A DNA stretch of 64,000 nucleotides from a virus. Lineage: Duplodnaviria > Heunggongvirae > Uroviricota > Caudoviricetes. The notes beneath the pieces are model-generated. The model searched no databases and was not told where the DNA came from. It saw nothing but the letters and a program-made list of their open reading frames with translations. Position numbers and translations under genes: made by a program. The first letter of the stretch is position 1, and the number at the start of each line of letters is the position of its first letter. Shown piece by piece: positions 1 to 64,000 of this stretch. The stretch spans positions 123,133 to 187,132 of IMG/VR virus record IMGVR_UViG_3300031417_000403; one strand, given 5' to 3'.

Positions 1-1
1 C

Positions 2-859
2 GATGAAATTTCATCGTACGAATACTTGAAACCAGGTTCGGATATTCTGACTGGCTTCATCTTGAAGATTGCGTCGATTGCAAACGACGAAATTCCTCTT
101 GAGTTGTCAATCGACCAAGTCGCACCGTACACTGATGACGACGGCGATTACCGCTGGCGGAACTACAGTGATCTGCAACAGCTGTATAAGCCGTTGCATG
201 TCAAGTCCGAAGACACGTGGCAGCAAGAAGAAATCGAAGTGATCGTGCTCCGCGCGCTGACAATCGATTCCTACGAGTCACCAATACAAATGAAGGTGAC
301 ACGGGACTTCACGAGCACGTGGACAGACAAGCCGAGCGAAGTTGATCTGTCGTCGATCGTCGTGTACGAAGACATCGAGCGTTTGCTCACGCCGGAATTT
401 CTGTTGCACGAACGCCCATGCGTGTTGACATCGGGCCAAGTGTATGGCATCGTGCGTCATCACATCAAGACCAACATCAATTCCAGGTACGCTCGCGTCA
501 CCAGCGATTACGACTTCTGCTTCACGGTGAAGAGAAAGATCGCAGTCAAGCCGATCACGACCCGCACGGAAATCAAGAACGCACGCGGTCGCAGCTTTGC
601 TCGGCCGAAGTTCAAGACGACCACGACTGACTTCCGCGAAGTCGAAATCTTCGAGATGACGCCTGCCGACAAACGGTACAGCGGATACACACCAATTGCT
701 GGATGGCAAGCTAACAATCTGCAGGAAATGAAAGAGCAGATTGAAGCATACCTGAAAGAGCTGATGGAAGAAATCAACAGGCCGGTGCAAGAATGCCCGC
801 ATTGCAACGGCACCGGGCATTTGCTCGATGGCAAAATTCAAACGAACGATCGGGAGTAA
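2..859 (+). CDS. hypothetical protein, 5'-truncated, C-terminal CxxC (CPHCNGTG) Zn motif
   Basis: Frame is open to the window start; DnaJ-like CxxCxGxG at the C-terminus. Confidence 0.7.
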   Translation, partial: DEISSYEYLKPGSDILTGFILKIASIANDEIPLELSIDQVAPYTDDDGDYRWRNYSDLQQLYKPLHVKSEDTWQQEEIEVIVLRALTIDSYESPIQMKVTRDFTSTWTDKPSEVDLSSIVVYEDIERLLTPEFLLHERPCVLTSGQVYGIVRHHIKTNINSRYARVTSDYDFCFTVKRKIAVKPITTRTEIKNARGRSFARPKFKTTTTDFREVEIFEMTPADKRYSGYTPIAGWQANNLQEMKEQIEAYLKELMEEINRPVQECPHCNGTGHLLDGKIQTNDRE

Positions 860-860
860 C

Positions 861-1091
861 ATGGCACTGACCAAACAACAGAAACGGAATGAACTCATTC
901 TGCAACGTCTGATCGCGTTCAACGCTGACGACAAGAACGGAGCAAAGAGTCTCGGCGAATCGCTGGACATGATGCTCGATGACCTGTGTCAAGAAGATTT
1001 CTTCGGCACAGAAACCCAATGCGACCCGCGTGGCGATGGTCGCGACGGACCATGGTCGGCCGTGAAAAGGGTCGAAGGAATTGACAAATGA
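861..1091 (+). CDS. small hypothetical protein
   Basis: ATG after GGGAG; coupled to neighbours. Confidence 0.65.
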   Translation: MALTKQQKRNELILQRLIAFNADDKNGAKSLGESLDMMLDDLCQEDFFGTETQCDPRGDGRDGPWSAVKRVEGIDK

Positions 1092-1315
1092 GAACGAAAG
1101 TTGCTTCGCGACAAATATCGTTTGTCCACACGGCCTACATCTATTTCCACCTCGATGACGAGGCTGGCTGGTACGTGATGAAAGAACCAGACGGCACAGA
1201 GCGAACCTGGCCAAATGCTTCGGACGCATTCAAGTACGCTCGCTCGCGAGGCTGGCGCATCGAATGGCTCGGTGACGACACGTACAAACCATACGAACTG
1301 GACTTCGACAAATGA
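1088..1315 (+). CDS. small hypothetical protein
   Basis: ATGA overlap with upstream stop. Confidence 0.65.
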   Translation: MRTKVASRQISFVHTAYIYFHLDDEAGWYVMKEPDGTERTWPNASDAFKYARSRGWRIEWLGDDTYKPYELDFDK

Positions 1316-1462
1316 ATCAGAGCTTCTTCGAATATTTCAAAGAGCATTTCACGGTCCACGGATTCACGGAATATCTTGCTGGGCAGTTTAGCAATCCAAT
1401 GTTCTGGGTGATGGTCGTCCTTTACGTTGTCGTGTATTCTGTCATTAAGGCCACGGTCGATC

Positions 1463-1705
1463 ATGTCAGAAAATAAACCACGATTCCTCAAGGGCATCGG
1501 CAAAATCAACGGTGACGGTTGGAAAGACACAACTGTCATCGGCGAAGTTGTCTTCGTTCACAACGAAGAAAAGCCGCGACCATACAAAGCCGGCCAGTAT
1601 CCACGGGTCGGGAATGAAGGCTGGTCCGCAAGCACTGACCAGTACGATTTCACTCCGGCAACAGAAGCTGAAGAAGCTCTAATCGAAATGATTTTCGGCA
1701 AATGA
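1463..1705 (+). CDS. small hypothetical protein
   Basis: ORF in a chain of ATGA-coupled early genes. Confidence 0.6.
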   Translation: MSENKPRFLKGIGKINGDGWKDTTVIGEVVFVHNEEKPRPYKAGQYPRVGNEGWSASTDQYDFTPATEAEEALIEMIFGK

Positions 1706-1968
1706 ACATGACACCGATTGAACAACACTACGACGATATTCGCATGCTGGCAGCTTTCAAGAAGCAAATGACTGGCGTGCAATATGGCGAAGAAGAAACA
1801 GCAGACGCGCTCGCGTGGTTCCATGCTGGTTGGCTGGCTGCACGCGAAAGTGTTCCCGACAAGAAAGAATATCAGCACGGCCGCGACTTCTTCCAAGGCG
1901 AAGGGCAAGACATTGCGAACGCAAAGGTCGACGGCTGGAATGAGTGCCGAGCGGAGACGCTGAAATGA
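1702..1968 (+). CDS. small hypothetical protein
   Basis: ATGA coupling, phage-like codon usage. Confidence 0.6.
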   Translation: MNMTPIEQHYDDIRMLAAFKKQMTGVQYGEEETADALAWFHAGWLAARESVPDKKEYQHGRDFFQGEGQDIANAKVDGWNECRAETLK

Positions 1969-2138
1969 AATGGTTCCATCGACACCACTGGTCGCGTTGG
2001 GAAAGCTACGCAAAGACCAACATCATTCAACCTATAACCGGTGGTGTGTTGGGCTATATCTTCATCCAGAAACGTACTTGCTATAAGTGCGGACTGGTTC
2101 AATATCAACAAGATCGAATAATGGCGGAGGACGAATGA
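1965..2138 (+). CDS. small hypothetical protein with HxW and CxxC motifs
   Basis: MKWFHRHHWSRWE...CYKCG. Confidence 0.55.
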   Translation: MKWFHRHHWSRWESYAKTNIIQPITGGVLGYIFIQKRTCYKCGLVQYQQDRIMAEDE

Positions 2139-2383
2139 TCTTTCATATTTTGGTGGGGCAACGCAAATGCGACTACCCAGGCCAGTACGCACCTGAAGCA
2201 TTGGAAGTTATGGATGACAATGCAATGGGCGACAACGAAGAATGGATGCTCAGTGCGATGAAAGAATATCGCGACAGTGACGAGTTCACGCATCTCGCGA
2301 TCGTGAAAGTAAAAGTGGGAGATGCTGCAATCGATGCGGTATTGTTTCCACGAAACACGACGGTTGAAGGGTTGGTGTTATGA
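2135..2383 (+). CDS. small hypothetical protein
   Basis: ATGA coupling. Confidence 0.6.
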   Translation: MIFHILVGQRKCDYPGQYAPEALEVMDDNAMGDNEEWMLSAMKEYRDSDEFTHLAIVKVKVGDAAIDAVLFPRNTTVEGLVL

Positions 2384-2694
2384 CTGACCGTGTACGACAA
2401 CTCGTCAAGGAACTTGACCAATGGTCTCCGTGCATGAGCTACAATGATAGCTACTTCGGCGAACCGCCGGGCATGCTGAAGCAGACAATCCGTCAGCTCG
2501 TGAAAGAACTCGACGCAACCAAAGACATCACCGACATGTCGACGGAAGAACTGCAACAACGAGCAATCAACATCATCCGCAATTCGGCCGCCAACAAAAT
2601 CGAAGAACGCATTCGCATCATGGAAATGGTAAATCAAATTACCGATCCCAACGTTCGTCTGCCGCTTAAATACATTCTGGAAAATTTGCCGTGA
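2380..2694 (+). CDS. hypothetical protein
   Basis: ATGA coupling. Confidence 0.65.
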   Translation: MTDRVRQLVKELDQWSPCMSYNDSYFGEPPGMLKQTIRQLVKELDATKDITDMSTEELQQRAINIIRNSAANKIEERIRIMEMVNQITDPNVRLPLKYILENLP

Positions 2695-2701
2695 GGGGAA
2701 A

Positions 2702-2884
2702 ATGTTTACGCGTGAGTGGTTCATGTGTCTGAGAGGATTTCATGAATTCAAGTTCATTCGAAATCTCTACGGAGACGAGATAAACAAATGGGAAGCGCGT
2801 AGCGTCTGGAGATGCGGTAATTGTGGTAAGATGGAAGGACGCGACTATCTTTTCAAATGTAAATCGGAAATGAAACATGATTGA
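2702..2884 (+). CDS. small Cys/His-containing hypothetical protein
   Basis: CLRGFHEF...CGNCG pattern, GAGGGG RBS. Confidence 0.55.
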   Translation: MFTREWFMCLRGFHEFKFIRNLYGDEINKWEARSVWRCGNCGKMEGRDYLFKCKSEMKHD

Positions 2885-3116
2885 AAACCACAATGACATC
2901 GTAGCCCGTTGTCTCCAACTCGACAGGATCAGTGATGACAAAGGTCTGATCGTTTATTTTCTCGACTGCAACAGGCATACGTTCAGGCTTGGTGTTTCGT
3001 CAATGTACTGGTCGCATCTCGCAGAGAATGAACGTTACTGCATGGTGAAGTACGGAAACTACTTCTTGAACAAAGAAGATGCAGAATCGGCAGTAGCACG
3101 AGCCATGTCGAAATAA
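2877..3116 (+). CDS. small hypothetical protein
   Basis: ORF overlapping upstream gene. Confidence 0.55.
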   Translation: MIENHNDIVARCLQLDRISDDKGLIVYFLDCNRHTFRLGVSSMYWSHLAENERYCMVKYGNYFLNKEDAESAVARAMSK

Positions 3117-3117
3117 T

Positions 3118-3146
3118 TGTGCAAACTCGCTTGGTTGAGTTATAAT
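3118..3146 (+). promoter_or_regulatory. early promoter TGTGCA-N17-TATAAT
   Basis: Matches the motif repeated at about 10 intergenic sites. Confidence 0.8.
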
Positions 3147-3173
3147 CGACACATCAACTAAGCGAGACACAAA

Positions 3174-3566
3174 ATGAACTTCGACGATTACAAGCCAAAG
3201 CTGAAATACCCGACCAAACACGATTTCACGACGACGTACTTCTACCGTCACGGCGAGTGCATCGCCACGGTGCGCCCTGGCGAACAAACGCCAGAGATTG
3301 GTCAGGGTGCACTGATCGAGCGCGTCGTTAACGAAGATGCATTCCGCGCCGCACGTAACGAATACAACAAGCACGTCAAGGCGCTCGAAGAGCAATTCGT
3401 GATCGATCTGTTCGAGGATGCCGGCGTGCCCGACAATGAGTTCACGCGCAAGATTTACAGCATCGCGTACGATCAGACTCATTCCGGCGGTCTCAGCAGT
3501 GTCGCATCGTGCTTCGACGATCTGTCCGGCCTGGATACCCTCGCACGAAAAGTCTACGACAAATGA
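3174..3566 (+). CDS. hypothetical early protein
   Basis: ORF directly downstream of the early promoter. Confidence 0.75.
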   Translation: MNFDDYKPKLKYPTKHDFTTTYFYRHGECIATVRPGEQTPEIGQGALIERVVNEDAFRAARNEYNKHVKALEEQFVIDLFEDAGVPDNEFTRKIYSIAYDQTHSGGLSSVASCFDDLSGLDTLARKVYDK

Positions 3567-4018
3567 GCTATCGCACAACTCACATGGGCATCGACTTCGA
3601 TCTTGTGCGTCGAGTCGATGGCGGACCTGTCGACATCAACATTTCGTCGGCATTCGTCGCACCAGTTCCTGGATGGGAAAAGGCGAAGATCGGTACCGTG
3701 TACGTCAACGGCAATCCGGTGACTGCACTCGAAGTGCACGAAGACTACGACGTCCAAGCACTCGAGAAGTTGCGAACGACACTCGAGCTGGATACCGCCA
3801 TTCCGTCGACGATCTACAACTTCGCCGACCTGCGGCTGCGTCGCTACGAATCCGAACTCGCCGAAGCGCGTGCGGCTCTGAAGTTGGCACGCGACTCGTT
3901 GAAGGAAATCACCGTCGATCCGACGCAGTTCGACTTCGGACCTGCGTATGCTGGTGCCGAGCAACGACAGAAAGACGCGATCAAAGCCATCAACAAAGCG
4001 CTGAAGAATCGCGAGTAA
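3563..4018 (+). CDS. hypothetical protein
   Basis: ATGA coupling; strong phage codon bias. Confidence 0.7.
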   Translation: MSYRTTHMGIDFDLVRRVDGGPVDINISSAFVAPVPGWEKAKIGTVYVNGNPVTALEVHEDYDVQALEKLRTTLELDTAIPSTIYNFADLRLRRYESELAEARAALKLARDSLKEITVDPTQFDFGPAYAGAEQRQKDAIKAINKALKNRE

Positions 4019-4021
4019 AGC

Positions 4022-4050
4022 TGTGCATATTGCCGGCGTTCGTGTATAAT
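4022..4050 (+). promoter_or_regulatory. early promoter TGTGCA-N17-TATAAT
   Basis: Exact spacing of 17. Confidence 0.8.
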
Positions 4051-4078
4051 CTTTTCATCGACACTGAAAGGATAAAAC

Positions 4079-4297
4079 ATGTTCACGATGATCCGCCCGC
4101 TCGAATACTTCTACGGTGATCTGCACTACAGCTGGAACATCGACAAAGTCGTGGAGCCGACCGAAGCCGAGAAGAAGCGTCGTCGGTTCGGCACGATGTT
4201 CATGCTGCATGCGCTGCTCAATCGCGCCGGTATCGACCACGAGAACAAACATACTCTGATCTGTTCGGGGTATGTCAAAACGAAAGACCGCTTTTAA
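4079..4297 (+). CDS. small hypothetical early protein
   Basis: Downstream of promoter with GAAAGG RBS. Confidence 0.65.
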   Translation: MFTMIRPLEYFYGDLHYSWNIDKVVEPTEAEKKRRRFGTMFMLHALLNRAGIDHENKHTLICSGYVKTKDRF

Positions 4298-4347
4298 TAC
4301 TGCCGGAGGTCTAAATAAACCTCCACCACTTCATTGGTCGAAGAATC

Positions 4348-5466
4348 ATGTCTAAGAAGCTCATTGTCGGGTGCGCCCTGGTCTCCGCTATTGTTAGCGC
4401 TAGCGTGGGCATGATTTTTGCTGCCCGCACTCCAGTCGTCGGCCATCTACCTGACTTCAGCGCGCTCATCGAGAAAGATGGGCCGGGTGTTGTTAACATC
4501 CGAACAGTTCAAAAAGTTACTCCAATACAAACAGGCAGTGCAACTGAGTTGCAAGAACTGCTGCACAGCTATTTCTCTCCACCTGTAATTTCAAAACGCA
4601 TTGATCCAGACAGCGGAATTGGGTCCGGATTTTTCATTTCCAAGGATGGTTATTTGCTGACTAATGCCCATGTTGTCGATTCGGCATCAGAGGTCATTGT
4701 CACGCTTGCAGATCATCGTGAGTATACCGCAAAGATCATTGGCTTCGACTCACGCACTGACGTTGCTCTGTTGAAAGTCGATGCTGACGAAGACCTGCCA
4801 TACTTACCGATCGGCAAGTCCAGCAAAACAAAAGTTGGTGAATGGGCATTTGCTATTGGTTCGCCATTCAATCTCGAGAACACTGCGACTGCTGGTATCA
4901 TCTCTGCAACCGCACGTGATGCTGGTGAATATCTGCCGCTGATTCAAAGCGACGTGTCGATCAATCCCGGAAACTCCGGTGGACCGTTGATGAATATCCA
5001 TGGAGACGTGATCGGTATCAACTCGCAAATTCTGCAAAATCTGAGTGGCGGAACTGCTGGCATTTCATTTGCAATTCCGATTGATGCGGCAATGCGCATT
5101 GCCGAACAGCTTAAGCAGAATGGCAAAGTCGTTCGCGGAAGACTGGGTGCGCAGATTGCAGAACCACCGGGCAACATGACGTTGTTCTTCGGAACTTCCG
5201 GCACACGAGTTGTCATTGTGCAACGTGTCGTCAAAGATAGTTCAGCAGAGAAAGCCGGCATGAAAGCTGGCGACATCATTCTGAAAGTCAACGACGAAGC
5301 TATCAATGGCGCAAACGATTTGCCATGGCGTATTGGCAATGCGTCTATTGGTAGCATTGTGAAAGTCACAGTACTGCGTGACGACGAGCAAGTCGATTTG
5401 AAGGTGAGAGTCGATGCGATGGACGAAAACAAAATCGAAGCCTCGCAAGATGTAAACATCACATAA
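4348..5466 (+). CDS. HtrA/DegP/MucD-family periplasmic serine protease with one PDZ domain
   Basis: N-terminal hydrophobic signal; TNAHVV, DVALLK, INPGNSGGP triad motifs; C-terminal PDZ (GDIILKVN). Confidence 0.93.
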   Translation: MSKKLIVGCALVSAIVSASVGMIFAARTPVVGHLPDFSALIEKDGPGVVNIRTVQKVTPIQTGSATELQELLHSYFSPPVISKRIDPDSGIGSGFFISKDGYLLTNAHVVDSASEVIVTLADHREYTAKIIGFDSRTDVALLKVDADEDLPYLPIGKSSKTKVGEWAFAIGSPFNLENTATAGIISATARDAGEYLPLIQSDVSINPGNSGGPLMNIHGDVIGINSQILQNLSGGTAGISFAIPIDAAMRIAEQLKQNGKVVRGRLGAQIAEPPGNMTLFFGTSGTRVVIVQRVVKDSSAEKAGMKAGDIILKVNDEAINGANDLPWRIGNASIGSIVKVTVLRDDEQVDLKVRVDAMDENKIEASQDVNIT

Positions 5467-5469
5467 CAG

Positions 5470-5510
5470 TGTGCAGGTGAGTAGGTTCCATGTATAATGA
5501 CTCCATCGAC
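5470..5510 (+). promoter_or_regulatory. early promoter TGTGCA-N17-TATAAT with GACTCCATCGAC leader
   Basis: Motif repeat. Confidence 0.8.
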
Positions 5511-5533
5511 AAGCAATCACGGAGATTACGAAC

Positions 5534-5878
5534 ATGGGAACCTACGTCTACGCACTGAACACCAACGTCCGCACCATTTCGAACGTCACCGTCGGCGTTG
5601 CCGAGTATCGCTACAAAGAACATCTGACTGCGCACGATGCTGACGAGCTGAACCTCGCCATGTACAACCGTCTGTGCAAGCGTCGTGTCAAGCACTTCGA
5701 AACCAACAAGCTCCCTTTCTTCTTCGTTCGTGGTAAAATCGAAGTCGGTGCTGCTGTGTACGGTCACCTGTCGGCAAAGGGCCGACTGGTCGGTGCCTGC
5801 TTTGATGATAGCGTCCCGCTGGTGCAAGCTGGCACCATCATCAAAGTTGGCCGCAGCTACGAAATCAACTGGAACTAA
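5534..5878 (+). CDS. hypothetical early protein
   Basis: ORF with GGAG RBS after promoter. Confidence 0.75.
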   Translation: MGTYVYALNTNVRTISNVTVGVAEYRYKEHLTAHDADELNLAMYNRLCKRRVKHFETNKLPFFFVRGKIEVGAAVYGHLSAKGRLVGACFDDSVPLVQAGTIIKVGRSYEINWN

Positions 5879-5879
5879 T

Positions 5880-6143
5880 ATGGCAACCATCAAAGACCTC
5901 AAGCAGCTTGCGAACTTTCTCTTCGCACCGAACTACTACGCCAAGCAGGCGAAGCCGCCGCGTAAGGTGTACGATCCGAAGAAGCTGACGGAGGAGGACC
6001 GCGTCGAGCTGCTGGCCGTCGTCACCGAAGCCCTGCGTCCTGAAAAGCTGACGTGCAACTTCCAGCTGACCGGCGAAACCCTGCGTCTCAAGACCGAGAT
6101 GCTCGAAGGCGCCAAGCGTGCATTGGAGAAGTATTTCAAATGA
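5880..6143 (+). CDS. hypothetical protein
   Basis: ATG immediately after upstream stop. Confidence 0.65.
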   Translation: MATIKDLKQLANFLFAPNYYAKQAKPPRKVYDPKKLTEEDRVELLAVVTEALRPEKLTCNFQLTGETLRLKTEMLEGAKRALEKYFK

Positions 6144-6331
6144 TCGAGCCAGAAATCGTCATCAACGGAGTTCCGTTGACTCATGCGCAAGCCATGATGG
6201 TTCGTTGCGCAATTGAAAGTCTCTCGTTCGCCTGTCACAATACGGGTAACGAGATTGATCAAATGTACATGCAGCGGATTCAAGAAGTTCGTCCGATCAT
6301 GTACGCCAACAATCCACATTACAAAAAATGA
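6140..6331 (+). CDS. small hypothetical protein
   Basis: ATGA coupling. Confidence 0.6.
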   Translation: MIEPEIVINGVPLTHAQAMMVRCAIESLSFACHNTGNEIDQMYMQRIQEVRPIMYANNPHYKK

Positions 6332-6540
6332 CCGTCTACATTATTATCTGTGCCTGCATCTTTCTGTATGCCGCGCACACCGCGTTCGAAGACGTGACGC
6401 TCATGCGTCACTCCGGCGAAACCGATTATCCAAATCCACCGGTGCTGTTTCTCGCCGGACTGTTCATCGTGTCGTTCATTCCAGTGCTGAACCTCGCGTT
6501 GATCGGCTTCACGGTGCTGTACCGCAAAGGCGCGTTATGA
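6328..6540 (+). CDS. small two-TM membrane protein
   Basis: Two hydrophobic stretches. Confidence 0.6.
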   Translation: MTVYIIICACIFLYAAHTAFEDVTLMRHSGETDYPNPPVLFLAGLFIVSFIPVLNLALIGFTVLYRKGAL

Positions 6541-6749
6541 CTGATATAGTTTTCTGCGCGTGCACAAAGTGTGGTAGGATAGTTGATCTTGACGCGAGCG
6601 ATCTGGCTTACACGCAGAGCAAACGCCACAACTATTTCTGGAACAAACCGGGTGACCTGGTTGCCGCGCGTTGCGAAGGCTATTTCACTGCACCTGGCAG
6701 CCAACAAGCCTGGGAACTCCAGGAAGGTCGACCGTACCCAAAAATCTAA
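6537..6749 (+). CDS. small CxxC protein
   Basis: CACTKCG; ATGA coupling. Confidence 0.55.
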   Translation: MTDIVFCACTKCGRIVDLDASDLAYTQSKRHNYFWNKPGDLVAARCEGYFTAPGSQQAWELQEGRPYPKI

Positions 6750-6767
6750 TATTCCCGAAGGAATCCA

Positions 6768-7100
6768 ATGAGCCATCCCCTCGTACCACAACTGATCGCA
6801 ATGCTGGAAGAAGCGAAGGAGTTCGACTTCTCGCAAACACCTGCAGTCAAATTCATCGCAAGCCTCCGCGATAAGCTGGTGTTCACTGGCTTCAGCCAGG
6901 ACGACGCAGAAGTCATCGTCAGCTCGATGGAAGTCGATCTGCCGCCTGGTTCGGTCGAAGAAGAAGACCTCGAACGTCTCGCAGTCCTGTACTGCGAAAT
7001 CCTGAACAAGGCACATCAAGCCTTGATTGACAACGGCTTTCAAAATCCAATCACTGCGCTGCTGGAGATGGCCAAGAAGTTCACGCTGAAGCTGTCGTGA
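6768..7100 (+). CDS. hypothetical protein
   Basis: ORF with AAGGA RBS. Confidence 0.7.
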   Translation: MSHPLVPQLIAMLEEAKEFDFSQTPAVKFIASLRDKLVFTGFSQDDAEVIVSSMEVDLPPGSVEEEDLERLAVLYCEILNKAHQALIDNGFQNPITALLEMAKKFTLKLS

Positions 7101-7597
7101 AGACCGCCAACTTCCCGCGGGCCACTATTGAAGGCACTCGCGGATGGAACTTTCCGTTCGGCACAACCGAGGAAGACTGGCTCATTTCGATCACCGACGC
7201 AAACGGTTCGGATGCAGACGTCGAGTTCCGATTTGACCGCATTCTGTTCATGAAGTTCAACGACACGAACAAGATCGGCGAAGGCGAGTTGTCTTTCGAG
7301 CAAGCTGAAGAGATTGCGCGCTTCATCAAGGAAGCACGTGAGAAGAAAAAGAACGTGTGGGCGAACTGTCACGCCGGTATCTGTCGCAGTGGCGCGATCG
7401 TGTCGTTGTTGATCGACCTTGGCTGGGAGTACGCAGATTCTCGTGCTTCGCCTGGTCGTATTCCGAATCACCTGGTTTATGACCGCGTGCGAAAACATTT
7501 TCCGGAACTGAAGCAGTCGTGGGACAAACCTGATATAATCCTGCCATCTTCGGGTTCTGACCCGAACATCTGGATACCTGCAAAGGATTGGAAATGA
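7097..7597 (+). CDS. protein-tyrosine/dual-specificity phosphatase-like protein
   Basis: CX5R P-loop: VWANCHAGICRSGAIV. Confidence 0.8.
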   Translation: MKTANFPRATIEGTRGWNFPFGTTEEDWLISITDANGSDADVEFRFDRILFMKFNDTNKIGEGELSFEQAEEIARFIKEAREKKKNVWANCHAGICRSGAIVSLLIDLGWEYADSRASPGRIPNHLVYDRVRKHFPELKQSWDKPDIILPSSGSDPNIWIPAKDWK

Positions 7598-8151
7598 GAG
7601 TAACGAAAACTTACATCGCATTCGATGACACACCGTTTCAAGATCGATTCGCATGCGCTCGCTGGGACTTTCATGTCCGGCCGGATATGCTGGAACGACT
7701 GGCTGAAGCATTCGGCAAGCGGCACATTAGCGAACAAGGTCGATGGTGCGGTGGCGATCCTGAACTCGGCCAAGGTGGATATGCGTGTGGGTGCATGGGC
7801 TGTGCGAATCACACGTTCTACGACCTCGACCTCCAGTACGAACACTGGCAGGTCTGGTTCCACGAACTGCGACTGCCGCAAACGACCGATAATATTCCAG
7901 ACGTGCACTCCGATGTCGACGTGATTCTGACGGACATCGGCCCGAATCGCGTGGAAGTTTTCAAGGTTGTCCGCGCACTGACTGGCCTCGGCCTACTCGA
8001 AACCAAGAAGCTCATGGAAACGCCGAATGCCGTACTGAAGACGGCTGTGCAATTCTACGACGGCAACTACACGCTGGAGCAGTTGGAAAACGTCGGTGCC
8101 ACTGTGAAGCTGGAAGTTTCCGATAAACAACGCTGGACAAGGATTTCATAA
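7594..8151 (+). CDS. protein with C-terminal ribosomal protein L7/L12 (bL12) CTD-like domain
   Basis: DVILTDIGPNRVEVFKVVRALTGLGLLETKKLME...LENVGATVKLE matches the bL12 CTD pattern. Confidence 0.8.
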   Translation: MRVTKTYIAFDDTPFQDRFACARWDFHVRPDMLERLAEAFGKRHISEQGRWCGGDPELGQGGYACGCMGCANHTFYDLDLQYEHWQVWFHELRLPQTTDNIPDVHSDVDVILTDIGPNRVEVFKVVRALTGLGLLETKKLMETPNAVLKTAVQFYDGNYTLEQLENVGATVKLEVSDKQRWTRIS

Positions 8152-8633
8152 TGACATGTAAATGCGGATCGAATCGCATTGCTGGTATTCACGGCAAGTG
8201 TTCAGACTTGGGAAGCGTGTCGATCCCACATCTGGACTTCGAGCATCAAGGCTATCAAATGGACCTTGGTGTTGGCAGCGGCGACTACATCGACTTCGAG
8301 TTGTGTCTTGACTGTGGTCAAGTTCAAGACTTCGTGCCAATCAGCGACGAGGAAATCAAGGCGTCTGAAGAATGGGAGATGGTGAAGGGCACGGAAGAAG
8401 AGCAAGAGCGAGAAGCAGAGCTTGACGCGTCTGAGCCAGCCGTGTTCTCGATGGCGGAAGTCGAGTATCGAAAGATCAATCAACTGCTGAACGCGAACTT
8501 CGGAAACAACTGGCGTTTCGATAAAATGAACCAGCAACAGATTCGCGAGATTCTGACGAATTCGTTGGAAACCGATGACTGCAGCGATGCACTGCGCAAA
8601 GCAATTTTCAAGTGCCTGGGAGAACTGAAATGA
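8151..8633 (+). CDS. hypothetical protein with N-terminal Zn-finger-like Cys motifs
   Basis: CKCG...GKC...CLDCG. Confidence 0.7.
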   Translation: MTCKCGSNRIAGIHGKCSDLGSVSIPHLDFEHQGYQMDLGVGSGDYIDFELCLDCGQVQDFVPISDEEIKASEEWEMVKGTEEEQEREAELDASEPAVFSMAEVEYRKINQLLNANFGNNWRFDKMNQQQIREILTNSLETDDCSDALRKAIFKCLGELK

Positions 8634-8740
8634 CCGTTGAAGTAATTCACGCCTTCGGCCAGTACATCATCATGCCGATCTGCGGTGCTGTCGCGTTCGT
8701 CGCATTCTGCTATTACGTGCTCAATCAGCGCGATTAACAC

Positions 8741-8793
8741 TGTACATTTTTCGTGGACAGTGTATAATGAACTCATCGACAAACACTACGGAG
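8741..8793 (+). promoter_or_regulatory. early promoter TGTACA-N16-TATAAT with conserved leader/RBS block
   Basis: TATAATGAACTCATCGACAAACACTACGGAG nearly identical to 63274. Confidence 0.75.
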
Positions 8794-8800
8794 TAAGCAA

Positions 8801-9061
8801 ATGGCCAAGCCGATCAAACCCGGTTTCTTCACGATGGACGTCGTGACCGAAGTCTGCGCACAGAAAGACCTGGCCACTGCTCGCGAAATCGCGATGAAAA
8901 GCGTGGACAAGATGAAGAACTACGCTACTCCGGAAAACATCGCCAAGGCGACCAAGATGATCGAAAAGGCGAAGGACGTTCGCAAGCTCGGTCTGGACAT
9001 CACCAACTTCATGCTCGCCCATCCGAGCGAAGGCCTGAAGACGATTCGCTCCCGCACCTAA
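8801..9061 (+). CDS. small basic early protein
   Basis: Own promoter and terminator, strong codon bias. Confidence 0.75.
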   Translation: MAKPIKPGFFTMDVVTEVCAQKDLATAREIAMKSVDKMKNYATPENIAKATKMIEKAKDVRKLGLDITNFMLAHPSEGLKTIRSRT

Positions 9062-9073
9062 TCCGCGCCGCCT

Positions 9074-9108
9074 GAAGCCCGACAGCAGAAATGCGTCGGG
9101 CTTCTTTG
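9074..9108 (+). terminator. Rho-independent terminator
   Basis: GAAGCCCGAC...GTCGGGCTTC stem plus T-rich tail. Confidence 0.7.
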
Positions 9109-9153
9109 TATCTGTGATACTATTGCATCTAATCAATATTTCACGGGTGCAAT

Positions 9154-10176
9154 ATGTTCCAAGAAGTAATTCCTCTTCCAGACGACTTCCACCGTCTTAC
9201 AATGAGCGAACGTGGTCTCACGTTCGACAAGATGTTCAAGCAGCTGATGTCAGCATATTCCGACGTCAACGTCCCAGCAGAGCGTGACAGCCCGTTCGAT
9301 ATTCAAATCAACGACGAAGCGTTCTACGATCTGAAGCTGATCACCGACAAAAACGTCCAGCGAGACACGGACTACGTTTACCTGTCTCACAACGAATACC
9401 TGTTTGCAAAGCAGCAAAAGCATTTCTTCTACATCGTCTATCGCGAGATTGGCCTGTTTGAAGAAGCGCACTTGACATGTGTCTTCAGCTTTGACTACGC
9501 GAAAGAAGTCGGCGCACTCGAAGTATTTCCGAATGGCAAGAAAGTATTTTGTCATGCAACTGGTAAACCTGAAATGCCGTGGTCGATCAACATTACTCGA
9601 CTTCAACAGTTCTTGTCGAACGACATCGAAAAATTTAGATCGTTCACGAAGCCATGGTATAATAGCAACACTCTCCTAAAGCAACAGCAATTCAAGGAGA
9701 GAGAAATGGGACAACCCGCACCAAGTTTTGAAACAGCAGCACCACGTGAGCCAGTCAGCTGGGTCAACGACATCGCAGACATGCACACCAAGTTCGGTGT
9801 GAATCCAGTGATTCGTACTCTGGACCAGGAAAAGCTTCGCACATTCCTCAAGTTCCGTATCGACTTCCTACAGGAAGAACTGGACGAGATGCGTGACGCG
9901 ATGGACAATCCGGAGTTCAAGAAGGACCGGGCTGACGAAACCGTCGACGCACTGATCGATCTGTGTGTCGTGGCGATCGGTACGCTGAACGCATTTGATG
10001 TCGATGCTGATGAAGCATGGACACGTGTGCATGAGAAAAACATGCAAAAGAATCCAGGCATCAACGCAAACCGTCCGAACCCGCTCGGTTTGCCTGACCT
10101 GATCAAGCCGGAAGGCTGGACACCGCCGACACACAAAGATAATGTCGGTTTACTTTCAAGGGTATTCAATGTCTGA
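9154..10176 (+). CDS. MazG-like / PRA-PH-type all-alpha NTP pyrophosphohydrolase (C-terminal) fused to an unknown N-terminal domain
   Basis: FLQEELDEM, ETVDALIDL, VHEKNMQK, DLIKPEGW motifs. Confidence 0.8.
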   Translation: MFQEVIPLPDDFHRLTMSERGLTFDKMFKQLMSAYSDVNVPAERDSPFDIQINDEAFYDLKLITDKNVQRDTDYVYLSHNEYLFAKQQKHFFYIVYREIGLFEEAHLTCVFSFDYAKEVGALEVFPNGKKVFCHATGKPEMPWSINITRLQQFLSNDIEKFRSFTKPWYNSNTLLKQQQFKEREMGQPAPSFETAAPREPVSWVNDIADMHTKFGVNPVIRTLDQEKLRTFLKFRIDFLQEELDEMRDAMDNPEFKKDRADETVDALIDLCVVAIGTLNAFDVDADEAWTRVHEKNMQKNPGINANRPNPLGLPDLIKPEGWTPPTHKDNVGLLSRVFNV

Positions 10177-10819
10177 CAACAAACAAGTAGTAGCAATCGA
10201 TGGCGTCTCCACCAGGGAACTAGTGAATGACGTCGTGGCCATCACGTTCGAATCGACCAAAGAAGGCAAGATCGCCGACACGGTTCAGCAAGAACTGCGC
10301 GAATCTGTTCGCGCAGCAATCGAGCTGGTAACACCGCACATCAAGACTGACGAAGTCGATGTCTCGACAGACAGCTTCCAAGTACAACCGCGCTATAACA
10401 AGGCGGGCAAAATGGATGGCTATCTCGGCATCGCGCAAGTTACCGTAAAAGGTACCGACACTGCTACGATCGCTCAACTCGCTTCGGACATCAAGACGAT
10501 GGTCGTATCGAGTTCCAAGAACTCAATGAGCCGCAAGCTGAAGCAAAGCGTCGAAACCGATCTGATGAAAGACGCGATCGCAGACTTTTCCATGAAGGCA
10601 GACGCAGTGGCTCAAGCGTTCGGATACAAGTCGTGGGAACTCGGTCAAGTCAGCGTCGGCGTTCAAGCAGAACGTAGTTACGGTGGCGGCGGCAAGGTTA
10701 TGGCGTTGTCAGCGTCAGCAGGAATGGAATCGGCACCAATGTCGGTTGAAAGCGGTAAGTCGACTATGAACGGTTACGTTCGCGGAAATATCGTTCTGTC
10801 GCGTTCGAAAAAGGCGTAA
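10169..10819 (+). CDS. SIMPL (DUF541)-like protein
   Basis: Characteristic STDSFQVQPRY, DAIADFSMKADAVAQAFG pattern. Confidence 0.7.
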   Translation: MSDNKQVVAIDGVSTRELVNDVVAITFESTKEGKIADTVQQELRESVRAAIELVTPHIKTDEVDVSTDSFQVQPRYNKAGKMDGYLGIAQVTVKGTDTATIAQLASDIKTMVVSSSKNSMSRKLKQSVETDLMKDAIADFSMKADAVAQAFGYKSWELGQVSVGVQAERSYGGGGKVMALSASAGMESAPMSVESGKSTMNGYVRGNIVLSRSKKA

Positions 10820-10820
10820 A

Positions 10821-11231
10821 ATGGGAACCAAGAAAATCGCTTTCGAACTCACGGTCGGTATTCCACAGGCTACCGTGAAGCAACTGATCGCTGAACTCCA
10901 AGAGCACATGGAGAATCAGCACGACGTCAAGCTGAAACTGAAAGACAACGAAGCAGTTATGGAACTGCTGAAGAAGGGCGTCAAGGACAATCTCAACTAC
11001 GGGTTGGACTGCCTGTACGCTGACGAAGTGTTCGACATGACCGCAATGGAAAAGCTCTTCAAGAAAGAAATTCAAGAGGCTGAAGATAAATACGAGGCGC
11101 AACGTCTGGCTGAAGAAGAAGTTGAACGAGCCAAACGTATCAAGACAGCTGGCGTGCTGCGTATGCGCCCTGATCAACTTGCAGCTGCACAGAAGCTGTT
11201 GAAAGAGGCGGGGATCGAAGCAACTGTTTAA
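10821..11231 (+). CDS. hypothetical coiled-coil protein
   Basis: ORF, codon bias. Confidence 0.7.
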   Translation: MGTKKIAFELTVGIPQATVKQLIAELQEHMENQHDVKLKLKDNEAVMELLKKGVKDNLNYGLDCLYADEVFDMTAMEKLFKKEIQEAEDKYEAQRLAEEEVERAKRIKTAGVLRMRPDQLAAAQKLLKEAGIEATV

Positions 11232-11241
11232 GGGCTGAATT

Positions 11242-11517
11242 ATGCCAACAATAAGTTCACGACCACAAGTTGAGGACGAGGACGACGGTGGTGCATACAC
11301 GGTAAATGAAATTGCCGGTATCATCACCGATGGAGTTCTGTATGTCATGCCGAAGGGCTTGCCGGAACTTCGTCTTACGCTTCACACAATTTGCCGCACA
11401 ATGTGGAACACCGAAGCCATCGCGGACTTTTTCATATACGATAGCGCCCAAGGCGGGTGCGACGTAGGCTTCAAACTTTATGACGACCCACACTATCACG
11501 TAATCACAATCAAATGA
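11242..11517 (+). CDS. hypothetical protein
   Basis: ORF with RBS. Confidence 0.6.
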   Translation: MPTISSRPQVEDEDDGGAYTVNEIAGIITDGVLYVMPKGLPELRLTLHTICRTMWNTEAIADFFIYDSAQGGCDVGFKLYDDPHYHVITIK

Positions 11518-11780
11518 AAATCCAATCGCGCCCACCAGAGAAGCACAAGGCAGAAATGACCATTCCAGAAATGGTCTGCTTTCTGCGAGACATCATGGAA
11601 ACTGAAGGTCATCGTGAAGGTGACATGTATCGAAAGGTTCTGACCCTCGGCGCACTGTCCATGCTGAAACAGCAGGGCGTGATTATGGATTATCAAGTGC
11701 GCAGCGATTACTGCGGATTCTACAACCTGTGGGCTCAAGTCCGAACACCGGATTTCGAGTGTCATACCCTGGCAATATGA
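11514..11780 (+). CDS. hypothetical protein
   Basis: ATGA coupling. Confidence 0.6.
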   Translation: MKIQSRPPEKHKAEMTIPEMVCFLRDIMETEGHREGDMYRKVLTLGALSMLKQQGVIMDYQVRSDYCGFYNLWAQVRTPDFECHTLAI

Positions 11781-12160
11781 AAACGTCGTACTTCGGAAAC
11801 CTCAAGAACATCGAGGTTCCGCTCAGCATTTCCCAGTATCCGCCGAAGTGGTACACCGGACCCCAACTGAAAATGTTGGCACCACCGCGTGAGCTTCTTC
11901 TGGATACGAAGAAAGGCTTGGTGACTCATGAAGAATACACCAAGATATTCAATGAGCATCTGAAACAGTTTGACCCTCGAGAAATGTACGAAGCAATTGT
12001 CGAGGAGTATGGTGAGAATGTTACATTGTTGTGTTTCGAAAAGCCAGGTGATTTCTGCCATCGCCGACTGGTCGCAGCTTGGTTCGAGCAGGCAATGGAA
12101 GTCGAAGTTCCGGAATGGGTCAAGCCAGTTCCGAAGCGAAAGACGACTCTGGTCTTTTGA
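11777..12160 (+). CDS. DUF488-family-like protein
   Basis: MKTSYF start, LAPPRELL, LLCFEKPGDFCHRRLVA motif. Confidence 0.7.
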   Translation: MKTSYFGNLKNIEVPLSISQYPPKWYTGPQLKMLAPPRELLLDTKKGLVTHEEYTKIFNEHLKQFDPREMYEAIVEEYGENVTLLCFEKPGDFCHRRLVAAWFEQAMEVEVPEWVKPVPKRKTTLVF

Positions 12161-12168
12161 CATAAATA
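12161..12168 (+). promoter_or_regulatory. T4-type late promoter CATAAATA
   Basis: Same octamer precedes most structural genes. Confidence 0.8.
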
Positions 12169-12195
12169 CCTGATCAAACCCTCTCAGGTAAACAA

Positions 12196-13059
12196 ATGCG
12201 CAAGATCAAGATTCTCAACATCAATGCATCATCTGGACCTCCAGGCTCCATCGAGATTGCAACGGACTTCTCTCAGGTTTTCCAAGGGAAGTTCTATCGT
12301 CATCCTACCACGGGTGCAACTTCCCCGTCGTATACCTCGCCTGCACCAACAGATTACGCGCTGATCAAAGCAACGACCTTCGACATTGTTGAAAATACAA
12401 AGTATGCGGGTCGTTACACCGTCTACACGCCCGTATCTGCGGCTGACACCAAATCAAGTGTGTTCACAGCTGCGACAAACCGCACTGTCATCAACGTCAA
12501 CGAGGTTATTCCACCGTTGACAACCAGCGATGCAACAGCATTGTCTTCTGCCGGTTACATCACCAACATCAGCACGTATTTGCTTTACACTGGAACAAGC
12601 AACATTGTTGTTCCGCCAACTGTCGACATCACCACGTATCCGATCGAAATCATGGGTCGTGACGCGTCCGGTTGGGGTGAAGCATTCACGCAGAACTTCG
12701 TGAACCTGACAAGGAACTTCGCGAACGCAACTGCACCAGCAAATCCATTCGTCGGCCAAACCTGGTTTGATACAGACGACAGTCAGATGCGCGTCTGGAA
12801 CGGTTCGACCTGGGACCTGCTGAACCGTGCCTCATTCGGTGTTACCTTCCGCCATACTCAAGGAACTGCCGCTGCCATTTGGACCGTCAATCACGGTTTG
12901 AACTTGGCTGCACCGTACATTGCATTCTGTCAATTCTACGTTGATCGTGGCAATGGCCCACAGATCATCATTCCGTCGGACGTCCAATTCGTTTCTGCTA
13001 CGCAACTGAAGGTAACGTTCTCTAATCCTGAAATCGGCTATGTGTTGGTGCGTCAATGA
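12196..13059 (+). CDS. virion structural protein (fibre/baseplate-type)
   Basis: Late promoter; Thr/Ser-rich beta protein with PFVGQTWFD...VWNGSTW fibre motif. Confidence 0.65.
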   Translation: MRKIKILNINASSGPPGSIEIATDFSQVFQGKFYRHPTTGATSPSYTSPAPTDYALIKATTFDIVENTKYAGRYTVYTPVSAADTKSSVFTAATNRTVINVNEVIPPLTTSDATALSSAGYITNISTYLLYTGTSNIVVPPTVDITTYPIEIMGRDASGWGEAFTQNFVNLTRNFANATAPANPFVGQTWFDTDDSQMRVWNGSTWDLLNRASFGVTFRHTQGTAAAIWTVNHGLNLAAPYIAFCQFYVDRGNGPQIIIPSDVQFVSATQLKVTFSNPEIGYVLVRQ

Positions 13060-13793
13060 AACTCGATGAACTCCTAGATAACGCTCTGCCGTACAAGATT
13101 GTCAAGAATTCTGACGGGGTATTCGCGGCTCAGTTCACCGCAGGCGATCGCGAAATTTATTTCAGTGCAGAGAATGAAGGTGCGATGGATGACTTTGACG
13201 AGGGTGAATGGCACATTGTCTTTGGTGAAATCCAAATCAAGAAGCGCACTACACTGAAATTGAAGAGCACTGACCCTGATACCGTTAAGACATTGGCTTT
13301 CAACAAGACTGGAAGTGGAAATGAGATTCAGGTATTCTCGACGCTCAAAAGCATTATATCCAAGCTAATCAAAGAACACAATCCGAAGCGATTGCTGTTC
13401 TCGGCTGACAAGGATGTGAAGAACAATCGTGCGCGCCTATACGCGAAGCTCTTCAAGAAGAATATGCCGAGTGGTTGGAAAGTCTTGACAGGTGACAATG
13501 AAGTCGATCATGAGCCAGTGCTGTTCTCGATCGTTAAGGAAGGCATGATGAAGCGTTCAGACCCGTACATCTCTGGCGAGAAGTCTGGACCACGTCCTCC
13601 AGAAATGAAACTGGCGCCTCAGCCAGTGTCAGCTCACAAATCTAAACTACAAACGCTCATGCGAAAGTCCGGCAAGTCGATGGAGAAAGTCGAAGCCGCA
13701 TGGAACAAAGCAGTGCGTGAAACTCCAGACGGTCCAGCCAAGTGGGCCAACGTCATGAAGCGCGCGAAGGCCGATCTAGGAATTAGTGTCTGA
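13056..13793 (+). CDS. MKLDELL-leader protein with one copy of the KTGxGNE/NRAxLY domain (GNAT-like?)
   Basis: Paralogous to both repeats of 61757..62617. Confidence 0.6.
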   Translation: MKLDELLDNALPYKIVKNSDGVFAAQFTAGDREIYFSAENEGAMDDFDEGEWHIVFGEIQIKKRTTLKLKSTDPDTVKTLAFNKTGSGNEIQVFSTLKSIISKLIKEHNPKRLLFSADKDVKNNRARLYAKLFKKNMPSGWKVLTGDNEVDHEPVLFSIVKEGMMKRSDPYISGEKSGPRPPEMKLAPQPVSAHKSKLQTLMRKSGKSMEKVEAAWNKAVRETPDGPAKWANVMKRAKADLGISV

Positions 13794-13821
13794 ACACCCG
13801 GGTTCATGGTATAATCTTTCC

Positions 13822-14454
13822 ATGAACCTATTCTTTCTTTCCCGCGATCCAAGCATCTGTGCACAACAACACTGCGATAAACACGTGGTGAAAATGATCT
13901 TGGAGTATGCACAGCTCCTCAGCACAGCACATCGTCTTCTCGATGGCAAGCCGCAAACGTTCGACTTCGATCTGCCGAATGGCAAGGTCAAACGTCTTAC
14001 GCACTGGGCTCTGCCTGGCGAGACCGTTACGCCTATGCTGATGGAGGGCAAACCGTTCCTGACGATCGGCAACTCCCAAGCCTACAAGGTAGCGCATCAA
14101 CATCATCCACTCAGCTTCTGGTCGCGCGAGAGTTCCGGCAACTACCAGTATTTGTTCGAGCTGTTCGTCAACTGTTTGGCCGAATACACGCATCGCTATG
14201 GCAAAAAACACAGCGCCGAAGCATTGCTAAATACCCTGTCAAACTGGCCGCTCAACATTCGCTTCGCCGAATTCGTTGATCCGCCTCTCTCGATGCCAGA
14301 CGAATACAGGACCGACGATGCCGTCATTTCTTACCAAAATCTATACGTGGGTAGCAAGGCGCGGTTCGCGAAGTGGACCAACCGTCGACCACCTGAATGG
14401 TTTATCCAAAGGACTCCGAACTATGACCAAACCCATTTCGAACGAACGCGTTGA
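13822..14454 (+). CDS. pyrimidine-dimer DNA glycosylase / endonuclease V family
   Basis: MNLFFL...HCDKHVVKMILEYAQLLSTAH...HHPLSFW motifs. Confidence 0.8.
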   Translation: MNLFFLSRDPSICAQQHCDKHVVKMILEYAQLLSTAHRLLDGKPQTFDFDLPNGKVKRLTHWALPGETVTPMLMEGKPFLTIGNSQAYKVAHQHHPLSFWSRESSGNYQYLFELFVNCLAEYTHRYGKKHSAEALLNTLSNWPLNIRFAEFVDPPLSMPDEYRTDDAVISYQNLYVGSKARFAKWTNRRPPEWFIQRTPNYDQTHFERTR

Positions 14455-14641
14455 ATGGCTGAAAGAACGTGCTACAATACTCGATGAATGCATTCGCATT
14501 TCATCGACTCAGATGCATGCGCTTACCAGCGGTGGCGCACAGCGCGATGATCTGCTGACTGCGTTGCGCGGCTTCAATGCCGAACGCATGGCCATCGCCA
14601 TTGAACTGTCAGCACTGAAGAAGTTCGGTGTAACACCGTGA
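14423..14641 (+). CDS. small hypothetical protein
   Basis: ORF with GGA RBS. Confidence 0.55.
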   Translation: MTKPISNERVEWLKERATILDECIRISSTQMHALTSGGAQRDDLLTALRGFNAERMAIAIELSALKKFGVTP

Positions 14642-14937
14642 GCCGTTTGTACGAGCTGGTTCCGACATCAGAGAATGTCGTAGTGTACAACGAGAAGTCT
14701 GGTCATGTTCAAGTGCTGACGCCTGAAGGCGCGGTGTTTGATCGACCAGACACAACCGATGTTCGCAACATGTCGATTGCATTCGGTTTGTTGTTGACAT
14801 CGAATCAATGGCGCATGGCAACCGAAGAAGAAATTGCTGAATGGCAAGCGCATCCACCAGTGCCGATGTTGGCTCTGAACTGGACCGTGCCGCCGCCGCG
14901 GCCACGACCAAAACTCACAATTGTAACGAAAGAATAA
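14638..14937 (+). CDS. hypothetical protein
   Basis: GTGA coupling. Confidence 0.6.
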   Translation: MSRLYELVPTSENVVVYNEKSGHVQVLTPEGAVFDRPDTTDVRNMSIAFGLLLTSNQWRMATEEEIAEWQAHPPVPMLALNWTVPPPRPRPKLTIVTKE

Positions 14938-14938
14938 C

Positions 14939-15517
14939 ATGGGTGCAAAATTAGACGTTGGCTTCGTCGTAGACATCGAAGCCACCTGCTGGAAGACGCG
15001 GGACGAACAGGGCACGAAGCCGAACGAAATCATCGAAATCGGCTTCTGCAAACTGAACTACGAAACCGGCGAAGTCACGAAGTTCCCTTCGTACGTAATC
15101 CGACCACGCTTCACGCACATCACTCCGTTCTGCACGGAACTGACCGGCTGGACTGAAGAAGCCATCATCGAGCAAGGCAAGGACATTGCTCGCGTGTTGC
15201 GTGACATCAAGGCCGAACACGACATCCAACCGGAACACATCTGGTATTCGTGCGGTAACTATGATCGCAACATGCTCAGCTCCAAGACCCAGAAAGGTGT
15301 TGGCGCACTGTACGGCATTCGCGCTGATGTGAATCCGTTCGACATCATGCAACAGCACGTCAACGTGAAGACTCTCTTCGCGCTGAAGCACAAGCTGAAG
15401 AAAGAAATCGGCATGGACGCAATGTTGAAGATGATGGGCGAAACCCTGGAAGGCCGTCACCACAATGGCGCCGACGACGCGTACAACATCGCCAAGATCG
15501 TCAAACACGTTTTATAA
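14939..15517 (+). CDS. DEDDh 3'-5' exonuclease (KapD/ERI1-like)
   Basis: VVDIEATCW, EIIEIG, GRHHNGADDAYNIA. Confidence 0.88.
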   Translation: MGAKLDVGFVVDIEATCWKTRDEQGTKPNEIIEIGFCKLNYETGEVTKFPSYVIRPRFTHITPFCTELTGWTEEAIIEQGKDIARVLRDIKAEHDIQPEHIWYSCGNYDRNMLSSKTQKGVGALYGIRADVNPFDIMQQHVNVKTLFALKHKLKKEIGMDAMLKMMGETLEGRHHNGADDAYNIAKIVKHVL

Positions 15518-15529
15518 CTAGGAAATTTT

Positions 15530-15889
15530 ATGATCGAAGAAATCGCACCACAAATCACCATCGACGACCTGGCAAAGATCGACCTGCGCATCGGCAAGAT
15601 CATCGCTGCATCGCACGTCGAAGGTGCCGACAAGATGATTCAGCTGACCGTCGACATCGGCGAAGCAGAACCGCGCAACGTCCTGGCCGGCATCAAATCC
15701 GCCTACAACCCGGAAGATTTGGTCGGCAAGCTGACCGTTGTCGTGGCCAACCTTGCCCCGCGCAAGATGAAGTTCGGCGTTTCCAACGGAATGATTATGG
15801 CCGCGTCCGCAGCTGATCGTGCCGAAAATCCTGGCATCTACATTCTGCAGCCGGTCGATGGCGCAACACCGGGTATGCGTATCCGCTGA
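15530..15889 (+). CDS. stand-alone tRNA-binding OB-fold protein (Trbp111/CsaA/MetRS C-terminal domain)
   Basis: IDLRIGKI...GADKM...[22 protein letters not shown]. Confidence 0.9.
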
Positions 15890-15988
15890 TCAAAAATTAT
15901 GCTGATGAAGTTGCCTAGCTTTTTTGACATCATCTGCATTCTCGTGACCAAAGCGTGGGGTCACATGCTGATACCCACGCTCCTCGGT

Positions 15989-16321
15989 TCAATCTTCTGG
16001 GCGATCGCCGGATTCTGGCAAGGATGGGAGTTCTTCCCGTGGATCGTCTGGATTGCCTGCTTCTTGGTCATCGGTTGGCTGCTGACCATTTCCTTCTGGG
16101 TCCGATACTACTGGGCCATCTACTATCGTGGGGAAGAGGATTGACTCTTCCAGCGGTATCTTGAAAACTTGTCCCGGCCTTGGGACAATCAATCCGTTCA
16201 TCTCATTAAAGCGTTGCCGAAGAACAATGATTTCTTCGCGGGTATAGTTGTGCCTGCCTTTCAGGCGGATCACAGCATCAATTGTTTCCGACGGGCGGAA
16301 TGTGTGGAGGATATAGTTCAT
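15989..16321 (-). CDS. LysM-like domain protein with acidic Pro-rich tail
   Basis: HTFRPSETIDAV...FNEMNG...PRPGQVFKIP; GGTAAATA late-type element just upstream. Confidence 0.5.
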   Translation of the reverse strand: MNYILHTFRPSETIDAVIRLKGRHNYTREEIIVLRQRFNEMNGLIVPRPGQVFKIPLEESILFPTIVDGPVVSDPEGNGQQPTDDQEAGNPDDPREELPSLPESGDRPED

Positions 16322-16356
16322 GCAACTATTTACCTGAACACGAACGCAATATTAGA

Positions 16357-16377
16357 GCATTAGCTGACAAATAAGAA
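16357..16377. repeat. 21-bp exact intergenic repeat GCATTAGCTGACAAATAAGAA (copy 1)
   Basis: Identical copy at 62620..62640. Confidence 0.85.
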
Positions 16378-16393
16378 TCAGGTTGTCCATCTC

Positions 16394-16401
16394 CATAAAT
16401 A
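16394..16401 (+). promoter_or_regulatory. late promoter CATAAATA
   Basis: Upstream of the neck gene. Confidence 0.8.
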
Positions 16402-16427
16402 GCTCGATAGCTTACGTGGAAAACGAT

Positions 16428-18356
16428 ATGACGAGCACACCTACAGACATTTCAGCAAAAACAACCCACGATCTATGGATTGACGCCCGTCAGTTTACGA
16501 TCGAAGTAACACGCGACCCACAAGTACCAACGAACCTCATCCTGACAGTCAAGCGTCCTGCTTCGCTGTCTGTGACTGATGGTGCAGTCGTACTTCTCAG
16601 TGACAAGCCAATCGGCCCAACAAATTATCCGGAAGACGGTACGGCCTATGCGGCTGACATCAATCCTGATTGGAACAGCCCAATACAGAAGATTGGTGAC
16701 GCACAAGTTGTTGGCGCTTTTTACGCTGCACTGTCCAAACCATTTCCAAGCACTGAAGCGCTGGAAGTGAATGCAACGACGACCGGATTCCCAAGCACCA
16801 TCAAAGACTTCACGATCACTGTGAGCAACACTGATCCGAAGAAAATCTACTACGCATCCGTTCACGCTTCGTCGAACATCATGCAGTACTATCCGATCGG
16901 TGTTCAATCGTATCCGCTGATCGGTGTTGTGTCTGGCCCAGTCAGTGGTTCGACATACACCGGCAACATTCCTTCGTACCCAACTGCTCCAACAGCGCCG
17001 ACTCCAGGCATGGTCTACTATGACCAGGTGTTGAACATCGTCCAGTACTTTGACGCAAGCTCTGGCTCGTGGATTCCGACCGAAGCGAACTCGATTCTTT
17101 CAGGTCCATACAATCCTGGCATTCAGGGTCAAGTCTATCTGATGGGCGGACAGCTCCGTATTTTCGACGGTGTTCGCTGGGTTGATCTGCTGCCAACAAA
17201 TCTGAAGCTGCGTACATCAATTGGTGAACCATGGGTTCAGATGGGAATCTTCACGACGGAAATCTATACACCAAACGAAGCACCAGTCGCTGGTCGTATG
17301 TACTACGACTTCACGCTCGGCCGCATGTACTACTACGACGGAAACGCCTGGGTCGTCCCGAATGCAACGAACACGCTGTTCAATCTCGGCACATCCTTCA
17401 TTCCTGCGTTTGTTGCCCCGATCACTGTCGAAACAGAACTACTGCGTAATCCGTACATCGGCCAACTGTTCTACAACACGACGACTCAGAACCTGAACGC
17501 GTGGAACGGGAAATCGTGGAACAAAGTCAACGACGACCAGATGGGTTCGCCGTCGACTGACAAGGTTTCAATCGGAACTGACGGATCGTACGACAGCCGC
17601 ATCAAGCTCATCAAGGTGTTGAACGCACAGCTCGGATGGCCACAGATGTGCGTAGAGCTGCAAGAAGAACAATTTAATGTGGCGATCGACAATGCGCTGC
17701 AGAACTATCGTCAGATGTCAAGTGGTGCTTACAAACGCGGCTTCGTGCTCTTCAAGCTAATCCCAGGACAGCAGAAGTATTACCTGAACTCGCCGATCGA
17801 CAAGACGGACCACATCGTCGACATTCACAAGATTCACCGCATGGGACCACTTGGCGTCTATGGCGGTGGGCCGAATGATGTCTGGGCGCAAGCATTCGCA
17901 CAGCAATACTACAGCCTGGTTGGTGGAGCTGGTGACTTGCTCAGCACGCACCTGGTCGCAGCATACGGTGAAGAACTCAATCGACTCTTTGCTGGTGATC
18001 TGGCATTCCAGTGGGATGAAGCATCGCACGAACTCCTGATCCTCCGCGCAATCCGTGGATACGAAACCGTTGTCATCGAAGCAATGCTTGAACGCAACGA
18101 GCAGGAAATCCTCAATGACCGTTGGTGCGAACAGTACATTCAGAACTGGGCACTGGCTGAACTCAAGATGATGCTTGGCCTCATCCGCTCGAAGTTCTCG
18201 TCTGGTACTCCAGGACCTGCTGGCTCGATCAACCTGAACGGCGAACTCCTGGTTTCCGAAGCACGCCAAGACATGGCTGAACTGACGGAATCGCTTTTGA
18301 ACTACGAATATGGTGGACACATTGGACATGGCAACGTGTCGTTCCTGATCGGATAA
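16428..18356 (+). CDS. neck protein, T4 gp13-like C-terminal domain with long N-terminal fibre-repeat extension
   Basis: VELQEEQFNVAIDNALQNY...INLNGELLVSEARQD matches gp13; repeated GxxYYD/N...W motifs. Confidence 0.75.
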   Translation: MTSTPTDISAKTTHDLWIDARQFTIEVTRDPQVPTNLILTVKRPASLSVTDGAVVLLSDKPIGPTNYPEDGTAYAADINPDWNSPIQKIGDAQVVGAFYAALSKPFPSTEALEVNATTTGFPSTIKDFTITVSNTDPKKIYYASVHASSNIMQYYPIGVQSYPLIGVVSGPVSGSTYTGNIPSYPTAPTAPTPGMVYYDQVLNIVQYFDASSGSWIPTEANSILSGPYNPGIQGQVYLMGGQLRIFDGVRWVDLLPTNLKLRTSIGEPWVQMGIFTTEIYTPNEAPVAGRMYYDFTLGRMYYYDGNAWVVPNATNTLFNLGTSFIPAFVAPITVETELLRNPYIGQLFYNTTTQNLNAWNGKSWNKVNDDQMGSPSTDKVSIGTDGSYDSRIKLIKVLNAQLGWPQMCVELQEEQFNVAIDNALQNYRQMSSGAYKRGFVLFKLIPGQQKYYLNSPIDKTDHIVDIHKIHRMGPLGVYGGGPNDVWAQAFAQQYYSLVGGAGDLLSTHLVAAYGEELNRLFAGDLAFQWDEASHELLILRAIRGYETVVIEAMLERNEQEILNDRWCEQYIQNWALAELKMMLGLIRSKFSSGTPGPAGSINLNGELLVSEARQDMAELTESLLNYEYGGHIGHGNVSFLIG

Positions 18357-18357
18357 C

Positions 18358-19200
18358 ATGCAAACATTCAAACAATTCCTTCTTGACGACACTCGCAAAT
18401 CTCGTACGCAGGTAGTTGACGTCGATACGTTCATCAAGTGGGCAACCAAAAACTCGCTCCGATATTTGTCGGGCAAACAATTCCTGTATCGCGGCGGATC
18501 GGGTGATGCAGCAAGAGGCTTGCGTCTGGGTAACGCTGCAGGCGAGGGCATCACACCTCGCGAGAGCGCGAACACCCACAACAACTATACATTGTGGATT
18601 GACAATCATCCATCATTTGATGGTTGGCCTAAACGCTCCCTGTCTTTCATCGGAACAGACGACCGCGACGTTGCTGATGGTTTTGGCGGTGCAGCGCTGT
18701 TGGTTCTTTCCGATAACGCAAAGGTTGGTTACTGCGGTGTGAACGATCTGTGGGAAACTGAACTGGCTCCGATTGGTATCACGATCGAAGAACTCAACGG
18801 CATGACGCAGAGCATCATTGACAAGCGAATCAAGACGTATGACGAACTGGTTGATACCATGAAGCAATATGACCTTGACGACGTTCGTGCCGAAGTCAGT
18901 GACTGGCATGGCGGCGAAGAGCTGGTTGAAACAATGCACAAGCGCGGTCTTGAAACGCTGTATGACGTATGGGAATTCCTTGTCAAGCCTGACATCTTTG
19001 CCGGTCAATCGCGTGGTGCTGACGCAAGTAAACAACACGCAAACGGCGAAGTCTGGATTCAAGGCGAAGTGGGATTCATTCCTCACGGCAGCCGGCTTTC
19101 TGAAGACGATAAGAAACGCCTGATGGAATGGGCTGAACAGTTCGATAATTTCCCAGAAGAAATCGAGCATCACTGGGGACAGGACGCGTATGACTACTGA
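18358..19200 (+). CDS. capsid-targeting-leader protein, ADP-ribosyltransferase-like paralogue 1
   Basis: MQTFKQFL; LYRG, RESANT, PKRSLSFIGT, ADGFG, GEVW. Confidence 0.6.
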   Translation: MQTFKQFLLDDTRKSRTQVVDVDTFIKWATKNSLRYLSGKQFLYRGGSGDAARGLRLGNAAGEGITPRESANTHNNYTLWIDNHPSFDGWPKRSLSFIGTDDRDVADGFGGAALLVLSDNAKVGYCGVNDLWETELAPIGITIEELNGMTQSIIDKRIKTYDELVDTMKQYDLDDVRAEVSDWHGGEELVETMHKRGLETLYDVWEFLVKPDIFAGQSRGADASKQHANGEVWIQGEVGFIPHGSRLSEDDKKRLMEWAEQFDNFPEEIEHHWGQDAYDY

Positions 19201-21124
19201 TAAACTCCCACAACCACGCACGACCATTGCAGAATGTGTTGACGCGGCAGGTTCATTCAACAGCCCAATCACGCCGAACTCTGGCTTACCGTACATTCCG
19301 CCGCTGAATCCTGGTACAATTACCAATCCGCCTCAAGGCGGTGGAACGTACGTGCCTCCGGAATTCTGTGGTGGTACATTCCGCATCACGCAGGATGCTT
19401 GCTTCGGAATCGAAAACGTTTATCAGGATGCACTGGCCTCTGAGTCCCTGAATATCTCTGGCGCACCGCTCAACGTGTTCAAGCTGCTCGGCAACCACGA
19501 ACAAGGCAAGCTGATCGACTTGGTTGGCGCTGGTCGTGCAATCGGTTCGAGTATTGGCGTCGCAAACATCTTCGACGAACTGGCCGAAGGCTGGACGAGT
19601 AGCTTCAAGGGCCTTGAGGTTCTTCAGAAGCCTGCGTTCATTGGTTACGACTTTGGCATTCGCATGACCTCGTTCGGTCAACCAGAGAATGCACCAGGCG
19701 CGCCGGACGCGCAGCACATCACGAGTTTCCGAATCAAACAGGGTTCGGACCCGAACACTCGCGCTCTGCAGGTTCGTGTCGATCGTTCCGATGGTAACTT
19801 CAGCGTCGATCCACTGAAGATCATTGCGAATCCTCCTCGCACCAGTGGCGGTGTCGGCGGGTTCCATCAGGGCATAAACTCGCGTCACGGTGCCTTTATG
19901 CTATTCGCTGAATCCGCAACCAAGTTTACCGTTATGTTTGCTGGGAGCAGCACATCCACGATTCTTGGCGAAGCAACGGTTGGCGTACAGTTCAACTCGC
20001 CTGAAGGTTCATTCACGATTAACCCAAGCTCTGTCCCGTACAAACCAGGTGACTCGTTCATGGTGCCGGTCGACATGGAATGGAAACGGGTTGACGTCGT
20101 CAATCTGCCAAACATCGATGCACCGGCTCTGATCCGCATCAAACAGTCTGCTGCTTCGCGCTACTGGAGGATTGTGCCAACGTCGTTTGCTGGTGCCGCA
20201 AAAGATCAGCCATGGGTCGTCGACAAGCTCGAGCTGTTTGACTTCCAGGCAACGAGGCTGGATGACATCCAGGACCCGCTGTTCATGGAAAATCGCGATC
20301 GCGACTACGCAAAAGCATCGATCCAGATTCGTGCCGCATATACACCGTTCGACGCTGTGTCCGATCTGTCCAAGTTCGGATTCCAGATGGCCGACATCTA
20401 TTCGTTCACGGTCTCGTTCGCTGACATGGTTCGCGCACTTGGCCGTCCAATCGTAATTGGTGACGTCCTCGAAGTTCCATCAGAAATGCAATGGGACCAG
20501 AACCTGCGTCCGGTTCGTAAGTTTCTTGAGGTCATCGATACCGGTTGGGCAGCAGACGGATTCACATCTGGCTGGCAACCTGTCATCTTCCGCTTCCAGG
20601 CACAGCAGCTGATTCCTGGTCAAGAGCACCGTGATCTGCTCGGAACCGTTGACACGCAGAAATACATCACTGACGACTTCCGATTCTTTGAAGGCACTGA
20701 ACAGATTCAAACCGCTCCGCTCACTGTCACTGAAGCGAACGAAGCCGAAGCAGTTCGCGCTGTTCCAGAAAAAGGAACCAACATTCGTGAGCAAGCATCC
20801 GGCACTAACCGCTTCAACCAGCCTGGGTCCTATGACGGGGTCGGCCTGTACGTTGAGGACGGCCTGCCACCAGATGGTGCACCGTACGAATCTGGATTCA
20901 AACTGCCTGACGTTGCCGGACGTAAAGATGGTGAGTTTTTCCGTCTCGAGTATCCACCACAGCAAAATATCGCTGCACGCCTTTACAAGTTCTCGATTGT
21001 GAAGAATGCATGGCAGTATGTTGAAACAGATCGTCGTGCTCAACGTTCAGCACACCGACCAAGCCAGCTGGCCATCCTGAATCTGGATACCACATTACCA
21101 CCAGGAAGCAAAAAGATTCCATGA
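19190..21124 (+). CDS. neck protein, T4 gp14-like, with large internal insertion
   Basis: ESLNISGAPLNVFK at the N-terminus and DLSKFGFQMADIYSF...RPIVIGDVLEVP; position between gp13 and gp15. Confidence 0.7.
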   Translation: MTTDKLPQPRTTIAECVDAAGSFNSPITPNSGLPYIPPLNPGTITNPPQGGGTYVPPEFCGGTFRITQDACFGIENVYQDALASESLNISGAPLNVFKLLGNHEQGKLIDLVGAGRAIGSSIGVANIFDELAEGWTSSFKGLEVLQKPAFIGYDFGIRMTSFGQPENAPGAPDAQHITSFRIKQGSDPNTRALQVRVDRSDGNFSVDPLKIIANPPRTSGGVGGFHQGINSRHGAFMLFAESATKFTVMFAGSSTSTILGEATVGVQFNSPEGSFTINPSSVPYKPGDSFMVPVDMEWKRVDVVNLPNIDAPALIRIKQSAASRYWRIVPTSFAGAAKDQPWVVDKLELFDFQATRLDDIQDPLFMENRDRDYAKASIQIRAAYTPFDAVSDLSKFGFQMADIYSFTVSFADMVRALGRPIVIGDVLEVPSEMQWDQNLRPVRKFLEVIDTGWAADGFTSGWQPVIFRFQAQQLIPGQEHRDLLGTVDTQKYITDDFRFFEGTEQIQTAPLTVTEANEAEAVRAVPEKGTNIREQASGTNRFNQPGSYDGVGLYVEDGLPPDGAPYESGFKLPDVAGRKDGEFFRLEYPPQQNIAARLYKFSIVKNAWQYVETDRRAQRSAHRPSQLAILNLDTTLPPGSKKIP

Positions 21125-21747
21125 TTACATTTAAGCAATTTCTCAGTGAACAAGAAGCATTATCGTTTGCAGTCCTCATTCGCAGGGACTGCAAACAATT
21201 CCTCGAAGAATCAGAGTACGGAGGATTCATTCTCCGTGGTGTGAAAGGCCTGTCTGATATTGAATCGCATACTGCGCTCGATGCGGAAGGCAATGAGATG
21301 GAATATGGAATCAAAACTGTTCGCCAGGATCGTAAGCCTCTTGACTTCACGCTCCTACGTTCTGAAATTCTGGATGAATGGTTCAACGATAAGTTCGGCA
21401 TTCGTGCACGCTCGCAGTGCATGTTTGCTGGCGGCAACAGGATAACGACTGCGGAACTGAAACACTACGGAACTCCGTGCGTTGTCTTCCCAATCGGTGC
21501 ATTCAAGTATGTGTGGTCGCCAGAAGTTGGTGACCTGTACGGCAAGATGAATATTCCATGGGGTGATAAGACCTCAGAGCAATGGACAGAAGAAGCACGT
21601 GCATGGCTTGACAAACAGCATTATCAGACAGATGGTCTGGCACAGGCTGTCAAGACCAACAACGAAATCATGATTAAGTGCGATCGTTATTACGCGTTCC
21701 CAATCGAATACCAGGAACAAATGAAGCAAGCACTCGGCTTTGCCTAA
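21121..21747 (+). CDS. capsid-targeting-leader protein, ART-like paralogue 2 (GIRARS subfamily)
   Basis: MITFKQFLSE; ILRG, DRKP, FGIRARS, HYG, NEIM. Confidence 0.6.
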   Translation: MITFKQFLSEQEALSFAVLIRRDCKQFLEESEYGGFILRGVKGLSDIESHTALDAEGNEMEYGIKTVRQDRKPLDFTLLRSEILDEWFNDKFGIRARSQCMFAGGNRITTAELKHYGTPCVVFPIGAFKYVWSPEVGDLYGKMNIPWGDKTSEQWTEEARAWLDKQHYQTDGLAQAVKTNNEIMIKCDRYYAFPIEYQEQMKQALGFA

Positions 21748-21777
21748 TAAATAGCTGGATTCTGAGGAGAAACTAAA

Positions 21778-22566
21778 ATTATAAACCATTACTTTTATCA
21801 CGGCCAGCTGCGTGCGTACATTCTGCAATTCGTTTCGCTTTTCCACGGACTGCAAGTACAGACCGGTGTAGGCGAATGCGGCGATCCTGAATTTATCAGC
21901 GTGCCTACTGTCGTCGGTAACAAGGACCGTGTCGTCGCAGGCATCATGTCCGGCAACACACAGAACCGCGTTTTCTCTCTGCCAACTATGTCTGCGTACA
22001 TGACAGGCCTTGCACCAAACGATGAACGTCGTCGTGCCTCGGGATTCGTCCGTCAAGATGTTACAATGAAGACGGGCGGAATATTTCCGGATGACTTGAC
22101 CGTTGTCAAACGCGTCATGCCTGTGCCGTATGATATGACACTTGAGCTTTCGATCTGGGCGTCGAACACCCAGCAGATGCATCAAATTCTTGAACAGATT
22201 CTCGTTCTCTTCAACCCGGACATTCAGATTCAAAAGTCGGATGGACCGTTTGACTGGACTCGTATCACCAACATTACGTTGACCGACATCGGCAACGAAG
22301 AGAACTATCCATCAGGCACTGAACGTCGCATGATCGTTTGGACTTTGTCCTTCATCATGCCAATCTATCTTGGAATCCCGATGGGTGTCAAAGACGACTT
22401 GGTCCGCAAGGTTATCATTCAGCTTGGCGACCTCAGCACGATGGGAACGCTCGAAGTCGGGGAGGACGGAAACCTCCAGCCATTCGGCGACGCGTACGGT
22501 ACCATCGAAATTACCGACCGCGATCCAGCGGGACCTATTCCACCCCAACCAAACGAGATGCCATGA
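21778..22566 (+). CDS. tail terminator / sheath stabiliser, T4 gp15-like; probable ATT start
   Basis: YFYHGQLRAYILQF...MPVPYDMTLELSIWASN...ILEQILVLFNP; no ATG/GTG/TTG between stop 21763 and 21901; GAGGAG 8 nt before ATT. Confidence 0.75.
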   Translation: MINHYFYHGQLRAYILQFVSLFHGLQVQTGVGECGDPEFISVPTVVGNKDRVVAGIMSGNTQNRVFSLPTMSAYMTGLAPNDERRRASGFVRQDVTMKTGGIFPDDLTVVKRVMPVPYDMTLELSIWASNTQQMHQILEQILVLFNPDIQIQKSDGPFDWTRITNITLTDIGNEENYPSGTERRMIVWTLSFIMPIYLGIPMGVKDDLVRKVIIQLGDLSTMGTLEVGEDGNLQPFGDAYGTIEITDRDPAGPIPPQPNEMP

Positions 22567-23075
22567 AACTGATTCAAGAAATTGTCGAGCAGGTCTATCT
22601 TGCCGAAAACAAAACCAGCAAGAACATGACGCGTGCCGAGAAGGATGCGAAGCGCGCTGCGAAGAAAGCTGAAGACCAGAAAGCTTTGCAGGCGGCAAGT
22701 GATCGTCTCAAGGCAGAGAAACAGGCGAAGCTGGACAAGCTGTATGACGGCAAGCCAATGACGATCAAGCTGAAAGTCTGGACGGACATTGATCCGAAGA
22801 CAGGCAAGCGTCGTTCGGAAATGCGTGATTTCACCATCGACAACATTCAGAAAGTTCGTGCCCAGTTCTCGGACGTTGAGCTGGTCGACATGCGCTACCT
22901 CGAGAACGCAGCAACCCGTGCAGAGACGTACGCCATCAAGCGGACTGATAAGCACTTCGTTGGTTCCATCCCGGAGTACATCTTCGATCTTCCGAAGCGT
23001 ACGCAAAAGAAAAAAGGTACTTCGCCACGTGACCTGCGTCGCGAAATGTACGTGACCAAAGATGACAAAAAATAA
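22563..23075 (+). CDS. basic hypothetical late protein (MKLIQEIVE leader)
   Basis: ATGA coupling within late operon. Confidence 0.7.
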   Translation: MKLIQEIVEQVYLAENKTSKNMTRAEKDAKRAAKKAEDQKALQAASDRLKAEKQAKLDKLYDGKPMTIKLKVWTDIDPKTGKRRSEMRDFTIDNIQKVRAQFSDVELVDMRYLENAATRAETYAIKRTDKHFVGSIPEYIFDLPKRTQKKKGTSPRDLRREMYVTKDDKK

Positions 23076-23751
23076 AACGTTCAGGCAGTTCCTGGAAGAA
23101 GTTAAGCCGCTCACATTCGAAGAACTCCTTCACGGGCCTTGCGTCAACTTCTTCAAACAATCCAAGCAGAATGGTTTGCTCGTTCGTGGCATGAGTGGGT
23201 ATGGCCAGCTTGTTGGTGAGATGTCTGTGGAAGGCAACGATCAGAAGTTCACGGTGTTCCGTAAGACAGTTCGCAAGGATCGTAAACCAATGGACACTGT
23301 TGGACCGTTGCACAAGATCATCGATGATTGGTTTGAGGATCACATGGGCATTCGCGCTCGTTCTGAAGCCGTCTTCTGCTTCGGCGAAGCGGCCCGTGAA
23401 ACTGCATACACTTATGGACAGGTTTGTGTTGTATTGCCAATCGGAAAGTTCACCTATGTTTGGTCGCCAAAAGTAAGTGACCTGTTCAATGATGTCATCA
23501 TGAACAAAATGCAGGATGGACGGAACATCAAGAAAGAATACATTGGTTCTGATGGCAAGCCAGATGAAGACGTGATCTACGCAGAGCTGGATGAACTCGG
23601 CTACACCATCAACGGGCTGGATAAGGCTGTGGCTGACGCAGTAGAAATCATGATCGATTGCGATGACTACTACGTCATCCCAATGCCAAACGATTATGAC
23701 AACAGGGAAAAGTTCCTGAACATTTTAAAGAAGGCGTTTGTACACGCATGA
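23062..23751 (+). CDS. capsid-targeting-leader protein, ART-like paralogue 3 (GIRARS subfamily)
   Basis: KTFRQFLEE; LVRG, DRKP, MGIRARS, TYG, VEIM. Confidence 0.6.
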   Translation: MTKNKTFRQFLEEVKPLTFEELLHGPCVNFFKQSKQNGLLVRGMSGYGQLVGEMSVEGNDQKFTVFRKTVRKDRKPMDTVGPLHKIIDDWFEDHMGIRARSEAVFCFGEAARETAYTYGQVCVVLPIGKFTYVWSPKVSDLFNDVIMNKMQDGRNIKKEYIGSDGKPDEDVIYAELDELGYTINGLDKAVADAVEIMIDCDDYYVIPMPNDYDNREKFLNILKKAFVHA

Positions 23752-24929
23752 TTACATTCAAACAATTCCTTGACGAAGCGCGCATGACCAAGAGTGTCTT
23801 CAGCAGCGCGATCGAACGACTGGGTGACGCGAAGCTGGGTTACGAACTCGAAATGTGGGTTCCAGAAACTTCTGGGTTCCTGATCGTGAAGGACGAAGAA
23901 TACATTGGTGACTTCAAGAAGACGGCTGAAGAAGCGAAAGCCTCACTTGAAGATTATCTTGGCGTGGACGTTGTCGTTGGTAACTCTGATGACAAATGGA
24001 AAATCGTTCCAGACGGTTCTGTTCAGGGCCCAGACAATGGCGTCGGCATCGAAGTCGTATCGCCACCGCTGCCTGTTGCAGATGCACTCGACGATTTGAA
24101 GTCGTGCTTCCGCTGGATGGAAAAGAACGATCTGGAAACAAACTCCAGCACCGGCATTCACATTAACCTCTCGATCCCAGGTCTCAAACAAAAACTCGAT
24201 CCACTCAAGCTGATCCTGTTCATGGGCGAAGCACACGTGCTGAAGAGCTATGCTCGTGAAGCCAATACGTTTGCAACTAAACACTACAACGATTTGATCA
24301 GCGGCATTCAGAAATCTGGTCGCCCACCAAAAGACGCGAAGCAGCTTATCGATCTTGCCAGTGAGATGTTGCAGAGCGCAAAGTATCGCACCGTCAACCT
24401 TAGCAAACTCAGCCAGGGCTACCTGGAGTTTCGTACTGGTGGTAACGACAATTACCACAAGAAGTACAAGCAGATTGAATCGGACGTTGGCCGTTTTCTG
24501 ACCGTCCTCGAACTCGCTTGCGACCCTGATGCTGATCGTCAAGAATATCTGAAGAAAGTTGGCAAGTTGTTCGACGCTGCGAAGACTGCGAAAACTCAGC
24601 CGCCACCGGGTTACTATGCTGTTAGCAAGCCAGGTAGTTTGGAAGCTCTGATCGGGCCGACAATTCTTAATCTATTCAAAGCCAATATTCACGGTGAAGA
24701 TTACAAACGAGCAACGGAACGCCTGCGTCAAATCATGGATTCAACAGGACATGCCATTGCATCTGGACAGATTGATGAAGTCTCAGTTAAGGCAATTGCT
24801 GAATTCAAAGTATGGTTTTCACGTCTGAACAAAGGAAATCCTGGCGTATTGAAACAGATTCAGGATGACGCGTCTGCCGAGGAAAATGAGAATATCAAAG
24901 CATTCGTGAAGGCTTTTAATCTAAAGTGA
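23748..24929 (+). CDS. putative amidoligase (COOH-NH2 ligase / GCS superfamily) with capsid-targeting leader
   Basis: MITFKQFLDE; GYELE, WKIVPDGSV, IEVVSPPL, NSSTGIHINLS, KYRTVNL, YLEFR. Confidence 0.75.
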   Translation: MITFKQFLDEARMTKSVFSSAIERLGDAKLGYELEMWVPETSGFLIVKDEEYIGDFKKTAEEAKASLEDYLGVDVVVGNSDDKWKIVPDGSVQGPDNGVGIEVVSPPLPVADALDDLKSCFRWMEKNDLETNSSTGIHINLSIPGLKQKLDPLKLILFMGEAHVLKSYAREANTFATKHYNDLISGIQKSGRPPKDAKQLIDLASEMLQSAKYRTVNLSKLSQGYLEFRTGGNDNYHKKYKQIESDVGRFLTVLELACDPDADRQEYLKKVGKLFDAAKTAKTQPPPGYYAVSKPGSLEALIGPTILNLFKANIHGEDYKRATERLRQIMDSTGHAIASGQIDEVSVKAIAEFKVWFSRLNKGNPGVLKQIQDDASAEENENIKAFVKAFNLK

Positions 24930-24960
24930 TGCCATAGTTCCATGGAATCTGGCCCATCTT

Positions 24961-24968
24961 CATAAATA
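24961..24968 (+). promoter_or_regulatory. late promoter CATAAATA
   Basis: Upstream of tail sheath. Confidence 0.8.
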
Positions 24969-25023
24969 TGTTGATGAACAACCAGAGCAGCAGGTTATGC
25001 TGCCAATCCATAGGAGAAAAACA

Positions 25024-26883
25024 ATGGCAACACTGGTATCCCCAGGCGTCTCAGTCACTGTTACAAACGAGAGCTATTTCATTCCGGTGTCGGCATCGAC
25101 AGTTCCGCTTATCTTCCTCGCAACCAATGCAGGGAAGGTTCAGCCAAACGGTATCACACCGGCAGCTGGTACGCTTGAACACTCAGTTGTCCGCACTGTC
25201 ACTTCCGTGGCGCAGTCGCTCCAGCTTTACGGTGTTCCATCGTTCCGCCGCGATTCCGCAGGTAATGAATTCCACGGCGACGCACGTAACGAATACGGTC
25301 TGCTCGCGCTGAACAACTTCCTCGGTGTTGGTAACCGTGCGTATGTCGTTCGCGCAAACATCGACCTCGCAGACGAACCTGAAACCTTCCTCAGCATGGG
25401 AACTCCTGCTCTGACAGGTGCAGTTGACTTCCAAGGTCTTGGCACTGGCCAGCTTGAAAATGTAGCTGCAGCAAGTGCAAGCGTTCGCCCACAGATGTTC
25501 ATGGTACGATTCTCGTCACCATCTTCGTTCTCTGTATCGGGTGACAAGTCGGGCTATATCGGCTCAGGTAGTGTTGGGCTTCCGTTCACATCGAACTTCA
25601 TCAACTTCGAGCTGACAACGGGCGACGTTCCGTTTGCGTCAAATGACACGTTCATGTTCTACATGGACTATGCAGCAACGGCTCGTGGCGAAATGACTGG
25701 TAACGGACGCATCACGAATCTCGAAGCTGGCGCGCTGACTCAACCGCAAACATTCACGATCACATTCACTTCACCAACTTCGTTCGACGTTGATGGTACA
25801 GTAGCTGGCCCAATGGGAACTGGTCACGTCGGTGCAGACTTTGCCGACAGCCAAACCAACGGTCAAGTTCTCAGCTTCACCGCAGTGGCTGGAAATACCG
25901 CGTTTGCTGCTGGTGACGTATTCGAAATCGTTGCTTCGAGCGTAACTGTTTCGTCGCCACTCGGCGCAAATGATGCTGCACGTCGCGTTGCAATCACAAC
26001 CGCTCTGCAAGCCGAAATCAACAGCAACGTTGAAGTTCGTTCGTCGATGTACGAATACAACCTGATCCTCTGCCCTGGCTATCCAGAAGTTGTTGACGAG
26101 CTGCAAGCACTCTCTGTCGCAATCAAGGACGAAGCACTGGTCATCGCTGATACTCCAGGTAACATGTCGCCAGACCAAGTTGGACAGTGGGCTCTGACCA
26201 CTGAACGCTTTAACTCGGAATCAATCGCGTACTACTACCCATGGTGCCTGCAGTCGAATATGGACGGTCGTAACGTCCTTGGCGCGCCATCCGGCACTGC
26301 ACTTCGCACGATCGCCTACAGCGACAATGCGGGTTATGTCTGGACTCCGCCAGCAGGTGTTGCACGTGGTCTCGTATCCGGCGTATCGAAGGTTGGTTAC
26401 TTCAGCGGAACACCAGGCACTGCAACGACATTCGTCGACTGCAACCTGAACGACGGACAACGCGACTACCTGTACGAACCAGACAAGAACATCAACCCGA
26501 TCACGTTCTTCCCAGGACGCGGCATGTTGGTTTGGGGACAGAAGACTTCGGCACCAGCTGCTTCGGCAATGGATCGCATCAACGTGGTTCGCCTCGTGAT
26601 GTACCTGCGTCGCTCGCTGCGTAAGGGCGCACTGCCGTTCGTGTTCGAACCAAACGACCAGGTAACGCGCGACAATCTGAAAGCAGCAGCTGACGCTGTG
26701 CTGAATGACATCCTGATCAAACGCGGTTTGACGGACTATGCGACGTACTGCGATGAAAGCAACAACTACGGGGATCGTGTCGACAGGAACGAACTCTGGC
26801 TGGACGTTGCAATCAAGCCAACACGAGCAGCAGAATTCCTGTACATCGCGATCCGTGTGGTTGCGACAGACGCAGGCATCTGA
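25024..26883 (+). CDS. tail sheath protein (T4 gp18-like)
   Basis: MATLVSPGVSVT start; YYPW, VWTPPAG, INPI..FPGRG..VWGQKT, DRINVVRL, IKPTRAAEF. Confidence 0.95.
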   Translation: MATLVSPGVSVTVTNESYFIPVSASTVPLIFLATNAGKVQPNGITPAAGTLEHSVVRTVTSVAQSLQLYGVPSFRRDSAGNEFHGDARNEYGLLALNNFLGVGNRAYVVRANIDLADEPETFLSMGTPALTGAVDFQGLGTGQLENVAAASASVRPQMFMVRFSSPSSFSVSGDKSGYIGSGSVGLPFTSNFINFELTTGDVPFASNDTFMFYMDYAATARGEMTGNGRITNLEAGALTQPQTFTITFTSPTSFDVDGTVAGPMGTGHVGADFADSQTNGQVLSFTAVAGNTAFAAGDVFEIVASSVTVSSPLGANDAARRVAITTALQAEINSNVEVRSSMYEYNLILCPGYPEVVDELQALSVAIKDEALVIADTPGNMSPDQVGQWALTTERFNSESIAYYYPWCLQSNMDGRNVLGAPSGTALRTIAYSDNAGYVWTPPAGVARGLVSGVSKVGYFSGTPGTATTFVDCNLNDGQRDYLYEPDKNINPITFFPGRGMLVWGQKTSAPAASAMDRINVVRLVMYLRRSLRKGALPFVFEPNDQVTRDNLKAAADAVLNDILIKRGLTDYATYCDESNNYGDRVDRNELWLDVAIKPTRAAEFLYIAIRVVATDAGI

Positions 26884-26890
26884 TAAAGAT

Positions 26891-26915
26891 AAAAGGGACC
26901 GAAAGGTCCCTTTTT
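26891..26915. terminator. bidirectional Rho-independent terminator
   Basis: AAAAGGGACC-GAAA-GGTCCCTTTTT. Confidence 0.9.
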
Positions 26916-26919
26916 CGCA

Positions 26920-27093
26920 TTATGCGATGGTGATGTGCGGGTAGTGGATTTTTGCATATTGCACCACACCAGAATGCAGAGTGCACCCTTCTTCAGTGGT
27001 GTCGACGCAAGGCATGTATTCTTCGTCAGGGAGTGCCATCAAGAAATCGAAGTATTTGAGGGTTTGTTTTTTCTTGAGGTCGATGTTGGTCAT
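26920..27093 (-). CDS. small hypothetical early protein
   Basis: GGAG RBS, TATAAT at 27121-27126 on minus. Confidence 0.55.
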   Translation of the reverse strand: MTNIDLKKKQTLKYFDFLMALPDEEYMPCVDTTEEGCTLHSGVVQYAKIHYPHITIA

Positions 27094-27136
27094 GATTTGT
27101 TCTCCGGTTGGTATGGAAAGATTATACACCATCCAG

Positions 27137-27144
27137 CATAAATA
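27137..27144 (+). promoter_or_regulatory. late promoter CATAAATA
   Basis: Upstream of the beta-propeller gene. Confidence 0.8.
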
Positions 27145-27169
27145 TCAAACTGATTCACTTAGGAAAATT

Positions 27170-28237
27170 ATGCCTCTCATTGTTTCACAGCCATATAAGG
27201 CAACAACCGCTGTATCGACAGCTGCAGAGCTTTTGTTCGTCGAGGCTTCTGGCGGCCCGATCAACACCGTACTGTACAGCATTGATCCGACTGTAAATAA
27301 ATTCACGGTCCTAAATAAGGTTCCTTCGCTTCCTAGCTATGCTAGATCGCCTGCATATTCTCCTGATGGTAATTGGTTTGCTTTAGGAACTCGATACGCC
27401 CCATTTCTTCAACTCTACCGTAGAAGTTCAACAGGCGATTATACGCAGGTGAATATCGACTACGGAACTTTCCCTGCTCCTTCAACTGAATCTGCACAGA
27501 GTCAACCGCTTTCATTTTCAAAAAATGGAAGAATGTGTTACGCAGATTATACTGGTGGTGGCCTTCGCGTATTTGATTTGGCGGCTGATGGTTCTACCTA
27601 TGTTCAAATAGCTTATATCACCGCGGTTCCCGGTGGAATCTCAAGTGCCTGCATATCGCCTGACGGACAATACATTGCTGTATCAACATCTAGCTCAACT
27701 GGTGCATACCTCTTCAAATGGAACGGCACAACGTACGTGAGGCTTACGGCTGGAGCACAATACGGTTCGTCGAACCCTGGCGCAGCCGGCTGGCTGGAAT
27801 GGTCGAAAGACGGCACCTATCTGTTTGCGACAACAACAGACGCATCTTACAGCATTGTGTGGTGGAGATTTACGAGCGATGTTGCTACGCGTGTTAATTA
27901 TCTCGCATTCGGTGGTGGCCTGAGAAAGTTTTCTCTTTCGCCTGATAATCAATATCTTGCAGCTTACGGCGCGGCGGCAAACGGAGCACTCATTGCCATA
28001 TACAAATGGAATGGCTCAACCACTCTGACAAATCTCAATGTACCAAAGCCAGCAGGTGTTTTGTCCGGAATTGCGTTCAGCCCGAATGGCTTGTATGTGG
28101 CAATTAGCGGATCAGTTGGAACAGCGAACTATCAAGGCAAAGTATACCAACGTACTGGTGACTCGTTTGCGCTTCTGCCAAACAATCTGCAAACGAACAA
28201 CTCATTTGGTAGTCACGTGGTCTTCAGGCCAATTTGA
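27170..28237 (+). CDS. WD40/YVTN-like beta-propeller protein, probable virion/receptor-binding component
   Basis: Repeats AYSPDGNW, ISPDGQY, WSKDGTY, LSPDNQY, FSPNGLY; visibly AT-richer codon use. Confidence 0.8.
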   Translation: MPLIVSQPYKATTAVSTAAELLFVEASGGPINTVLYSIDPTVNKFTVLNKVPSLPSYARSPAYSPDGNWFALGTRYAPFLQLYRRSSTGDYTQVNIDYGTFPAPSTESAQSQPLSFSKNGRMCYADYTGGGLRVFDLAADGSTYVQIAYITAVPGGISSACISPDGQYIAVSTSSSTGAYLFKWNGTTYVRLTAGAQYGSSNPGAAGWLEWSKDGTYLFATTTDASYSIVWWRFTSDVATRVNYLAFGGGLRKFSLSPDNQYLAAYGAAANGALIAIYKWNGSTTLTNLNVPKPAGVLSGIAFSPNGLYVAISGSVGTANYQGKVYQRTGDSFALLPNNLQTNNSFGSHVVFRPI

Positions 28238-28277
28238 TAGCCCCTACAAAGTTTAGGGCAGTTTTTTGATGTGATGG

Positions 28278-28285
28278 CATAAATA
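28278..28285 (+). promoter_or_regulatory. late promoter CATAAATA
   Basis: Upstream of tail tube. Confidence 0.8.
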
Positions 28286-28324
28286 CCTGTTGAAAGTATC
28301 ACTGACCACACAAGGAGAATTACA

Positions 28325-28921
28325 GTGGCAACACTTAGCAATTTCGGTATTCCGGGCGCGGGTGCAGGTATCCTGCACCCACGTCTGAAAAACAAATTCC
28401 GTATCACATTCCAGAACATTGGCCAGCTGATTCCTGGTTCGAACTCCCGTAACCTGACAATGCAGGTCACGACGATCACTCTTCCAAACATCACTTGGGA
28501 AGAAGTTACCCTGCATCGCTACAACTCGACCGCGTACGTGGCCGGTAAGCACAGCTGGGAACCAATCTCGGTTACGATTGAAGATGACCTCGGCGGTCTC
28601 GCAACTCGCGTTATTGAAGCTCAGATGGAAACTCAACAGCGTATCATCGGCTCGGACCTTGACGGTCGTTGGCTGAACACTGCTGCAACTGGTTCTGACT
28701 ACAAATTCGGTATCCGCATCGACCAGCTCGATGGTGATGAAGGCGTCACGTCTTCGTGGATTCTCGAGGGCTGCTTCATCGTCAACGCAGACTTCGGTGA
28801 CCGCGATTACTCGGCTTCGGAAGCTGCGACTGTTACGATGTCGATCCGATTCGACCACGCACGTAAAGTTGAATCCGGCGCAGGATACGGTACGGCACTC
28901 GGCGGTAACGTCACGACCTAA
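28325..28921 (+). CDS. tail tube protein (T4 gp19-like)
   Basis: RLKNKFRITF, YVAGKHSWEPISVTIED, WILEGCF, DYSASEAATVTMSIRFD; follows sheath. Confidence 0.9.
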   Translation: MATLSNFGIPGAGAGILHPRLKNKFRITFQNIGQLIPGSNSRNLTMQVTTITLPNITWEEVTLHRYNSTAYVAGKHSWEPISVTIEDDLGGLATRVIEAQMETQQRIIGSDLDGRWLNTAATGSDYKFGIRIDQLDGDEGVTSSWILEGCFIVNADFGDRDYSASEAATVTMSIRFDHARKVESGAGYGTALGGNVTT

Positions 28922-28938
28922 TCAGTCGCGCAATAAAC

Positions 28939-28963
28939 AAAGGCCGCTTCGCGCGGCCTTTTT
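28939..28963. terminator. bidirectional Rho-independent terminator
   Basis: AAGGCCGC-TTCGC-GCGGCCTTTTT. Confidence 0.85.
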
Positions 28964-29121
28964 CATTTCCCGCCGGTATCGAGATAGACAGCCAGTGCGC
29001 CAAACAATGCTACGATCGCGATGGCACCGAGCGCGAAAGACAATCCAGGTGCGCCAAAGTCGCTTGCAACGCCGGCGGATATTGCTGATAGGAAACTCAG
29101 CAATAGAAATTTGAAAATCAT
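28963..29121 (-). CDS. small membrane protein
   Basis: MIFKFLLLSFLSA...ALFGALAVYL, hydrophobic. Confidence 0.5.
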   Translation of the reverse strand: MIFKFLLLSFLSAISAGVASDFGAPGLSFALGAIAIVALFGALAVYLDTGGK

Positions 29122-29294
29122 CTTTCTTCCTTCTTCCACTCGAACACCGGCGTGATCGGCTGCGGATTATCCTTCAGCCATTGCTTGGCGTCCTTGGTGC
29201 ATTTCTTTTCGTTGCCTTTGAAGGTAGCAACTGCCGAACCAGTGATCGGCTTCGAGCCTTCATAGCCCAGCACACGTTTCAGATTCAGAATCAT
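29118..29294 (-). CDS. small hypothetical protein
   Basis: ATGA-coupled on minus strand. Confidence 0.55.
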   Translation of the reverse strand: MILNLKRVLGYEGSKPITGSAVATFKGNEKKCTKDAKQWLKDNPQPITPVFEWKKEER

Positions 29295-29503
29295 ACGAAG
29301 TCGAGCTCCTTTGCTTTGGCCATCAGCTTGGCCGGGGTGTCAGTCATGTTCGCGGCCACATGGCGCGCAATGCCGGATGCAACCAATTCTTCAATGACTT
29401 CTTCGCGAAGGCTGACGTCAGCTTGTTGTTCTTTGAATTCTTGACGTGCAACTTTGGCTGCAGGCAGATCGGCGAGAGTCAGGGCTTTTTTGAAGAGAGT
29501 CAT
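29291..29503 (-). CDS. small hypothetical protein
   Basis: ATGA-coupled on minus strand. Confidence 0.6.
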   Translation of the reverse strand: MTLFKKALTLADLPAAKVARQEFKEQQADVSLREEVIEELVASGIARHVAANMTDTPAKLMAKAKELDFV

Positions 29504-29721
29504 TTTTGTTCCACGATGTAGAGGCGATAGTGGTCGTTGCGATCTTGCCAAACGAGACCGCGCTCGATCAGCTTGCACACGCTGCGACGGTTGACGCCGA
29601 ACTTCTCCCAGTGCACGATGTTGTGCGCGACCGGATCGGACTTGATCGTGTCCAGAGCAAACTGCTGAGCCGGCGAGAGCGGGCTTTTCTTATTCACTGG
29701 CGAGAGGTCGATGATGGCCAT
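29500..29721 (-). CDS. small hypothetical early protein
   Basis: First gene after minus-strand early promoter. Confidence 0.65.
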   Translation of the reverse strand: MAIIDLSPVNKKSPLSPAQQFALDTIKSDPVAHNIVHWEKFGVNRRSVCKLIERGLVWQDRNDHYRLYIVEQK

Positions 29722-29741
29722 TTTCGTATTCCGTTGTGTTC

Positions 29742-29782
29742 GTCGATGGATTCATTATACACGAATCCACCCAGCATGCAAA
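29742..29782 (-). promoter_or_regulatory. early promoter TTTGCA-N17-TATAAT with GAATCCATCGAC leader
   Basis: Reverse complement matches motif. Confidence 0.8.
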
Positions 29783-29785
29783 CAC

Positions 29786-30334
29786 TTAAGCGTAAAAAAC
29801 GTCAGTGCGCAGTACGAACTTTTTGCCGGAATTGACTTCCTTGCCTTCGTGCAAGATGTGATGCTCGAACATCAGCACGTCGCCTTTCTTCGGTTCGATC
29901 ACGATCCACTCGTCTCGTGGTGCAGCACGACGCGGACGCAGAACGGTTTCGCCGCCGTCGGTGTCGTTCAGATAAAACAGCACGGTGATTTCGCTCGCGC
30001 AGTCGCCGGCATCGAACGAACCGTCGTAGTGCGGCTTGAAGTACTGGCCCGGCACGTACCGGTACAGACGGAAGAACGAACCCAGCTTGACGTATTTGGC
30101 GTCCTTGAATTCTTTCGGAATCTCGCCGATGATGGTCTCAGTCAGCTCCAGCGCCATCAGCATGTCGTGGAACGTAACGCGGTCGTTGTTGCGGACGTCC
30201 TTGAACATCTGCTGCGAACCATCGCGCATCGTGATCGGTGCTTCTGCGAAGCCATGCTCATTGCCAATCGCGATGATGCGATCGCATTCTTCAGGCGTGA
30301 GCACGCCTTTCAGGTGTTTGTAGAACGGCGTCAT
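29786..30334 (-). CDS. 2OG-Fe(II) oxygenase (prolyl-4-hydroxylase-like)
   Basis: YFKPHYDG (HxD), LND..GGET, ILHEG, K.VLRTD. Confidence 0.9.
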   Translation of the reverse strand: MTPFYKHLKGVLTPEECDRIIAIGNEHGFAEAPITMRDGSQQMFKDVRNNDRVTFHDMLMALELTETIIGEIPKEFKDAKYVKLGSFFRLYRYVPGQYFKPHYDGSFDAGDCASEITVLFYLNDTDGGETVLRPRRAAPRDEWIVIEPKKGDVLMFEHHILHEGKEVNSGKKFVLRTDVFYA

Positions 30335-30460
30335 TTCTTTTTCCGCTTGGTGAACGCTGGTCGCGTAATGTAGAAGCGCAGCCTACGCTGCGCGAAGTCG
30401 ATGCCGTAGAGAACCATCTCTCCTTTAGAGATGAGTCTCCGGCGCTTGCGCATTTTCATG

Positions 30461-30682
30461 TTATCCCTTCAGAAGTTTCAGAAAAGCTTGACGACGTTCT
30501 TCCTTCGCTTTGAGCGAGGCTTCCCACGCATCTTGCGCGGTACGCCATTCGGCCCACAGCTTGCGGCATTCTTCATCACTGGCACCACGACGTTCTGCGC
30601 GGTCGTAGAAACCATACGCAGTGTTGGCGGCGGCTTCCAGTGCTTTGATGTTTGCTTCATGCTGCTCGAAGGTCATCGTCAT
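30461..30682 (-). CDS. small helical early protein
   Basis: GGAG RBS after promoter. Confidence 0.65.
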   Translation of the reverse strand: MTMTFEQHEANIKALEAAANTAYGFYDRAERRGASDEECRKLWAEWRTAQDAWEASLKAKEERRQAFLKLLKG

Positions 30683-30707
30683 GTCATTCTCCGTAGTTGA
30701 TGGGTTC

Positions 30708-30736
30708 ATTATACCCGCGTTTGCGGGTATTGCACA
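30708..30736 (-). promoter_or_regulatory. early promoter TGTGCA-N17-TATAAT
   Basis: Reverse complement matches motif. Confidence 0.8.
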
Positions 30737-30743
30737 CAACTTT

Positions 30744-31040
30744 TTACAGATGGGTATCGAGACCAGTTTGCTCGGTGAAGACGGATTGCAGCATGTCGGC
30801 GTACAGACCTTCATGCTTGCTGATGGTGCGCAGGTTCATTGCGCGATAGAAACAGAATTCCATTCGATACAGATCGTCCGGCGTCAGCGTGATGGTCACG
30901 TAGTTGCTCTTGTTCTTCGCGAACTTGGCCGGCAGACGAAACGTCAGCGACGTGCCATGCGACACGAAGTCCTTAGCGCCGGTCATGACTTTGAATTTGT
31001 TGCCGCCGAGTTGTTCGAGGATGGTGAGCGCGATCGTCAT
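30744..31040 (-). CDS. conserved-looking phage hypothetical protein
   Basis: TILEQLGGNKFKVMTGAK pattern; own promoter. Confidence 0.7.
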   Translation of the reverse strand: MTIALTILEQLGGNKFKVMTGAKDFVSHGTSLTFRLPAKFAKNKSNYVTITLTPDDLYRMEFCFYRAMNLRTISKHEGLYADMLQSVFTEQTGLDTHL

Positions 31041-31069
31041 ATTCGTTCCAATGTTCGTTTGATGGAAGA

Positions 31070-31098
31070 ATTATACCAGCAACTACGTCTGATGCAAA
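31070..31098 (-). promoter_or_regulatory. early promoter TTTGCA-N17-TATAAT
   Basis: Reverse complement matches motif. Confidence 0.75.
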
Positions 31099-31108
31099 CA
31101 AGTTTGCC

Positions 31109-31116
31109 CATAAATA
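31109..31116 (+). promoter_or_regulatory. late promoter CATAAATA
   Basis: Upstream of 31141 gene. Confidence 0.8.
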
Positions 31117-31140
31117 GAAGAATCACTATGTGGGTCAATT

Positions 31141-32535
31141 ATGCCAAACCAGTTAACACCAATTCTAAATGGCACCAAGATTGCGCTGGAACGTCAGGCT
31201 TCTGAAAAGTTCGGTGCTGCGGTTGAAGAATTTACTCGAGGAACATTGGGTCCTGCGTTAGGCATTTCTGCATCTGATTCGACCGCTACTACCAATCGAA
31301 ACGATGGGTCTTTCTATTCGTCATCATACGCTGCGGCTCTTGCTGGTGGAACCAGCTTCCGCCCAAAGCTGAAGTTCCTCTTCAAGGTCGAATTTGTATT
31401 CACTGAAGAAGCAAAGGCTGCTGCACCAGAGCTGGCACGACAGAACAGCCAGGACTTCACGTTCATGGTCAAATCCGTTGACCGCCCGAAGATCGACTTC
31501 GAGTATGAAGACGACGTCAACATGTACAACTTCCGGACGAAGGCACTGAAGAAGATTCGCCACCGCGAACTCACGATGACCTTCATGGACGACACCGGCA
31601 ACCGCGTGCTGGACTTCTTCCGCATCCTCATGATGCTGCACTCGCCTATTACGCGTCGACAAATGCTCCGCCAGAACGCTGGTTCCGAAGCTGGTCGCCT
31701 TGCGCCACCTGACGCGATGTCGATCCGGGAAGGTAACGGTATGAACTTCTCGCAATTGCCTGAGCAAGCGAACGACACGGCTATTCGCGGAACGATCAAC
31801 TCGAATGTTGGTAACGCAATTCAAACTGTCCGCGTCAAACAGATTTACGTGAACCCAGGTTCTGTCATCGGCAATGCGGTTGAGGAAACGATTTTCGACT
31901 TCATGAATGCTAGGCTCGTGTCATTCGACCTTGATGACCTGTCACATGAAGGTTCGGATGCCAACCTGATCACGATGCAGTTCGACTATGACTGGATGGA
32001 AATCGTCAACACTGGTCCACTGTCCAAGCCGGACGGCCCAAGCTACAACGTAGCAACACCAGGTGTTCATGGTGCGCCAGTCGACGTCTCGCCTGCTGGT
32101 GGCGGTGCAACGAATCCGCAAGGTGCAGGCGGTATATTCGGCAGCATCATTTCGAATTCAATCGGTCGCGCAGGCCAACAGATCACATCGTCAGCCATCA
32201 ATCGCGCTGTGCAGTCAATCGCTGGTAAAGGACAATTCGCGTCGTTGATTAGCAGCCACGCATCGAACATCGTTGGCGGCCTCGTCGGAGCTGCAAGCCG
32301 AAACATCAGCACAAGCATTGTCAATCAGGCAGGTGCAGCCTTCTCCAACATGAACGTCATCAAAGCACCAAGTGAAGCTACAAGTCCTATGGAAAGTGCA
32401 TCCGGCTCAACGTCCGTTATGGACTCAGCTGTCGGCGGTCGTGCTGATGTTGAAGGTGTGACAACGTATTATCCAGACGGTAGCTGGACCTGGGGTTCCA
32501 ACACTTATCTGGGTCGCAACACTATTCTTAAGTAA
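31141..32535 (+). CDS. baseplate / tail-tube initiator-like protein (gp48/gp54-type)
   Basis: Tube-like core FMVKSVDRPKIDFE...ELTMTFMDD...ITMQFDYD plus Gly/Ser-rich C-terminus; late promoter. Confidence 0.6.
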   Translation: MPNQLTPILNGTKIALERQASEKFGAAVEEFTRGTLGPALGISASDSTATTNRNDGSFYSSSYAAALAGGTSFRPKLKFLFKVEFVFTEEAKAAAPELARQNSQDFTFMVKSVDRPKIDFEYEDDVNMYNFRTKALKKIRHRELTMTFMDDTGNRVLDFFRILMMLHSPITRRQMLRQNAGSEAGRLAPPDAMSIREGNGMNFSQLPEQANDTAIRGTINSNVGNAIQTVRVKQIYVNPGSVIGNAVEETIFDFMNARLVSFDLDDLSHEGSDANLITMQFDYDWMEIVNTGPLSKPDGPSYNVATPGVHGAPVDVSPAGGGATNPQGAGGIFGSIISNSIGRAGQQITSSAINRAVQSIAGKGQFASLISSHASNIVGGLVGAASRNISTSIVNQAGAAFSNMNVIKAPSEATSPMESASGSTSVMDSAVGGRADVEGVTTYYPDGSWTWGSNTYLGRNTILK

Positions 32536-32544
32536 GGACGCGTC

Positions 32545-33033
32545 ATGGCAACAGGAACAAAACGAACGATGCATGGTCGGTTCTTGCCAAAGAACCCACA
32601 GAAATATGTTGGCAATTCAAACAACATCATGTTCCGCTCAAGCTGGGAACTGACGTTCATGAAGTGGATGGATTCGAATCCAGCCGTGCTTCGTTGGGGT
32701 TCAGAAGAACTCGCGATCCCATACGTCAACCCAGTCAAGGTGGATGTGAACGGTCGACCGAAAGTTTCTCGGTATTTTCCAGACTTCATCATGCTCTACC
32801 GCGATGCAGCTGGCAATATCAAGAAGGAAATCATCGAGGTCAAACCGTATCGCGAATCAGTGCTGACGCCTGGTATGACCGAACGCGACAAGATGATGTA
32901 CGCAGTGAACCAGGCGAAGTGGAAAGCCGCTTCGATCTTCGCTGAATCCCAGGGCGCAACATTCCGTGTTGTCACCGAGAAAACAATTTACAAAACCTCT
33001 GCCGCGAAAGCCGGAGCACGAACACCTCTATGA
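32545..33033 (+). CDS. head completion nuclease, T4 gp4-like (TnsA-type)
   Basis: PKNPQKYVG..RSSWE..WGSEE..YFPDF..IEVKP. Confidence 0.9.
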   Translation: MATGTKRTMHGRFLPKNPQKYVGNSNNIMFRSSWELTFMKWMDSNPAVLRWGSEELAIPYVNPVKVDVNGRPKVSRYFPDFIMLYRDAAGNIKKEIIEVKPYRESVLTPGMTERDKMMYAVNQAKWKAASIFAESQGATFRVVTEKTIYKTSAAKAGARTPL

Positions 33034-33755
33034 AGCTATACGAAATCGCTGGTCAATACAAGACCGACATCGACACTGAAGACGAAATCATCGCGTTGAT
33101 AAAAGCCAATTGCAAGGATGCGTTGAAAAGTATCAACACACCTATTGTGCGTGGCATGACCAAAATGAAAAATGGTTTCGGTATTATCCACGGTGAAGCT
33201 GGTGGTCGCAAATCTGCGAATACGACAAACCACTATACCGTTATTCTCGATGAAGCATTGCCAGATTATCCTAAACGAAGTGCATCGATTATCTGCGCGA
33301 ATTGGGAGAATCGCGACTACACATACGGATACGGCAAAATGCATGTCATCATTCCATTTGATGGCGTGAAGATTGGTATCTGCCCAGAACGCGATATGTT
33401 TTACAGCGAAGTTAAACTCGGCGATCGCGTACAACGCATTCACCGCTGGAATGATTTTTACGAGAACAACGACATTCGTGACGATTCATTTGCACACCTT
33501 GTTGAAGACTTCCAAACGCTACTTGAACGCAGGGACCTGTGGGGAATTGAAGATCACAAAGACCATCTAGCAGAATATCTCAAGCAAGAGTATAGCGTGC
33601 CTTTCGATCTGGCAACTACTGCAACCGCACAAAAATACAATCAGGCTGATCAAGAACACGAGCTCTGGATTGGCGGCAAATGCATCGCTATCGAAAGAGA
33701 TTTATTCGAATCAATGCTGGAAAAACTTGGAGCTGACCATGAAACAGAAATCTGA
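33030..33755 (+). CDS. ART-like paralogue 4 (SANT subfamily, MKLYEI leader)
   Basis: IVRG, RKSANT, PKRSASII, GYG, EHELW. Confidence 0.6.
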   Translation: MKLYEIAGQYKTDIDTEDEIIALIKANCKDALKSINTPIVRGMTKMKNGFGIIHGEAGGRKSANTTNHYTVILDEALPDYPKRSASIICANWENRDYTYGYGKMHVIIPFDGVKIGICPERDMFYSEVKLGDRVQRIHRWNDFYENNDIRDDSFAHLVEDFQTLLERRDLWGIEDHKDHLAEYLKQEYSVPFDLATTATAQKYNQADQEHELWIGGKCIAIERDLFESMLEKLGADHETEI

Positions 33756-34224
33756 AAACCCAATCCTGAATCCGCTCGACGAGCTGTTCAACACGGAACC
33801 GCAACACCAGCCTGAAGAAGAAAAGATTGAAGGCGGAATCGAAGAGTACGACCAGATCACCGAAGGCGAACTTGCCGAGATGGCTGAACCTCCACGTTCG
33901 GAAGAAAAGGACGACGAGGATAAAGAAATCGACGCCAAGCTCGATCAAGTCTATGATGTCGCGCTGGAAACTTTCCAGCAGCAGACTGAATACACGCAGA
34001 TCATCGAGCCGCGTTATGCAGCTCGCAATGCCGAAGTTGCTGCAACTTATCTGACGATCGCGCTCAACGCAGTTGCAACCAAGGCGAAAGTCAAGGGTGA
34101 CCGCAAGCGTAATTCTGCTTTCGTCCCGTACGCAAACAAAACGCAGAACAATGTCGTGGTTGCATCACGTGAAGAAATCATGCGCATGATTTCAGTTGAT
34201 GCCGAGGTAAAGGAAATCAAATGA
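33739..34224 (+). CDS. probable terminase small subunit (gp16-like)
   Basis: EPRYAARNAEVAATYL and NNVVVASREEIMRMI resemble the gp16 helix and C-terminal strand. Confidence 0.6.
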   Translation: MKQKSENPILNPLDELFNTEPQHQPEEEKIEGGIEEYDQITEGELAEMAEPPRSEEKDDEDKEIDAKLDQVYDVALETFQQQTEYTQIIEPRYAARNAEVAATYLTIALNAVATKAKVKGDRKRNSAFVPYANKTQNNVVVASREEIMRMISVDAEVKEIK

Positions 34225-34979
34225 GGTTTAAGGAATTTCTCCTTGCAGAGGAAGAAGCAGCCAGATACAAGAAGTCTATCCCAGCGCGCGATGTCGAAAA
34301 GATGTTGAACGAACATTGCAAGGATGCAATGAAGCTTTTCCATCGCCCAATCTGGCGTGGCATGACATCAGGTTCTGATGCAATGATTATTCACGGTGAA
34401 GCGGGCGGTCGTACGTCTGCGAATACCAGCAATTACTACACCGTGATTATGGATAAATTCCTCCCGTATTTCGGATACCCAAAACGTTCGAAGTCAATCA
34501 TCTGCGCAAACAACGAGAACAAAGATTATACACGCGGGTTCGGTGCGCGCTATGCAATCTTCCCGTATGACGACGTATCAATTGGTGTTTGCCAAAGCTA
34601 TGACCTTTGGGAAACACCGTCATTCAAAATTGGTAAATGCCCGGATAAACGCAGCATTGAATCCTGGAATAGTTTCTATCGTCGCAATGGTTTATCTCCT
34701 GATAGCTGGGAAGAATTCAAAGACTCGCTTGAAGAGAAAATGCAGGGAGATTCTGAGGAAAGCCATAACTTGTTGGAATGGTTCGGACCTATTGAAAAGA
34801 TCAGTTCCGTATTCGAGCAGGCGTACAGCCCAGAAAATCTCGGACTTGAACTGACCAACTCGGCCAACATCGACAAAATTCGCGGAAGTCACGAGCTATG
34901 GATTGGCGGACCCTGCATCGCAATCAGCCAGGATGTGTGGGATGAAATGATGATTGAAATGGGACTCGCACAGAAATGA
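34221..34979 (+). CDS. ART-like paralogue 5 (SANT subfamily)
   Basis: MRFKEFL; IWRG, RTSANT, PKRSKSII, GFG, SHELW. Confidence 0.6.
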   Translation: MRFKEFLLAEEEAARYKKSIPARDVEKMLNEHCKDAMKLFHRPIWRGMTSGSDAMIIHGEAGGRTSANTSNYYTVIMDKFLPYFGYPKRSKSIICANNENKDYTRGFGARYAIFPYDDVSIGVCQSYDLWETPSFKIGKCPDKRSIESWNSFYRRNGLSPDSWEEFKDSLEEKMQGDSEESHNLLEWFGPIEKISSVFEQAYSPENLGLELTNSANIDKIRGSHELWIGGPCIAISQDVWDEMMIEMGLAQK

Positions 34980-35785
34980 GATTCAAACAATTCCTCGAAG
35001 CAAAAGTGAAGTCATACGATCACGAGCCAGCGGCGACTCACGACCTGGTTGAGTTGCTCGATCGCCATTGCTTGCAGGCACTTCGTTCTGCACAGGCTGG
35101 GAATTTCATCTATCGCGGTTCTCGTTCGACCTTGCCTGCTGGCGTATATAATCCTGGATCAGGTGAACGTAAGTCGCAGAACACATCGAATTTCTACACG
35201 ATATTTCTAGATACCAACCCGCTGAACGATGAGTTTCCAAAGCGAAGCAAATCATTCATTACTACCAACAACAGGTATAAAGCTGAAAACTACGCAAGTG
35301 GCCCGATTCTTTATTGTTTCCCATTTGACGATGTGAAGATTGGTTTGGTAGATAGTGACGACTTCTGGGACCTGCGTATTGACTTTGATGTTTTGTTTTC
35401 AGCAGGCGATTCGATTGCTGACCTGAACGATTTCTGGGAAGAGTTGATTGGTGATATGCTTCTCAAGAGTTCGGACATCAAGTCACTGGCTGATATGATT
35501 TCGGCAATTAAAAGCGAACACCCAGCAACAGTTGCGAATCGTCTCCACCGTAATGGATACCTTTATGGTGTGAATCGGTCGAAGATTTCAGATGAAGAAA
35601 TCGTCAAGCGGTTTGTTGCCTCTTTGCCAAAGGCATATAGCTACAAACAACTTGATTGCAAATTAACAACGCCAGATGACATACCAGACCCGGACAAAGG
35701 CTCGTGTGAAATGTGGTTCTCCGGAAAATGCGTAATGATCCCGGAAAATATACTGGATGAAATACGAGAGGAATTGGGACTGTGA
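34976..35785 (+). CDS. ART-like paralogue 6
   Basis: MRFKQFLE; IYRG, RKSQNT, PKRSKSFITT, AENY, SCEMW. Confidence 0.6.
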   Translation: MRFKQFLEAKVKSYDHEPAATHDLVELLDRHCLQALRSAQAGNFIYRGSRSTLPAGVYNPGSGERKSQNTSNFYTIFLDTNPLNDEFPKRSKSFITTNNRYKAENYASGPILYCFPFDDVKIGLVDSDDFWDLRIDFDVLFSAGDSIADLNDFWEELIGDMLLKSSDIKSLADMISAIKSEHPATVANRLHRNGYLYGVNRSKISDEEIVKRFVASLPKAYSYKQLDCKLTTPDDIPDPDKGSCEMWFSGKCVMIPENILDEIREELGL

Positions 35786-36555
35786 TAACGTTCAAACAAT
35801 TTTTGGCTGAAGCCGGTGCGCACAAGCAGGTTATCACCGTCGATGAAGCAGTCAAGCTGATCAACACACATTGCCGCGATGCATTGAAAAATCGTCGTCA
35901 GCTGTATCGCGGTATGACACCTGATGGTGACGCATTTGCCCTGCACGGCGAAGCATCGAAGCGTAGATCAGCTAACACGCAAAATTATTACACTGTTGTC
36001 ATGGATCATTTCCTCCCAGCATTCGGTTATCCGAAACGAAGCGAATCGATTATCCTGGCGAACAACCTCGACACGGCTCGTGGTTTCGGTCGAGTGTACG
36101 CCATCTTCCCATACGATGGCGTGCCAATTGGTGTTTGCTCCAGCGATGACCTTTGGTACACGCCTGAGTTTACGGTTGGTAATGCTGGTGATGAGATGCG
36201 CATTCAGAGCTGGAACAAAGTCTGGGACGAGTATGGACTTTCGCCTGCATCGTACGAACAATTTGTCGAGAGTATCAAGACAAAGATGGAAGGCGGTGTT
36301 TCACCGAACGCTGAGCGAACAGCTCGCATGCTACGAGACATTTTCGGTTCTCCAGAAAACGTCGAACGTGTCTTGAGGAAAGCATACAGCCCGCAAACCC
36401 TCGACCTGCACTTAGCAACAACAAAAACAATTGACGATTACTCAGGCGATCGCGAATTGTGGATTGGCGGTAAATGCATCGCCATTGAAAGAACAATGTG
36501 GGAGAAAATGAAGCAAGACGACCACGATGACGAACTGGCGCCAGAGGACGACTAA
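35782..36555 (+). CDS. ART-like paralogue 7
   Basis: MITFKQFLAE; LYRG, RRSANT, PKRSESII, ARGFG, DRELW. Confidence 0.6.
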   Translation: MITFKQFLAEAGAHKQVITVDEAVKLINTHCRDALKNRRQLYRGMTPDGDAFALHGEASKRRSANTQNYYTVVMDHFLPAFGYPKRSESIILANNLDTARGFGRVYAIFPYDGVPIGVCSSDDLWYTPEFTVGNAGDEMRIQSWNKVWDEYGLSPASYEQFVESIKTKMEGGVSPNAERTARMLRDIFGSPENVERVLRKAYSPQTLDLHLATTKTIDDYSGDRELWIGGKCIAIERTMWEKMKQDDHDDELAPEDD

Positions 36556-37448
36556 TGATTACATTCAAACAATTTCTCCACGAGGAAGAAGAGACAGACA
36601 AAGAGCACGCGTCCGTGATGGAGGCTGCGGCTGAATATCTGAAACACTGTAAACGTTTCAAAAATCTCATGAAGCCATTGTATCGACTGAGTGGCGAGTC
36701 ATGGATGAGCAACGCCAATCACAAACTCAAAACACGTGTACCACGCACACGTCGTTCAGAATCACGTGGTGGTTCTGCAGCGCAACAGGCATTCCTGTTT
36801 TCGCTACCTGGTTGGGAAGAATACCCGCCACGTCGTCAATCGATCTTCTGCTCAACTACAAGAGAATTTGTCGTCGACAGCGTTTCAGATGATGGGTCCA
36901 ATCTGCTGATGATCTATCCATTCGATGGCGTGAAGATTGCTGTGCTGCCTGAAGAAGACCTGAACACGATGAACATCGCACGCGGGTTTGATGGCAAGCC
37001 GTATATGCAGCTCGATGACTTGATCGAACAGATTGCACAGGCGTACGTTGTTTTCCGTAACACCGAATACGAAAATGGTATGGGCGACCCAATGCAGCAG
37101 CTCAAACAAATCAAGCACGTGTTCACTAAAAATGGCAAGTTCGATCCAGAGGCAAATGGCAACGATGAACTGGCCGATAAGTTCGCTGAATTGGAAAGAG
37201 AAGATTCAGCGTACGCAAGGATACTGCAGCGCGTCGCAACTCAAATGCCAGAGAAGCTTTCACCTGAAGCAATGGGCGTGAAGCTGGTAACGTCCGATCA
37301 ACTTGATTTGCCTGGTAACCAACGCGAGGTGTGGTTCTCCGGTAAATACCTGTCTGTACCATACCGCTTCCACGACGAGTTCAAACAGGCCGTAATAGAA
37401 CTCGATAATGGTAACGAAGACGACGAAGACGACGAAGACGACGAATGA
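36555..37448 (+). CDS. ART-like paralogue 8 (divergent, acidic tail)
   Basis: MITFKQFLHE; LYRL, PPRRQSIFCSTT, YPFDGVKI, QREVW; (GAAGACGAC)x3 tail. Confidence 0.55.
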   Translation: MITFKQFLHEEEETDKEHASVMEAAAEYLKHCKRFKNLMKPLYRLSGESWMSNANHKLKTRVPRTRRSESRGGSAAQQAFLFSLPGWEEYPPRRQSIFCSTTREFVVDSVSDDGSNLLMIYPFDGVKIAVLPEEDLNTMNIARGFDGKPYMQLDDLIEQIAQAYVVFRNTEYENGMGDPMQQLKQIKHVFTKNGKFDPEANGNDELADKFAELEREDSAYARILQRVATQMPEKLSPEAMGVKLVTSDQLDLPGNQREVWFSGKYLSVPYRFHDEFKQAVIELDNGNEDDEDDEDDE

Positions 37449-38077
37449 TTACGTTCAAACAGTTCATTACTGAACAAGAAATAAAAGACCTCGCGGAATT
37501 GATTAAACGCGACTGCAAGCCGTTCCTTGAAAAGTCCAGGCACCGTGGTTTGTTATTCCGCGGTGTTAGAAACATTGGACCAGGTAATGAAACTGGAAAA
37601 GTATCCGACCCAATCAACGAAGGTAAAGAAATTCTGTACTGGCGCAAAGCCGTACGCACAGATCGTAGGCCGAAGGATACAAACAGAGATGCGCACAAAA
37701 TAATTGATGACTGGTTCGAAAAAGAATTCGGAATTAGGGCTCGATCGCAAGCACTTTTTGTTTTCGGCCAAGGCATTCGAAAGCATTATCTGAATCAATA
37801 TGGCGATCCGTGCGTGGTCTTTCCAATTGGCGACTTCAAATACGTTTGGTCCGCACGTGTGCGCGACCTTTACAATTTGATGGATGACGAAGCTGATATG
37901 GATGACCTGGATGCAGTTCATACACTCCAATACAAATTGGAAACGTCAGCATATACCGATTCACAACTTGACGCTGCAATCAAGGACGAGAAAGAAATCA
38001 TGATTGCCTGCGAAGCGTATTACGCATTCCCAATCTCGGCAGAAGAATCAATTCGCGTAGCACTGGACATTTACTGA
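37445..38077 (+). CDS. ART-like paralogue 9 (GIRARS subfamily)
   Basis: MITFKQFITE; LFRG, DRRP, FGIRARS, QYG, EKEIM. Confidence 0.6.
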   Translation: MITFKQFITEQEIKDLAELIKRDCKPFLEKSRHRGLLFRGVRNIGPGNETGKVSDPINEGKEILYWRKAVRTDRRPKDTNRDAHKIIDDWFEKEFGIRARSQALFVFGQGIRKHYLNQYGDPCVVFPIGDFKYVWSARVRDLYNLMDDEADMDDLDAVHTLQYKLETSAYTDSQLDAAIKDEKEIMIACEAYYAFPISAEESIRVALDIY

Positions 38078-38814
38078 TGATTACATTCAAAGAATACATG
38101 ATGACCGAGTCGATTAACGACAAGGGCATTCTCAAAGCACTCTTCGTCGTGGGTATCCCTGGCGCAGGTAAATCCTATACGGTTTCGAAACTGCACGGAG
38201 CTATTTCACCCCGCGTCGTCAACACTGACCGATCGACTGAGTTTCTGTCGAAGAAGTACAAGATCGTTTCGAACTCGGAAACCTGGAAATCGTTCTTCCG
38301 CGATCGCACCAAGCCAATGACCAGTGAATCGTTGTTCAACTATCTGAACTCGATGCTGCCGCTGTTTGTCGACGGAACATCGAACGATGCGTCGAACATC
38401 CTGGCTCGTGCCGGTCTTCTGGAATCCTGTGGCTACGACGTTGGTATGGTATTCGTCAACGTCAACCTAGACGTAGCAATCGCTCGCGCAAAAGAACGCG
38501 GGGAGAAAATCAATCGCCACGTTGACGAAGACTTCATCAAGAAGGTTCACGAAGAATCGGAAATCAACAAGGAATACTTCAAGGGCAAGTTCAGTTTCTT
38601 CCGGGAAGTCTCGAACAATCCAGGCGAATTGGACGACGAAGCAATCCAGAAAATCTACAAACAGGTTTCCGGATTCTATGCAGAGCCAGTCGATAACCCA
38701 GTTGGTGTTCGCACGCTGGAACACTTGCGCGAAAACAAAGAAGCATACCTGGTGCCGTCAGTGTTTGAAAAAGCTGACCTGCAGAAAAAAGCCCAAGGAT
38801 GGTTCCGTTCGTAA
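38077..38814 (+). CDS. P-loop kinase (zeta-toxin/AAA_33-like) with capsid-targeting leader
   Basis: MITFKEY; VGIPGAGKS Walker A, VVNTD, FVDGT, VFVNVNLDVAIARAKER. Confidence 0.75.
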   Translation: MITFKEYMMTESINDKGILKALFVVGIPGAGKSYTVSKLHGAISPRVVNTDRSTEFLSKKYKIVSNSETWKSFFRDRTKPMTSESLFNYLNSMLPLFVDGTSNDASNILARAGLLESCGYDVGMVFVNVNLDVAIARAKERGEKINRHVDEDFIKKVHEESEINKEYFKGKFSFFREVSNNPGELDDEAIQKIYKQVSGFYAEPVDNPVGVRTLEHLRENKEAYLVPSVFEKADLQKKAQGWFRS

Positions 38815-38815
38815 C

Positions 38816-38823
38816 CATAAATA
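38816..38823 (+). promoter_or_regulatory. late promoter CATAAATA
   Basis: Motif repeat. Confidence 0.8.
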
Positions 38824-38844
38824 GAAACTCACCAAGGAAAACAA

Positions 38845-39408
38845 ATGAAGCTGGATGAACTCTTGAACCCGCCTGTTGCATTGTTGGAAGGCAAACGTCT
38901 GGCCATCTACGAAAGCATCTTGCCGATGCTCTTGGTTGAGGAAGGTGAAGGTGGTGGAGGCGAAGGTGCACCGCCTTCGGTTGGTGATAGCACTGGTGGA
39001 TCGGGCGATATTACTGGCGAACCAGTACAAGCTCCAGACGTCGGTAATCCGCCAACAAATAGCACGGGCGGTTGGGGTCGAGGGCCACTGACCGGTTTTG
39101 GTGGAGGTCGTTGGTTCAACGAGCTATATAACACGGTAAGAAACTTGGTCGTGCTGACCAAGCTATCCAAGCGAATGAAAGAAATCGGTATCGGCAAGGA
39201 AGGTACGAAGCGCGTACAGGCTGCAGCGAAAACTGCGGCAAAGAATGTTCGCCTGCTTCTGTCGAATCCTGGTGCTACCGCTTATCGCATTCCGCAGTGG
39301 ACGTTCGACAAACCGAAGACGCCAGTGATTAAACGCTGGAATGAAGGGTTTGCCTACGAGTTCAAGAAGGAACTCGCGAAGCTCGACGAAAACCAAATGT
39401 TAGACTAG
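38845..39408 (+). CDS. late protein with MKLDELL leader and Gly-rich linker
   Basis: Late promoter, AAGGA RBS. Confidence 0.7.
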   Translation: MKLDELLNPPVALLEGKRLAIYESILPMLLVEEGEGGGGEGAPPSVGDSTGGSGDITGEPVQAPDVGNPPTNSTGGWGRGPLTGFGGGRWFNELYNTVRNLVVLTKLSKRMKEIGIGKEGTKRVQAAAKTAAKNVRLLLSNPGATAYRIPQWTFDKPKTPVIKRWNEGFAYEFKKELAKLDENQMLD

Positions 39409-39446
39409 ACGCATTTTGCGCAAATCAAACCACTAAGGAGAAAACC

Positions 39447-39821
39447 ATGGGACCAATGTTTAAGAAAATCTTTGTGAGCGTTATCGGTGCAGTTGCAACC
39501 GCGTACGTTACCAAAGTCGTGAATGAAGCTCTTGAGCGCAAGCCACTCAAGACCCGCATCCGCGAAGGTAAAGAGAAAGCAGTTCAGATCAAAGCCGACG
39601 CAGCTGTCAAGGCGGCTGACATGAAAGCTGCAGCACAAGCCAAGGCATCGCAAGCAAAAGCTGCTGCACAGGTGAAAGCTGCTGATCTGAAATTCGCGGC
39701 TCAAGCAAAAGCTGACGCTGCGAAAGCCAAAGCGAATCGTCTGATCGAAGAACGTGACCAACCAACTGTCACTGTCAAGGATCAAAAGATCGTTCTGGAT
39801 GACGACTTCAAGAGCGAGTAA
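39447..39821 (+). CDS. Ala/Lys-rich helical-repeat protein with N-terminal amphipathic anchor
   Basis: KAAD/AQAKA repeats; TAAGGAG RBS. Confidence 0.75.
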   Translation: MGPMFKKIFVSVIGAVATAYVTKVVNEALERKPLKTRIREGKEKAVQIKADAAVKAADMKAAAQAKASQAKAAAQVKAADLKFAAQAKADAAKAKANRLIEERDQPTVTVKDQKIVLDDDFKSE

Positions 39822-39949
39822 TGCTTCGTTTGATCGGCAAGGTAATTGCCGCTGCTGCAGCTACTGCGGCAACTACCTATCTCGGAAACAAGTTCATGCA
39901 TTGGGCAGGAATCATCAAGCCTAAAGCACCGAACAAAAAGAAAGACTAA
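39821..39949 (+). CDS. small peptide resembling the N-terminus of the preceding gene
   Basis: MLRLIGKVIAAAAATAATTYLG; TAATG coupling. Confidence 0.5.
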   Translation: MLRLIGKVIAAAAATAATTYLGNKFMHWAGIIKPKAPNKKKD

Positions 39950-39969
39950 CCAGATAAGGTGGAACGCGA

Positions 39970-40572
39970 ATGAAACACATTGCATATATTCATGGGTTAA
40001 ACTCGAGTTCCACTTCGTTCAGTTACATCATCTCGAAACTGCCTGAGCATAAGGCATACCGGATTGATTACAACAGTCATCAAAGTCTTGAGACTTCGAT
40101 TGCTGAAGTGATTTCAAAACTTCCGCGGGATCAGAAGGTAACGTTGGTTGCGCACTCACTGGGTGGCATCATTGCCACCCTTGTTGCGGCTCAAATGCCG
40201 AACATGGTTGAGCGCCTGATTTTGATTTCTACCCCATTCAAAGGATCACACGCAGCGTCTACGCTCCGCTGGATTCCTGGATGCTCGCGCGTTCTGCACG
40301 ACATCATACCAACCGCGCCGCACATCACGCGCTGCCGCGAACTCGCGTTGGATATTCCAACCCTCAACATTATTTCAACCGGCGGTAGTCTCCAGACTTC
40401 ACCTGTCCCGAATGACGGTGTCGTAACCATTTCAAGCCAGCGTGGCTTGTGCTTCGGAGAACGAGTTGAAATCAATGCAACACACTTTGAAGTGCTGATG
40501 AGCGACCGCACAGTTAACACCATCCGCGACTTCATATTCTCAGAAGAAAATGTAGAGCCAATATATGAGTAA
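39970..40572 (+). CDS. alpha/beta hydrolase (esterase/lipase family)
   Basis: IHGLNS oxyanion, AHSLGG nucleophile elbow, NDGVV, HFEVL. Confidence 0.9.
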   Translation: MKHIAYIHGLNSSSTSFSYIISKLPEHKAYRIDYNSHQSLETSIAEVISKLPRDQKVTLVAHSLGGIIATLVAAQMPNMVERLILISTPFKGSHAASTLRWIPGCSRVLHDIIPTAPHITRCRELALDIPTLNIISTGGSLQTSPVPNDGVVTISSQRGLCFGERVEINATHFEVLMSDRTVNTIRDFIFSEENVEPIYE

Positions 40573-42118
40573 AAATCCCCAACTAAAACGCGCGAATGCG
40601 ACGGATGAATATACGCCGGAAATGATTATGGAACTTGCCCGATGCAAGAAAGATCCAGTCTACTTTATTAGAAACTACATTCGCGTTCAAGACCCGGTTC
40701 AAGGTAACGTCGCATTCGACCTGTACGATTATCAGGAACGATTCATTCGCCACATGCAGGATAATCGATTCACGATTACGCTCCAGCCTCGCCAGTGCGG
40801 TAAAACTCTTACCGTCGCAATGTACCTGCTTTGGTACGCGATGTTTAATGCCGATGCGCTTCTGCTGATTGCATCGAAGAATCAGAGCCACGCACTTGAA
40901 ATTGCAAGCCGCGTTCGCTTCGCTTATGAGAATCTTCCGAACTGGATCAAGTGCGGGCTGAAGTATTACAACCGCCACAACATCGAATTCGACAATGGCT
41001 CGCGTATCGTTTCGGAAGCGACCACTGAAAAGACCGGTCGTGGTCTCGCTATCACGAAGATTTACCTCGACGAGTTGGCGTTCATTAACCCACGCATTCA
41101 GCAGGAACTCTGGAACTCGCTGACACCAACACTTTCGACTGGTGGTTCGGCTATCATTTCGTCAACGCCAAACGGCGACACGGAACTCTTCGCATCCCTG
41201 TGGCGCGGTGCATCGAGTGCTGGTGATGGAAAGCCTGGTGCAAACGGCTATGCACCGTTCCGCGTGTACTGGCAAGAACACCCGAAGCGCGACGACAAAT
41301 ACTGGGATACGATGGTATCGCAGCTTGGATTGCTTGCAACCCGTCAAGAGGTTGGATGCGAGTTCCTGTCGTCCGATGCGTTGCTGATCAACTCGCTGAA
41401 GTTGATTCAGATCACTGAGTCTGCACCTCACCACGAAGACATGGGCTTCAAGTTCTGGGTGCCTGATGAAGAAGTCGGTGGTGCAGGCAAGACGTACTTG
41501 GTCGGGGTCGACCCGGCAACTGGTACCGGCAAAGACTATTCCGTCATCGAAGTATTCGAGTTCCCATCGCTCAACCAAGTTGCGGAATGGCGAAGCAACG
41601 AAGTCAACATTCCCCTGCTTTACGCGAAGCTGAAGTGGATGCTGAATCTTCTGTCAATGCCGGTTGGCCGAGGACGTGCTGAGGTTATCTGGACGTTCGA
41701 ACGAAACGGTATTGGCGAAGCGCTGTCTGTGCTGTATGCAAACGACGAGCGTCAGCCAGAGCATGCTGAGCTGTACTGCGATGAACCGCAGACTGCCAAG
41801 CTGGGCGTCTACACTACAGGCAAGAAGAAGATCGTTGCGTGCCTGCAGCTCAAATCACTGGTCGAAAAAGTCAGTGGCGGACTCAATATCAAGTCGGCAA
41901 TCCTGCTCGAAGAACTGAAAAACTTCGTGGCGAAGGGCGGAACGTACGAAGCAAAGCCTGGTGCAACTGACGATGCTGTTATGGCAACGATCATTGTAAC
42001 ACGCCTGCTGAAGCGTTTGGCTGAGTACAATGAAGAGGCTTTCCAACAGGTCAATGAATACATTGCACCTGATGACAATGACCAATACGGAGATGAGGCA
42101 GTTCCTTTCCTAGTTTGA
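40565..42118 (+). CDS. terminase large subunit (T4 gp17-like)
   Basis: PRQCGKT Walker A, IYLDELAF Walker B, ISSTPNG, GVDPATG..DYS, DDAVMA. Confidence 0.95.
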   Translation: MSKNPQLKRANATDEYTPEMIMELARCKKDPVYFIRNYIRVQDPVQGNVAFDLYDYQERFIRHMQDNRFTITLQPRQCGKTLTVAMYLLWYAMFNADALLLIASKNQSHALEIASRVRFAYENLPNWIKCGLKYYNRHNIEFDNGSRIVSEATTEKTGRGLAITKIYLDELAFINPRIQQELWNSLTPTLSTGGSAIISSTPNGDTELFASLWRGASSAGDGKPGANGYAPFRVYWQEHPKRDDKYWDTMVSQLGLLATRQEVGCEFLSSDALLINSLKLIQITESAPHHEDMGFKFWVPDEEVGGAGKTYLVGVDPATGTGKDYSVIEVFEFPSLNQVAEWRSNEVNIPLLYAKLKWMLNLLSMPVGRGRAEVIWTFERNGIGEALSVLYANDERQPEHAELYCDEPQTAKLGVYTTGKKKIVACLQLKSLVEKVSGGLNIKSAILLEELKNFVAKGGTYEAKPGATDDAVMATIIVTRLLKRLAEYNEEAFQQVNEYIAPDDNDQYGDEAVPFLV

Positions 42119-42127
42119 GGACTATAG

Positions 42128-42135
42128 CATAAATA
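42128..42135 (+). promoter_or_regulatory. late promoter CATAAATA
   Basis: Motif repeat. Confidence 0.8.
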
Positions 42136-42170
42136 CCAGCAAGTTAATTCACACTTGCTAGGGAACTATT

Positions 42171-42923
42171 ATGTTAACAGACGGCCTTGAGCTTATCGGT
42201 CAATCATCAGCAACAAACTTTGCGATCGCGACTGGAACATCGTTTCCAGACGGATCGCCGGGCGAACTCTTCTATTTGAATGGTACTGGCCTGCACATTT
42301 ACAACGGAACAGCGTGGGAAAAAGTCGCGCCAAACGTTGATACGGGAATTCCAGTTGGTGCGACTCTTCCAGCAGTTGGAAAGATCGGTAGCATGTTCTT
42401 CCAAACTGACAATGGCCTGTTCGTTTCGAACGGTACAGCCTGGATAAAAACCACCAGTTACATCAGCACCGCGCATGGAACTAGTTTTCCAGCCACAGCA
42501 GCAGTTGGTGACCTGTACTACCATCTGAGTAATGGTCTAACAGTATGGACTGGTTCTGGTTGGGTACCAGTCACGAATCGTTCAGTTATTCCATACGATA
42601 TTGCTGGTTCCATCTTTGGCAAGCCAACAGCTCCGTCATTGGTATTCCGCTTTATAGCAAACCGCCCGTTCCTGCTTCCTGCAGGACTTGGTGGTTCCGC
42701 AGCTTCAACTTCGACTGTTGCAACAGCTGCGACAAGTCTGGCGATCTATCGTAACGGTACCCAAATTGGTTCGATCAACTTTGCTGCCGGCGCGACGAAC
42801 GGAACGTTCACATTCCTAAATAATCAAAACTTTGTTAAGGGCGACCTTCTGACGATTGGGTATCAAACGGCCGATACGACTTTCGGTGACGCGCAATTTA
42901 CACTCGAAGCTGTATTGGCATAA
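42171..42923 (+). CDS. fibre/virion protein with three internal repeats
   Basis: GTSFP..G.L.Y...GL....GTAW repeated three times. Confidence 0.7.
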   Translation: MLTDGLELIGQSSATNFAIATGTSFPDGSPGELFYLNGTGLHIYNGTAWEKVAPNVDTGIPVGATLPAVGKIGSMFFQTDNGLFVSNGTAWIKTTSYISTAHGTSFPATAAVGDLYYHLSNGLTVWTGSGWVPVTNRSVIPYDIAGSIFGKPTAPSLVFRFIANRPFLLPAGLGGSAASTSTVATAATSLAIYRNGTQIGSINFAAGATNGTFTFLNNQNFVKGDLLTIGYQTADTTFGDAQFTLEAVLA

Positions 42924-42932
42924 GGAAGTTAT

Positions 42933-43637
42933 ATGCCACTGATTATTCTGAACCCTTCTAAAGCTGTGGCAGCAGTGGCAAAGCCGATCATTTCCATGAT
43001 GTCGCACTTTGAAGGTACGAACGGCTCCAAGGTAATCGTTGATGATTCTGGAAATTATCAAAACGTCACCATGTCTGGGTCTGCAACTATCTCAAATCTC
43101 CAGAAGAAGTTTGGTAGCACTAGTATAAGATTGTTTGCAACAGATAACATTTTGTTGCCAACAAATTCTAATCTTCTTCTGAATGGCGACTATACGATTG
43201 AATTTTGGATGTATCCGACCGCAGCACCGACATCCACTGCTGGCACAAGGTTAATGTCAAAAGGCGCAGACGGATCATATCCAGCGTATGGAATTGAATT
43301 CAGAACGGACCGCACAATTGCTGCGTACTTTGGAAATGGTACGAATGCGTCTATTAGTAATGGTGCAGTTGTCGCAGTTTCTACTCCGCTGGCGTTGAAT
43401 ACCTGGTCGCTGATTACGTTGCAACGTTCTGGTGCAGTTTGTCAAGTTTTTGTAAATGGCGTGTTGGGTGCGTCAAATACACCGCCGACGCCGCAATACG
43501 ATAAGAACAACACTGATCCAATTCAGCTTGCATATCACTTTACTGGTTTCATCGACGAAGTACGAATCACAAAGAATCTAGCTCGTTACTCCGGCAACTT
43601 CACACCACCAGCAGCACCGTTTACAAAAGACTTTTGA
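42933..43637 (+). CDS. LamG / concanavalin-A-like lectin domain protein
   Basis: GDYTIEFWMYP, LNTWSLITLQRSG, FVNGV, FTGFIDEVRITK. Confidence 0.85.
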   Translation: MPLIILNPSKAVAAVAKPIISMMSHFEGTNGSKVIVDDSGNYQNVTMSGSATISNLQKKFGSTSIRLFATDNILLPTNSNLLLNGDYTIEFWMYPTAAPTSTAGTRLMSKGADGSYPAYGIEFRTDRTIAAYFGNGTNASISNGAVVAVSTPLALNTWSLITLQRSGAVCQVFVNGVLGASNTPPTPQYDKNNTDPIQLAYHFTGFIDEVRITKNLARYSGNFTPPAAPFTKDF

Positions 43638-43694
43638 TGGTGTTCGTCCTTGAAAAGTCATGATACTATGTGTTATGACTTTTAAGGAACCATT

Positions 43695-43952
43695 ATGAGT
43701 ATCGTAGTATTCTCCCTCTTTGCTGACGGTTCGCCCGATGCAACACACTTCACAGACGCTGAGTTGATGGAGGCTTTGGCATATTGTCAAAGTCTCCGCG
43801 CCTCGGGCTCCAAGCATGTCTGCATGTCAACTCAACTCGATGGCCAAGTCGGCAACAACGACAAAGGCGGTGCAGTTGAAGAAGGCAAACTTCCCAACGG
43901 TGACCCGTATCAATGGTCGAAAGCCCATCGTGCTGGAGCGAGCCGCAAATGA
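43695..43952 (+). CDS. small hypothetical protein
   Basis: TAAGGA RBS. Confidence 0.65.
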   Translation: MSIVVFSLFADGSPDATHFTDAELMEALAYCQSLRASGSKHVCMSTQLDGQVGNNDKGGAVEEGKLPNGDPYQWSKAHRAGASRK

Positions 43953-44362
43953 AAGTACGCATCCAAGGCCAACCTGAATTCCTTCTGCCGCTGACGATTG
44001 CAGATGTCGAAATGATCCGCAAGGTTTCCGCACAGCATTACGATGCTGTCTGCCGCGAAGCATCCGGCGAAGCATACCAATCCGACAACCGAAACTTCCT
44101 CACATCGTGGCGGAACATTCTGCAGTCGTACGAGAAGTATCCGCCGACTGAAGAAGACATCGCCGCAGGCTTCGTTCCGACTGTTTCCGCCACGTGGCGG
44201 CAGATCGACACCGTGCTCAAGATTCTCGAGCCGTGCAACACGTTCATGCTGACACCGATCGACACGCTGGCAGCTCGCCATCTGAGCGATGATCTGCTGC
44301 AAGTCTTGCGTGCCGCTGGTGATCTGTATGGCAAATGGTCGGCAACAATCGAAACCAAATAA
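43949..44362 (+). CDS. hypothetical protein
   Basis: ATGA coupling. Confidence 0.65.
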   Translation: MKVRIQGQPEFLLPLTIADVEMIRKVSAQHYDAVCREASGEAYQSDNRNFLTSWRNILQSYEKYPPTEEDIAAGFVPTVSATWRQIDTVLKILEPCNTFMLTPIDTLAARHLSDDLLQVLRAAGDLYGKWSATIETK

Positions 44363-44365
44363 CGC

Positions 44366-44394
44366 TGTGCATGTGCCGGTGAGTTCGATATAAT
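44366..44394 (+). promoter_or_regulatory. early promoter TGTGCA-N17-TATAAT
   Basis: Motif repeat. Confidence 0.8.
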
Positions 44395-44424
44395 CACTTC
44401 ATCGGCAATTACTGAGCAAACAAA

Positions 44425-44598
44425 ATGTTTGATAATTTACCAAAGCGTGCTCCGCAAACTCGTGACGAGTATATCGCGGAGCTGTGTTTGAAGAACGGCG
44501 TCACGCCGGAAGAAGTTGACGCAGTTCTCACCATCGAACAGTGCAACTGTCCGTATGCAGGCTGCACTGGCTGGATTGCTTGGCCCAAGGGGAAATGA
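44425..44598 (+). CDS. small Cys-containing early protein
   Basis: CNCPYAGC; not in ORF track (58 codons). Confidence 0.5.
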   Translation: MFDNLPKRAPQTRDEYIAELCLKNGVTPEEVDAVLTIEQCNCPYAGCTGWIAWPKGK

Positions 44599-44954
44599 TG
44601 CCACATCAACAAATCGACTACAAGACACTCAGCATGTTCCGCGCGATCCTGCGCGAGAAGAACGAGAAGTGGTGTCCGGACAAAGCGACTCGTCTGCAAA
44701 CGCAAATCCAGGCGCACTTCATCGAGCGACTGTACGAGCGTTTCGAAACGACGGCAGACCGTGCACAAGTGCTCATCGACACGATGAAGTGGATGAAGGA
44801 AAACTATGCGATGCTCCAGCGTGAGAATACGTGGGGTCGCAAAATCCAACATCGCATTCACTGCTCGAATCGCGCGACCTCGGTCATCATTCTCTTTAAC
44901 AACGTCGTGACTCTGCGCACGTGCTGGCTGTACGAACCGAAAGGACAAGACTGA
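44595..44954 (+). CDS. hypothetical protein
   Basis: ATGA coupling. Confidence 0.65.
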   Translation: MMPHQQIDYKTLSMFRAILREKNEKWCPDKATRLQTQIQAHFIERLYERFETTADRAQVLIDTMKWMKENYAMLQRENTWGRKIQHRIHCSNRATSVIILFNNVVTLRTCWLYEPKGQD

Positions 44955-45394
44955 TGAAAGACGGTGATCTGTATTCGTACGCCAACGTGTACGTTGAGTC
45001 GCATGGATTTCTGATCCGCACCAACGAAGACTTCATGTACGAAGTCCTTGTCGATCCGATCCTCGGTCTCGAGCTGCAAATCGGAACTGGCGATGGCGGT
45101 TACTCGCTGAACTTCCACGTGAAGCCGGAAGACATCGACAAGCTGATCTACGACCAGCGCGGCAAAGACAAGTACCATGCGTACATGCTGGTGTACCGTT
45201 CCGGCAAGTCGCGTGAAGAAGTGCTGAAACTGATTCAGCCACAACTTCGTGAAGTGCTGGAAAAACGTCTCGCAGCATTCGAAGAACTGGTGTTCAATGC
45301 GCAAGAAATGCTGATCGTTGTCGACGAGCGCAGCACGCGTTTCACCGGCGACTATCTGTGTTCGACCGTGCCGGGTAACGAACCAACTGCATAA
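44954..45394 (+). CDS. hypothetical protein
   Basis: TGATG coupling. Confidence 0.7.
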   Translation: MKDGDLYSYANVYVESHGFLIRTNEDFMYEVLVDPILGLELQIGTGDGGYSLNFHVKPEDIDKLIYDQRGKDKYHAYMLVYRSGKSREEVLKLIQPQLREVLEKRLAAFEELVFNAQEMLIVVDERSTRFTGDYLCSTVPGNEPTA

Positions 45395-45399
45395 AGTGC

Positions 45400-45440
45400 T
45401 GTGCATGCCGGTGGGTTCCATGTATAATGAATCCATCGAC
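45400..45440 (+). promoter_or_regulatory. early promoter TGTGCA-N17-TATAAT with GAATCCATCGAC leader
   Basis: Motif repeat. Confidence 0.8.
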
Positions 45441-45460
45441 AGACAAACACGGAGCTAAAA

Positions 45461-45715
45461 ATGACGACCCCTCTGCAGACTGAAATGATCAAGGCCATCG
45501 CAACGAGCGAATTCACCGAAGTCAACGGTGCCGAGCCGACCAGCGTTTCCGACATCGGTTGGGTGTGGGCCGACATGATTATCGACAACGCCCAGGACAA
45601 GGGCGTCTTCACCAGCCTCGTGAATGCTGGTCTGGCTGAACACTCCGGCAACAAAGGCCGTGATGCTTGCGTCACGCTGACCGAAGCCGGTTTCCAAGTT
45701 TATAAATCTCTGTAA
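45461..45715 (+). CDS. small winged-helix-like early protein
   Basis: GVFTSLVNAGLA...VTLTEAG wing pattern. Confidence 0.55.
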   Translation: MTTPLQTEMIKAIATSEFTEVNGAEPTSVSDIGWVWADMIIDNAQDKGVFTSLVNAGLAEHSGNKGRDACVTLTEAGFQVYKSL

Positions 45716-45723
45716 ATCACATC

Positions 45724-46092
45724 ATGAAAAAACGTACCGTGATCGTACCGATCAGCGGCATCGACACCGATGTCACCATCATCGCAAAACGCGGAGCCGT
45801 GCTGTACGGCTACTGCGTGACGCCGATGCACTCCATTGCACTGCTTGAACTTCTGGAAATTCCGGCAGGCTCGATGGGTTCGAACTTCGAAATCAAGGAA
45901 ATGAAGAAGATCACGATTCACGAGCTGCATCGTGAAGAGCACCTGATCAAGAACAACGTGCAGGTGACCGTCAGCTGCTTCGTCGGCAATGCACATCTCG
46001 AAGAACAATTTCCGGAACTGAAGGCGAAGCTGACGGCCAAGCTTTTGGAACTGGCCAAGCAAGTCGAACCGGCGCAAGTCTACAATTTCTAA
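45724..46092 (+). CDS. hypothetical protein
   Basis: ORF, codon bias. Confidence 0.65.
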   Translation: MKKRTVIVPISGIDTDVTIIAKRGAVLYGYCVTPMHSIALLELLEIPAGSMGSNFEIKEMKKITIHELHREEHLIKNNVQVTVSCFVGNAHLEEQFPELKAKLTAKLLELAKQVEPAQVYNF

Positions 46093-46101
46093 GGAACCAA
46101 C

Positions 46102-46350
46102 ATGAACAAAATTCTCATCGCGATCATCGCACTCGCAGCACTGACTGGCTGCACCCGCGCCGACGAAGCTCGTCGTGTTCTGGCAGGCGCCGGCTACACG
46201 AACATCGAGACCGGTGGTTACGCATTCTTCGGCTGCAGTGAAGACGACACCTTCCACACCAAGTTCAAAGCGCGCGGCCAGAACGGCCAGCAAGTCGAAG
46301 GCGTCGTGTGCTCCGGCGTCCTCAAAGGCGCGACCATCCGACTGGACTAA
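46102..46350 (+). CDS. small lipoprotein
   Basis: Signal peptide with lipobox ALTGC. Confidence 0.8.
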   Translation: MNKILIAIIALAALTGCTRADEARRVLAGAGYTNIETGGYAFFGCSEDDTFHTKFKARGQNGQQVEGVVCSGVLKGATIRLD

Positions 46351-46352
46351 TC

Positions 46353-46607
46353 ATGGCAGCCGAACTCTTAAGCGAAATCACCGAGGACTGCGACGTCGAA
46401 GTTACCCATGGCAATAACATGGGTCGCAGCTTTGCGATCAAGGTCCGTGACTGCTCGAAGTGGGCAGAGAACTTCCACAAACCGGAAGAAGCGCTGGCGG
46501 CATTGATCGCAGTGCGCGAAGCTGGTTACAAGGTTCCACAGCACGTCACGAAGAAGATCGCCGAAACGATCGTGAAAAGAACTTTCAAGACCGGCGACCG
46601 GCTATGA
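46353..46607 (+). CDS. small hypothetical protein
   Basis: ORF in operon. Confidence 0.6.
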   Translation: MAAELLSEITEDCDVEVTHGNNMGRSFAIKVRDCSKWAENFHKPEEALAALIAVREAGYKVPQHVTKKIAETIVKRTFKTGDRL

Positions 46608-46786
46608 TTTCGAAAGATCAAGCTGACGAGCTGCGCGCACTGATCTACCAACTGCGCGCTGCGGACGATCTGAACAATCGTTTCGCACAAGGCTGGACAA
46701 ACAAGGATGCGGCAGAAGTCAAGAAGGAATTTGACGATGCAGCCACCGGCATCGAAAATTTTATCAAATCAATCACGGAGAAATGA
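46604..46786 (+). CDS. small hypothetical protein
   Basis: ATGA coupling. Confidence 0.55.
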   Translation: MISKDQADELRALIYQLRAADDLNNRFAQGWTNKDAAEVKKEFDDAATGIENFIKSITEK

Positions 46787-46787
46787 C

Positions 46788-47024
46788 ATGAGCGAATATT
46801 GCGGATTTCTGGACGACTCGCCAAACGGTTTCAAGCTGAAAGCCACGGTGCAAACCTACGAGCTGTCGCTGGCTGATCTGGCGAAACTGTTCTCGCAGCA
46901 ACTCGGTGTTCCGGAATCGCGGATCACCATCACGCCGAAACAACGTGCGCATGGCGACCCGCTGGATCGTACGCCGACGACCTACTCGTTCGACGGCATC
47001 ATCGTCACCGTCAAGGCCGGCTAA
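46788..47024 (+). CDS. small hypothetical protein
   Basis: GGAG RBS. Confidence 0.6.
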   Translation: MSEYCGFLDDSPNGFKLKATVQTYELSLADLAKLFSQQLGVPESRITITPKQRAHGDPLDRTPTTYSFDGIIVTVKAG

Positions 47025-47031
47025 ATACCAC

Positions 47032-47060
47032 TGTGCATTCGTCGCTGATTGGTGTATGAT
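47032..47060 (+). promoter_or_regulatory. early promoter TGTGCA-N17-TATGAT (a GCTAAATA late-type element lies just upstream)
   Basis: Motif repeat. Confidence 0.7.
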
Positions 47061-47089
47061 CTATTCATACACTCTTGAAAGGAAATGAC

Positions 47090-47320
47090 ATGGCACGCAC
47101 CATCAGCGAAATTGCAGCAGAAATCAAACGCGTCTGGGCCAAGCCGAACTATGCGGCTGTTCCGTACCTGGACGCGATGACCCAGCTGGAAACCATCAAC
47201 GACACCTACTACGCCGACGACGCGCGTACGATCGTTTCCTACTTCCTCGCAAACGCCGGAACGTTCCGTGGCGACGACGCCAAGCGGATCAAGGCAGAAC
47301 TGAAAGCAATGGTGGCATAA
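47090..47320 (+). CDS. small conserved-looking phage protein
   Basis: ISEIAAEIKRVW...PYLDAM...FRGDDAKRIKAEL. Confidence 0.7.
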   Translation: MARTISEIAAEIKRVWAKPNYAAVPYLDAMTQLETINDTYYADDARTIVSYFLANAGTFRGDDAKRIKAELKAMVA

Positions 47321-47487
47321 TGAAAATCGAACAAATTGGAGCGATCATCGCGTTGATCCTGGTCTTCGTGCTCTGTTTCAACGAGCCACGGTTGTTTCCG
47401 TACGCTGCCGTGGGTCTCGCAACCGGCATCGGCCTTCGCATGATTATGAACGGCCGCAACAAAGATAAACCCGAGAAGGGAAAGTAA

Positions 47488-48675
47488 ATGGAAGCAGTAG
47501 CGTTTTTCAACGCGTTCTGGGAACGCGTAAAGCAAACATCGAACTGGCGTACGATGGAAAACACGGTCGAGAATTCGCCGTGGCATCGTGAAGCCAACGT
47601 TGCCGTGCACACCACGATGACGATCGAGAAGTACATGAACATGTTCTTCGTTCGTCGCACCGAGCGTCAACGCGTGTTGACCTTGATGGCACTGTTGTTT
47701 CACGACTTCGGAAAGCCGGAGGCGGAAGAAACGCTCGAGAAGAAAGACGAGCCTGGCGTGTTCTATCGTCGCTATGCCGGTCACGAACCGATCAGCGCAA
47801 ACGAGTTCCTGTCGTTCATGTGCGATCAGCACGAGCTGCGTCAGATGTTCTTCGACCAGGGTTTCACCTGGAAAGATATTCGCATCATCAAAGTGATGAT
47901 CGAGCATCACTTGCCGTACGGTCTGAAGAACGAGCAGAAGCGCCAGCGGTTGGCTCACATGATCGATGCGACGTTGGGTGAAGACGACGTCTGCTTCTAC
48001 GACATGTTGCGTTCGGATTGCCATGGCCGTATCTCGGACGATCACGACGCGAAGAAGAAAGCCGTCGAGGATTGGATCGATGAATTCCAGTTGGTTTCCT
48101 GGAAGGAACGCGAGGTCGCGAAGAACGCTCCGGAGCTGGTGATGTTGGTCGGTATCTCCGGAGCTGGCAAGTCGACGTTCGTCAACGACATAGACGGCAT
48201 CTTCGATGTCTTCAGCGAAGACAAGTTGCGGTTGGACTACGCGCATGCCCACATGCCGTACGAGGATTACGTCGAGATGGAAATCATGACGGAAGCTCAG
48301 AAGTACCAATACTGCTGGAACTACTGCCACTTGAAAAAGAAGGAGGACAAGACCGAAGCCGAGTTGGCAGCTCCGACCTTCGACCAGTTCTCGGCCAAAG
48401 AGTTCTCGAAGATGTTGGAGACTCGCAAGACGATTGTTGTTGATCGAATGAACCAAGGTCGCAAGGCTCGCGGTAAATATATCGAAGCCGCAAAGGCGAA
48501 AGGGTATACGGTTCGTTCCATCGAGTTCTTCATCTCGGAGTCCAAGGCAAAAGAACGCCAGAAGACCCGCGGCGACAAGAGCTTGCCAGACCATCGTGTG
48601 CATCAGATCGCCATGCAATTGGAAACCCCGTGGTTGGGCGCGGAAGTCGATTCGTGTACGATCTACATCTCATGA
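47488..48675 (+). CDS. HD-domain phosphohydrolase fused to polynucleotide-kinase-like P-loop domain
   Basis: SPWHRE..VAVHT, LFHDFGKP, GHE, HH; GISGAGKST, VVDRMN. Confidence 0.8.
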   Translation: MEAVAFFNAFWERVKQTSNWRTMENTVENSPWHREANVAVHTTMTIEKYMNMFFVRRTERQRVLTLMALLFHDFGKPEAEETLEKKDEPGVFYRRYAGHEPISANEFLSFMCDQHELRQMFFDQGFTWKDIRIIKVMIEHHLPYGLKNEQKRQRLAHMIDATLGEDDVCFYDMLRSDCHGRISDDHDAKKKAVEDWIDEFQLVSWKEREVAKNAPELVMLVGISGAGKSTFVNDIDGIFDVFSEDKLRLDYAHAHMPYEDYVEMEIMTEAQKYQYCWNYCHLKKKEDKTEAELAAPTFDQFSAKEFSKMLETRKTIVVDRMNQGRKARGKYIEAAKAKGYTVRSIEFFISESKAKERQKTRGDKSLPDHRVHQIAMQLETPWLGAEVDSCTIYIS

Positions 48676-48686
48676 AGTGAAATAAA

Positions 48687-49358
48687 ATGCGCGACGCAGC
48701 AAAAGTAGTAGCTATCGTCGCGGCTTACAATGAAGGACCTCGAATCCAACGAGTGATCGAGGTCCTTTCGTCGTATCCGCGTTTCGATCAAATCATCATT
48801 GTCGACGATGGTTCGACGGATGACACATTCATCACAGCCCTGCGTTCAAGACCGCCTTACCCAGAACCGCACAGCATCGTCATCCACACTGGACCGAACA
48901 AAGGCAAAGCTGCCGCAATGCAACGCGCGGTCGAGATGTCCGATCCGGACATCATCTTTTTCTGCGATGCAGATATTCTCGGGCTGACACACGAGATGAT
49001 CGAGGAAACGTTGGCACCAGTGTTGGCCGGACGACTCGGCATGATGATCGCCATGCGCGATCGTGGATTGTATTGGCATTTGCCTTTCGCAATCAAGGCC
49101 GCAGCAAAGTTGGGAGGCGAGCGAGCGCTGACACGTGAACTCTGGGAATCTGTCCCAGCAAAGTACAAACAGGGTTACATGATTGAAACTGCTTTGAACT
49201 ATAAAGCAGAAGCGACGTCGGGATTCGACTTCAAGATCATGCCGGGTCTTTCGCAAGTCATCAAGGAACAAAAGCGAGGATTCTTCCGCGGCTTATTGCA
49301 GAGAATCAAGATGATCGCAGATGTTGTCAAAGCGCACGTGCTGTTGCGTTTTTCGTAA
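48687..49358 (+). CDS. glycosyltransferase family 2
   Basis: AAYNE, IIVDDGSTD, NKGKAAA, FFCDAD. Confidence 0.9.
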   Translation: MRDAAKVVAIVAAYNEGPRIQRVIEVLSSYPRFDQIIIVDDGSTDDTFITALRSRPPYPEPHSIVIHTGPNKGKAAAMQRAVEMSDPDIIFFCDADILGLTHEMIEETLAPVLAGRLGMMIAMRDRGLYWHLPFAIKAAAKLGGERALTRELWESVPAKYKQGYMIETALNYKAEATSGFDFKIMPGLSQVIKEQKRGFFRGLLQRIKMIADVVKAHVLLRFS

Positions 49359-49479
49359 GCAACGTTGTTGTTTTTACAACGTTGAAAAAAGTTTGTAGAG
49401 TGGCAAGCTCCGTGCTATAATGATTTCTCTTGATCAACACTGAACGCGATCAAGAAATTGTAAAGCTTCGGGGATTTAC

Positions 49480-49487
49480 CATAAATA
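49480..49487 (+). promoter_or_regulatory. late promoter CATAAATA (sigma70-like TTGTAG/TATAAT also at 49393-49421)
   Basis: Dual promoter upstream of SSB. Confidence 0.7.
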
Positions 49488-49552
49488 CCTACGCAACCAA
49501 ACGGGGTTGCACTTTACAAACATTTGACAACTTTACGAAAGACAACACAATC

Positions 49553-50431
49553 ATGAAAAAATCGCTCGCTGACCTGGCATCCGCATTCGCATCCAAGAAC
49601 ACCAACGACGGTGGTGGCAATCAAACCTGGAAGCTGTTCTTCAACTTCTGGAAGATGGATGTTGACTCCACTACAATCGTACGATTCCTCCCTGACGCTG
49701 ACGAAGAAAATCCAATGGGTTTCCTCGTTGAGAACCTGTCTCACGAACTGAACATCAACGGCAAGCGCGAAAAAGTCGCATGCTTGAAGATGTACGGCGA
49801 AGACTGCCCAATCTGCGCGCTGTCCCAAAAGTACTACGACGAGAAATCGCCGGACCACAACGAAAAACTCGGTAAGAAATACTACCGCAAGAAGTCGTAC
49901 ATCGGCCAAGTGCTGGTGATCGACACAACCATCGACCACGATCAAGAACAACTGGTCAAGCTGATGGAATTCGGTCCGAAGATCTTCAAGCAAATCCAAG
50001 CATCGTTCTCGAGCGGTGACCTGGAAGAAGCACCGTACGAACTGAAAGGCGGCTACAACTTCCGTATCAAGAAGTCCAAGTCCGGTGAATACGCCGACTA
50101 CGGTACTTCCAGCTTCGCACCGAAGCAGTCGGACGTTGCAGATGACATCATCGAATCGATGTCCCTGTACGATCTGAAAGAGTACCGCACTCCGCGCGTC
50201 ACCCGTGACGTAATGGAAGCGATGCTTCTGGCCGATCAAACCGGTGGCTCGTTCAACGCTGAAAAGGAAGACCAGGACGCTGATCCGGCTCCAGCAAAGC
50301 AAGAAGCAAAAGCCGCTCCGAAGTCGGAAGTTCCAGCCGCAAAAGCTGAAGACGCACCGGCCGCTGGTGGTGAAAAGAAACTGTCGGTCGTTGAACAGCT
50401 TCGCGCACGCGCTGCTGCCAAAGCCGAGTAA
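49553..50431 (+). CDS. single-stranded DNA-binding protein (T4 gp32-like)
   Basis: IVRFLP, ACLKMYGEDCPIC, YIGQVLVI, KLMEFGPKIFK, GYNFRIKK, acidic/Ala tail. Confidence 0.88.
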   Translation: MKKSLADLASAFASKNTNDGGGNQTWKLFFNFWKMDVDSTTIVRFLPDADEENPMGFLVENLSHELNINGKREKVACLKMYGEDCPICALSQKYYDEKSPDHNEKLGKKYYRKKSYIGQVLVIDTTIDHDQEQLVKLMEFGPKIFKQIQASFSSGDLEEAPYELKGGYNFRIKKSKSGEYADYGTSSFAPKQSDVADDIIESMSLYDLKEYRTPRVTRDVMEAMLLADQTGGSFNAEKEDQDADPAPAKQEAKAAPKSEVPAAKAEDAPAAGGEKKLSVVEQLRARAAAKAE

Positions 50432-50442
50432 TTTCTGAGCTG

Positions 50443-50472
50443 CCTGGATGATTGTACTTACAGTCATCCAGG
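50443..50472 (+). terminator. stem-loop after SSB gene
   Basis: CCTGGATGA...TCATCCAGG; no clear U tract. Confidence 0.45.
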
Positions 50473-50504
50473 TTGCATACCAACTTTCCCACCTGGAGTA
50501 AAAA

Positions 50505-50834
50505 ATGACTTTTCAAGCTACTGATGCGCGCGACGCGCGTAATGCAACCATCGCTGCCATTCGTGCAGGCGGTCACCAGGCTGATGCCATCTATCAGGAC
50601 ATCTCCCAGCAAATGGATCAACTGATCCAAACCTCGGCAACACTGGGCAAAGAGTCGATCAACGCACCGATCGAAATCGATGCGAATGCAGTTGCCAACG
50701 ATCTGGACTCGAGCCTGACAACCATGGCTGTCGCTACTGTCGTGCAAGACCTGTTTGATGCGGGCTACGACATTGAACGCTTCTCGTTCGAAGCCCCGAA
50801 CATGCTGTATATCGATATGAACTGGATCGCATAA
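50505..50834 (+). CDS. hypothetical protein
   Basis: GGAG RBS. Confidence 0.7.
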   Translation: MTFQATDARDARNATIAAIRAGGHQADAIYQDISQQMDQLIQTSATLGKESINAPIEIDANAVANDLDSSLTTMAVATVVQDLFDAGYDIERFSFEAPNMLYIDMNWIA

Positions 50835-51904
50835 TGGGACTCAAATTCCTCGACAAGTTCAAGAAGGAAGTCGCCAAGCTGGAAACCGTCGGTGTCGGTC
50901 TCAAAGAGATTACCGAATGGTTGAGCACTGGTAACTATGCCTTGAACCGCGCCCTGTCAGGCGACTACAAGAAGGGTGTTCCACTGAACCGCATCACGCT
51001 GTTCGCTGGCCCATCGGGTTCCGGTAAATCGTTCATCGTTTCGAACATCGCTCTGCAAGCACAGAAGCAAGACTACCACGTCCTCATCATCGATACCGAG
51101 AATGCGATCGACGTCGACTACCTGAAGAAGATTGGTGTCAACACCGACGAAGAAAAGCTGACGTACCTCCAATGCTCGACCATTGAAGACATGAACGGCA
51201 TCCTGTCCGAGTTCTTCCAGAACTATCAGAAAGAATACGGCAAGGACAACCCTGATGCACCGAAGACGTTGGTCATCATCGACTCGCTGGCGATGCTGTC
51301 GTCCGAGACCGAGATGGAAAACTACAACAAGGGCGTCATCAAAGGTGACCAAGGTCAATTGGCAAAACGTCGTAAAGCGATGCTGCGTCTCGCACTCGGC
51401 CGCACTGCACGACTGCCGATCAAGCTGTTGATCACCGACCACGTGTACCCACAGGACATCATGCTTGGCGATGGACCATGGGCAATCACGAACTCAACCA
51501 AGTTCTCTTCATCCATCATCGGCATCATCACGAAGCTGAAGTTGAAAGAGGACAGCAAAGTCATCGGCGTACGTATGAAGTTCGAAACGTACAAGTCGCG
51601 CTTCGCAAGGTTGGGCACCAAAGTTGAACTCGATGTTCCTTACAACAGCGGCATGGCTTCGACCTCCGGTCTCATCGAGATGCTGGAAGAAGACGGTGTC
51701 ATCAAGAAAGGTACGCAACCGGGCGAAAAACTGAAGTGGATCGCTGAGTGGGAAGGCAATCGCATTGCTTTCAAGGAAGACGAACTCACCGATGAAATCG
51801 CGCTCAAGATTCTGGAACACCCACTCTGCGCACCAATGCTGGCTCGTGACGAACCAGAAATCGACATCGACGCTCTTGAATCCGTCACGGATCAAGACGA
51901 ATAA
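50834..51904 (+). CDS. uvsX: RecA-like recombinase UvsX
   Basis: STGNYALN, AGPSGSGKS, IDTENA, VIIDSL. Confidence 0.92.
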   Translation: MGLKFLDKFKKEVAKLETVGVGLKEITEWLSTGNYALNRALSGDYKKGVPLNRITLFAGPSGSGKSFIVSNIALQAQKQDYHVLIIDTENAIDVDYLKKIGVNTDEEKLTYLQCSTIEDMNGILSEFFQNYQKEYGKDNPDAPKTLVIIDSLAMLSSETEMENYNKGVIKGDQGQLAKRRKAMLRLALGRTARLPIKLLITDHVYPQDIMLGDGPWAITNSTKFSSSIIGIITKLKLKEDSKVIGVRMKFETYKSRFARLGTKVELDVPYNSGMASTSGLIEMLEEDGVIKKGTQPGEKLKWIAEWEGNRIAFKEDELTDEIALKILEHPLCAPMLARDEPEIDIDALESVTDQDE

Positions 51905-51919
51905 TAAGGAGGTTCAATC

Positions 51920-52117
51920 ATGGACGACATGGAAACATCAATCAACATTCAGTTGGTACACGGCGGATTCATCTTCACCTCGCCAAACGACGGCACGTAC
52001 AAAACTGAAGTCTTCACTTCACAGGCAAAACTGATGAAGGCGATTCGTGCAACAATCGAGCAGAACGCGCTCGTGAGCAAGACCGAGAAAGCTGACAAAA
52101 CAAAGGACGCAGAATGA
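51920..52117 (+). CDS. small hypothetical protein
   Basis: AAGGAGG RBS. Confidence 0.7.
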   Translation: MDDMETSINIQLVHGGFIFTSPNDGTYKTEVFTSQAKLMKAIRATIEQNALVSKTEKADKTKDAE

Positions 52118-52270
52118 AGATCATCGACATCGGCCTTGATTACTTCGACGAGGGAAGCAACCAACTCGAAGTGTTCGTGCTGGTAGTCGATGACCAGGGC
52201 AATGAGACCAAGCGTCGGCTGTCCGACCTGGTATTGCTGCCCGACCAACCTCTGCCAAAGCTGTAATAAC

Positions 52271-52291
52271 AAAGGGGCTTGCGCCCCTTTT
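52271..52291 (+). terminator. Rho-independent terminator
   Basis: AAAGGGGC-TTGC-GCCCCTTTT. Confidence 0.8.
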
Positions 52292-52299
52292 CAATTCCA

Positions 52300-52752
52300 A
52301 TGAACGTTTCTCTCTGTGCCAGAGCTAAGATTCTCACGCTCTTAGATGATGGCAAGGCATTTCGCATTCAAGCCAGCGTTGGAGGCGGCTCACACGTTGA
52401 TCTTATTTTAAATTCGGAAAAGACCGAATTTGATTGTATAATAGCAACTATTCCGCTCATCGTAGCAGACATCTCCACCGTCACTCTCACTGCTGGCCGA
52501 AGCATCGACTTCGATTATCGAAGCGGTGAATTTCTCATCTCATCTCAACTTAAGGTAACAACAATGGCAACATTTGCAATCAACATCGAATTCATCGTTG
52601 ACGCTCCGGATCAGGACAGCGCAGAAAGTGCATCCAAGCAAATCATCGAAGCTGCAAAGATGGAAGACCTGATCGAACGCGGTACCGTCCAAGACATCGA
52701 AATGCTGGACGATGACGAGGGCGACCTCGATTTTGACGGGGATGACGAGTGA
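52300..52752 (+). CDS. protein with HesB/IscA-like N-terminal half (Cys-less) and acidic C-terminal half; possible internal start at 52564
   Basis: AFRIQASVGGGS...IVAD.ST..L.AG.SIDF; AAGG RBS before 52564. Confidence 0.4.
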   Translation: MNVSLCARAKILTLLDDGKAFRIQASVGGGSHVDLILNSEKTEFDCIIATIPLIVADISTVTLTAGRSIDFDYRSGEFLISSQLKVTTMATFAINIEFIVDAPDQDSAESASKQIIEAAKMEDLIERGTVQDIEMLDDDEGDLDFDGDDE

Positions 52753-53210
52753 GTTTCCTCTTCACCCTCGATGAAGACAAGCTAGCTGACCAGCTGCCTG
52801 CGATCTTCGAGCGTTATGAGACCCACGTAAAAAACGCCGAACCACTGTTCGAACTCGATGGCATGCGCCTGGAGCTGATTGCTCGGAACCTGGCGCAGCA
52901 TCAAGTTTCCTACGCACAACGTGCAAACGAAATGAAGCACGTTGTGAAGTGGTTGGAAAACTACAAGGCAAAGCTCGAAGCACGTTTCACGAAGAACTAT
53001 GCCCAGGGCCAACGTGCACTGGGTCAACGTGAAGCCCAGACGTTTATCAACGGCGAACGAGACATCGTCGAGCTGAATCAGCTAATCATTGAAGCAAGTC
53101 TTCTGTATTCCCAACTCAACGAAATCGTTGAAGCATTCAAACAGATGGGCTGGATGTTGGGCCACGTAACTAAACTCCGAGTAGCAGAGCTACAGGAAGC
53201 AACTCTATAA
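52749..53210 (+). CDS. uvsY: recombination mediator UvsY-like
   Basis: Helical protein ending EIVEAFKQMGWMLGHVTKLR; sits between uvsX and uvsW. Confidence 0.7.
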   Translation: MSFLFTLDEDKLADQLPAIFERYETHVKNAEPLFELDGMRLELIARNLAQHQVSYAQRANEMKHVVKWLENYKAKLEARFTKNYAQGQRALGQREAQTFINGERDIVELNQLIIEASLLYSQLNEIVEAFKQMGWMLGHVTKLRVAELQEATL

Positions 53211-53527
53211 TGCCAAACACATACACAATCTCGAACGGTGGTGCGATCATCAGTGGTAACATCAACGGCAACATTTCAATCGACGCATACGGCATGCTGC
53301 AGTCTTCGCCGATGGTTGAAGACTTGCCTCCGATCACTATGTCAGGTCGCGACGAGAACGGTCGTCCTGTTACAATGACTCTTTCCCCGGAGGCAAGTAT
53401 TTCGAACAGTGAGCTGACGAAACTCCTGATGCTTTCCATCACGATGGTGAGCGGCAGTGGTCGCAGTCTCAACGCGCTGGCCTACGTCAAGAAACACAAC
53501 CTCGAACGTCACTTCACTTACTCATGA
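53210..53527 (+). CDS. hypothetical protein
   Basis: TAATG coupling. Confidence 0.65.
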   Translation: MPNTYTISNGGAIISGNINGNISIDAYGMLQSSPMVEDLPPITMSGRDENGRPVTMTLSPEASISNSELTKLLMLSITMVSGSGRSLNALAYVKKHNLERHFTYS

Positions 53528-53766
53528 AAATCACGTCTCGCCAACCGACAGGGCGTCAGCCAACAGCGATCGAAGTTCGCGACATCAAAGTCGACGCTGA
53601 CGTTCAGTACTCGCACAACATGACTACGCGCATCACCATGAGCAAGCAATTCTTCATCGAACTCGTGATTCGTATCCCATTGTCTGATGCCGACACTTCT
53701 GACATCAACGCACTTGGCGAGCGCATGAAGAAACTACGACAAGCTGAACTTTTGGAAAAGCCATGA
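53524..53766 (+). CDS. small hypothetical protein
   Basis: ATGA coupling. Confidence 0.6.
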   Translation: MKITSRQPTGRQPTAIEVRDIKVDADVQYSHNMTTRITMSKQFFIELVIRIPLSDADTSDINALGERMKKLRQAELLEKP

Positions 53767-55172
53767 AGACATGCAACATTACCGTACGTGACGAAGTCCA
53801 TTGTCACGTCACTGGACTCGAACCACAGGACCACGAATTCCTGATGAAGAAATTCGCCCTGATGGTTGAAGGCGCATTCTTCATGCCGCTTTACAAACTC
53901 GGCCGTTGGGACGGCAAGGTCAAGTTCTTCGAACCGAGCGGCAAGGTTTACACCCGCTTGCTGCCTGACATCCTGCCGTTCATCGACGGCTGGGGTTATG
54001 AAGTCAACCTGCAAGACTTGCGCAAACCAGTTCCTGTTATCAAAACCCGCATCGACGCAGATCGCTTCATCGGCAAAGAAGGCATGGAGCTGAAAGTAAC
54101 GATGCGCCCGTACCAGGTTGATGCAGTCAATGCCTGCCTGGATGCTGGTTCAGGTTTCGTTGTCGCTGCCACCGCGTCAGGCAAAACCTGGATGGTTGCA
54201 GCTCTGTCCGACGTCATGTCGGAGAACGAACTCCGCACAATCGTCATCGTTCCGTCCGATGACTTGGTGAAACAAACCGTCGCCACGTTCCGCCTTGCAG
54301 CGCTTGATGTTGGTACGTACTCGGGCGAAAGCAAAGACCTGTATCACATGGTGGTCGTTGCAACCTGGCAAGCACTGCAGAACAATCCTGCTGTTATGAA
54401 AGATTTCCAGTGCGTCATCGTCGACGAAGCGCACGGTGCAAAAGCCAAGGTCGTTGGTGAACTCATCAACGTGCACGGCAAAGACATCGCCTACCGTTAC
54501 GGCTTCACCGGCACTCTGCCGAAACCACTGATCGACCAGACGACTCTCAAGGGCTGCATCGGCGAAGAGCTGTACGCCATCACCGCTGCCGAACTGATGG
54601 AGATGGGTTACGTCGCTGAGCTGGAAATCGAACCAGTCGAAACCGAAGAGGACGTTGAGGAAGAATTCCCGGACTACCAGAGCGAGAAGGCCTACCTGGC
54701 AAAGTCGCCTGAACGTCTCGACTTCCTGGCTGACCTCATCATCGCGAAGGCTGAACAGCATGGCAATACGTTTGTTCTCGTCAACTCGATCAAGCAAGGT
54801 CAAGCACTGCAGAAGCGTATCAAGAACTCTGTGTTCCTGTACGGTGCTGACGACTCCGATGTCCGTGCTGAATGGTACTCGATGTTTGAAGAACGAGACG
54901 ACATGATCGTCATCGCAACCTTCGGCATTGCATCCACCGGTATTTCGATCGACCGTATCTTCTGCCTGTTCATGATCGATGCTGGTAAATCGTTCATTCG
55001 TGCAATTCAAACCGTTGGCCGTTCACTCCGCAAGGGTCATGACAAAGACAGCGTCGTCTGTGTTGATGTACACTCCAAGTTGAAATGGTCGAAGAAACAC
55101 TTCCGCGAACGCGTCAAGTATTTCAAAGAAGCCAAGTACAAGATGGCTAAGATCAAGAAGTTCAAACTGTAA
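53763..55172 (+). CDS. uvsW: SF2 DNA helicase UvsW
   Basis: RPYQ, ATASGKT, VDEAH, GFTGT, STGISI, IQTVGRSLR. Confidence 0.92.
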   Translation: MKTCNITVRDEVHCHVTGLEPQDHEFLMKKFALMVEGAFFMPLYKLGRWDGKVKFFEPSGKVYTRLLPDILPFIDGWGYEVNLQDLRKPVPVIKTRIDADRFIGKEGMELKVTMRPYQVDAVNACLDAGSGFVVAATASGKTWMVAALSDVMSENELRTIVIVPSDDLVKQTVATFRLAALDVGTYSGESKDLYHMVVVATWQALQNNPAVMKDFQCVIVDEAHGAKAKVVGELINVHGKDIAYRYGFTGTLPKPLIDQTTLKGCIGEELYAITAAELMEMGYVAELEIEPVETEEDVEEEFPDYQSEKAYLAKSPERLDFLADLIIAKAEQHGNTFVLVNSIKQGQALQKRIKNSVFLYGADDSDVRAEWYSMFEERDDMIVIATFGIASTGISIDRIFCLFMIDAGKSFIRAIQTVGRSLRKGHDKDSVVCVDVHSKLKWSKKHFRERVKYFKEAKYKMAKIKKFKL

Positions 55173-55183
55173 AGGAGGTACAC

Positions 55184-55501
55184 ATGAAAATTCGTTCACG
55201 CCCAGAGGTCAAACAACGCTGCGAACCGATCGTCGAGAATGCCCTGCGTCAACTGCAGTCCAACACTCGCAATGCACTCGGAAACGTAATCACCCTCGAC
55301 GAGCACGAACGCTCGTTGAAGATGATTATGTCTTCGCTGCAGATGGCCGGTATCATTTGCCACTATCAAATCGGCACGGCAGTTGAAACCAAGCAATCAA
55401 CCTACGAGAAGAACGAATGGTTGATCCGACTCAAGTTTACTGATGATGCCACACGGAAAACAGGGTATATTGTAGACCTCGTCTTCCACTACTATCACTA
55501 A
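55184..55501 (+). CDS. hypothetical protein
   Basis: AAGGAGG RBS. Confidence 0.7.
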   Translation: MKIRSRPEVKQRCEPIVENALRQLQSNTRNALGNVITLDEHERSLKMIMSSLQMAGIICHYQIGTAVETKQSTYEKNEWLIRLKFTDDATRKTGYIVDLVFHYYH

Positions 55502-55509
55502 GGCAATAC

Positions 55510-56019
55510 ATGCAAATTCTAACAGAAGTCTCCAGGTCATACATCATCGATTCCCTTACTGGGCCGATGGGTGTGACCCACTTCTGGACGCTGAGCGGCC
55601 ACATGATGGACTTCAAACTCGAACCACTCGAGTACCTGGAAGAAACCATCGGGCCTACCATCCGCGTCCGGGTCCAGAACCTGGAAATCGACTTTCCTGC
55701 CAGCTGGAATCTTATCGCGGTTGACCGTGAGACGTACACCATTGATTCAATTCCGATCACGGCCTGTGCCACGTTCGAACACGACATCCTCCTCTTCTCG
55801 CCCAACGATTCCAAGCTAGTCACAACGAAACTGACGGTCATCGATTACTTCGAAAAGAAATCGTGCATCCACCCGATGGTTCCGAAGGGCTCTGCGATGA
55901 TCCATCCAACTGGGCCAGAAATGTCAAACGGCAAATCAATCTTTTACGGGATCGTGTGTGGGCCCCATGACATCGGACGCTACGTGTTCGGAAAAACTGT
56001 TGGCGATATTTTGGGCTAA
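55510..56019 (+). CDS. hypothetical protein
   Basis: ORF, codon bias. Confidence 0.7.
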   Translation: MQILTEVSRSYIIDSLTGPMGVTHFWTLSGHMMDFKLEPLEYLEETIGPTIRVRVQNLEIDFPASWNLIAVDRETYTIDSIPITACATFEHDILLFSPNDSKLVTTKLTVIDYFEKKSCIHPMVPKGSAMIHPTGPEMSNGKSIFYGIVCGPHDIGRYVFGKTVGDILG

Positions 56020-56538
56020 CGCTTTCTTTCTTGCAATGGTGGCACGCCTACTTGCCACCCTCTTTGCAATCTGTTCAGGAGTTTGCTTTGTGCCGAGGCG
56101 ATTCTGTCCCCAGCGCTTTGCATTCTCCTCGTTCCGTGGTACTTTCAATTGCGCTTGACGATTTGCTTCGACATGTTCCGGCGACTTTGGTTTTCCCTTC
56201 AATGCTTTCGAAATCTTCGCGCGTTGTTCAGCTGTCAACTTTGTGCCTAACGGACTTCCAGCAAGTTTGCAGGTGTTGTACAGTTTCGTTGATGCATCCA
56301 TCCAACGCTGTTCGGCGGAAAGCAAAAGTTCTTTCTCTGGTGCAACTGCTTCTACTAGCTCGTAGGTAAATGCGTCAGCTCCGTACTTGTTGTACGCACG
56401 TTGCAGATGAGAACACCTATGCACGCCAGCCCTCAATTCTCTCTTGTGTCGAAGCCATCGGCGTTTGATATTCACAGAGCTGCCAACATAGCGTGTTTCG
56501 GAATTGATGTGTTTGATGATATAAATGCCTGAATTCAT
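55936..56538 (-). mobile_element. free-standing GIY-YIG homing endonuclease with NUMOD3 repeats
   Basis: SGIYII...RYVGSS..IKRRW..H; KLTAEQRAKISKAL, KSPEHVE, QTPEQIAKR. Confidence 0.9.
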
Positions 56539-56617
56539 ATATTTTCTATGAGTATTTGTTCATAGTTATATATCGACCCAAGTGGGCCTCGTTCAGCGCG
56601 CTCGATGTAATCACAAC

Positions 56618-56625
56618 CATAAATA
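56618..56625 (+). promoter_or_regulatory. late promoter CATAAATA
   Basis: Upstream of lysin. Confidence 0.8.
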
Positions 56626-56648
56626 GCCTTCAATCTAGGAGGCTATTC

Positions 56649-57242
56649 ATGGCAACTTACACAAAGGCATTTGAGCGGGCGATCGACCACGCGATGCTCT
56701 ACGAGGTTGGCGGTTTTTGGAACGTCAATCACCCTGCTGTCGCGCAGGGGCTTATCAATACCGCGGCAAATCGTAAGGCTGTTGGCTATGTCAACGACCC
56801 ATACGACAGCGGTGGTGAGACCAAATTCGGTGTTGCCAAGAACGCAAATCAAGACCTCAACATCACAAAGCTGACATGGGCTCAGGCGAAATCCGTTTAC
56901 TTCGTGCGCTACTGGCTCGCCGGTAAGTGCGATCAACTCCCTGCACGCTTGGCAGTACTGCACTTCGACGGCTGTGTCAACCACGGTGTCGCGCGTGCAA
57001 ACAAATTCCTCCAAACCGCGCTCGGCGTTCCAGCAGATGGAGTAGTCGGGCCTGTCACTATCGCTAAAGCAAAAGCTGCGAATGAGATGAACATTCTCAA
57101 CAGCGTTTGCAGTCAACGCGAAGCCTTTTATCGTTCCATCGTTAAGAACAACGCCACACAAGCACGGTATCTGACCGGCTGGCTCCGTCGTATCACGGAG
57201 GTGCGCGCATTTGTTACCAACAAGAATATCAGCTTCGTCTAA
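56649..57242 (+). CDS. glycoside hydrolase family 108 lysozyme (endolysin) with PG-binding domain
   Basis: E..G.......YVNDPYDSGGETKFGV, FDGCVNHG, DGVVGP, YLTGWLRR. Confidence 0.9.
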   Translation: MATYTKAFERAIDHAMLYEVGGFWNVNHPAVAQGLINTAANRKAVGYVNDPYDSGGETKFGVAKNANQDLNITKLTWAQAKSVYFVRYWLAGKCDQLPARLAVLHFDGCVNHGVARANKFLQTALGVPADGVVGPVTIAKAKAANEMNILNSVCSQREAFYRSIVKNNATQARYLTGWLRRITEVRAFVTNKNISFV

Positions 57243-57253
57243 GTATCACCCTC

Positions 57254-57290
57254 ACGCACCGTTGACTAAAATCAACGGTGCGTTGTAGTT
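57254..57290 (+). terminator. terminator stem-loop
   Basis: ACGCACCGTTGA-CTAAAA-TCAACGGTGCGT. Confidence 0.7.
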
Positions 57291-57373
57291 TCCGAATCGT
57301 AACAACCGAAAAAGATGTTATAATGTCAATCTTGGTTGTTCAGAAGCAACTATCAACCAACTGAAAAATGTAA

Positions 57374-59746
57374 ATGGAAAAGAACTCAGAAATTAACTTC
57401 GTCGTTAAACGCGACGGTAGCAAGGTCGCTTGGGACCTTGCTAAATGGCAATCACAGATTGCAAAGGTATGTGAAGGCGTAGCTGACGTTTCACCATCGA
57501 TGATCGAGATGAATGCTCGTGCTCAGTTTCACGATGGCATGACCACAAAGCGTCTCGACGAGATTGCTCTTCGTTCGATGGTCGACCTGATCGACGAAAT
57601 CGAACGTCCAGACGTGGGCAACGTCAACTACCAGTATGTTGCTGGTAAGCAGCGCATCACCATGCTGCGCAAAGAGGTTTACGGACAGTACGAAGTGCCG
57701 CGTCTTTACGACATCGTGAAAGCGAACGTCGAAAAGAAATTGTACACGCCTGACCTGTTGGCCTGGTACACCGAAGCAGAATGGGATATGTTGGAACGTG
57801 CAATCGACCACGAAAAGGACGAGGCACTTCCATACGCAGCAGTTGACCAGCTGTGCGAAAAATATCTGGTGCAGAACCGTGTGACCGGTGAAATCGTTGA
57901 GACTCCGCAGATTCGTTACATGGTGGCAGCTGCTACCGCGTTCCATGCAGAGAAGAAAGATCGCCTGAAGTACGTCAAGGAATTCTATGCTTCGGCATCG
58001 GATGGACAGTTCACTCTGGCAACGCCTGTGCTCGCTGGTCTTGGAACGAAGACGAAACAGTTCTCGTCTTGCGTGCTCATCAAGTCCGATGATACACTGA
58101 AATCGATCTTCGCATCGGGTCAAGTGCTCGCTGACTATGCATCGAAGAAAGCAGGTATCGGTCTGGAAGTTGGGCGCCTCCGTCCGCTCGGTGCTCCGAT
58201 CCGTAACGGCGAAATCAAGCACACCGGTTACATTCCGTTCCTGAAGAAATGGTTCGCTGACCTGCGCTCGTGCTCGGCCGGTGGTATCCGCAATGCAGCT
58301 TGCACGGTGACCTACCCAATCTGGCACTATCAGTTCGAAGACCTGATCGTCTTGAAGAACAACCAGGGTACCGAAGAGAACCGTGTTCGTCACATGGACT
58401 ACTCCGTCGCAATGTGCTCGTTCTTCTGGAAGCGTTTCAAAGCACAGGGCAACATCACATTCTTCGATCCGAACGAAGTGCCGGACATGTACGAAGCGTA
58501 CTACCGCGACATCGCCGAATTCGAAAAGCTGTACGTCAAGTACGAGAAGGGTGCCGTTGCAATGGGTCTCCGCGTGAAGACTCTGCCAGCAGAAACCGTC
58601 TTCAAAGACATGCTGCTGAAAGAGCGTGGCGACGTTGGCCGCATCTACATTCTGAACGTTGACAACATTCAACGTCAGGGTCCGTTCGATTCGCTGCTGC
58701 ACCCAGTGTACCAGTCGAACCTGTGCCAGGAAATCATGCAGCACACTCGTCCGTTCCAAACGGTCGATGACACGAACGGTCGTATCGCACTCTGCACGTT
58801 GGGTTCGATCAACTACGGTGCATTCCGCCACCCAGAAGAAATGCGTCGCCCGCTTCGTATTCTTCAGCGCATGCTCCACAACCTGCTGCAGTATCAAGAC
58901 TTCCTGACGATCCAGTCAGAACTGCACAACAAGGAATTCGAACCACTCGGCATCGGTGTTACAAACCTGGCTTACTGGCACGCGAAGCGCAAGCTGAAGT
59001 ACGGTGAACCAGAAGCACTGGCTGAAGTGAAACGTTGGATGGAACACATGTCGTTCTATGCAACCGAAGGAACTGTTGATCTGGCGCAAGAAAAAGGCAA
59101 GTGCCTGGAGTCCGACAACACATGGCCTGGTCGTGGCGTGTTCACCCACGAACGTCGTGCGCCTGGTGTGAATGATCTGACCGACTTCACTCCGAGCCCT
59201 GACCTTGACTGGGAAAGCCTGCGTGTTCGCATGAAGACGTATGGTGTTCGCAATGCGACCAACATCGCTCTGCCTCCAGTTGAATCATCGTCTGTCGTCA
59301 TCAACTCGACGAACGGCATCTCGATGGTCAAGGACCTGATCGTTATCAAGGGTTCGAAAGCTGGTGACTTCGCGCAAGTTGTTCCAGAGTACAAGAAGCT
59401 GAAGAACCATTACCAGCTGCTGTGGGATCAACCAGACTGCATCGAGTATCTGAAGACAGTTGCGGTCATGCAAGTTTACACGGACCAAGGTATTTCGAGC
59501 GACACGTTCTACTCGCCAAAGTTCTTCCCGGAATACAAGATTCCAGCAACACTGGTCGCACGTAACCTGATGCTGTGTCATCACTGGGGATTCAAGTCGC
59601 ACTACTACAACTTGGTTGACAAGCAAGCTCTGCTCGATGCACTGAACGCAGAAGCCCTTGCAGCTCTTGAAGATGTGCCGGTCAAGTTCGACCAAGAAGA
59701 AACCTCGGTTGAGGAAGAAGAATACTGCGAGGCTTGCGTTCTGTGA
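57374..59746 (+). CDS. nrdA: ribonucleotide reductase class Ia alpha subunit with ATP cone
   Basis: VVKRDG cone, ATPVLAG, QFSSC, SNLCQE, C-terminal CEAC. Confidence 0.97.
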   Translation: MEKNSEINFVVKRDGSKVAWDLAKWQSQIAKVCEGVADVSPSMIEMNARAQFHDGMTTKRLDEIALRSMVDLIDEIERPDVGNVNYQYVAGKQRITMLRKEVYGQYEVPRLYDIVKANVEKKLYTPDLLAWYTEAEWDMLERAIDHEKDEALPYAAVDQLCEKYLVQNRVTGEIVETPQIRYMVAAATAFHAEKKDRLKYVKEFYASASDGQFTLATPVLAGLGTKTKQFSSCVLIKSDDTLKSIFASGQVLADYASKKAGIGLEVGRLRPLGAPIRNGEIKHTGYIPFLKKWFADLRSCSAGGIRNAACTVTYPIWHYQFEDLIVLKNNQGTEENRVRHMDYSVAMCSFFWKRFKAQGNITFFDPNEVPDMYEAYYRDIAEFEKLYVKYEKGAVAMGLRVKTLPAETVFKDMLLKERGDVGRIYILNVDNIQRQGPFDSLLHPVYQSNLCQEIMQHTRPFQTVDDTNGRIALCTLGSINYGAFRHPEEMRRPLRILQRMLHNLLQYQDFLTIQSELHNKEFEPLGIGVTNLAYWHAKRKLKYGEPEALAEVKRWMEHMSFYATEGTVDLAQEKGKCLESDNTWPGRGVFTHERRAPGVNDLTDFTPSPDLDWESLRVRMKTYGVRNATNIALPPVESSSVVINSTNGISMVKDLIVIKGSKAGDFAQVVPEYKKLKNHYQLLWDQPDCIEYLKTVAVMQVYTDQGISSDTFYSPKFFPEYKIPATLVARNLMLCHHWGFKSHYYNLVDKQALLDALNAEALAALEDVPVKFDQEETSVEEEEYCEACVL

Positions 59747-59915
59747 ACCACTATACGATGGACGTAGTGGTTGACGGCAAAGTGCAATCACGGGACATCG
59801 ATTACGTAGATACTACGGTGGGCTTCGGCCCACCAAGGTATGTGCCAAAGATGCTCGACAATGAAAGAGCCGTTTACGCGGTAGATGGAACAACATACAT
59901 TTTTAAGGCGTTTGA

Positions 59916-61040
59916 ATGAGCCAACTAGACTATAGCAAAATTCCCGATTACTCGAATCGACAAATGTTCCTGGACCCTGCTGGTCCAGTGACAATCCAGC
60001 GTTATGAAGAGTACGCGTTTCCGAAGCTGGCACAGTTCCTCGCCACGCAGAAGGGTTCGTTCTGGACTCCAAACGAAATCACGCTGATGAAAGACCAGAT
60101 CGATTTCAAAGAAGCATCGAAGTCGACACGACACATCTACACGTCGAACCTGCTGCGACAGACAATGCTGGACTCGATCCAGGGTCGTTCGCCAGTTCAA
60201 ATCTTCACGCCTGTTTCTTCAGTGCCTGAACTCGAAGGTTTGGTTCTGTGGTGGTCTGCATTCGAGCAGATTCACAGCGAGTCGTACAGCCACATCATCA
60301 AGAACATTTACAACGTGCCAGTCGAACAGTTCAACGCCATTCACGGTATTGACGAAATCACGACGATGGCCAGTGGCATCGACAAGTATTACAATCACCT
60401 GCACTTGCTGAATAGCAAGCGCGCATTGTACGACACCTGCACTGACAGCGAAATGAAGAAGTGGCTGTATGTGTCGGAGCACGATTATATCAAGGCCGTG
60501 TACATGGCGCTCATCGCGTCTTATGGTCTCGAAGCAATCCGTTTCATGGTATCATTTGCCACCTCCCTTGGCATGGTCGAAAATCGCATCTTCATGGGTT
60601 CGGGTAACATCATCTCGCTTATTCTGCAAGATGAAACCCTGCACACCAAGTGGACCGCGTACATCATCAACCAGGTTATCAAGGTCGATCCGCGTTTCCG
60701 CGAGGTAGCATTTGAATGCCGTCAAGAAGCCGCAGACGCTTTGCTCGCCGTCATCGACGAAGAAAAGAACTGGGCTAAATACCTATTCAAAGAAGGACCG
60801 ATGATCGGCATGAACGAAAAGATCATGTGCGACCACGTCGATTATACTGCAGGGATTCGTCTGGGCGAAATTGGTATGAAGCACAATACCAAAATCAAAA
60901 CAGCTCCGCTGCCATGGTTCAACAAGCACTTCAACACCAACAAAAAGCAGACTGCTCTTCAAGAGAATGAAAGCGTTGCATACGTCATTGGTTCGATGAC
61001 CGCTTCCATCAACTACGAAGAACTGCCTGACCTCGCATAA
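59916..61040 (+). CDS. nrdB: ribonucleotide reductase class Ia beta subunit
   Basis: FWTPNE, DSIQGR, EQIHSESY, LEAIRF, DETLH, ALQENE. Confidence 0.97.
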   Translation: MSQLDYSKIPDYSNRQMFLDPAGPVTIQRYEEYAFPKLAQFLATQKGSFWTPNEITLMKDQIDFKEASKSTRHIYTSNLLRQTMLDSIQGRSPVQIFTPVSSVPELEGLVLWWSAFEQIHSESYSHIIKNIYNVPVEQFNAIHGIDEITTMASGIDKYYNHLHLLNSKRALYDTCTDSEMKKWLYVSEHDYIKAVYMALIASYGLEAIRFMVSFATSLGMVENRIFMGSGNIISLILQDETLHTKWTAYIINQVIKVDPRFREVAFECRQEAADALLAVIDEEKNWAKYLFKEGPMIGMNEKIMCDHVDYTAGIRLGEIGMKHNTKIKTAPLPWFNKHFNTNKKQTALQENESVAYVIGSMTASINYEELPDLA

Positions 61041-61048
61041 AGGAAATC

Positions 61049-61270
61049 ATGTTCACGCTCTACACAAAAGACAATTGCACATACTGCGATCAAGCCAAGA
61101 ACCTTTTGCAACAGAAAGGTCTTCCATTCCAAACCCTCAAGCTCGGCGCGGACATCAGCCGCGAAGAACTGCTCGCGAAGATTCCAACGGCTCGCACCAT
61201 GCCGCAGATTCTGAAAGACGGGCAGGTCATCGGCGGATACACTGAGCTGAAACAAATGCTGGCAGCATAA
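61049..61270 (+). CDS. glutaredoxin
   Basis: CTYC, TMPQI, IGGY. Confidence 0.93.
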   Translation: MFTLYTKDNCTYCDQAKNLLQQKGLPFQTLKLGADISREELLAKIPTARTMPQILKDGQVIGGYTELKQMLAA

Positions 61271-61755
61271 TGAACTGGGCCGAAATATTCGCCTTCGACA
61301 AATCGCCACTTGAGCTATTCCTTCGGGTTAGCTTCATGTGGTGGTTCATCTTCCTCACGTTGCGATTCATCATGCGGAGGAACGTTGGCGAAGTCGGCCC
61401 TGCAGACGTATTGCTCCTGGTGCTCGTAGCTGACGGTGCCCAAAATGGTATGGCCGACGAATACAAAAGTATCACGTCGGCTTTTATCGTTGTGGGCACG
61501 TTGTTCTTCTGGAGTTGGTTTCTTGACTGGGGATCGATGCGTTGGAAATGGATGGAGAAACTATCCGAACCGTCTGCAGTGCTAGTCGTCAAGCATGGTG
61601 AATACTGTAGGCGCGTCATGAGAAAAGAAAACATCTCGCAAGAAGATATTGAAGCCGAGATTCGAAAAGCCGGGATCGAAAACGTTACTGACGTTAAATA
61701 TGTCAGATACGAAAGTGATGGAAAGTTTTCCGTCATCCCAAAAGACAAAGGCTGA
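61270..61755 (+). CDS. DUF421/YetF-family membrane protein
   Basis: RRNVGEVGPAD.LLLVL.AD, EIRKAGI, YESDGKFSVI. Confidence 0.85.
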   Translation: MNWAEIFAFDKSPLELFLRVSFMWWFIFLTLRFIMRRNVGEVGPADVLLLVLVADGAQNGMADEYKSITSAFIVVGTLFFWSWFLDWGSMRWKWMEKLSEPSAVLVVKHGEYCRRVMRKENISQEDIEAEIRKAGIENVTDVKYVRYESDGKFSVIPKDKG

Positions 61756-61756
61756 A

Positions 61757-62617
61757 ATGAAAGTTCATGAAATTCTAAACGAAGTACTGGATAGTAAAGT
61801 TGATGTCAAGGTGCATGAAGACAGCAAGTCAACTTACTTCTTCAGTGCCGACATCGCTGGTAGAACTATTCAGTTTCAGGCTGACAAGAAACGCGGCAAC
61901 AAGTGGTTCATGGATTTCTGGCAGCTGGACAAAAAGACGTACGCCATGAACTACGATTTGACCGGCGCAGGTGGAGAACTCAAAGTGTTCTCCGTCATGA
62001 AGGACGCTGTGTTACACCTCATTCAAAAGCACAAGCCTGCGGAGTTGAAGTTCGAAGCTGAGAACAAAACTACGCGGGCGAACTTGTATGAGAAATTCCT
62101 GAAGCGGCTCAATATTCCAGGATACAAGTACGAACGTCAGCAAGGCAAGAGCAAAGACATCTTCGTCCTCACGCCAAACGAAAAGCTTGACGAGATTCTG
62201 AATCGCAAGGTCGATTACGAAGTCACCAGGAATGGAAAGGACTTCCGTGCCGAAGCAAAGATCGGCGACCGCATCATCCACTTCGCGATTGAAAAAGATG
62301 ACGATGATAAAGACGGCGACGCATGGGAGGCAGTGTTCTGGCAGACGAACCTCCAGGGTAACGGCATGAACTTCGGAAAGACTGGCGGTGGCAATGAGCT
62401 GGAGGTATTCTCCATGGTCTCGGCTGCATTGAAACAGTTCATCGAGGACCGCAAACCGGAGAAGATATTTTTTAGTGCTGACAAGAAAGGTACCGACACA
62501 AATCGAGCAGAGCTGTACGATCGACTCGTGAAACGATTCAAGTTGCCTGGATACGAATACAACCGAATTACAAAATCCCACAAGGATACGTTCGTACTCC
62601 AGAGAACGCAGAAATAA
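61757..62617 (+). CDS. protein with two tandem KTG/LTGxG-E...RAxLY domains (GNAT-like?), MKVHEIL leader
   Basis: Internal duplication; paralogue of 13056..13793. Confidence 0.6.
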   Translation: MKVHEILNEVLDSKVDVKVHEDSKSTYFFSADIAGRTIQFQADKKRGNKWFMDFWQLDKKTYAMNYDLTGAGGELKVFSVMKDAVLHLIQKHKPAELKFEAENKTTRANLYEKFLKRLNIPGYKYERQQGKSKDIFVLTPNEKLDEILNRKVDYEVTRNGKDFRAEAKIGDRIIHFAIEKDDDDKDGDAWEAVFWQTNLQGNGMNFGKTGGGNELEVFSMVSAALKQFIEDRKPEKIFFSADKKGTDTNRAELYDRLVKRFKLPGYEYNRITKSHKDTFVLQRTQK

Positions 62618-62619
62618 TA

Positions 62620-62640
62620 GCATTAGCTGACAAATAAGAA
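62620..62640. repeat. 21-bp exact intergenic repeat (copy 2)
   Basis: Identical to 16357..16377. Confidence 0.85.
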
Positions 62641-62663
62641 AATCCACCTTCGGGTGGATTTTT
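62639..62663 (+). terminator. Rho-independent terminator
   Basis: AAAATCCACC-TTCG-GGTGGATTTTT. Confidence 0.9.
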
Positions 62664-62705
62664 CATTTCCGGGCCTAAATATCCGATCATCATAAGGAGA
62701 CCAAC

Positions 62706-63242
62706 ATGGCTACCCCTGCTGCAGCACCAGTCGCAACTACCAATGCAATGATCCTCGACGTCTGGGGATACCAACTCAACCTGATGTCGGTACTGATTAT
62801 CGGTCTCATCTTCATGTTGTTCTATACTTTCTACTCGATCCAAAAGTCCCAGCGTTTGGACTTCGCTGACATGTTCACGAAAGACGGGCGAAAGGTTTCA
62901 TCGACGAAAGTCCTGCAGTTCATCGCCGGCATTGCCTCGACCTGGTTCATCATCAAGACGGGTTTGCAGGGCACGTTGTCAGTTGAAATCTTCGGTGTCT
63001 ATCTAGCGTTCATGGCGTCGGTCGAAGGCTTCAGCAAGTTCATCTCTGCAAAGTACAACTACAAAGAAACGTCTGTGGCCGAAGCAACTGAGAAGGTTGA
63101 AGAGAAGCGAATGCTGGCGGCACGTCAATCGGCGCCAATCATCGATGCTGTTGATGGCGATGGTCCAGTCGAAGCTGAAATCACAGAAACGACAACACCT
63201 GCCGGCGCGAAAACAGTTCAGCAAAAGATTAAAAAAGGCTGA
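62706..63242 (+). CDS. multi-TM late membrane protein, holin candidate
   Basis: CCTAAATA late element; about 3 hydrophobic segments and a charged C-terminal tail. Confidence 0.45.
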   Translation: MATPAAAPVATTNAMILDVWGYQLNLMSVLIIGLIFMLFYTFYSIQKSQRLDFADMFTKDGRKVSSTKVLQFIAGIASTWFIIKTGLQGTLSVEIFGVYLAFMASVEGFSKFISAKYNYKETSVAEATEKVEEKRMLAARQSAPIIDAVDGDGPVEAEITETTTPAGAKTVQQKIKKG

Positions 63243-63250
63243 CAAAGTAC

Positions 63251-63304
63251 TGTGCTCCATGTTGGGTTTCATGTATAATGAACTCATCGACGAACACTAC
63301 GGAG
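63251..63304 (+). promoter_or_regulatory. early promoter TGTGCT-N17-TATAAT with conserved leader/RBS block
   Basis: Near-identical to 8763 block. Confidence 0.8.
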
Positions 63305-63312
63305 CAAACAAA

Positions 63313-63990
63313 ATGACCCTCTTCGCTAAAGCCAAAGCAGTTACCGCCAAGCCGACCGCAGCTGCTAAAAAGACCAAGCAAGAAATCGCAATCTCGGGCA
63401 TTCAGAAACTTGCAGAAATGAAGGCCATGATGGCCAGCCTCGAAGCTGCGGCTAAGACCCTCGAGGGCGACATCAAGGAAGCCGGCTTCGGCGAGTTCCT
63501 GAACATGTCCGGTTCGGTTCGTCCGGAATCGTTCAAGGGCATCGACGGCAAGGCAAGCTGCTCGGTTGAAATGCGCAAGCGCGGCACCAACTCGGCGCTG
63601 AACGAAGCAGAAGTCGAAGTGCTCGAAAGCCTCGGTCTGAAGCCGTTCGAACAAGTCATCACGACCGAGATGTACGGCATCAACCCGGCCTACGCCGGCA
63701 ACGAAGAACTGATGGGCAAGGTTTCGGCAGCACTTGAAGAAATCGTGCCGGAAGACTTCTTCGTCCTGCAAGAAGGTGTGTCGAAGAAAGTCGTCGACGA
63801 CGCTCTGTGCGACGCAGCGTTCCAGATGCCTGCCGGCGACAACCGCGCCAAGGCCGTCCGCATCGTGACCACGATGGCTCTGAAGCCGAAGCTGAATGCT
63901 GACTACAACATGGCTACGCTGGCTTCGACGGTCGCCGGCTACATGGCTCCGGCTGAAGAAGAAGAAATCGCCGAAGCAAACCTGGGCTAA
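63313..63990 (+). CDS. hypothetical early protein
   Basis: Strong codon bias, own promoter. Confidence 0.75.
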   Translation: MTLFAKAKAVTAKPTAAAKKTKQEIAISGIQKLAEMKAMMASLEAAAKTLEGDIKEAGFGEFLNMSGSVRPESFKGIDGKASCSVEMRKRGTNSALNEAEVEVLESLGLKPFEQVITTEMYGINPAYAGNEELMGKVSAALEEIVPEDFFVLQEGVSKKVVDDALCDAAFQMPAGDNRAKAVRIVTTMALKPKLNADYNMATLASTVAGYMAPAEEEEIAEANLG

Positions 63991-64000
63991 TCAAGAACAA

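Follow-up and report, generated by a model that had tools for sequence, protein, structure and literature searches.

Why do ten genes of an uncultured jumbo phage (~375 kb), set among its genes for neck, sheath, tube and head closure and predicted to encode mostly enzymes, all begin with much the same short peptide? The genes lie in a 64-kb window (the whole stretch of 64,000 nucleotides analyzed here) of a source record that is 251 kb long and ~70% complete. We propose that the 9-13-residue leader, M-x-(T)-F-K-(Q/E)-(F/Y)-(L/I/M)-x-E, is quite probably a T4-type capsid-targeting sequence (CTS) that loads enzymes into the phage head, from which they are probably ejected. All ten leader ORFs of the original prediction were recovered with the N-termini that it had quoted (Table 1), and they are tightly packed with the adaptor, virion structural and head-closure genes (1-11-nt overlaps or 1-nt gaps). 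This operon context is the basis for the earlier description of the ORFs as late genes; the T4 late promoter TATAAATA has no occurrence in the 64-kb window.

Table 1. Leader genes and neighboring genes, in window coordinates.
Feature	Position	Strand	N-terminus	Assignment and context
Neck/head-tail adaptor gene	16383..18356	+		phrog_211, 1.7e-41; upstream of A
A, 280 aa	18358..19200	+	MQTFKQFLLDD	ART-like superfamily, Fam1 type; phrog_12810 N-domain, 1.8e-22; starts 2 nt after end of adaptor gene
B, 208 aa	21121..21747	+	MITFKQFLSE	ART-like superfamily, Fam2 type; phrog_11975, 1.6e-29; 4-nt overlap with stop of upstream 644-aa virion structural gene
Charged protein, 170 aa	22563..23075	+	MKLIQEIVE	Second leader type; possibly further cargo
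C, 229 aa	23062..23751	+	MTKNKTFRQFLEE	Fam2 type
D, 393 aa	23748..24929	+	MITFKQFLDE	Amidoligase_2 at residues 59-229 (PF12224, 38.6 bits, cut-off 22)
Tail sheath gene	24997..26883	+		54% identity to Ralstonia phage RsoM2USA sheath; directly downstream of D
Head closure (gp4-like) gene	32545..33033	+		phrog_218, 1.2e-44; end overlaps start of Fam1 array
Sixth Fam1 paralog, 241 aa	33030..33755	+	MKLYEIAGQ	Second leader type in place of MxTFKQF
E, 252 aa	34221..34979	+	MRFKEFLLAE	Fam1 type; modeled with AlphaFold2
F, 269 aa	34976..35785	+	MRFKQFLEAK	Fam1 type; Glu at non-canonical register
G, 257 aa	35782..36555	+	(M)ITFKQFLAE	Fam1 type; GTG start
H, 297 aa	36555..37448	+	MITFKQFLHE	Divergent Fam1 type; acidic C-terminal tail
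I, 210 aa	37445..38077	+	MITFKQFITE	Fam2 type; modeled with AlphaFold2
J, 245 aa	38077..38814	+	MITFKEYMMTE	Zeta-toxin/AAA_33 P-loop kinase (PF06414, 38.8 bits, cut-off 22.3)
ORF, 187 aa	38845..39408	+	MKLDELLNPPVALLE	Second leader type; directly after kinase gene
Terminase large subunit	40565..42118	+		Downstream of array

A genome-wide motif scan, which had been suggested as a check, bears out the N-terminal placement of the leader. When the whole 251-kb record is translated in six frames, the core F[KR][QE][FY][LIMV] has exactly 10 matches, each of which lies at residues 2-8 of a plus-strand ORF between 18358 and 38814, and 0 matches in the ~75,000 internal residues of the called ORFs; first-order Markov simulations give a chance level of 2.0 ± 1.1 matches per genome at arbitrary positions. 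An acidic residue follows the core in every leader, as originally noticed, and in 8 of 10 it belongs to a canonical (L/I/M)-x-E, the site of gp21, the exceptions at the usual register being those at 18358 (FLLDD) and 34976 (FLE-AK). Because codon changes between pairs of leaders are more often synonymous (83) than non-synonymous (51) across the five codons of the core, selection on the leader is at the protein level.

The leader is common to at least three unrelated types of protein bodies: the Fam1/Fam2 superfamily, an amidoligase (PF12224) and a kinase (PF06414). The bodies had been called non-homologous, which holds for the amidoligase and the kinase, unrelated to the superfamily and to each other, but not for the remaining eight, which are paralogs of one superfamily (Fam1: A, E, F, G and H; Fam2: B, C and I). 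With copies bearing the second leader type included, this superfamily has 11 paralogs in the 251-kb record. It is a fast-evolving superfamily, probably with an ADP-ribosyltransferase (ART) fold; the earlier label "ART-like" finds weak fold matches of the models on its side (Z 5.7-5.9) but no sequence-profile support, and the same holds for ART activity. The amidoligase is GS-like, while the highly conserved kinase has its Walker A motif (GIPGAGKS) at residues 26-33, so that its leader abuts the kinase domain. Since the Walker A motif starts at residue 26 and residues 1-9 are disordered in the Fam2 model of I (pLDDT <50, with a body of ~90-98), the leader is predicted to be outside the fold. 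Residues 3-16 of the Fam1 model of E are helical (pLDDT 78-87).

The same leader is found on metagenomic homologs of every type. Among the 120 nearest kinase homologs, about 91-120 have it, as do 55-83 of 150 representative amidoligases and most of 107 Fam1/Fam2 homologs, whose body identity is only 27-60%. In 179 of 207 cases its Glu keeps the fixed Phi-x-E register, and the residues that follow the Glu are family-specific (e.g., S-I-N in the kinase and K-A-M in the amidoligase). By comparison of sequences, the leader follows the genome rather than the cargo. The form in the window phage is MITFK(Q/E)(F/Y), while RsoM2USA, in which the Fam2 homolog, the kinase and the terminase are also immediate neighbors but with the terminase in the reverse orientation, has MTTFKEYLLE on its kinase and MNQTFKQFLTE on its Fam2 protein. 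In a 393-kb contig, a kinase with MNFEEFLLSE adjoins a Fam1 protein with MNFEEFLLIE.

The leader fits the T4 capsid-targeting sequences, as predicted: T4 IPI begins with MKTFKEF..ITE and IPII/III with MKTYQEFIAE (read from NC_000866), while the second leader type, MK(L/V)xELLxE, is matched by T4 gp24 (MAKINELLRE) and Alt (MELITELFDE). The function of the T4 CTS has been described (PMC3012670; PMC5694885; PMC12373910), and those of IPI, IPII and IPIII, together with the short propeptides of Alt and gp24, are removed by the prohead protease gp21 (Mullaney and Black, 1996; PMC3012670; PMC5694885). A gp21-family protease is also encoded by the genome of the window phage (Peptidase_S77, 99.5 bits, 34% identity to T4 gp21) and keeps the catalytic residues in ELNHP (His85) and GVSSRG (Ser140), and T4-type head genes for a gp20-like portal, core proteins and the gp23 capsid protein are found 3-9 kb upstream of the window. 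A loading tag so close to that of T4 on the ART-like, amidoligase and kinase genes makes enzymes packed into the virion the most likely identity of the tagged set.

Based on the T4 model and the operon structure, we propose that the tagged genes are expressed along with those for neck, tail and head completion and that the short, amphipathic leader may dock the proteins on the scaffold core of the prohead during assembly, where the gp21-type serine protease would cut after the Glu of Phi-x-E. The mature enzymes, putatively eight ART-like paralogs, one GS-like amidoligase and one Zeta-toxin-like P-loop kinase in the window, would remain in the head with the DNA until infection, when they would probably be ejected into the host as T4 Alt and the internal proteins are. 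Their most likely role would be to modify host proteins or defense factors before phage transcription starts. For the window phage, we infer head location, cleavage, ejection and this takeover or anti-defense role.

Virion presence has been shown for homologs. In Agrobacterium phage Atu_ph07, gp53-63 are Fam1/Fam2 homologs by leader-trimmed HMMs (E 1e-10 to 1e-57), gp53 being a fusion of a Fam1 (ART-like) domain with a Zeta-kinase. Mass spectrometry (MS) of purified virions identified every protein from gp53 to gp65 (3-31 unique peptides, 12-46% coverage; Attai et al., 2018, PMC6102473, Table S5). Those virions were purified by PEG only. The MS, in which N-termini were unmapped, reports presence and not location, and its list also contains a small number of non-structural proteins, ribonucleotide reductase and a RecA-like protein among them, at 1-3 peptides (PMC6102473).

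Could the leader be a by-product of paralogy, that is, a first helix that is conserved in a single expanded family and has no signal function? Eight of the ten bodies belong to one superfamily, so paralogy does explain most leader copies within the genome, and because the leader sits within the region over which Fam1 and Fam2 are alignable, most of these copies could have been inherited with the body; the helix of the Fam1 model is also consistent with such an origin. We nevertheless consider it very improbable as the full explanation, since the amidoligase and the kinase have no other similarity to the superfamily or to each other, their homologs keep the leader by the hundreds with similarity ending exactly at the Glu, the leader is disordered in the Fam2 model, and Fam1/Fam2 members exchange the two leader types (at 33030, and at 58637 and 59245 of G000). 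Overall, the original interpretation is partly supported. An element acting at the nucleotide level and translated only by accident, for example an enhancer of translation initiation or a hotspot of recombination, is the least credible reading: ATGATTACrTTyAAr is common to five leader genes, and a DNA sequence common to several leaders could favor the shuffling of cassettes, but the excess of synonymous differences and the preservation of the peptide across very divergent metagenomic phages argue against it.

The evidence from virions bears on two further readings. The leader might direct proteins to a non-head site (e.g., neck, tail or baseplate) or to an assembly chaperone, the proteins then serving in virion structure or assembly and not as ejected effectors, as the surrounding neck, sheath, tube and head-closure genes and the location-blind MS of Atu_ph07 would allow. 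We regard this as unlikely, given that the leader is near-identical to those of T4 head-internal proteins and ends in a prohead-protease site, that the bodies are enzyme-like (amidoligase, kinase and ART folds), and that structural parts do not typically come as 11 fast-diverging paralogs. There is still less reason to regard the leader as a tag recognized by a modifying enzyme or by a regulatory protease, whether RiPP-like or a degron or pro-peptide silencing toxic enzymes in the producer cell. Zeta-type kinases and ARTs can act as toxins, which makes a removable pro-peptide plausible, but a radical-SAM gene was not found in the 251-kb, ~70% complete record, the leader of only ~10 residues is outside the folded domains, and the virion MS of homologs favors packaging. 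This reading is also compatible with capsid targeting and could coexist with it rather than replace it.

Capsid targeting by a short, cleavable leader is the known T4 strategy; the proposed cargo is new and more numerous. The two systems share the length and position of the leader, with MITFKQFLxE near-identical to the T4 sequences and both ending in (L/I)-x-E, as well as a gp21-family protease, a T4-type head module and the placement of the leader on otherwise unrelated proteins, and T4 Alt is itself a packaged ADP-ribosyltransferase. Unlike the T-even phages, the window phage is a jumbo phage of the Rak2/XacN1/Atu_ph07 group, with 10 predicted tagged proteins (at least 15 with the second leader type) vs. 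3-4 in T4. These are mostly predicted enzymes of 20-45 kDa encoded within structural operons, whereas those of T4 are small, non-enzymatic nuclease inhibitors encoded at separate, hypervariable ip loci. Another counterpart is the gp53-gp63 tandem array of Atu_ph07, which comprises direct homologs of Fam1/Fam2 and the kinase, is MS-detected in virions and has a common 8-residue leader ending in Glu. That leader, MRWEQLTE, is lineage-specific (of the 11 consecutive genes, 10 have M(R/K)W(E/H)QL(T/N)E and the eleventh, gp63, has MRLFQLLE), and gp53-gp63 were listed as hypothetical virion proteins in a report that does not describe the leader, the paralogy or the fold (PMC6102473). The polyvalent proteins of phages and conjugative elements (Iyer, Burroughs, Anand, de Souza and Aravind, 2017, PMC5512222; jumbo-phage survey, PMC7824862) have the same repertoire of ART, amidoligase and Zeta-type kinase domains, for which delivery with DNA has been proposed; amidoligase homologs were found within proteins of 1,100-2,900 aa, and the ART-like and kinase fusion of Atu_ph07 gp53 is a further likeness. 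A polyvalent protein, however, unites its domains, a packaging domain included, in a single giant polypeptide, whereas the window phage gives each domain a gene to itself, headed by a short T4-type leader. In phiKZ-like giant phages (SPN3US, 201phi2-1 and phiKZ), head-internal ejection proteins are likewise cut after Glu by a homologous protease (PMC5694885; PMC10052503) and paralogs also share conserved N-termini, but these phages belong to another lineage, their propeptides are mostly >100 residues, their gp21-related protease cuts at (A/S)-x-E, and their cargo differs, including a virion RNA polymerase.

The genome-wide motif scan proposed in the original prediction returned exactly 10 matches to the five-residue core of the leader, F[KR][QE][FY][LIMV], when the entire 251-kb record was translated in six frames; every one is on the + strand and within the first eight residues of an ORF. 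In simulated sequence, approximately 2 +/- 1 matches occur at random positions, and the ~75,000 internal residues of the called ORFs contain 0 matches. The ORF check recovered all ten leader ORFs as they had been described, each beginning with M-x-(T)-F-(K/R)-(Q/E)-(F/Y)-(L/I/M), i.e., with a short leader of the MKT(Y/F)(Q/K)EF-like type (about 10-20 aa). Eight of the 10 leaders are closed by (L/I/M)-x-E (Phi-x-E), the cleavage motif of gp21-type prohead proteases; the other two lack the canonical motif and read FLLDD (ORF 18358) and FLE-AK (ORF 34976). The leader observation is thus well supported.

The original prediction had also likened these leaders to those of bacteriophage T4. The N-termini of IPII and IPIII (MKTYQEFIAE) and of IPI (MKTFKEFTSTTTPVSTITE), read from NC_000866, show that MITFKQFLxE of the window is essentially the leader of the T4 internal proteins. 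In T4, such capsid-targeting sequences (CTSs) serve as addresses for the prohead core; gp21 cuts them off behind a Glu residue, and foreign proteins that bear them can be taken into the head (PMC3012670, PMC5694885, PMC12373910).

The window covers positions 123133-187132 of a 251-kb IMG/VR record that is ~70% complete, and the phage, a member of the T4 superfamily, is a jumbo myovirus. A 375,534-bp contig also encodes the same proteins. The tail sheath of the Ralstonia jumbo phage RsoM2USA is 54% identical to that of the window phage, and XacN1, PA5oct and Rak2-like phages are farther relatives; megablast of the leader region against cultured phages gave no match. A T4-type head module sits 3-9 kb upstream of the window and contains genes for a portal, a Peptidase_S77 prohead protease, small core proteins, a scaffold-like protein and a gp23-type major capsid protein (Gp23, PF07068, 286 bits; portal gene adjacent). 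The protease (Peptidase_S77, 99.5 bits; 34% identity to T4 gp21) retains ELNHP and GVSSRG motifs that align with His85 and Ser140 of T4 gp21 (numbering taken from the alignment), the catalytic residues of gp21. A prohead protease of the gp21 family and a head module of T4 type, both expected for a CTS system, are thus encoded in the genome. Two small genes between the protease and scaffold genes both start with ML(S/T)LNEALKAAGLP, which contains L-N-E, and likely encode gp67/gp68-like core proteins with prohead-protease sites.

By PHROG, BLAST and profile comparisons, the ART-like bodies belong to two families, Fam1 and Fam2 (Table), which are homologous to each other (hhalign probability 99.1%) and whose leader-trimmed HMMs cross-match over their full length. 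With two extra Fam2 copies outside the window, the 251-kb record contains 11 paralogs of this ART-like superfamily. The claim that the leader is shared by non-homologous bodies therefore stands for three unrelated body types, but not for ten, as the Fam1 and Fam2 ORFs are related. The other two identities that had been proposed, amidoligase and P-loop kinase, were borne out by matches above cut-off: ORF 23748 to Amidoligase_2 (PF12224; 38.6 bits versus a cut-off of 22, residues 59-229; 2,239 homologs) and ORF 38077 to Zeta-toxin/AAA_33 (PF06414, PF13671; 38.8 bits versus 22.3), with the Walker A motif GIPGAGKS at residues 26-33. Searches of PDB sequences with the kinase and the amidoligase found no informative relative, the closest solved sequence to the kinase being, weakly, seryl-tRNA(Sec) kinase.

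Table. Leader-bearing ORFs and associated features (single coordinates are starts)
Sequence	Coordinates	Strand	Feature	Leader or start
Window	18358	+	Fam1	first leader type
Window	21121	+	Fam2	first leader type
Window	23062	+	Fam2	first leader type
Window	23748	+	amidoligase	first leader type
Window	34221	+	Fam1	first leader type
Window	34976	+	Fam1	first leader type
Window	35782	+	Fam1	first leader type
Window	36555	+	Fam1	first leader type
Window	37445	+	Fam2	first leader type
Window	38077	+	kinase	first leader type
Window	13056-13793			second leader type
Window	22563-23075			second leader type
Window	33030-33755		Fam1	second leader type
Window	38845-39408			second leader type
Window	61757-62617			second leader type
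Window	~21766-22566		open frame, homologous to RsoM2USA_406	
251-kb record (G000:C1)	53214			second leader type
251-kb record (G000:C1)	58637-59245		Fam2 (phrog_11975, E ~1e-37)	MKVAELLAE
251-kb record (G000:C1)	59245-59814		Fam2 (phrog_11975, E ~1e-37)	MKIIELLED
251-kb record (G000:C1)	78024	-		second leader type
251-kb record (G000:C1)	87711			second leader type
251-kb record (G000:C1)	103054			second leader type
251-kb record (G000:C1)	109584	-		second leader type
251-kb record (G000:C1)	234662			second leader type
251-kb record (G000:C1)	241801			second leader type
251-kb record (G000:C1)	116341-116598		likely core protein, outside window	
251-kb record (G000:C1)	116731-117195		likely core protein, outside window	
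Atu_ph07	41844-43316		gp54	
Atu_ph07	49504-50592		gp63	
Methylophilales phage Melnitz-3	65855-66523		kinase homolog	MKTFAELQE-G
Pelagibacter phage HTVC008M	106562-107224		kinase homolog	MIPFILKE-G

A second leader type, MK(L/V/I)xE(L/I)(L/V)xE, which resembles the propeptides of T4 gp24 (MAKINELLRE) and Alt (MELITELFDE), heads approximately 13-15 further ORFs scattered over the whole record, one of which encodes a 1,328-aa protein. Because this type takes the place of the MxTFKQF leader within Fam1 and Fam2, the tagged set may far exceed ten. For most of these ORFs Pfam and PHROGs were uninformative, the exception being the two further Fam2 paralogs.

Fam1 and Fam2 probably adopt an ADP-ribosyltransferase (ART) fold, as predicted from their AF2 models (pLDDT 94.6 and 89.6, respectively). 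In an exhaustive VIA-align search, both independent models matched best to BC2332 (2aua) over 131-132 residues with rmsd of 3.7-4.0 and Z scores of 5.9 and 5.7, which are below the tool's noise guide of 7-8. BC2332 is placed in the ADP-ribosylation superfamily (SCOP d.166.1.6; PMC3000352). Behind it, and likewise with Z scores under the noise guide, came Arr, AvrPphF, DarT, CopC/OspC3, diphtheria toxin, exotoxin A and PARPs; for the Fam2 model, 15 of the 17 next matches under that guide are ARTs, including AvrPphF, Arr, CopC/OspC3, DarT, exotoxin A, cholix toxin, CteC and PARP15. Foldseek found nothing at E <= 0.001 for either model against PDB and Swiss-Prot, and the ESM Atlas shape search returned unnamed viral clusters only. 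Invariant elements of Fam1 are R64-x-S66 (inside an R-x-S-x-N-T-S motif) and, on a late strand, E225-x-W227, with R46-G47, on an early strand, almost so. Among Fam2 members R39-G40 never varies and E184 hardly does. Judged from conservation along the sequence, these residues would fit an R-S-E-like pattern, R-S-E and H-Y-E being the catalytic signatures of ARTs. Sequence profiles linked the two families neither to a described ART family nor to T4 Alt: a Pfam scan of 64 Fam1 members yielded no family, hhalign of Fam1 against T4 Alt gave no relation (probability 0.4%), and the Fam1 profile search against PDB sequences gave chance matches only.

Among 79 Fam1 and 28 Fam2 metagenomic homologs, whose bodies are 27-62% identical, nearly all begin with the leader or an MKLxE(I/L) variant. 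Essentially all of the best 120 kinase homologs bear the leader, as do 55 of 150 amidoligase cluster representatives under a strict pattern and 83 under a loose one, while it is absent from giant amidoligase-containing proteins of 1,100-2,900 aa. In the window the leader heads three unrelated body types, and hundreds of homologs of each carry it. Of the 207 sequences that bear the leader, 179 have the Glu in the fixed Phi-x-E register. The residues behind it depend on the family: the kinase has S-I-N, the amidoligase K-A-M and Fam1 A/S. The common module therefore stops exactly at the predicted cleavage site. In the AF2 model of Fam2, the leader is disordered (pLDDT < 50 at residues 1-9).

The leaders differ from phage to phage: MITFK(Q/E)(F/Y) in the window phage; MTTFKEYLLE (kinase), MNQTFKQFLTE (Fam2), MRLKQFLME and MTFKAFLQE in RsoM2USA; MNFEEFLLSE (kinase) adjoining MNFEEFLLIE (Fam1) in a 393-kb metagenomic contig; M(R/K)W(E/H/Q/N)(Q/D)L(T/N/I)E on 10 of 11 consecutive genes of the Agrobacterium phage Atu_ph07, the eleventh, gp63, having MRLFQLLE; and MKTFAELQE on the kinase homolog of the T4-like Methylophilales phage Melnitz. 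The leader thus follows the genome and not the cargo, which is the pattern expected of a signal fitted to the prohead core and protease of each phage. Kyanoviridae (T4-like, ~140 kb) also encode kinases that are homologous to the tagged one and start with short leaders, so the tagged kinase may be an old and widespread virion cargo of the T4 superfamily.

Pure paralogy fails to explain the leader, because the amidoligase and the kinase also carry it and leaders swap within Fam1 and Fam2; the original view of the leader as a portable signal and not a by-product of paralogy is upheld across the three body types. An element acting at the DNA level fails as well: compared copy versus copy, the core codons differ by 83 synonymous versus 51 non-synonymous changes, so conservation is of the peptide, not of the DNA. 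A leader serving as a tag for a radical-SAM-type modifying enzyme is opposed by the ~70%-complete 251-kb record, in which there is no radical-SAM gene. The main residual alternative is that the leader targets another virion compartment. By leader-trimmed HMMs, Atu_ph07 gp53-63 are homologs of Fam1/Fam2 (gene numbers were matched by predicted mass and by the annotated genes on either side, CDS 49 and 70), and in mass spectrometry every one of gp53-65 is a listed virion protein with 3-31 unique peptides and 12-46% coverage (Attai et al., 2018, PMC6102473, Table S5). As these virions were PEG-purified only and N-termini were not mapped (PMC6102473), the data show virion association of the homologs, not head location or cleavage. 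Attai et al. (2018) label gp53-65 hypothetical, and the leader and paralogy go unmentioned (PMC6102473). In the RsoM2USA paper, none of the ten strongest gel bands analysed is a leader-bearing ORF; limited to these bands, the result neither supports nor contradicts packaging.

Atu_ph07 gp53 is a Fam1 domain fused to a Zeta-type kinase and matches the 788-position PHROG 12810. Its gp54 contains two tandem ART-like domains and gp63 an extra ~120-aa N-terminal domain, with a weak GNAT match, before the Fam2 domain; fused and split forms of the same cargo thus coexist among relatives.

The tagged genes abut or overlap an adaptor gene, a virion structural gene and a head-closure gene, and one immediately precedes the sheath gene. 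Both the window phage and RsoM2USA have a Fam2 gene, the kinase gene and the terminase gene as neighbours, the terminase of RsoM2USA being on the opposite strand. This arrangement supports co-expression of tagged and structural genes. A search of the window for the T4 late promoter TATAAATA gave 0 matches, so that late expression is what we infer. In the open frame with homology to RsoM2USA_406 (MITGYFYQQQLKRYIIQF...), neither ATG, GTG nor TTG precedes residue 46. Ile codons at 21778-21783, directly past three stop codons, line up with the homologous N-terminus; this suggests an ATT/ATA start or other unusual initiation.

Tentatively, and at somewhat less than an even chance for the whole taken jointly, we propose that MxTFKQFLxE and MK(L/V)xELLxE may together be a code, legible from sequence alone, that marks proteins for injection throughout the T4 superfamily (~140-kb Kyanoviridae to ~500-kb jumbo phages). 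Such a code would define, as injected proteins, a conserved kinase, an amidoligase and a new, fast-diversifying clade of ARTs that reaches 11 copies per genome, with a different host target or defence system for each copy. Should the tag act as it does in T4, genome sequence would suffice to read off the proteins injected by a large group of jumbo phages, most of which are uncultured. This would also provide concrete candidates for early host-takeover or anti-defence effectors and a role for many "hypothetical virion proteins" of Atu_ph07 and RsoM2USA, and suggests that the tag could be used for loading foreign proteins into jumbo-phage heads, as done in T4.

In the limited literature that was searchable, we found no paper that reports a CTS for these protein families or for the phage group to which the window belongs. 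In its domain types, the cargo corresponds to phage polyvalent proteins, which are proposed to be injected (PMC5512222, PMC7824862). In polyvalent proteins, the domains are joined in one large polypeptide (Iyer et al., 2017), whereas in the window each domain is a separate, individually tagged protein of 208-393 aa; among relatives, Atu_ph07 gp53 and the 1,100-2,900-aa amidoligase homologs are fused. The mechanism proposed for the window phage is that of the T4 CTS system. The known T4 cargo consists of small inhibitors, whereas the tagged and putatively injected set is mainly enzymes (ART-like, amidoligase and kinase). As the principle has been known for ~30 years, the gain over T4 is in scope and cargo, not in mechanism.
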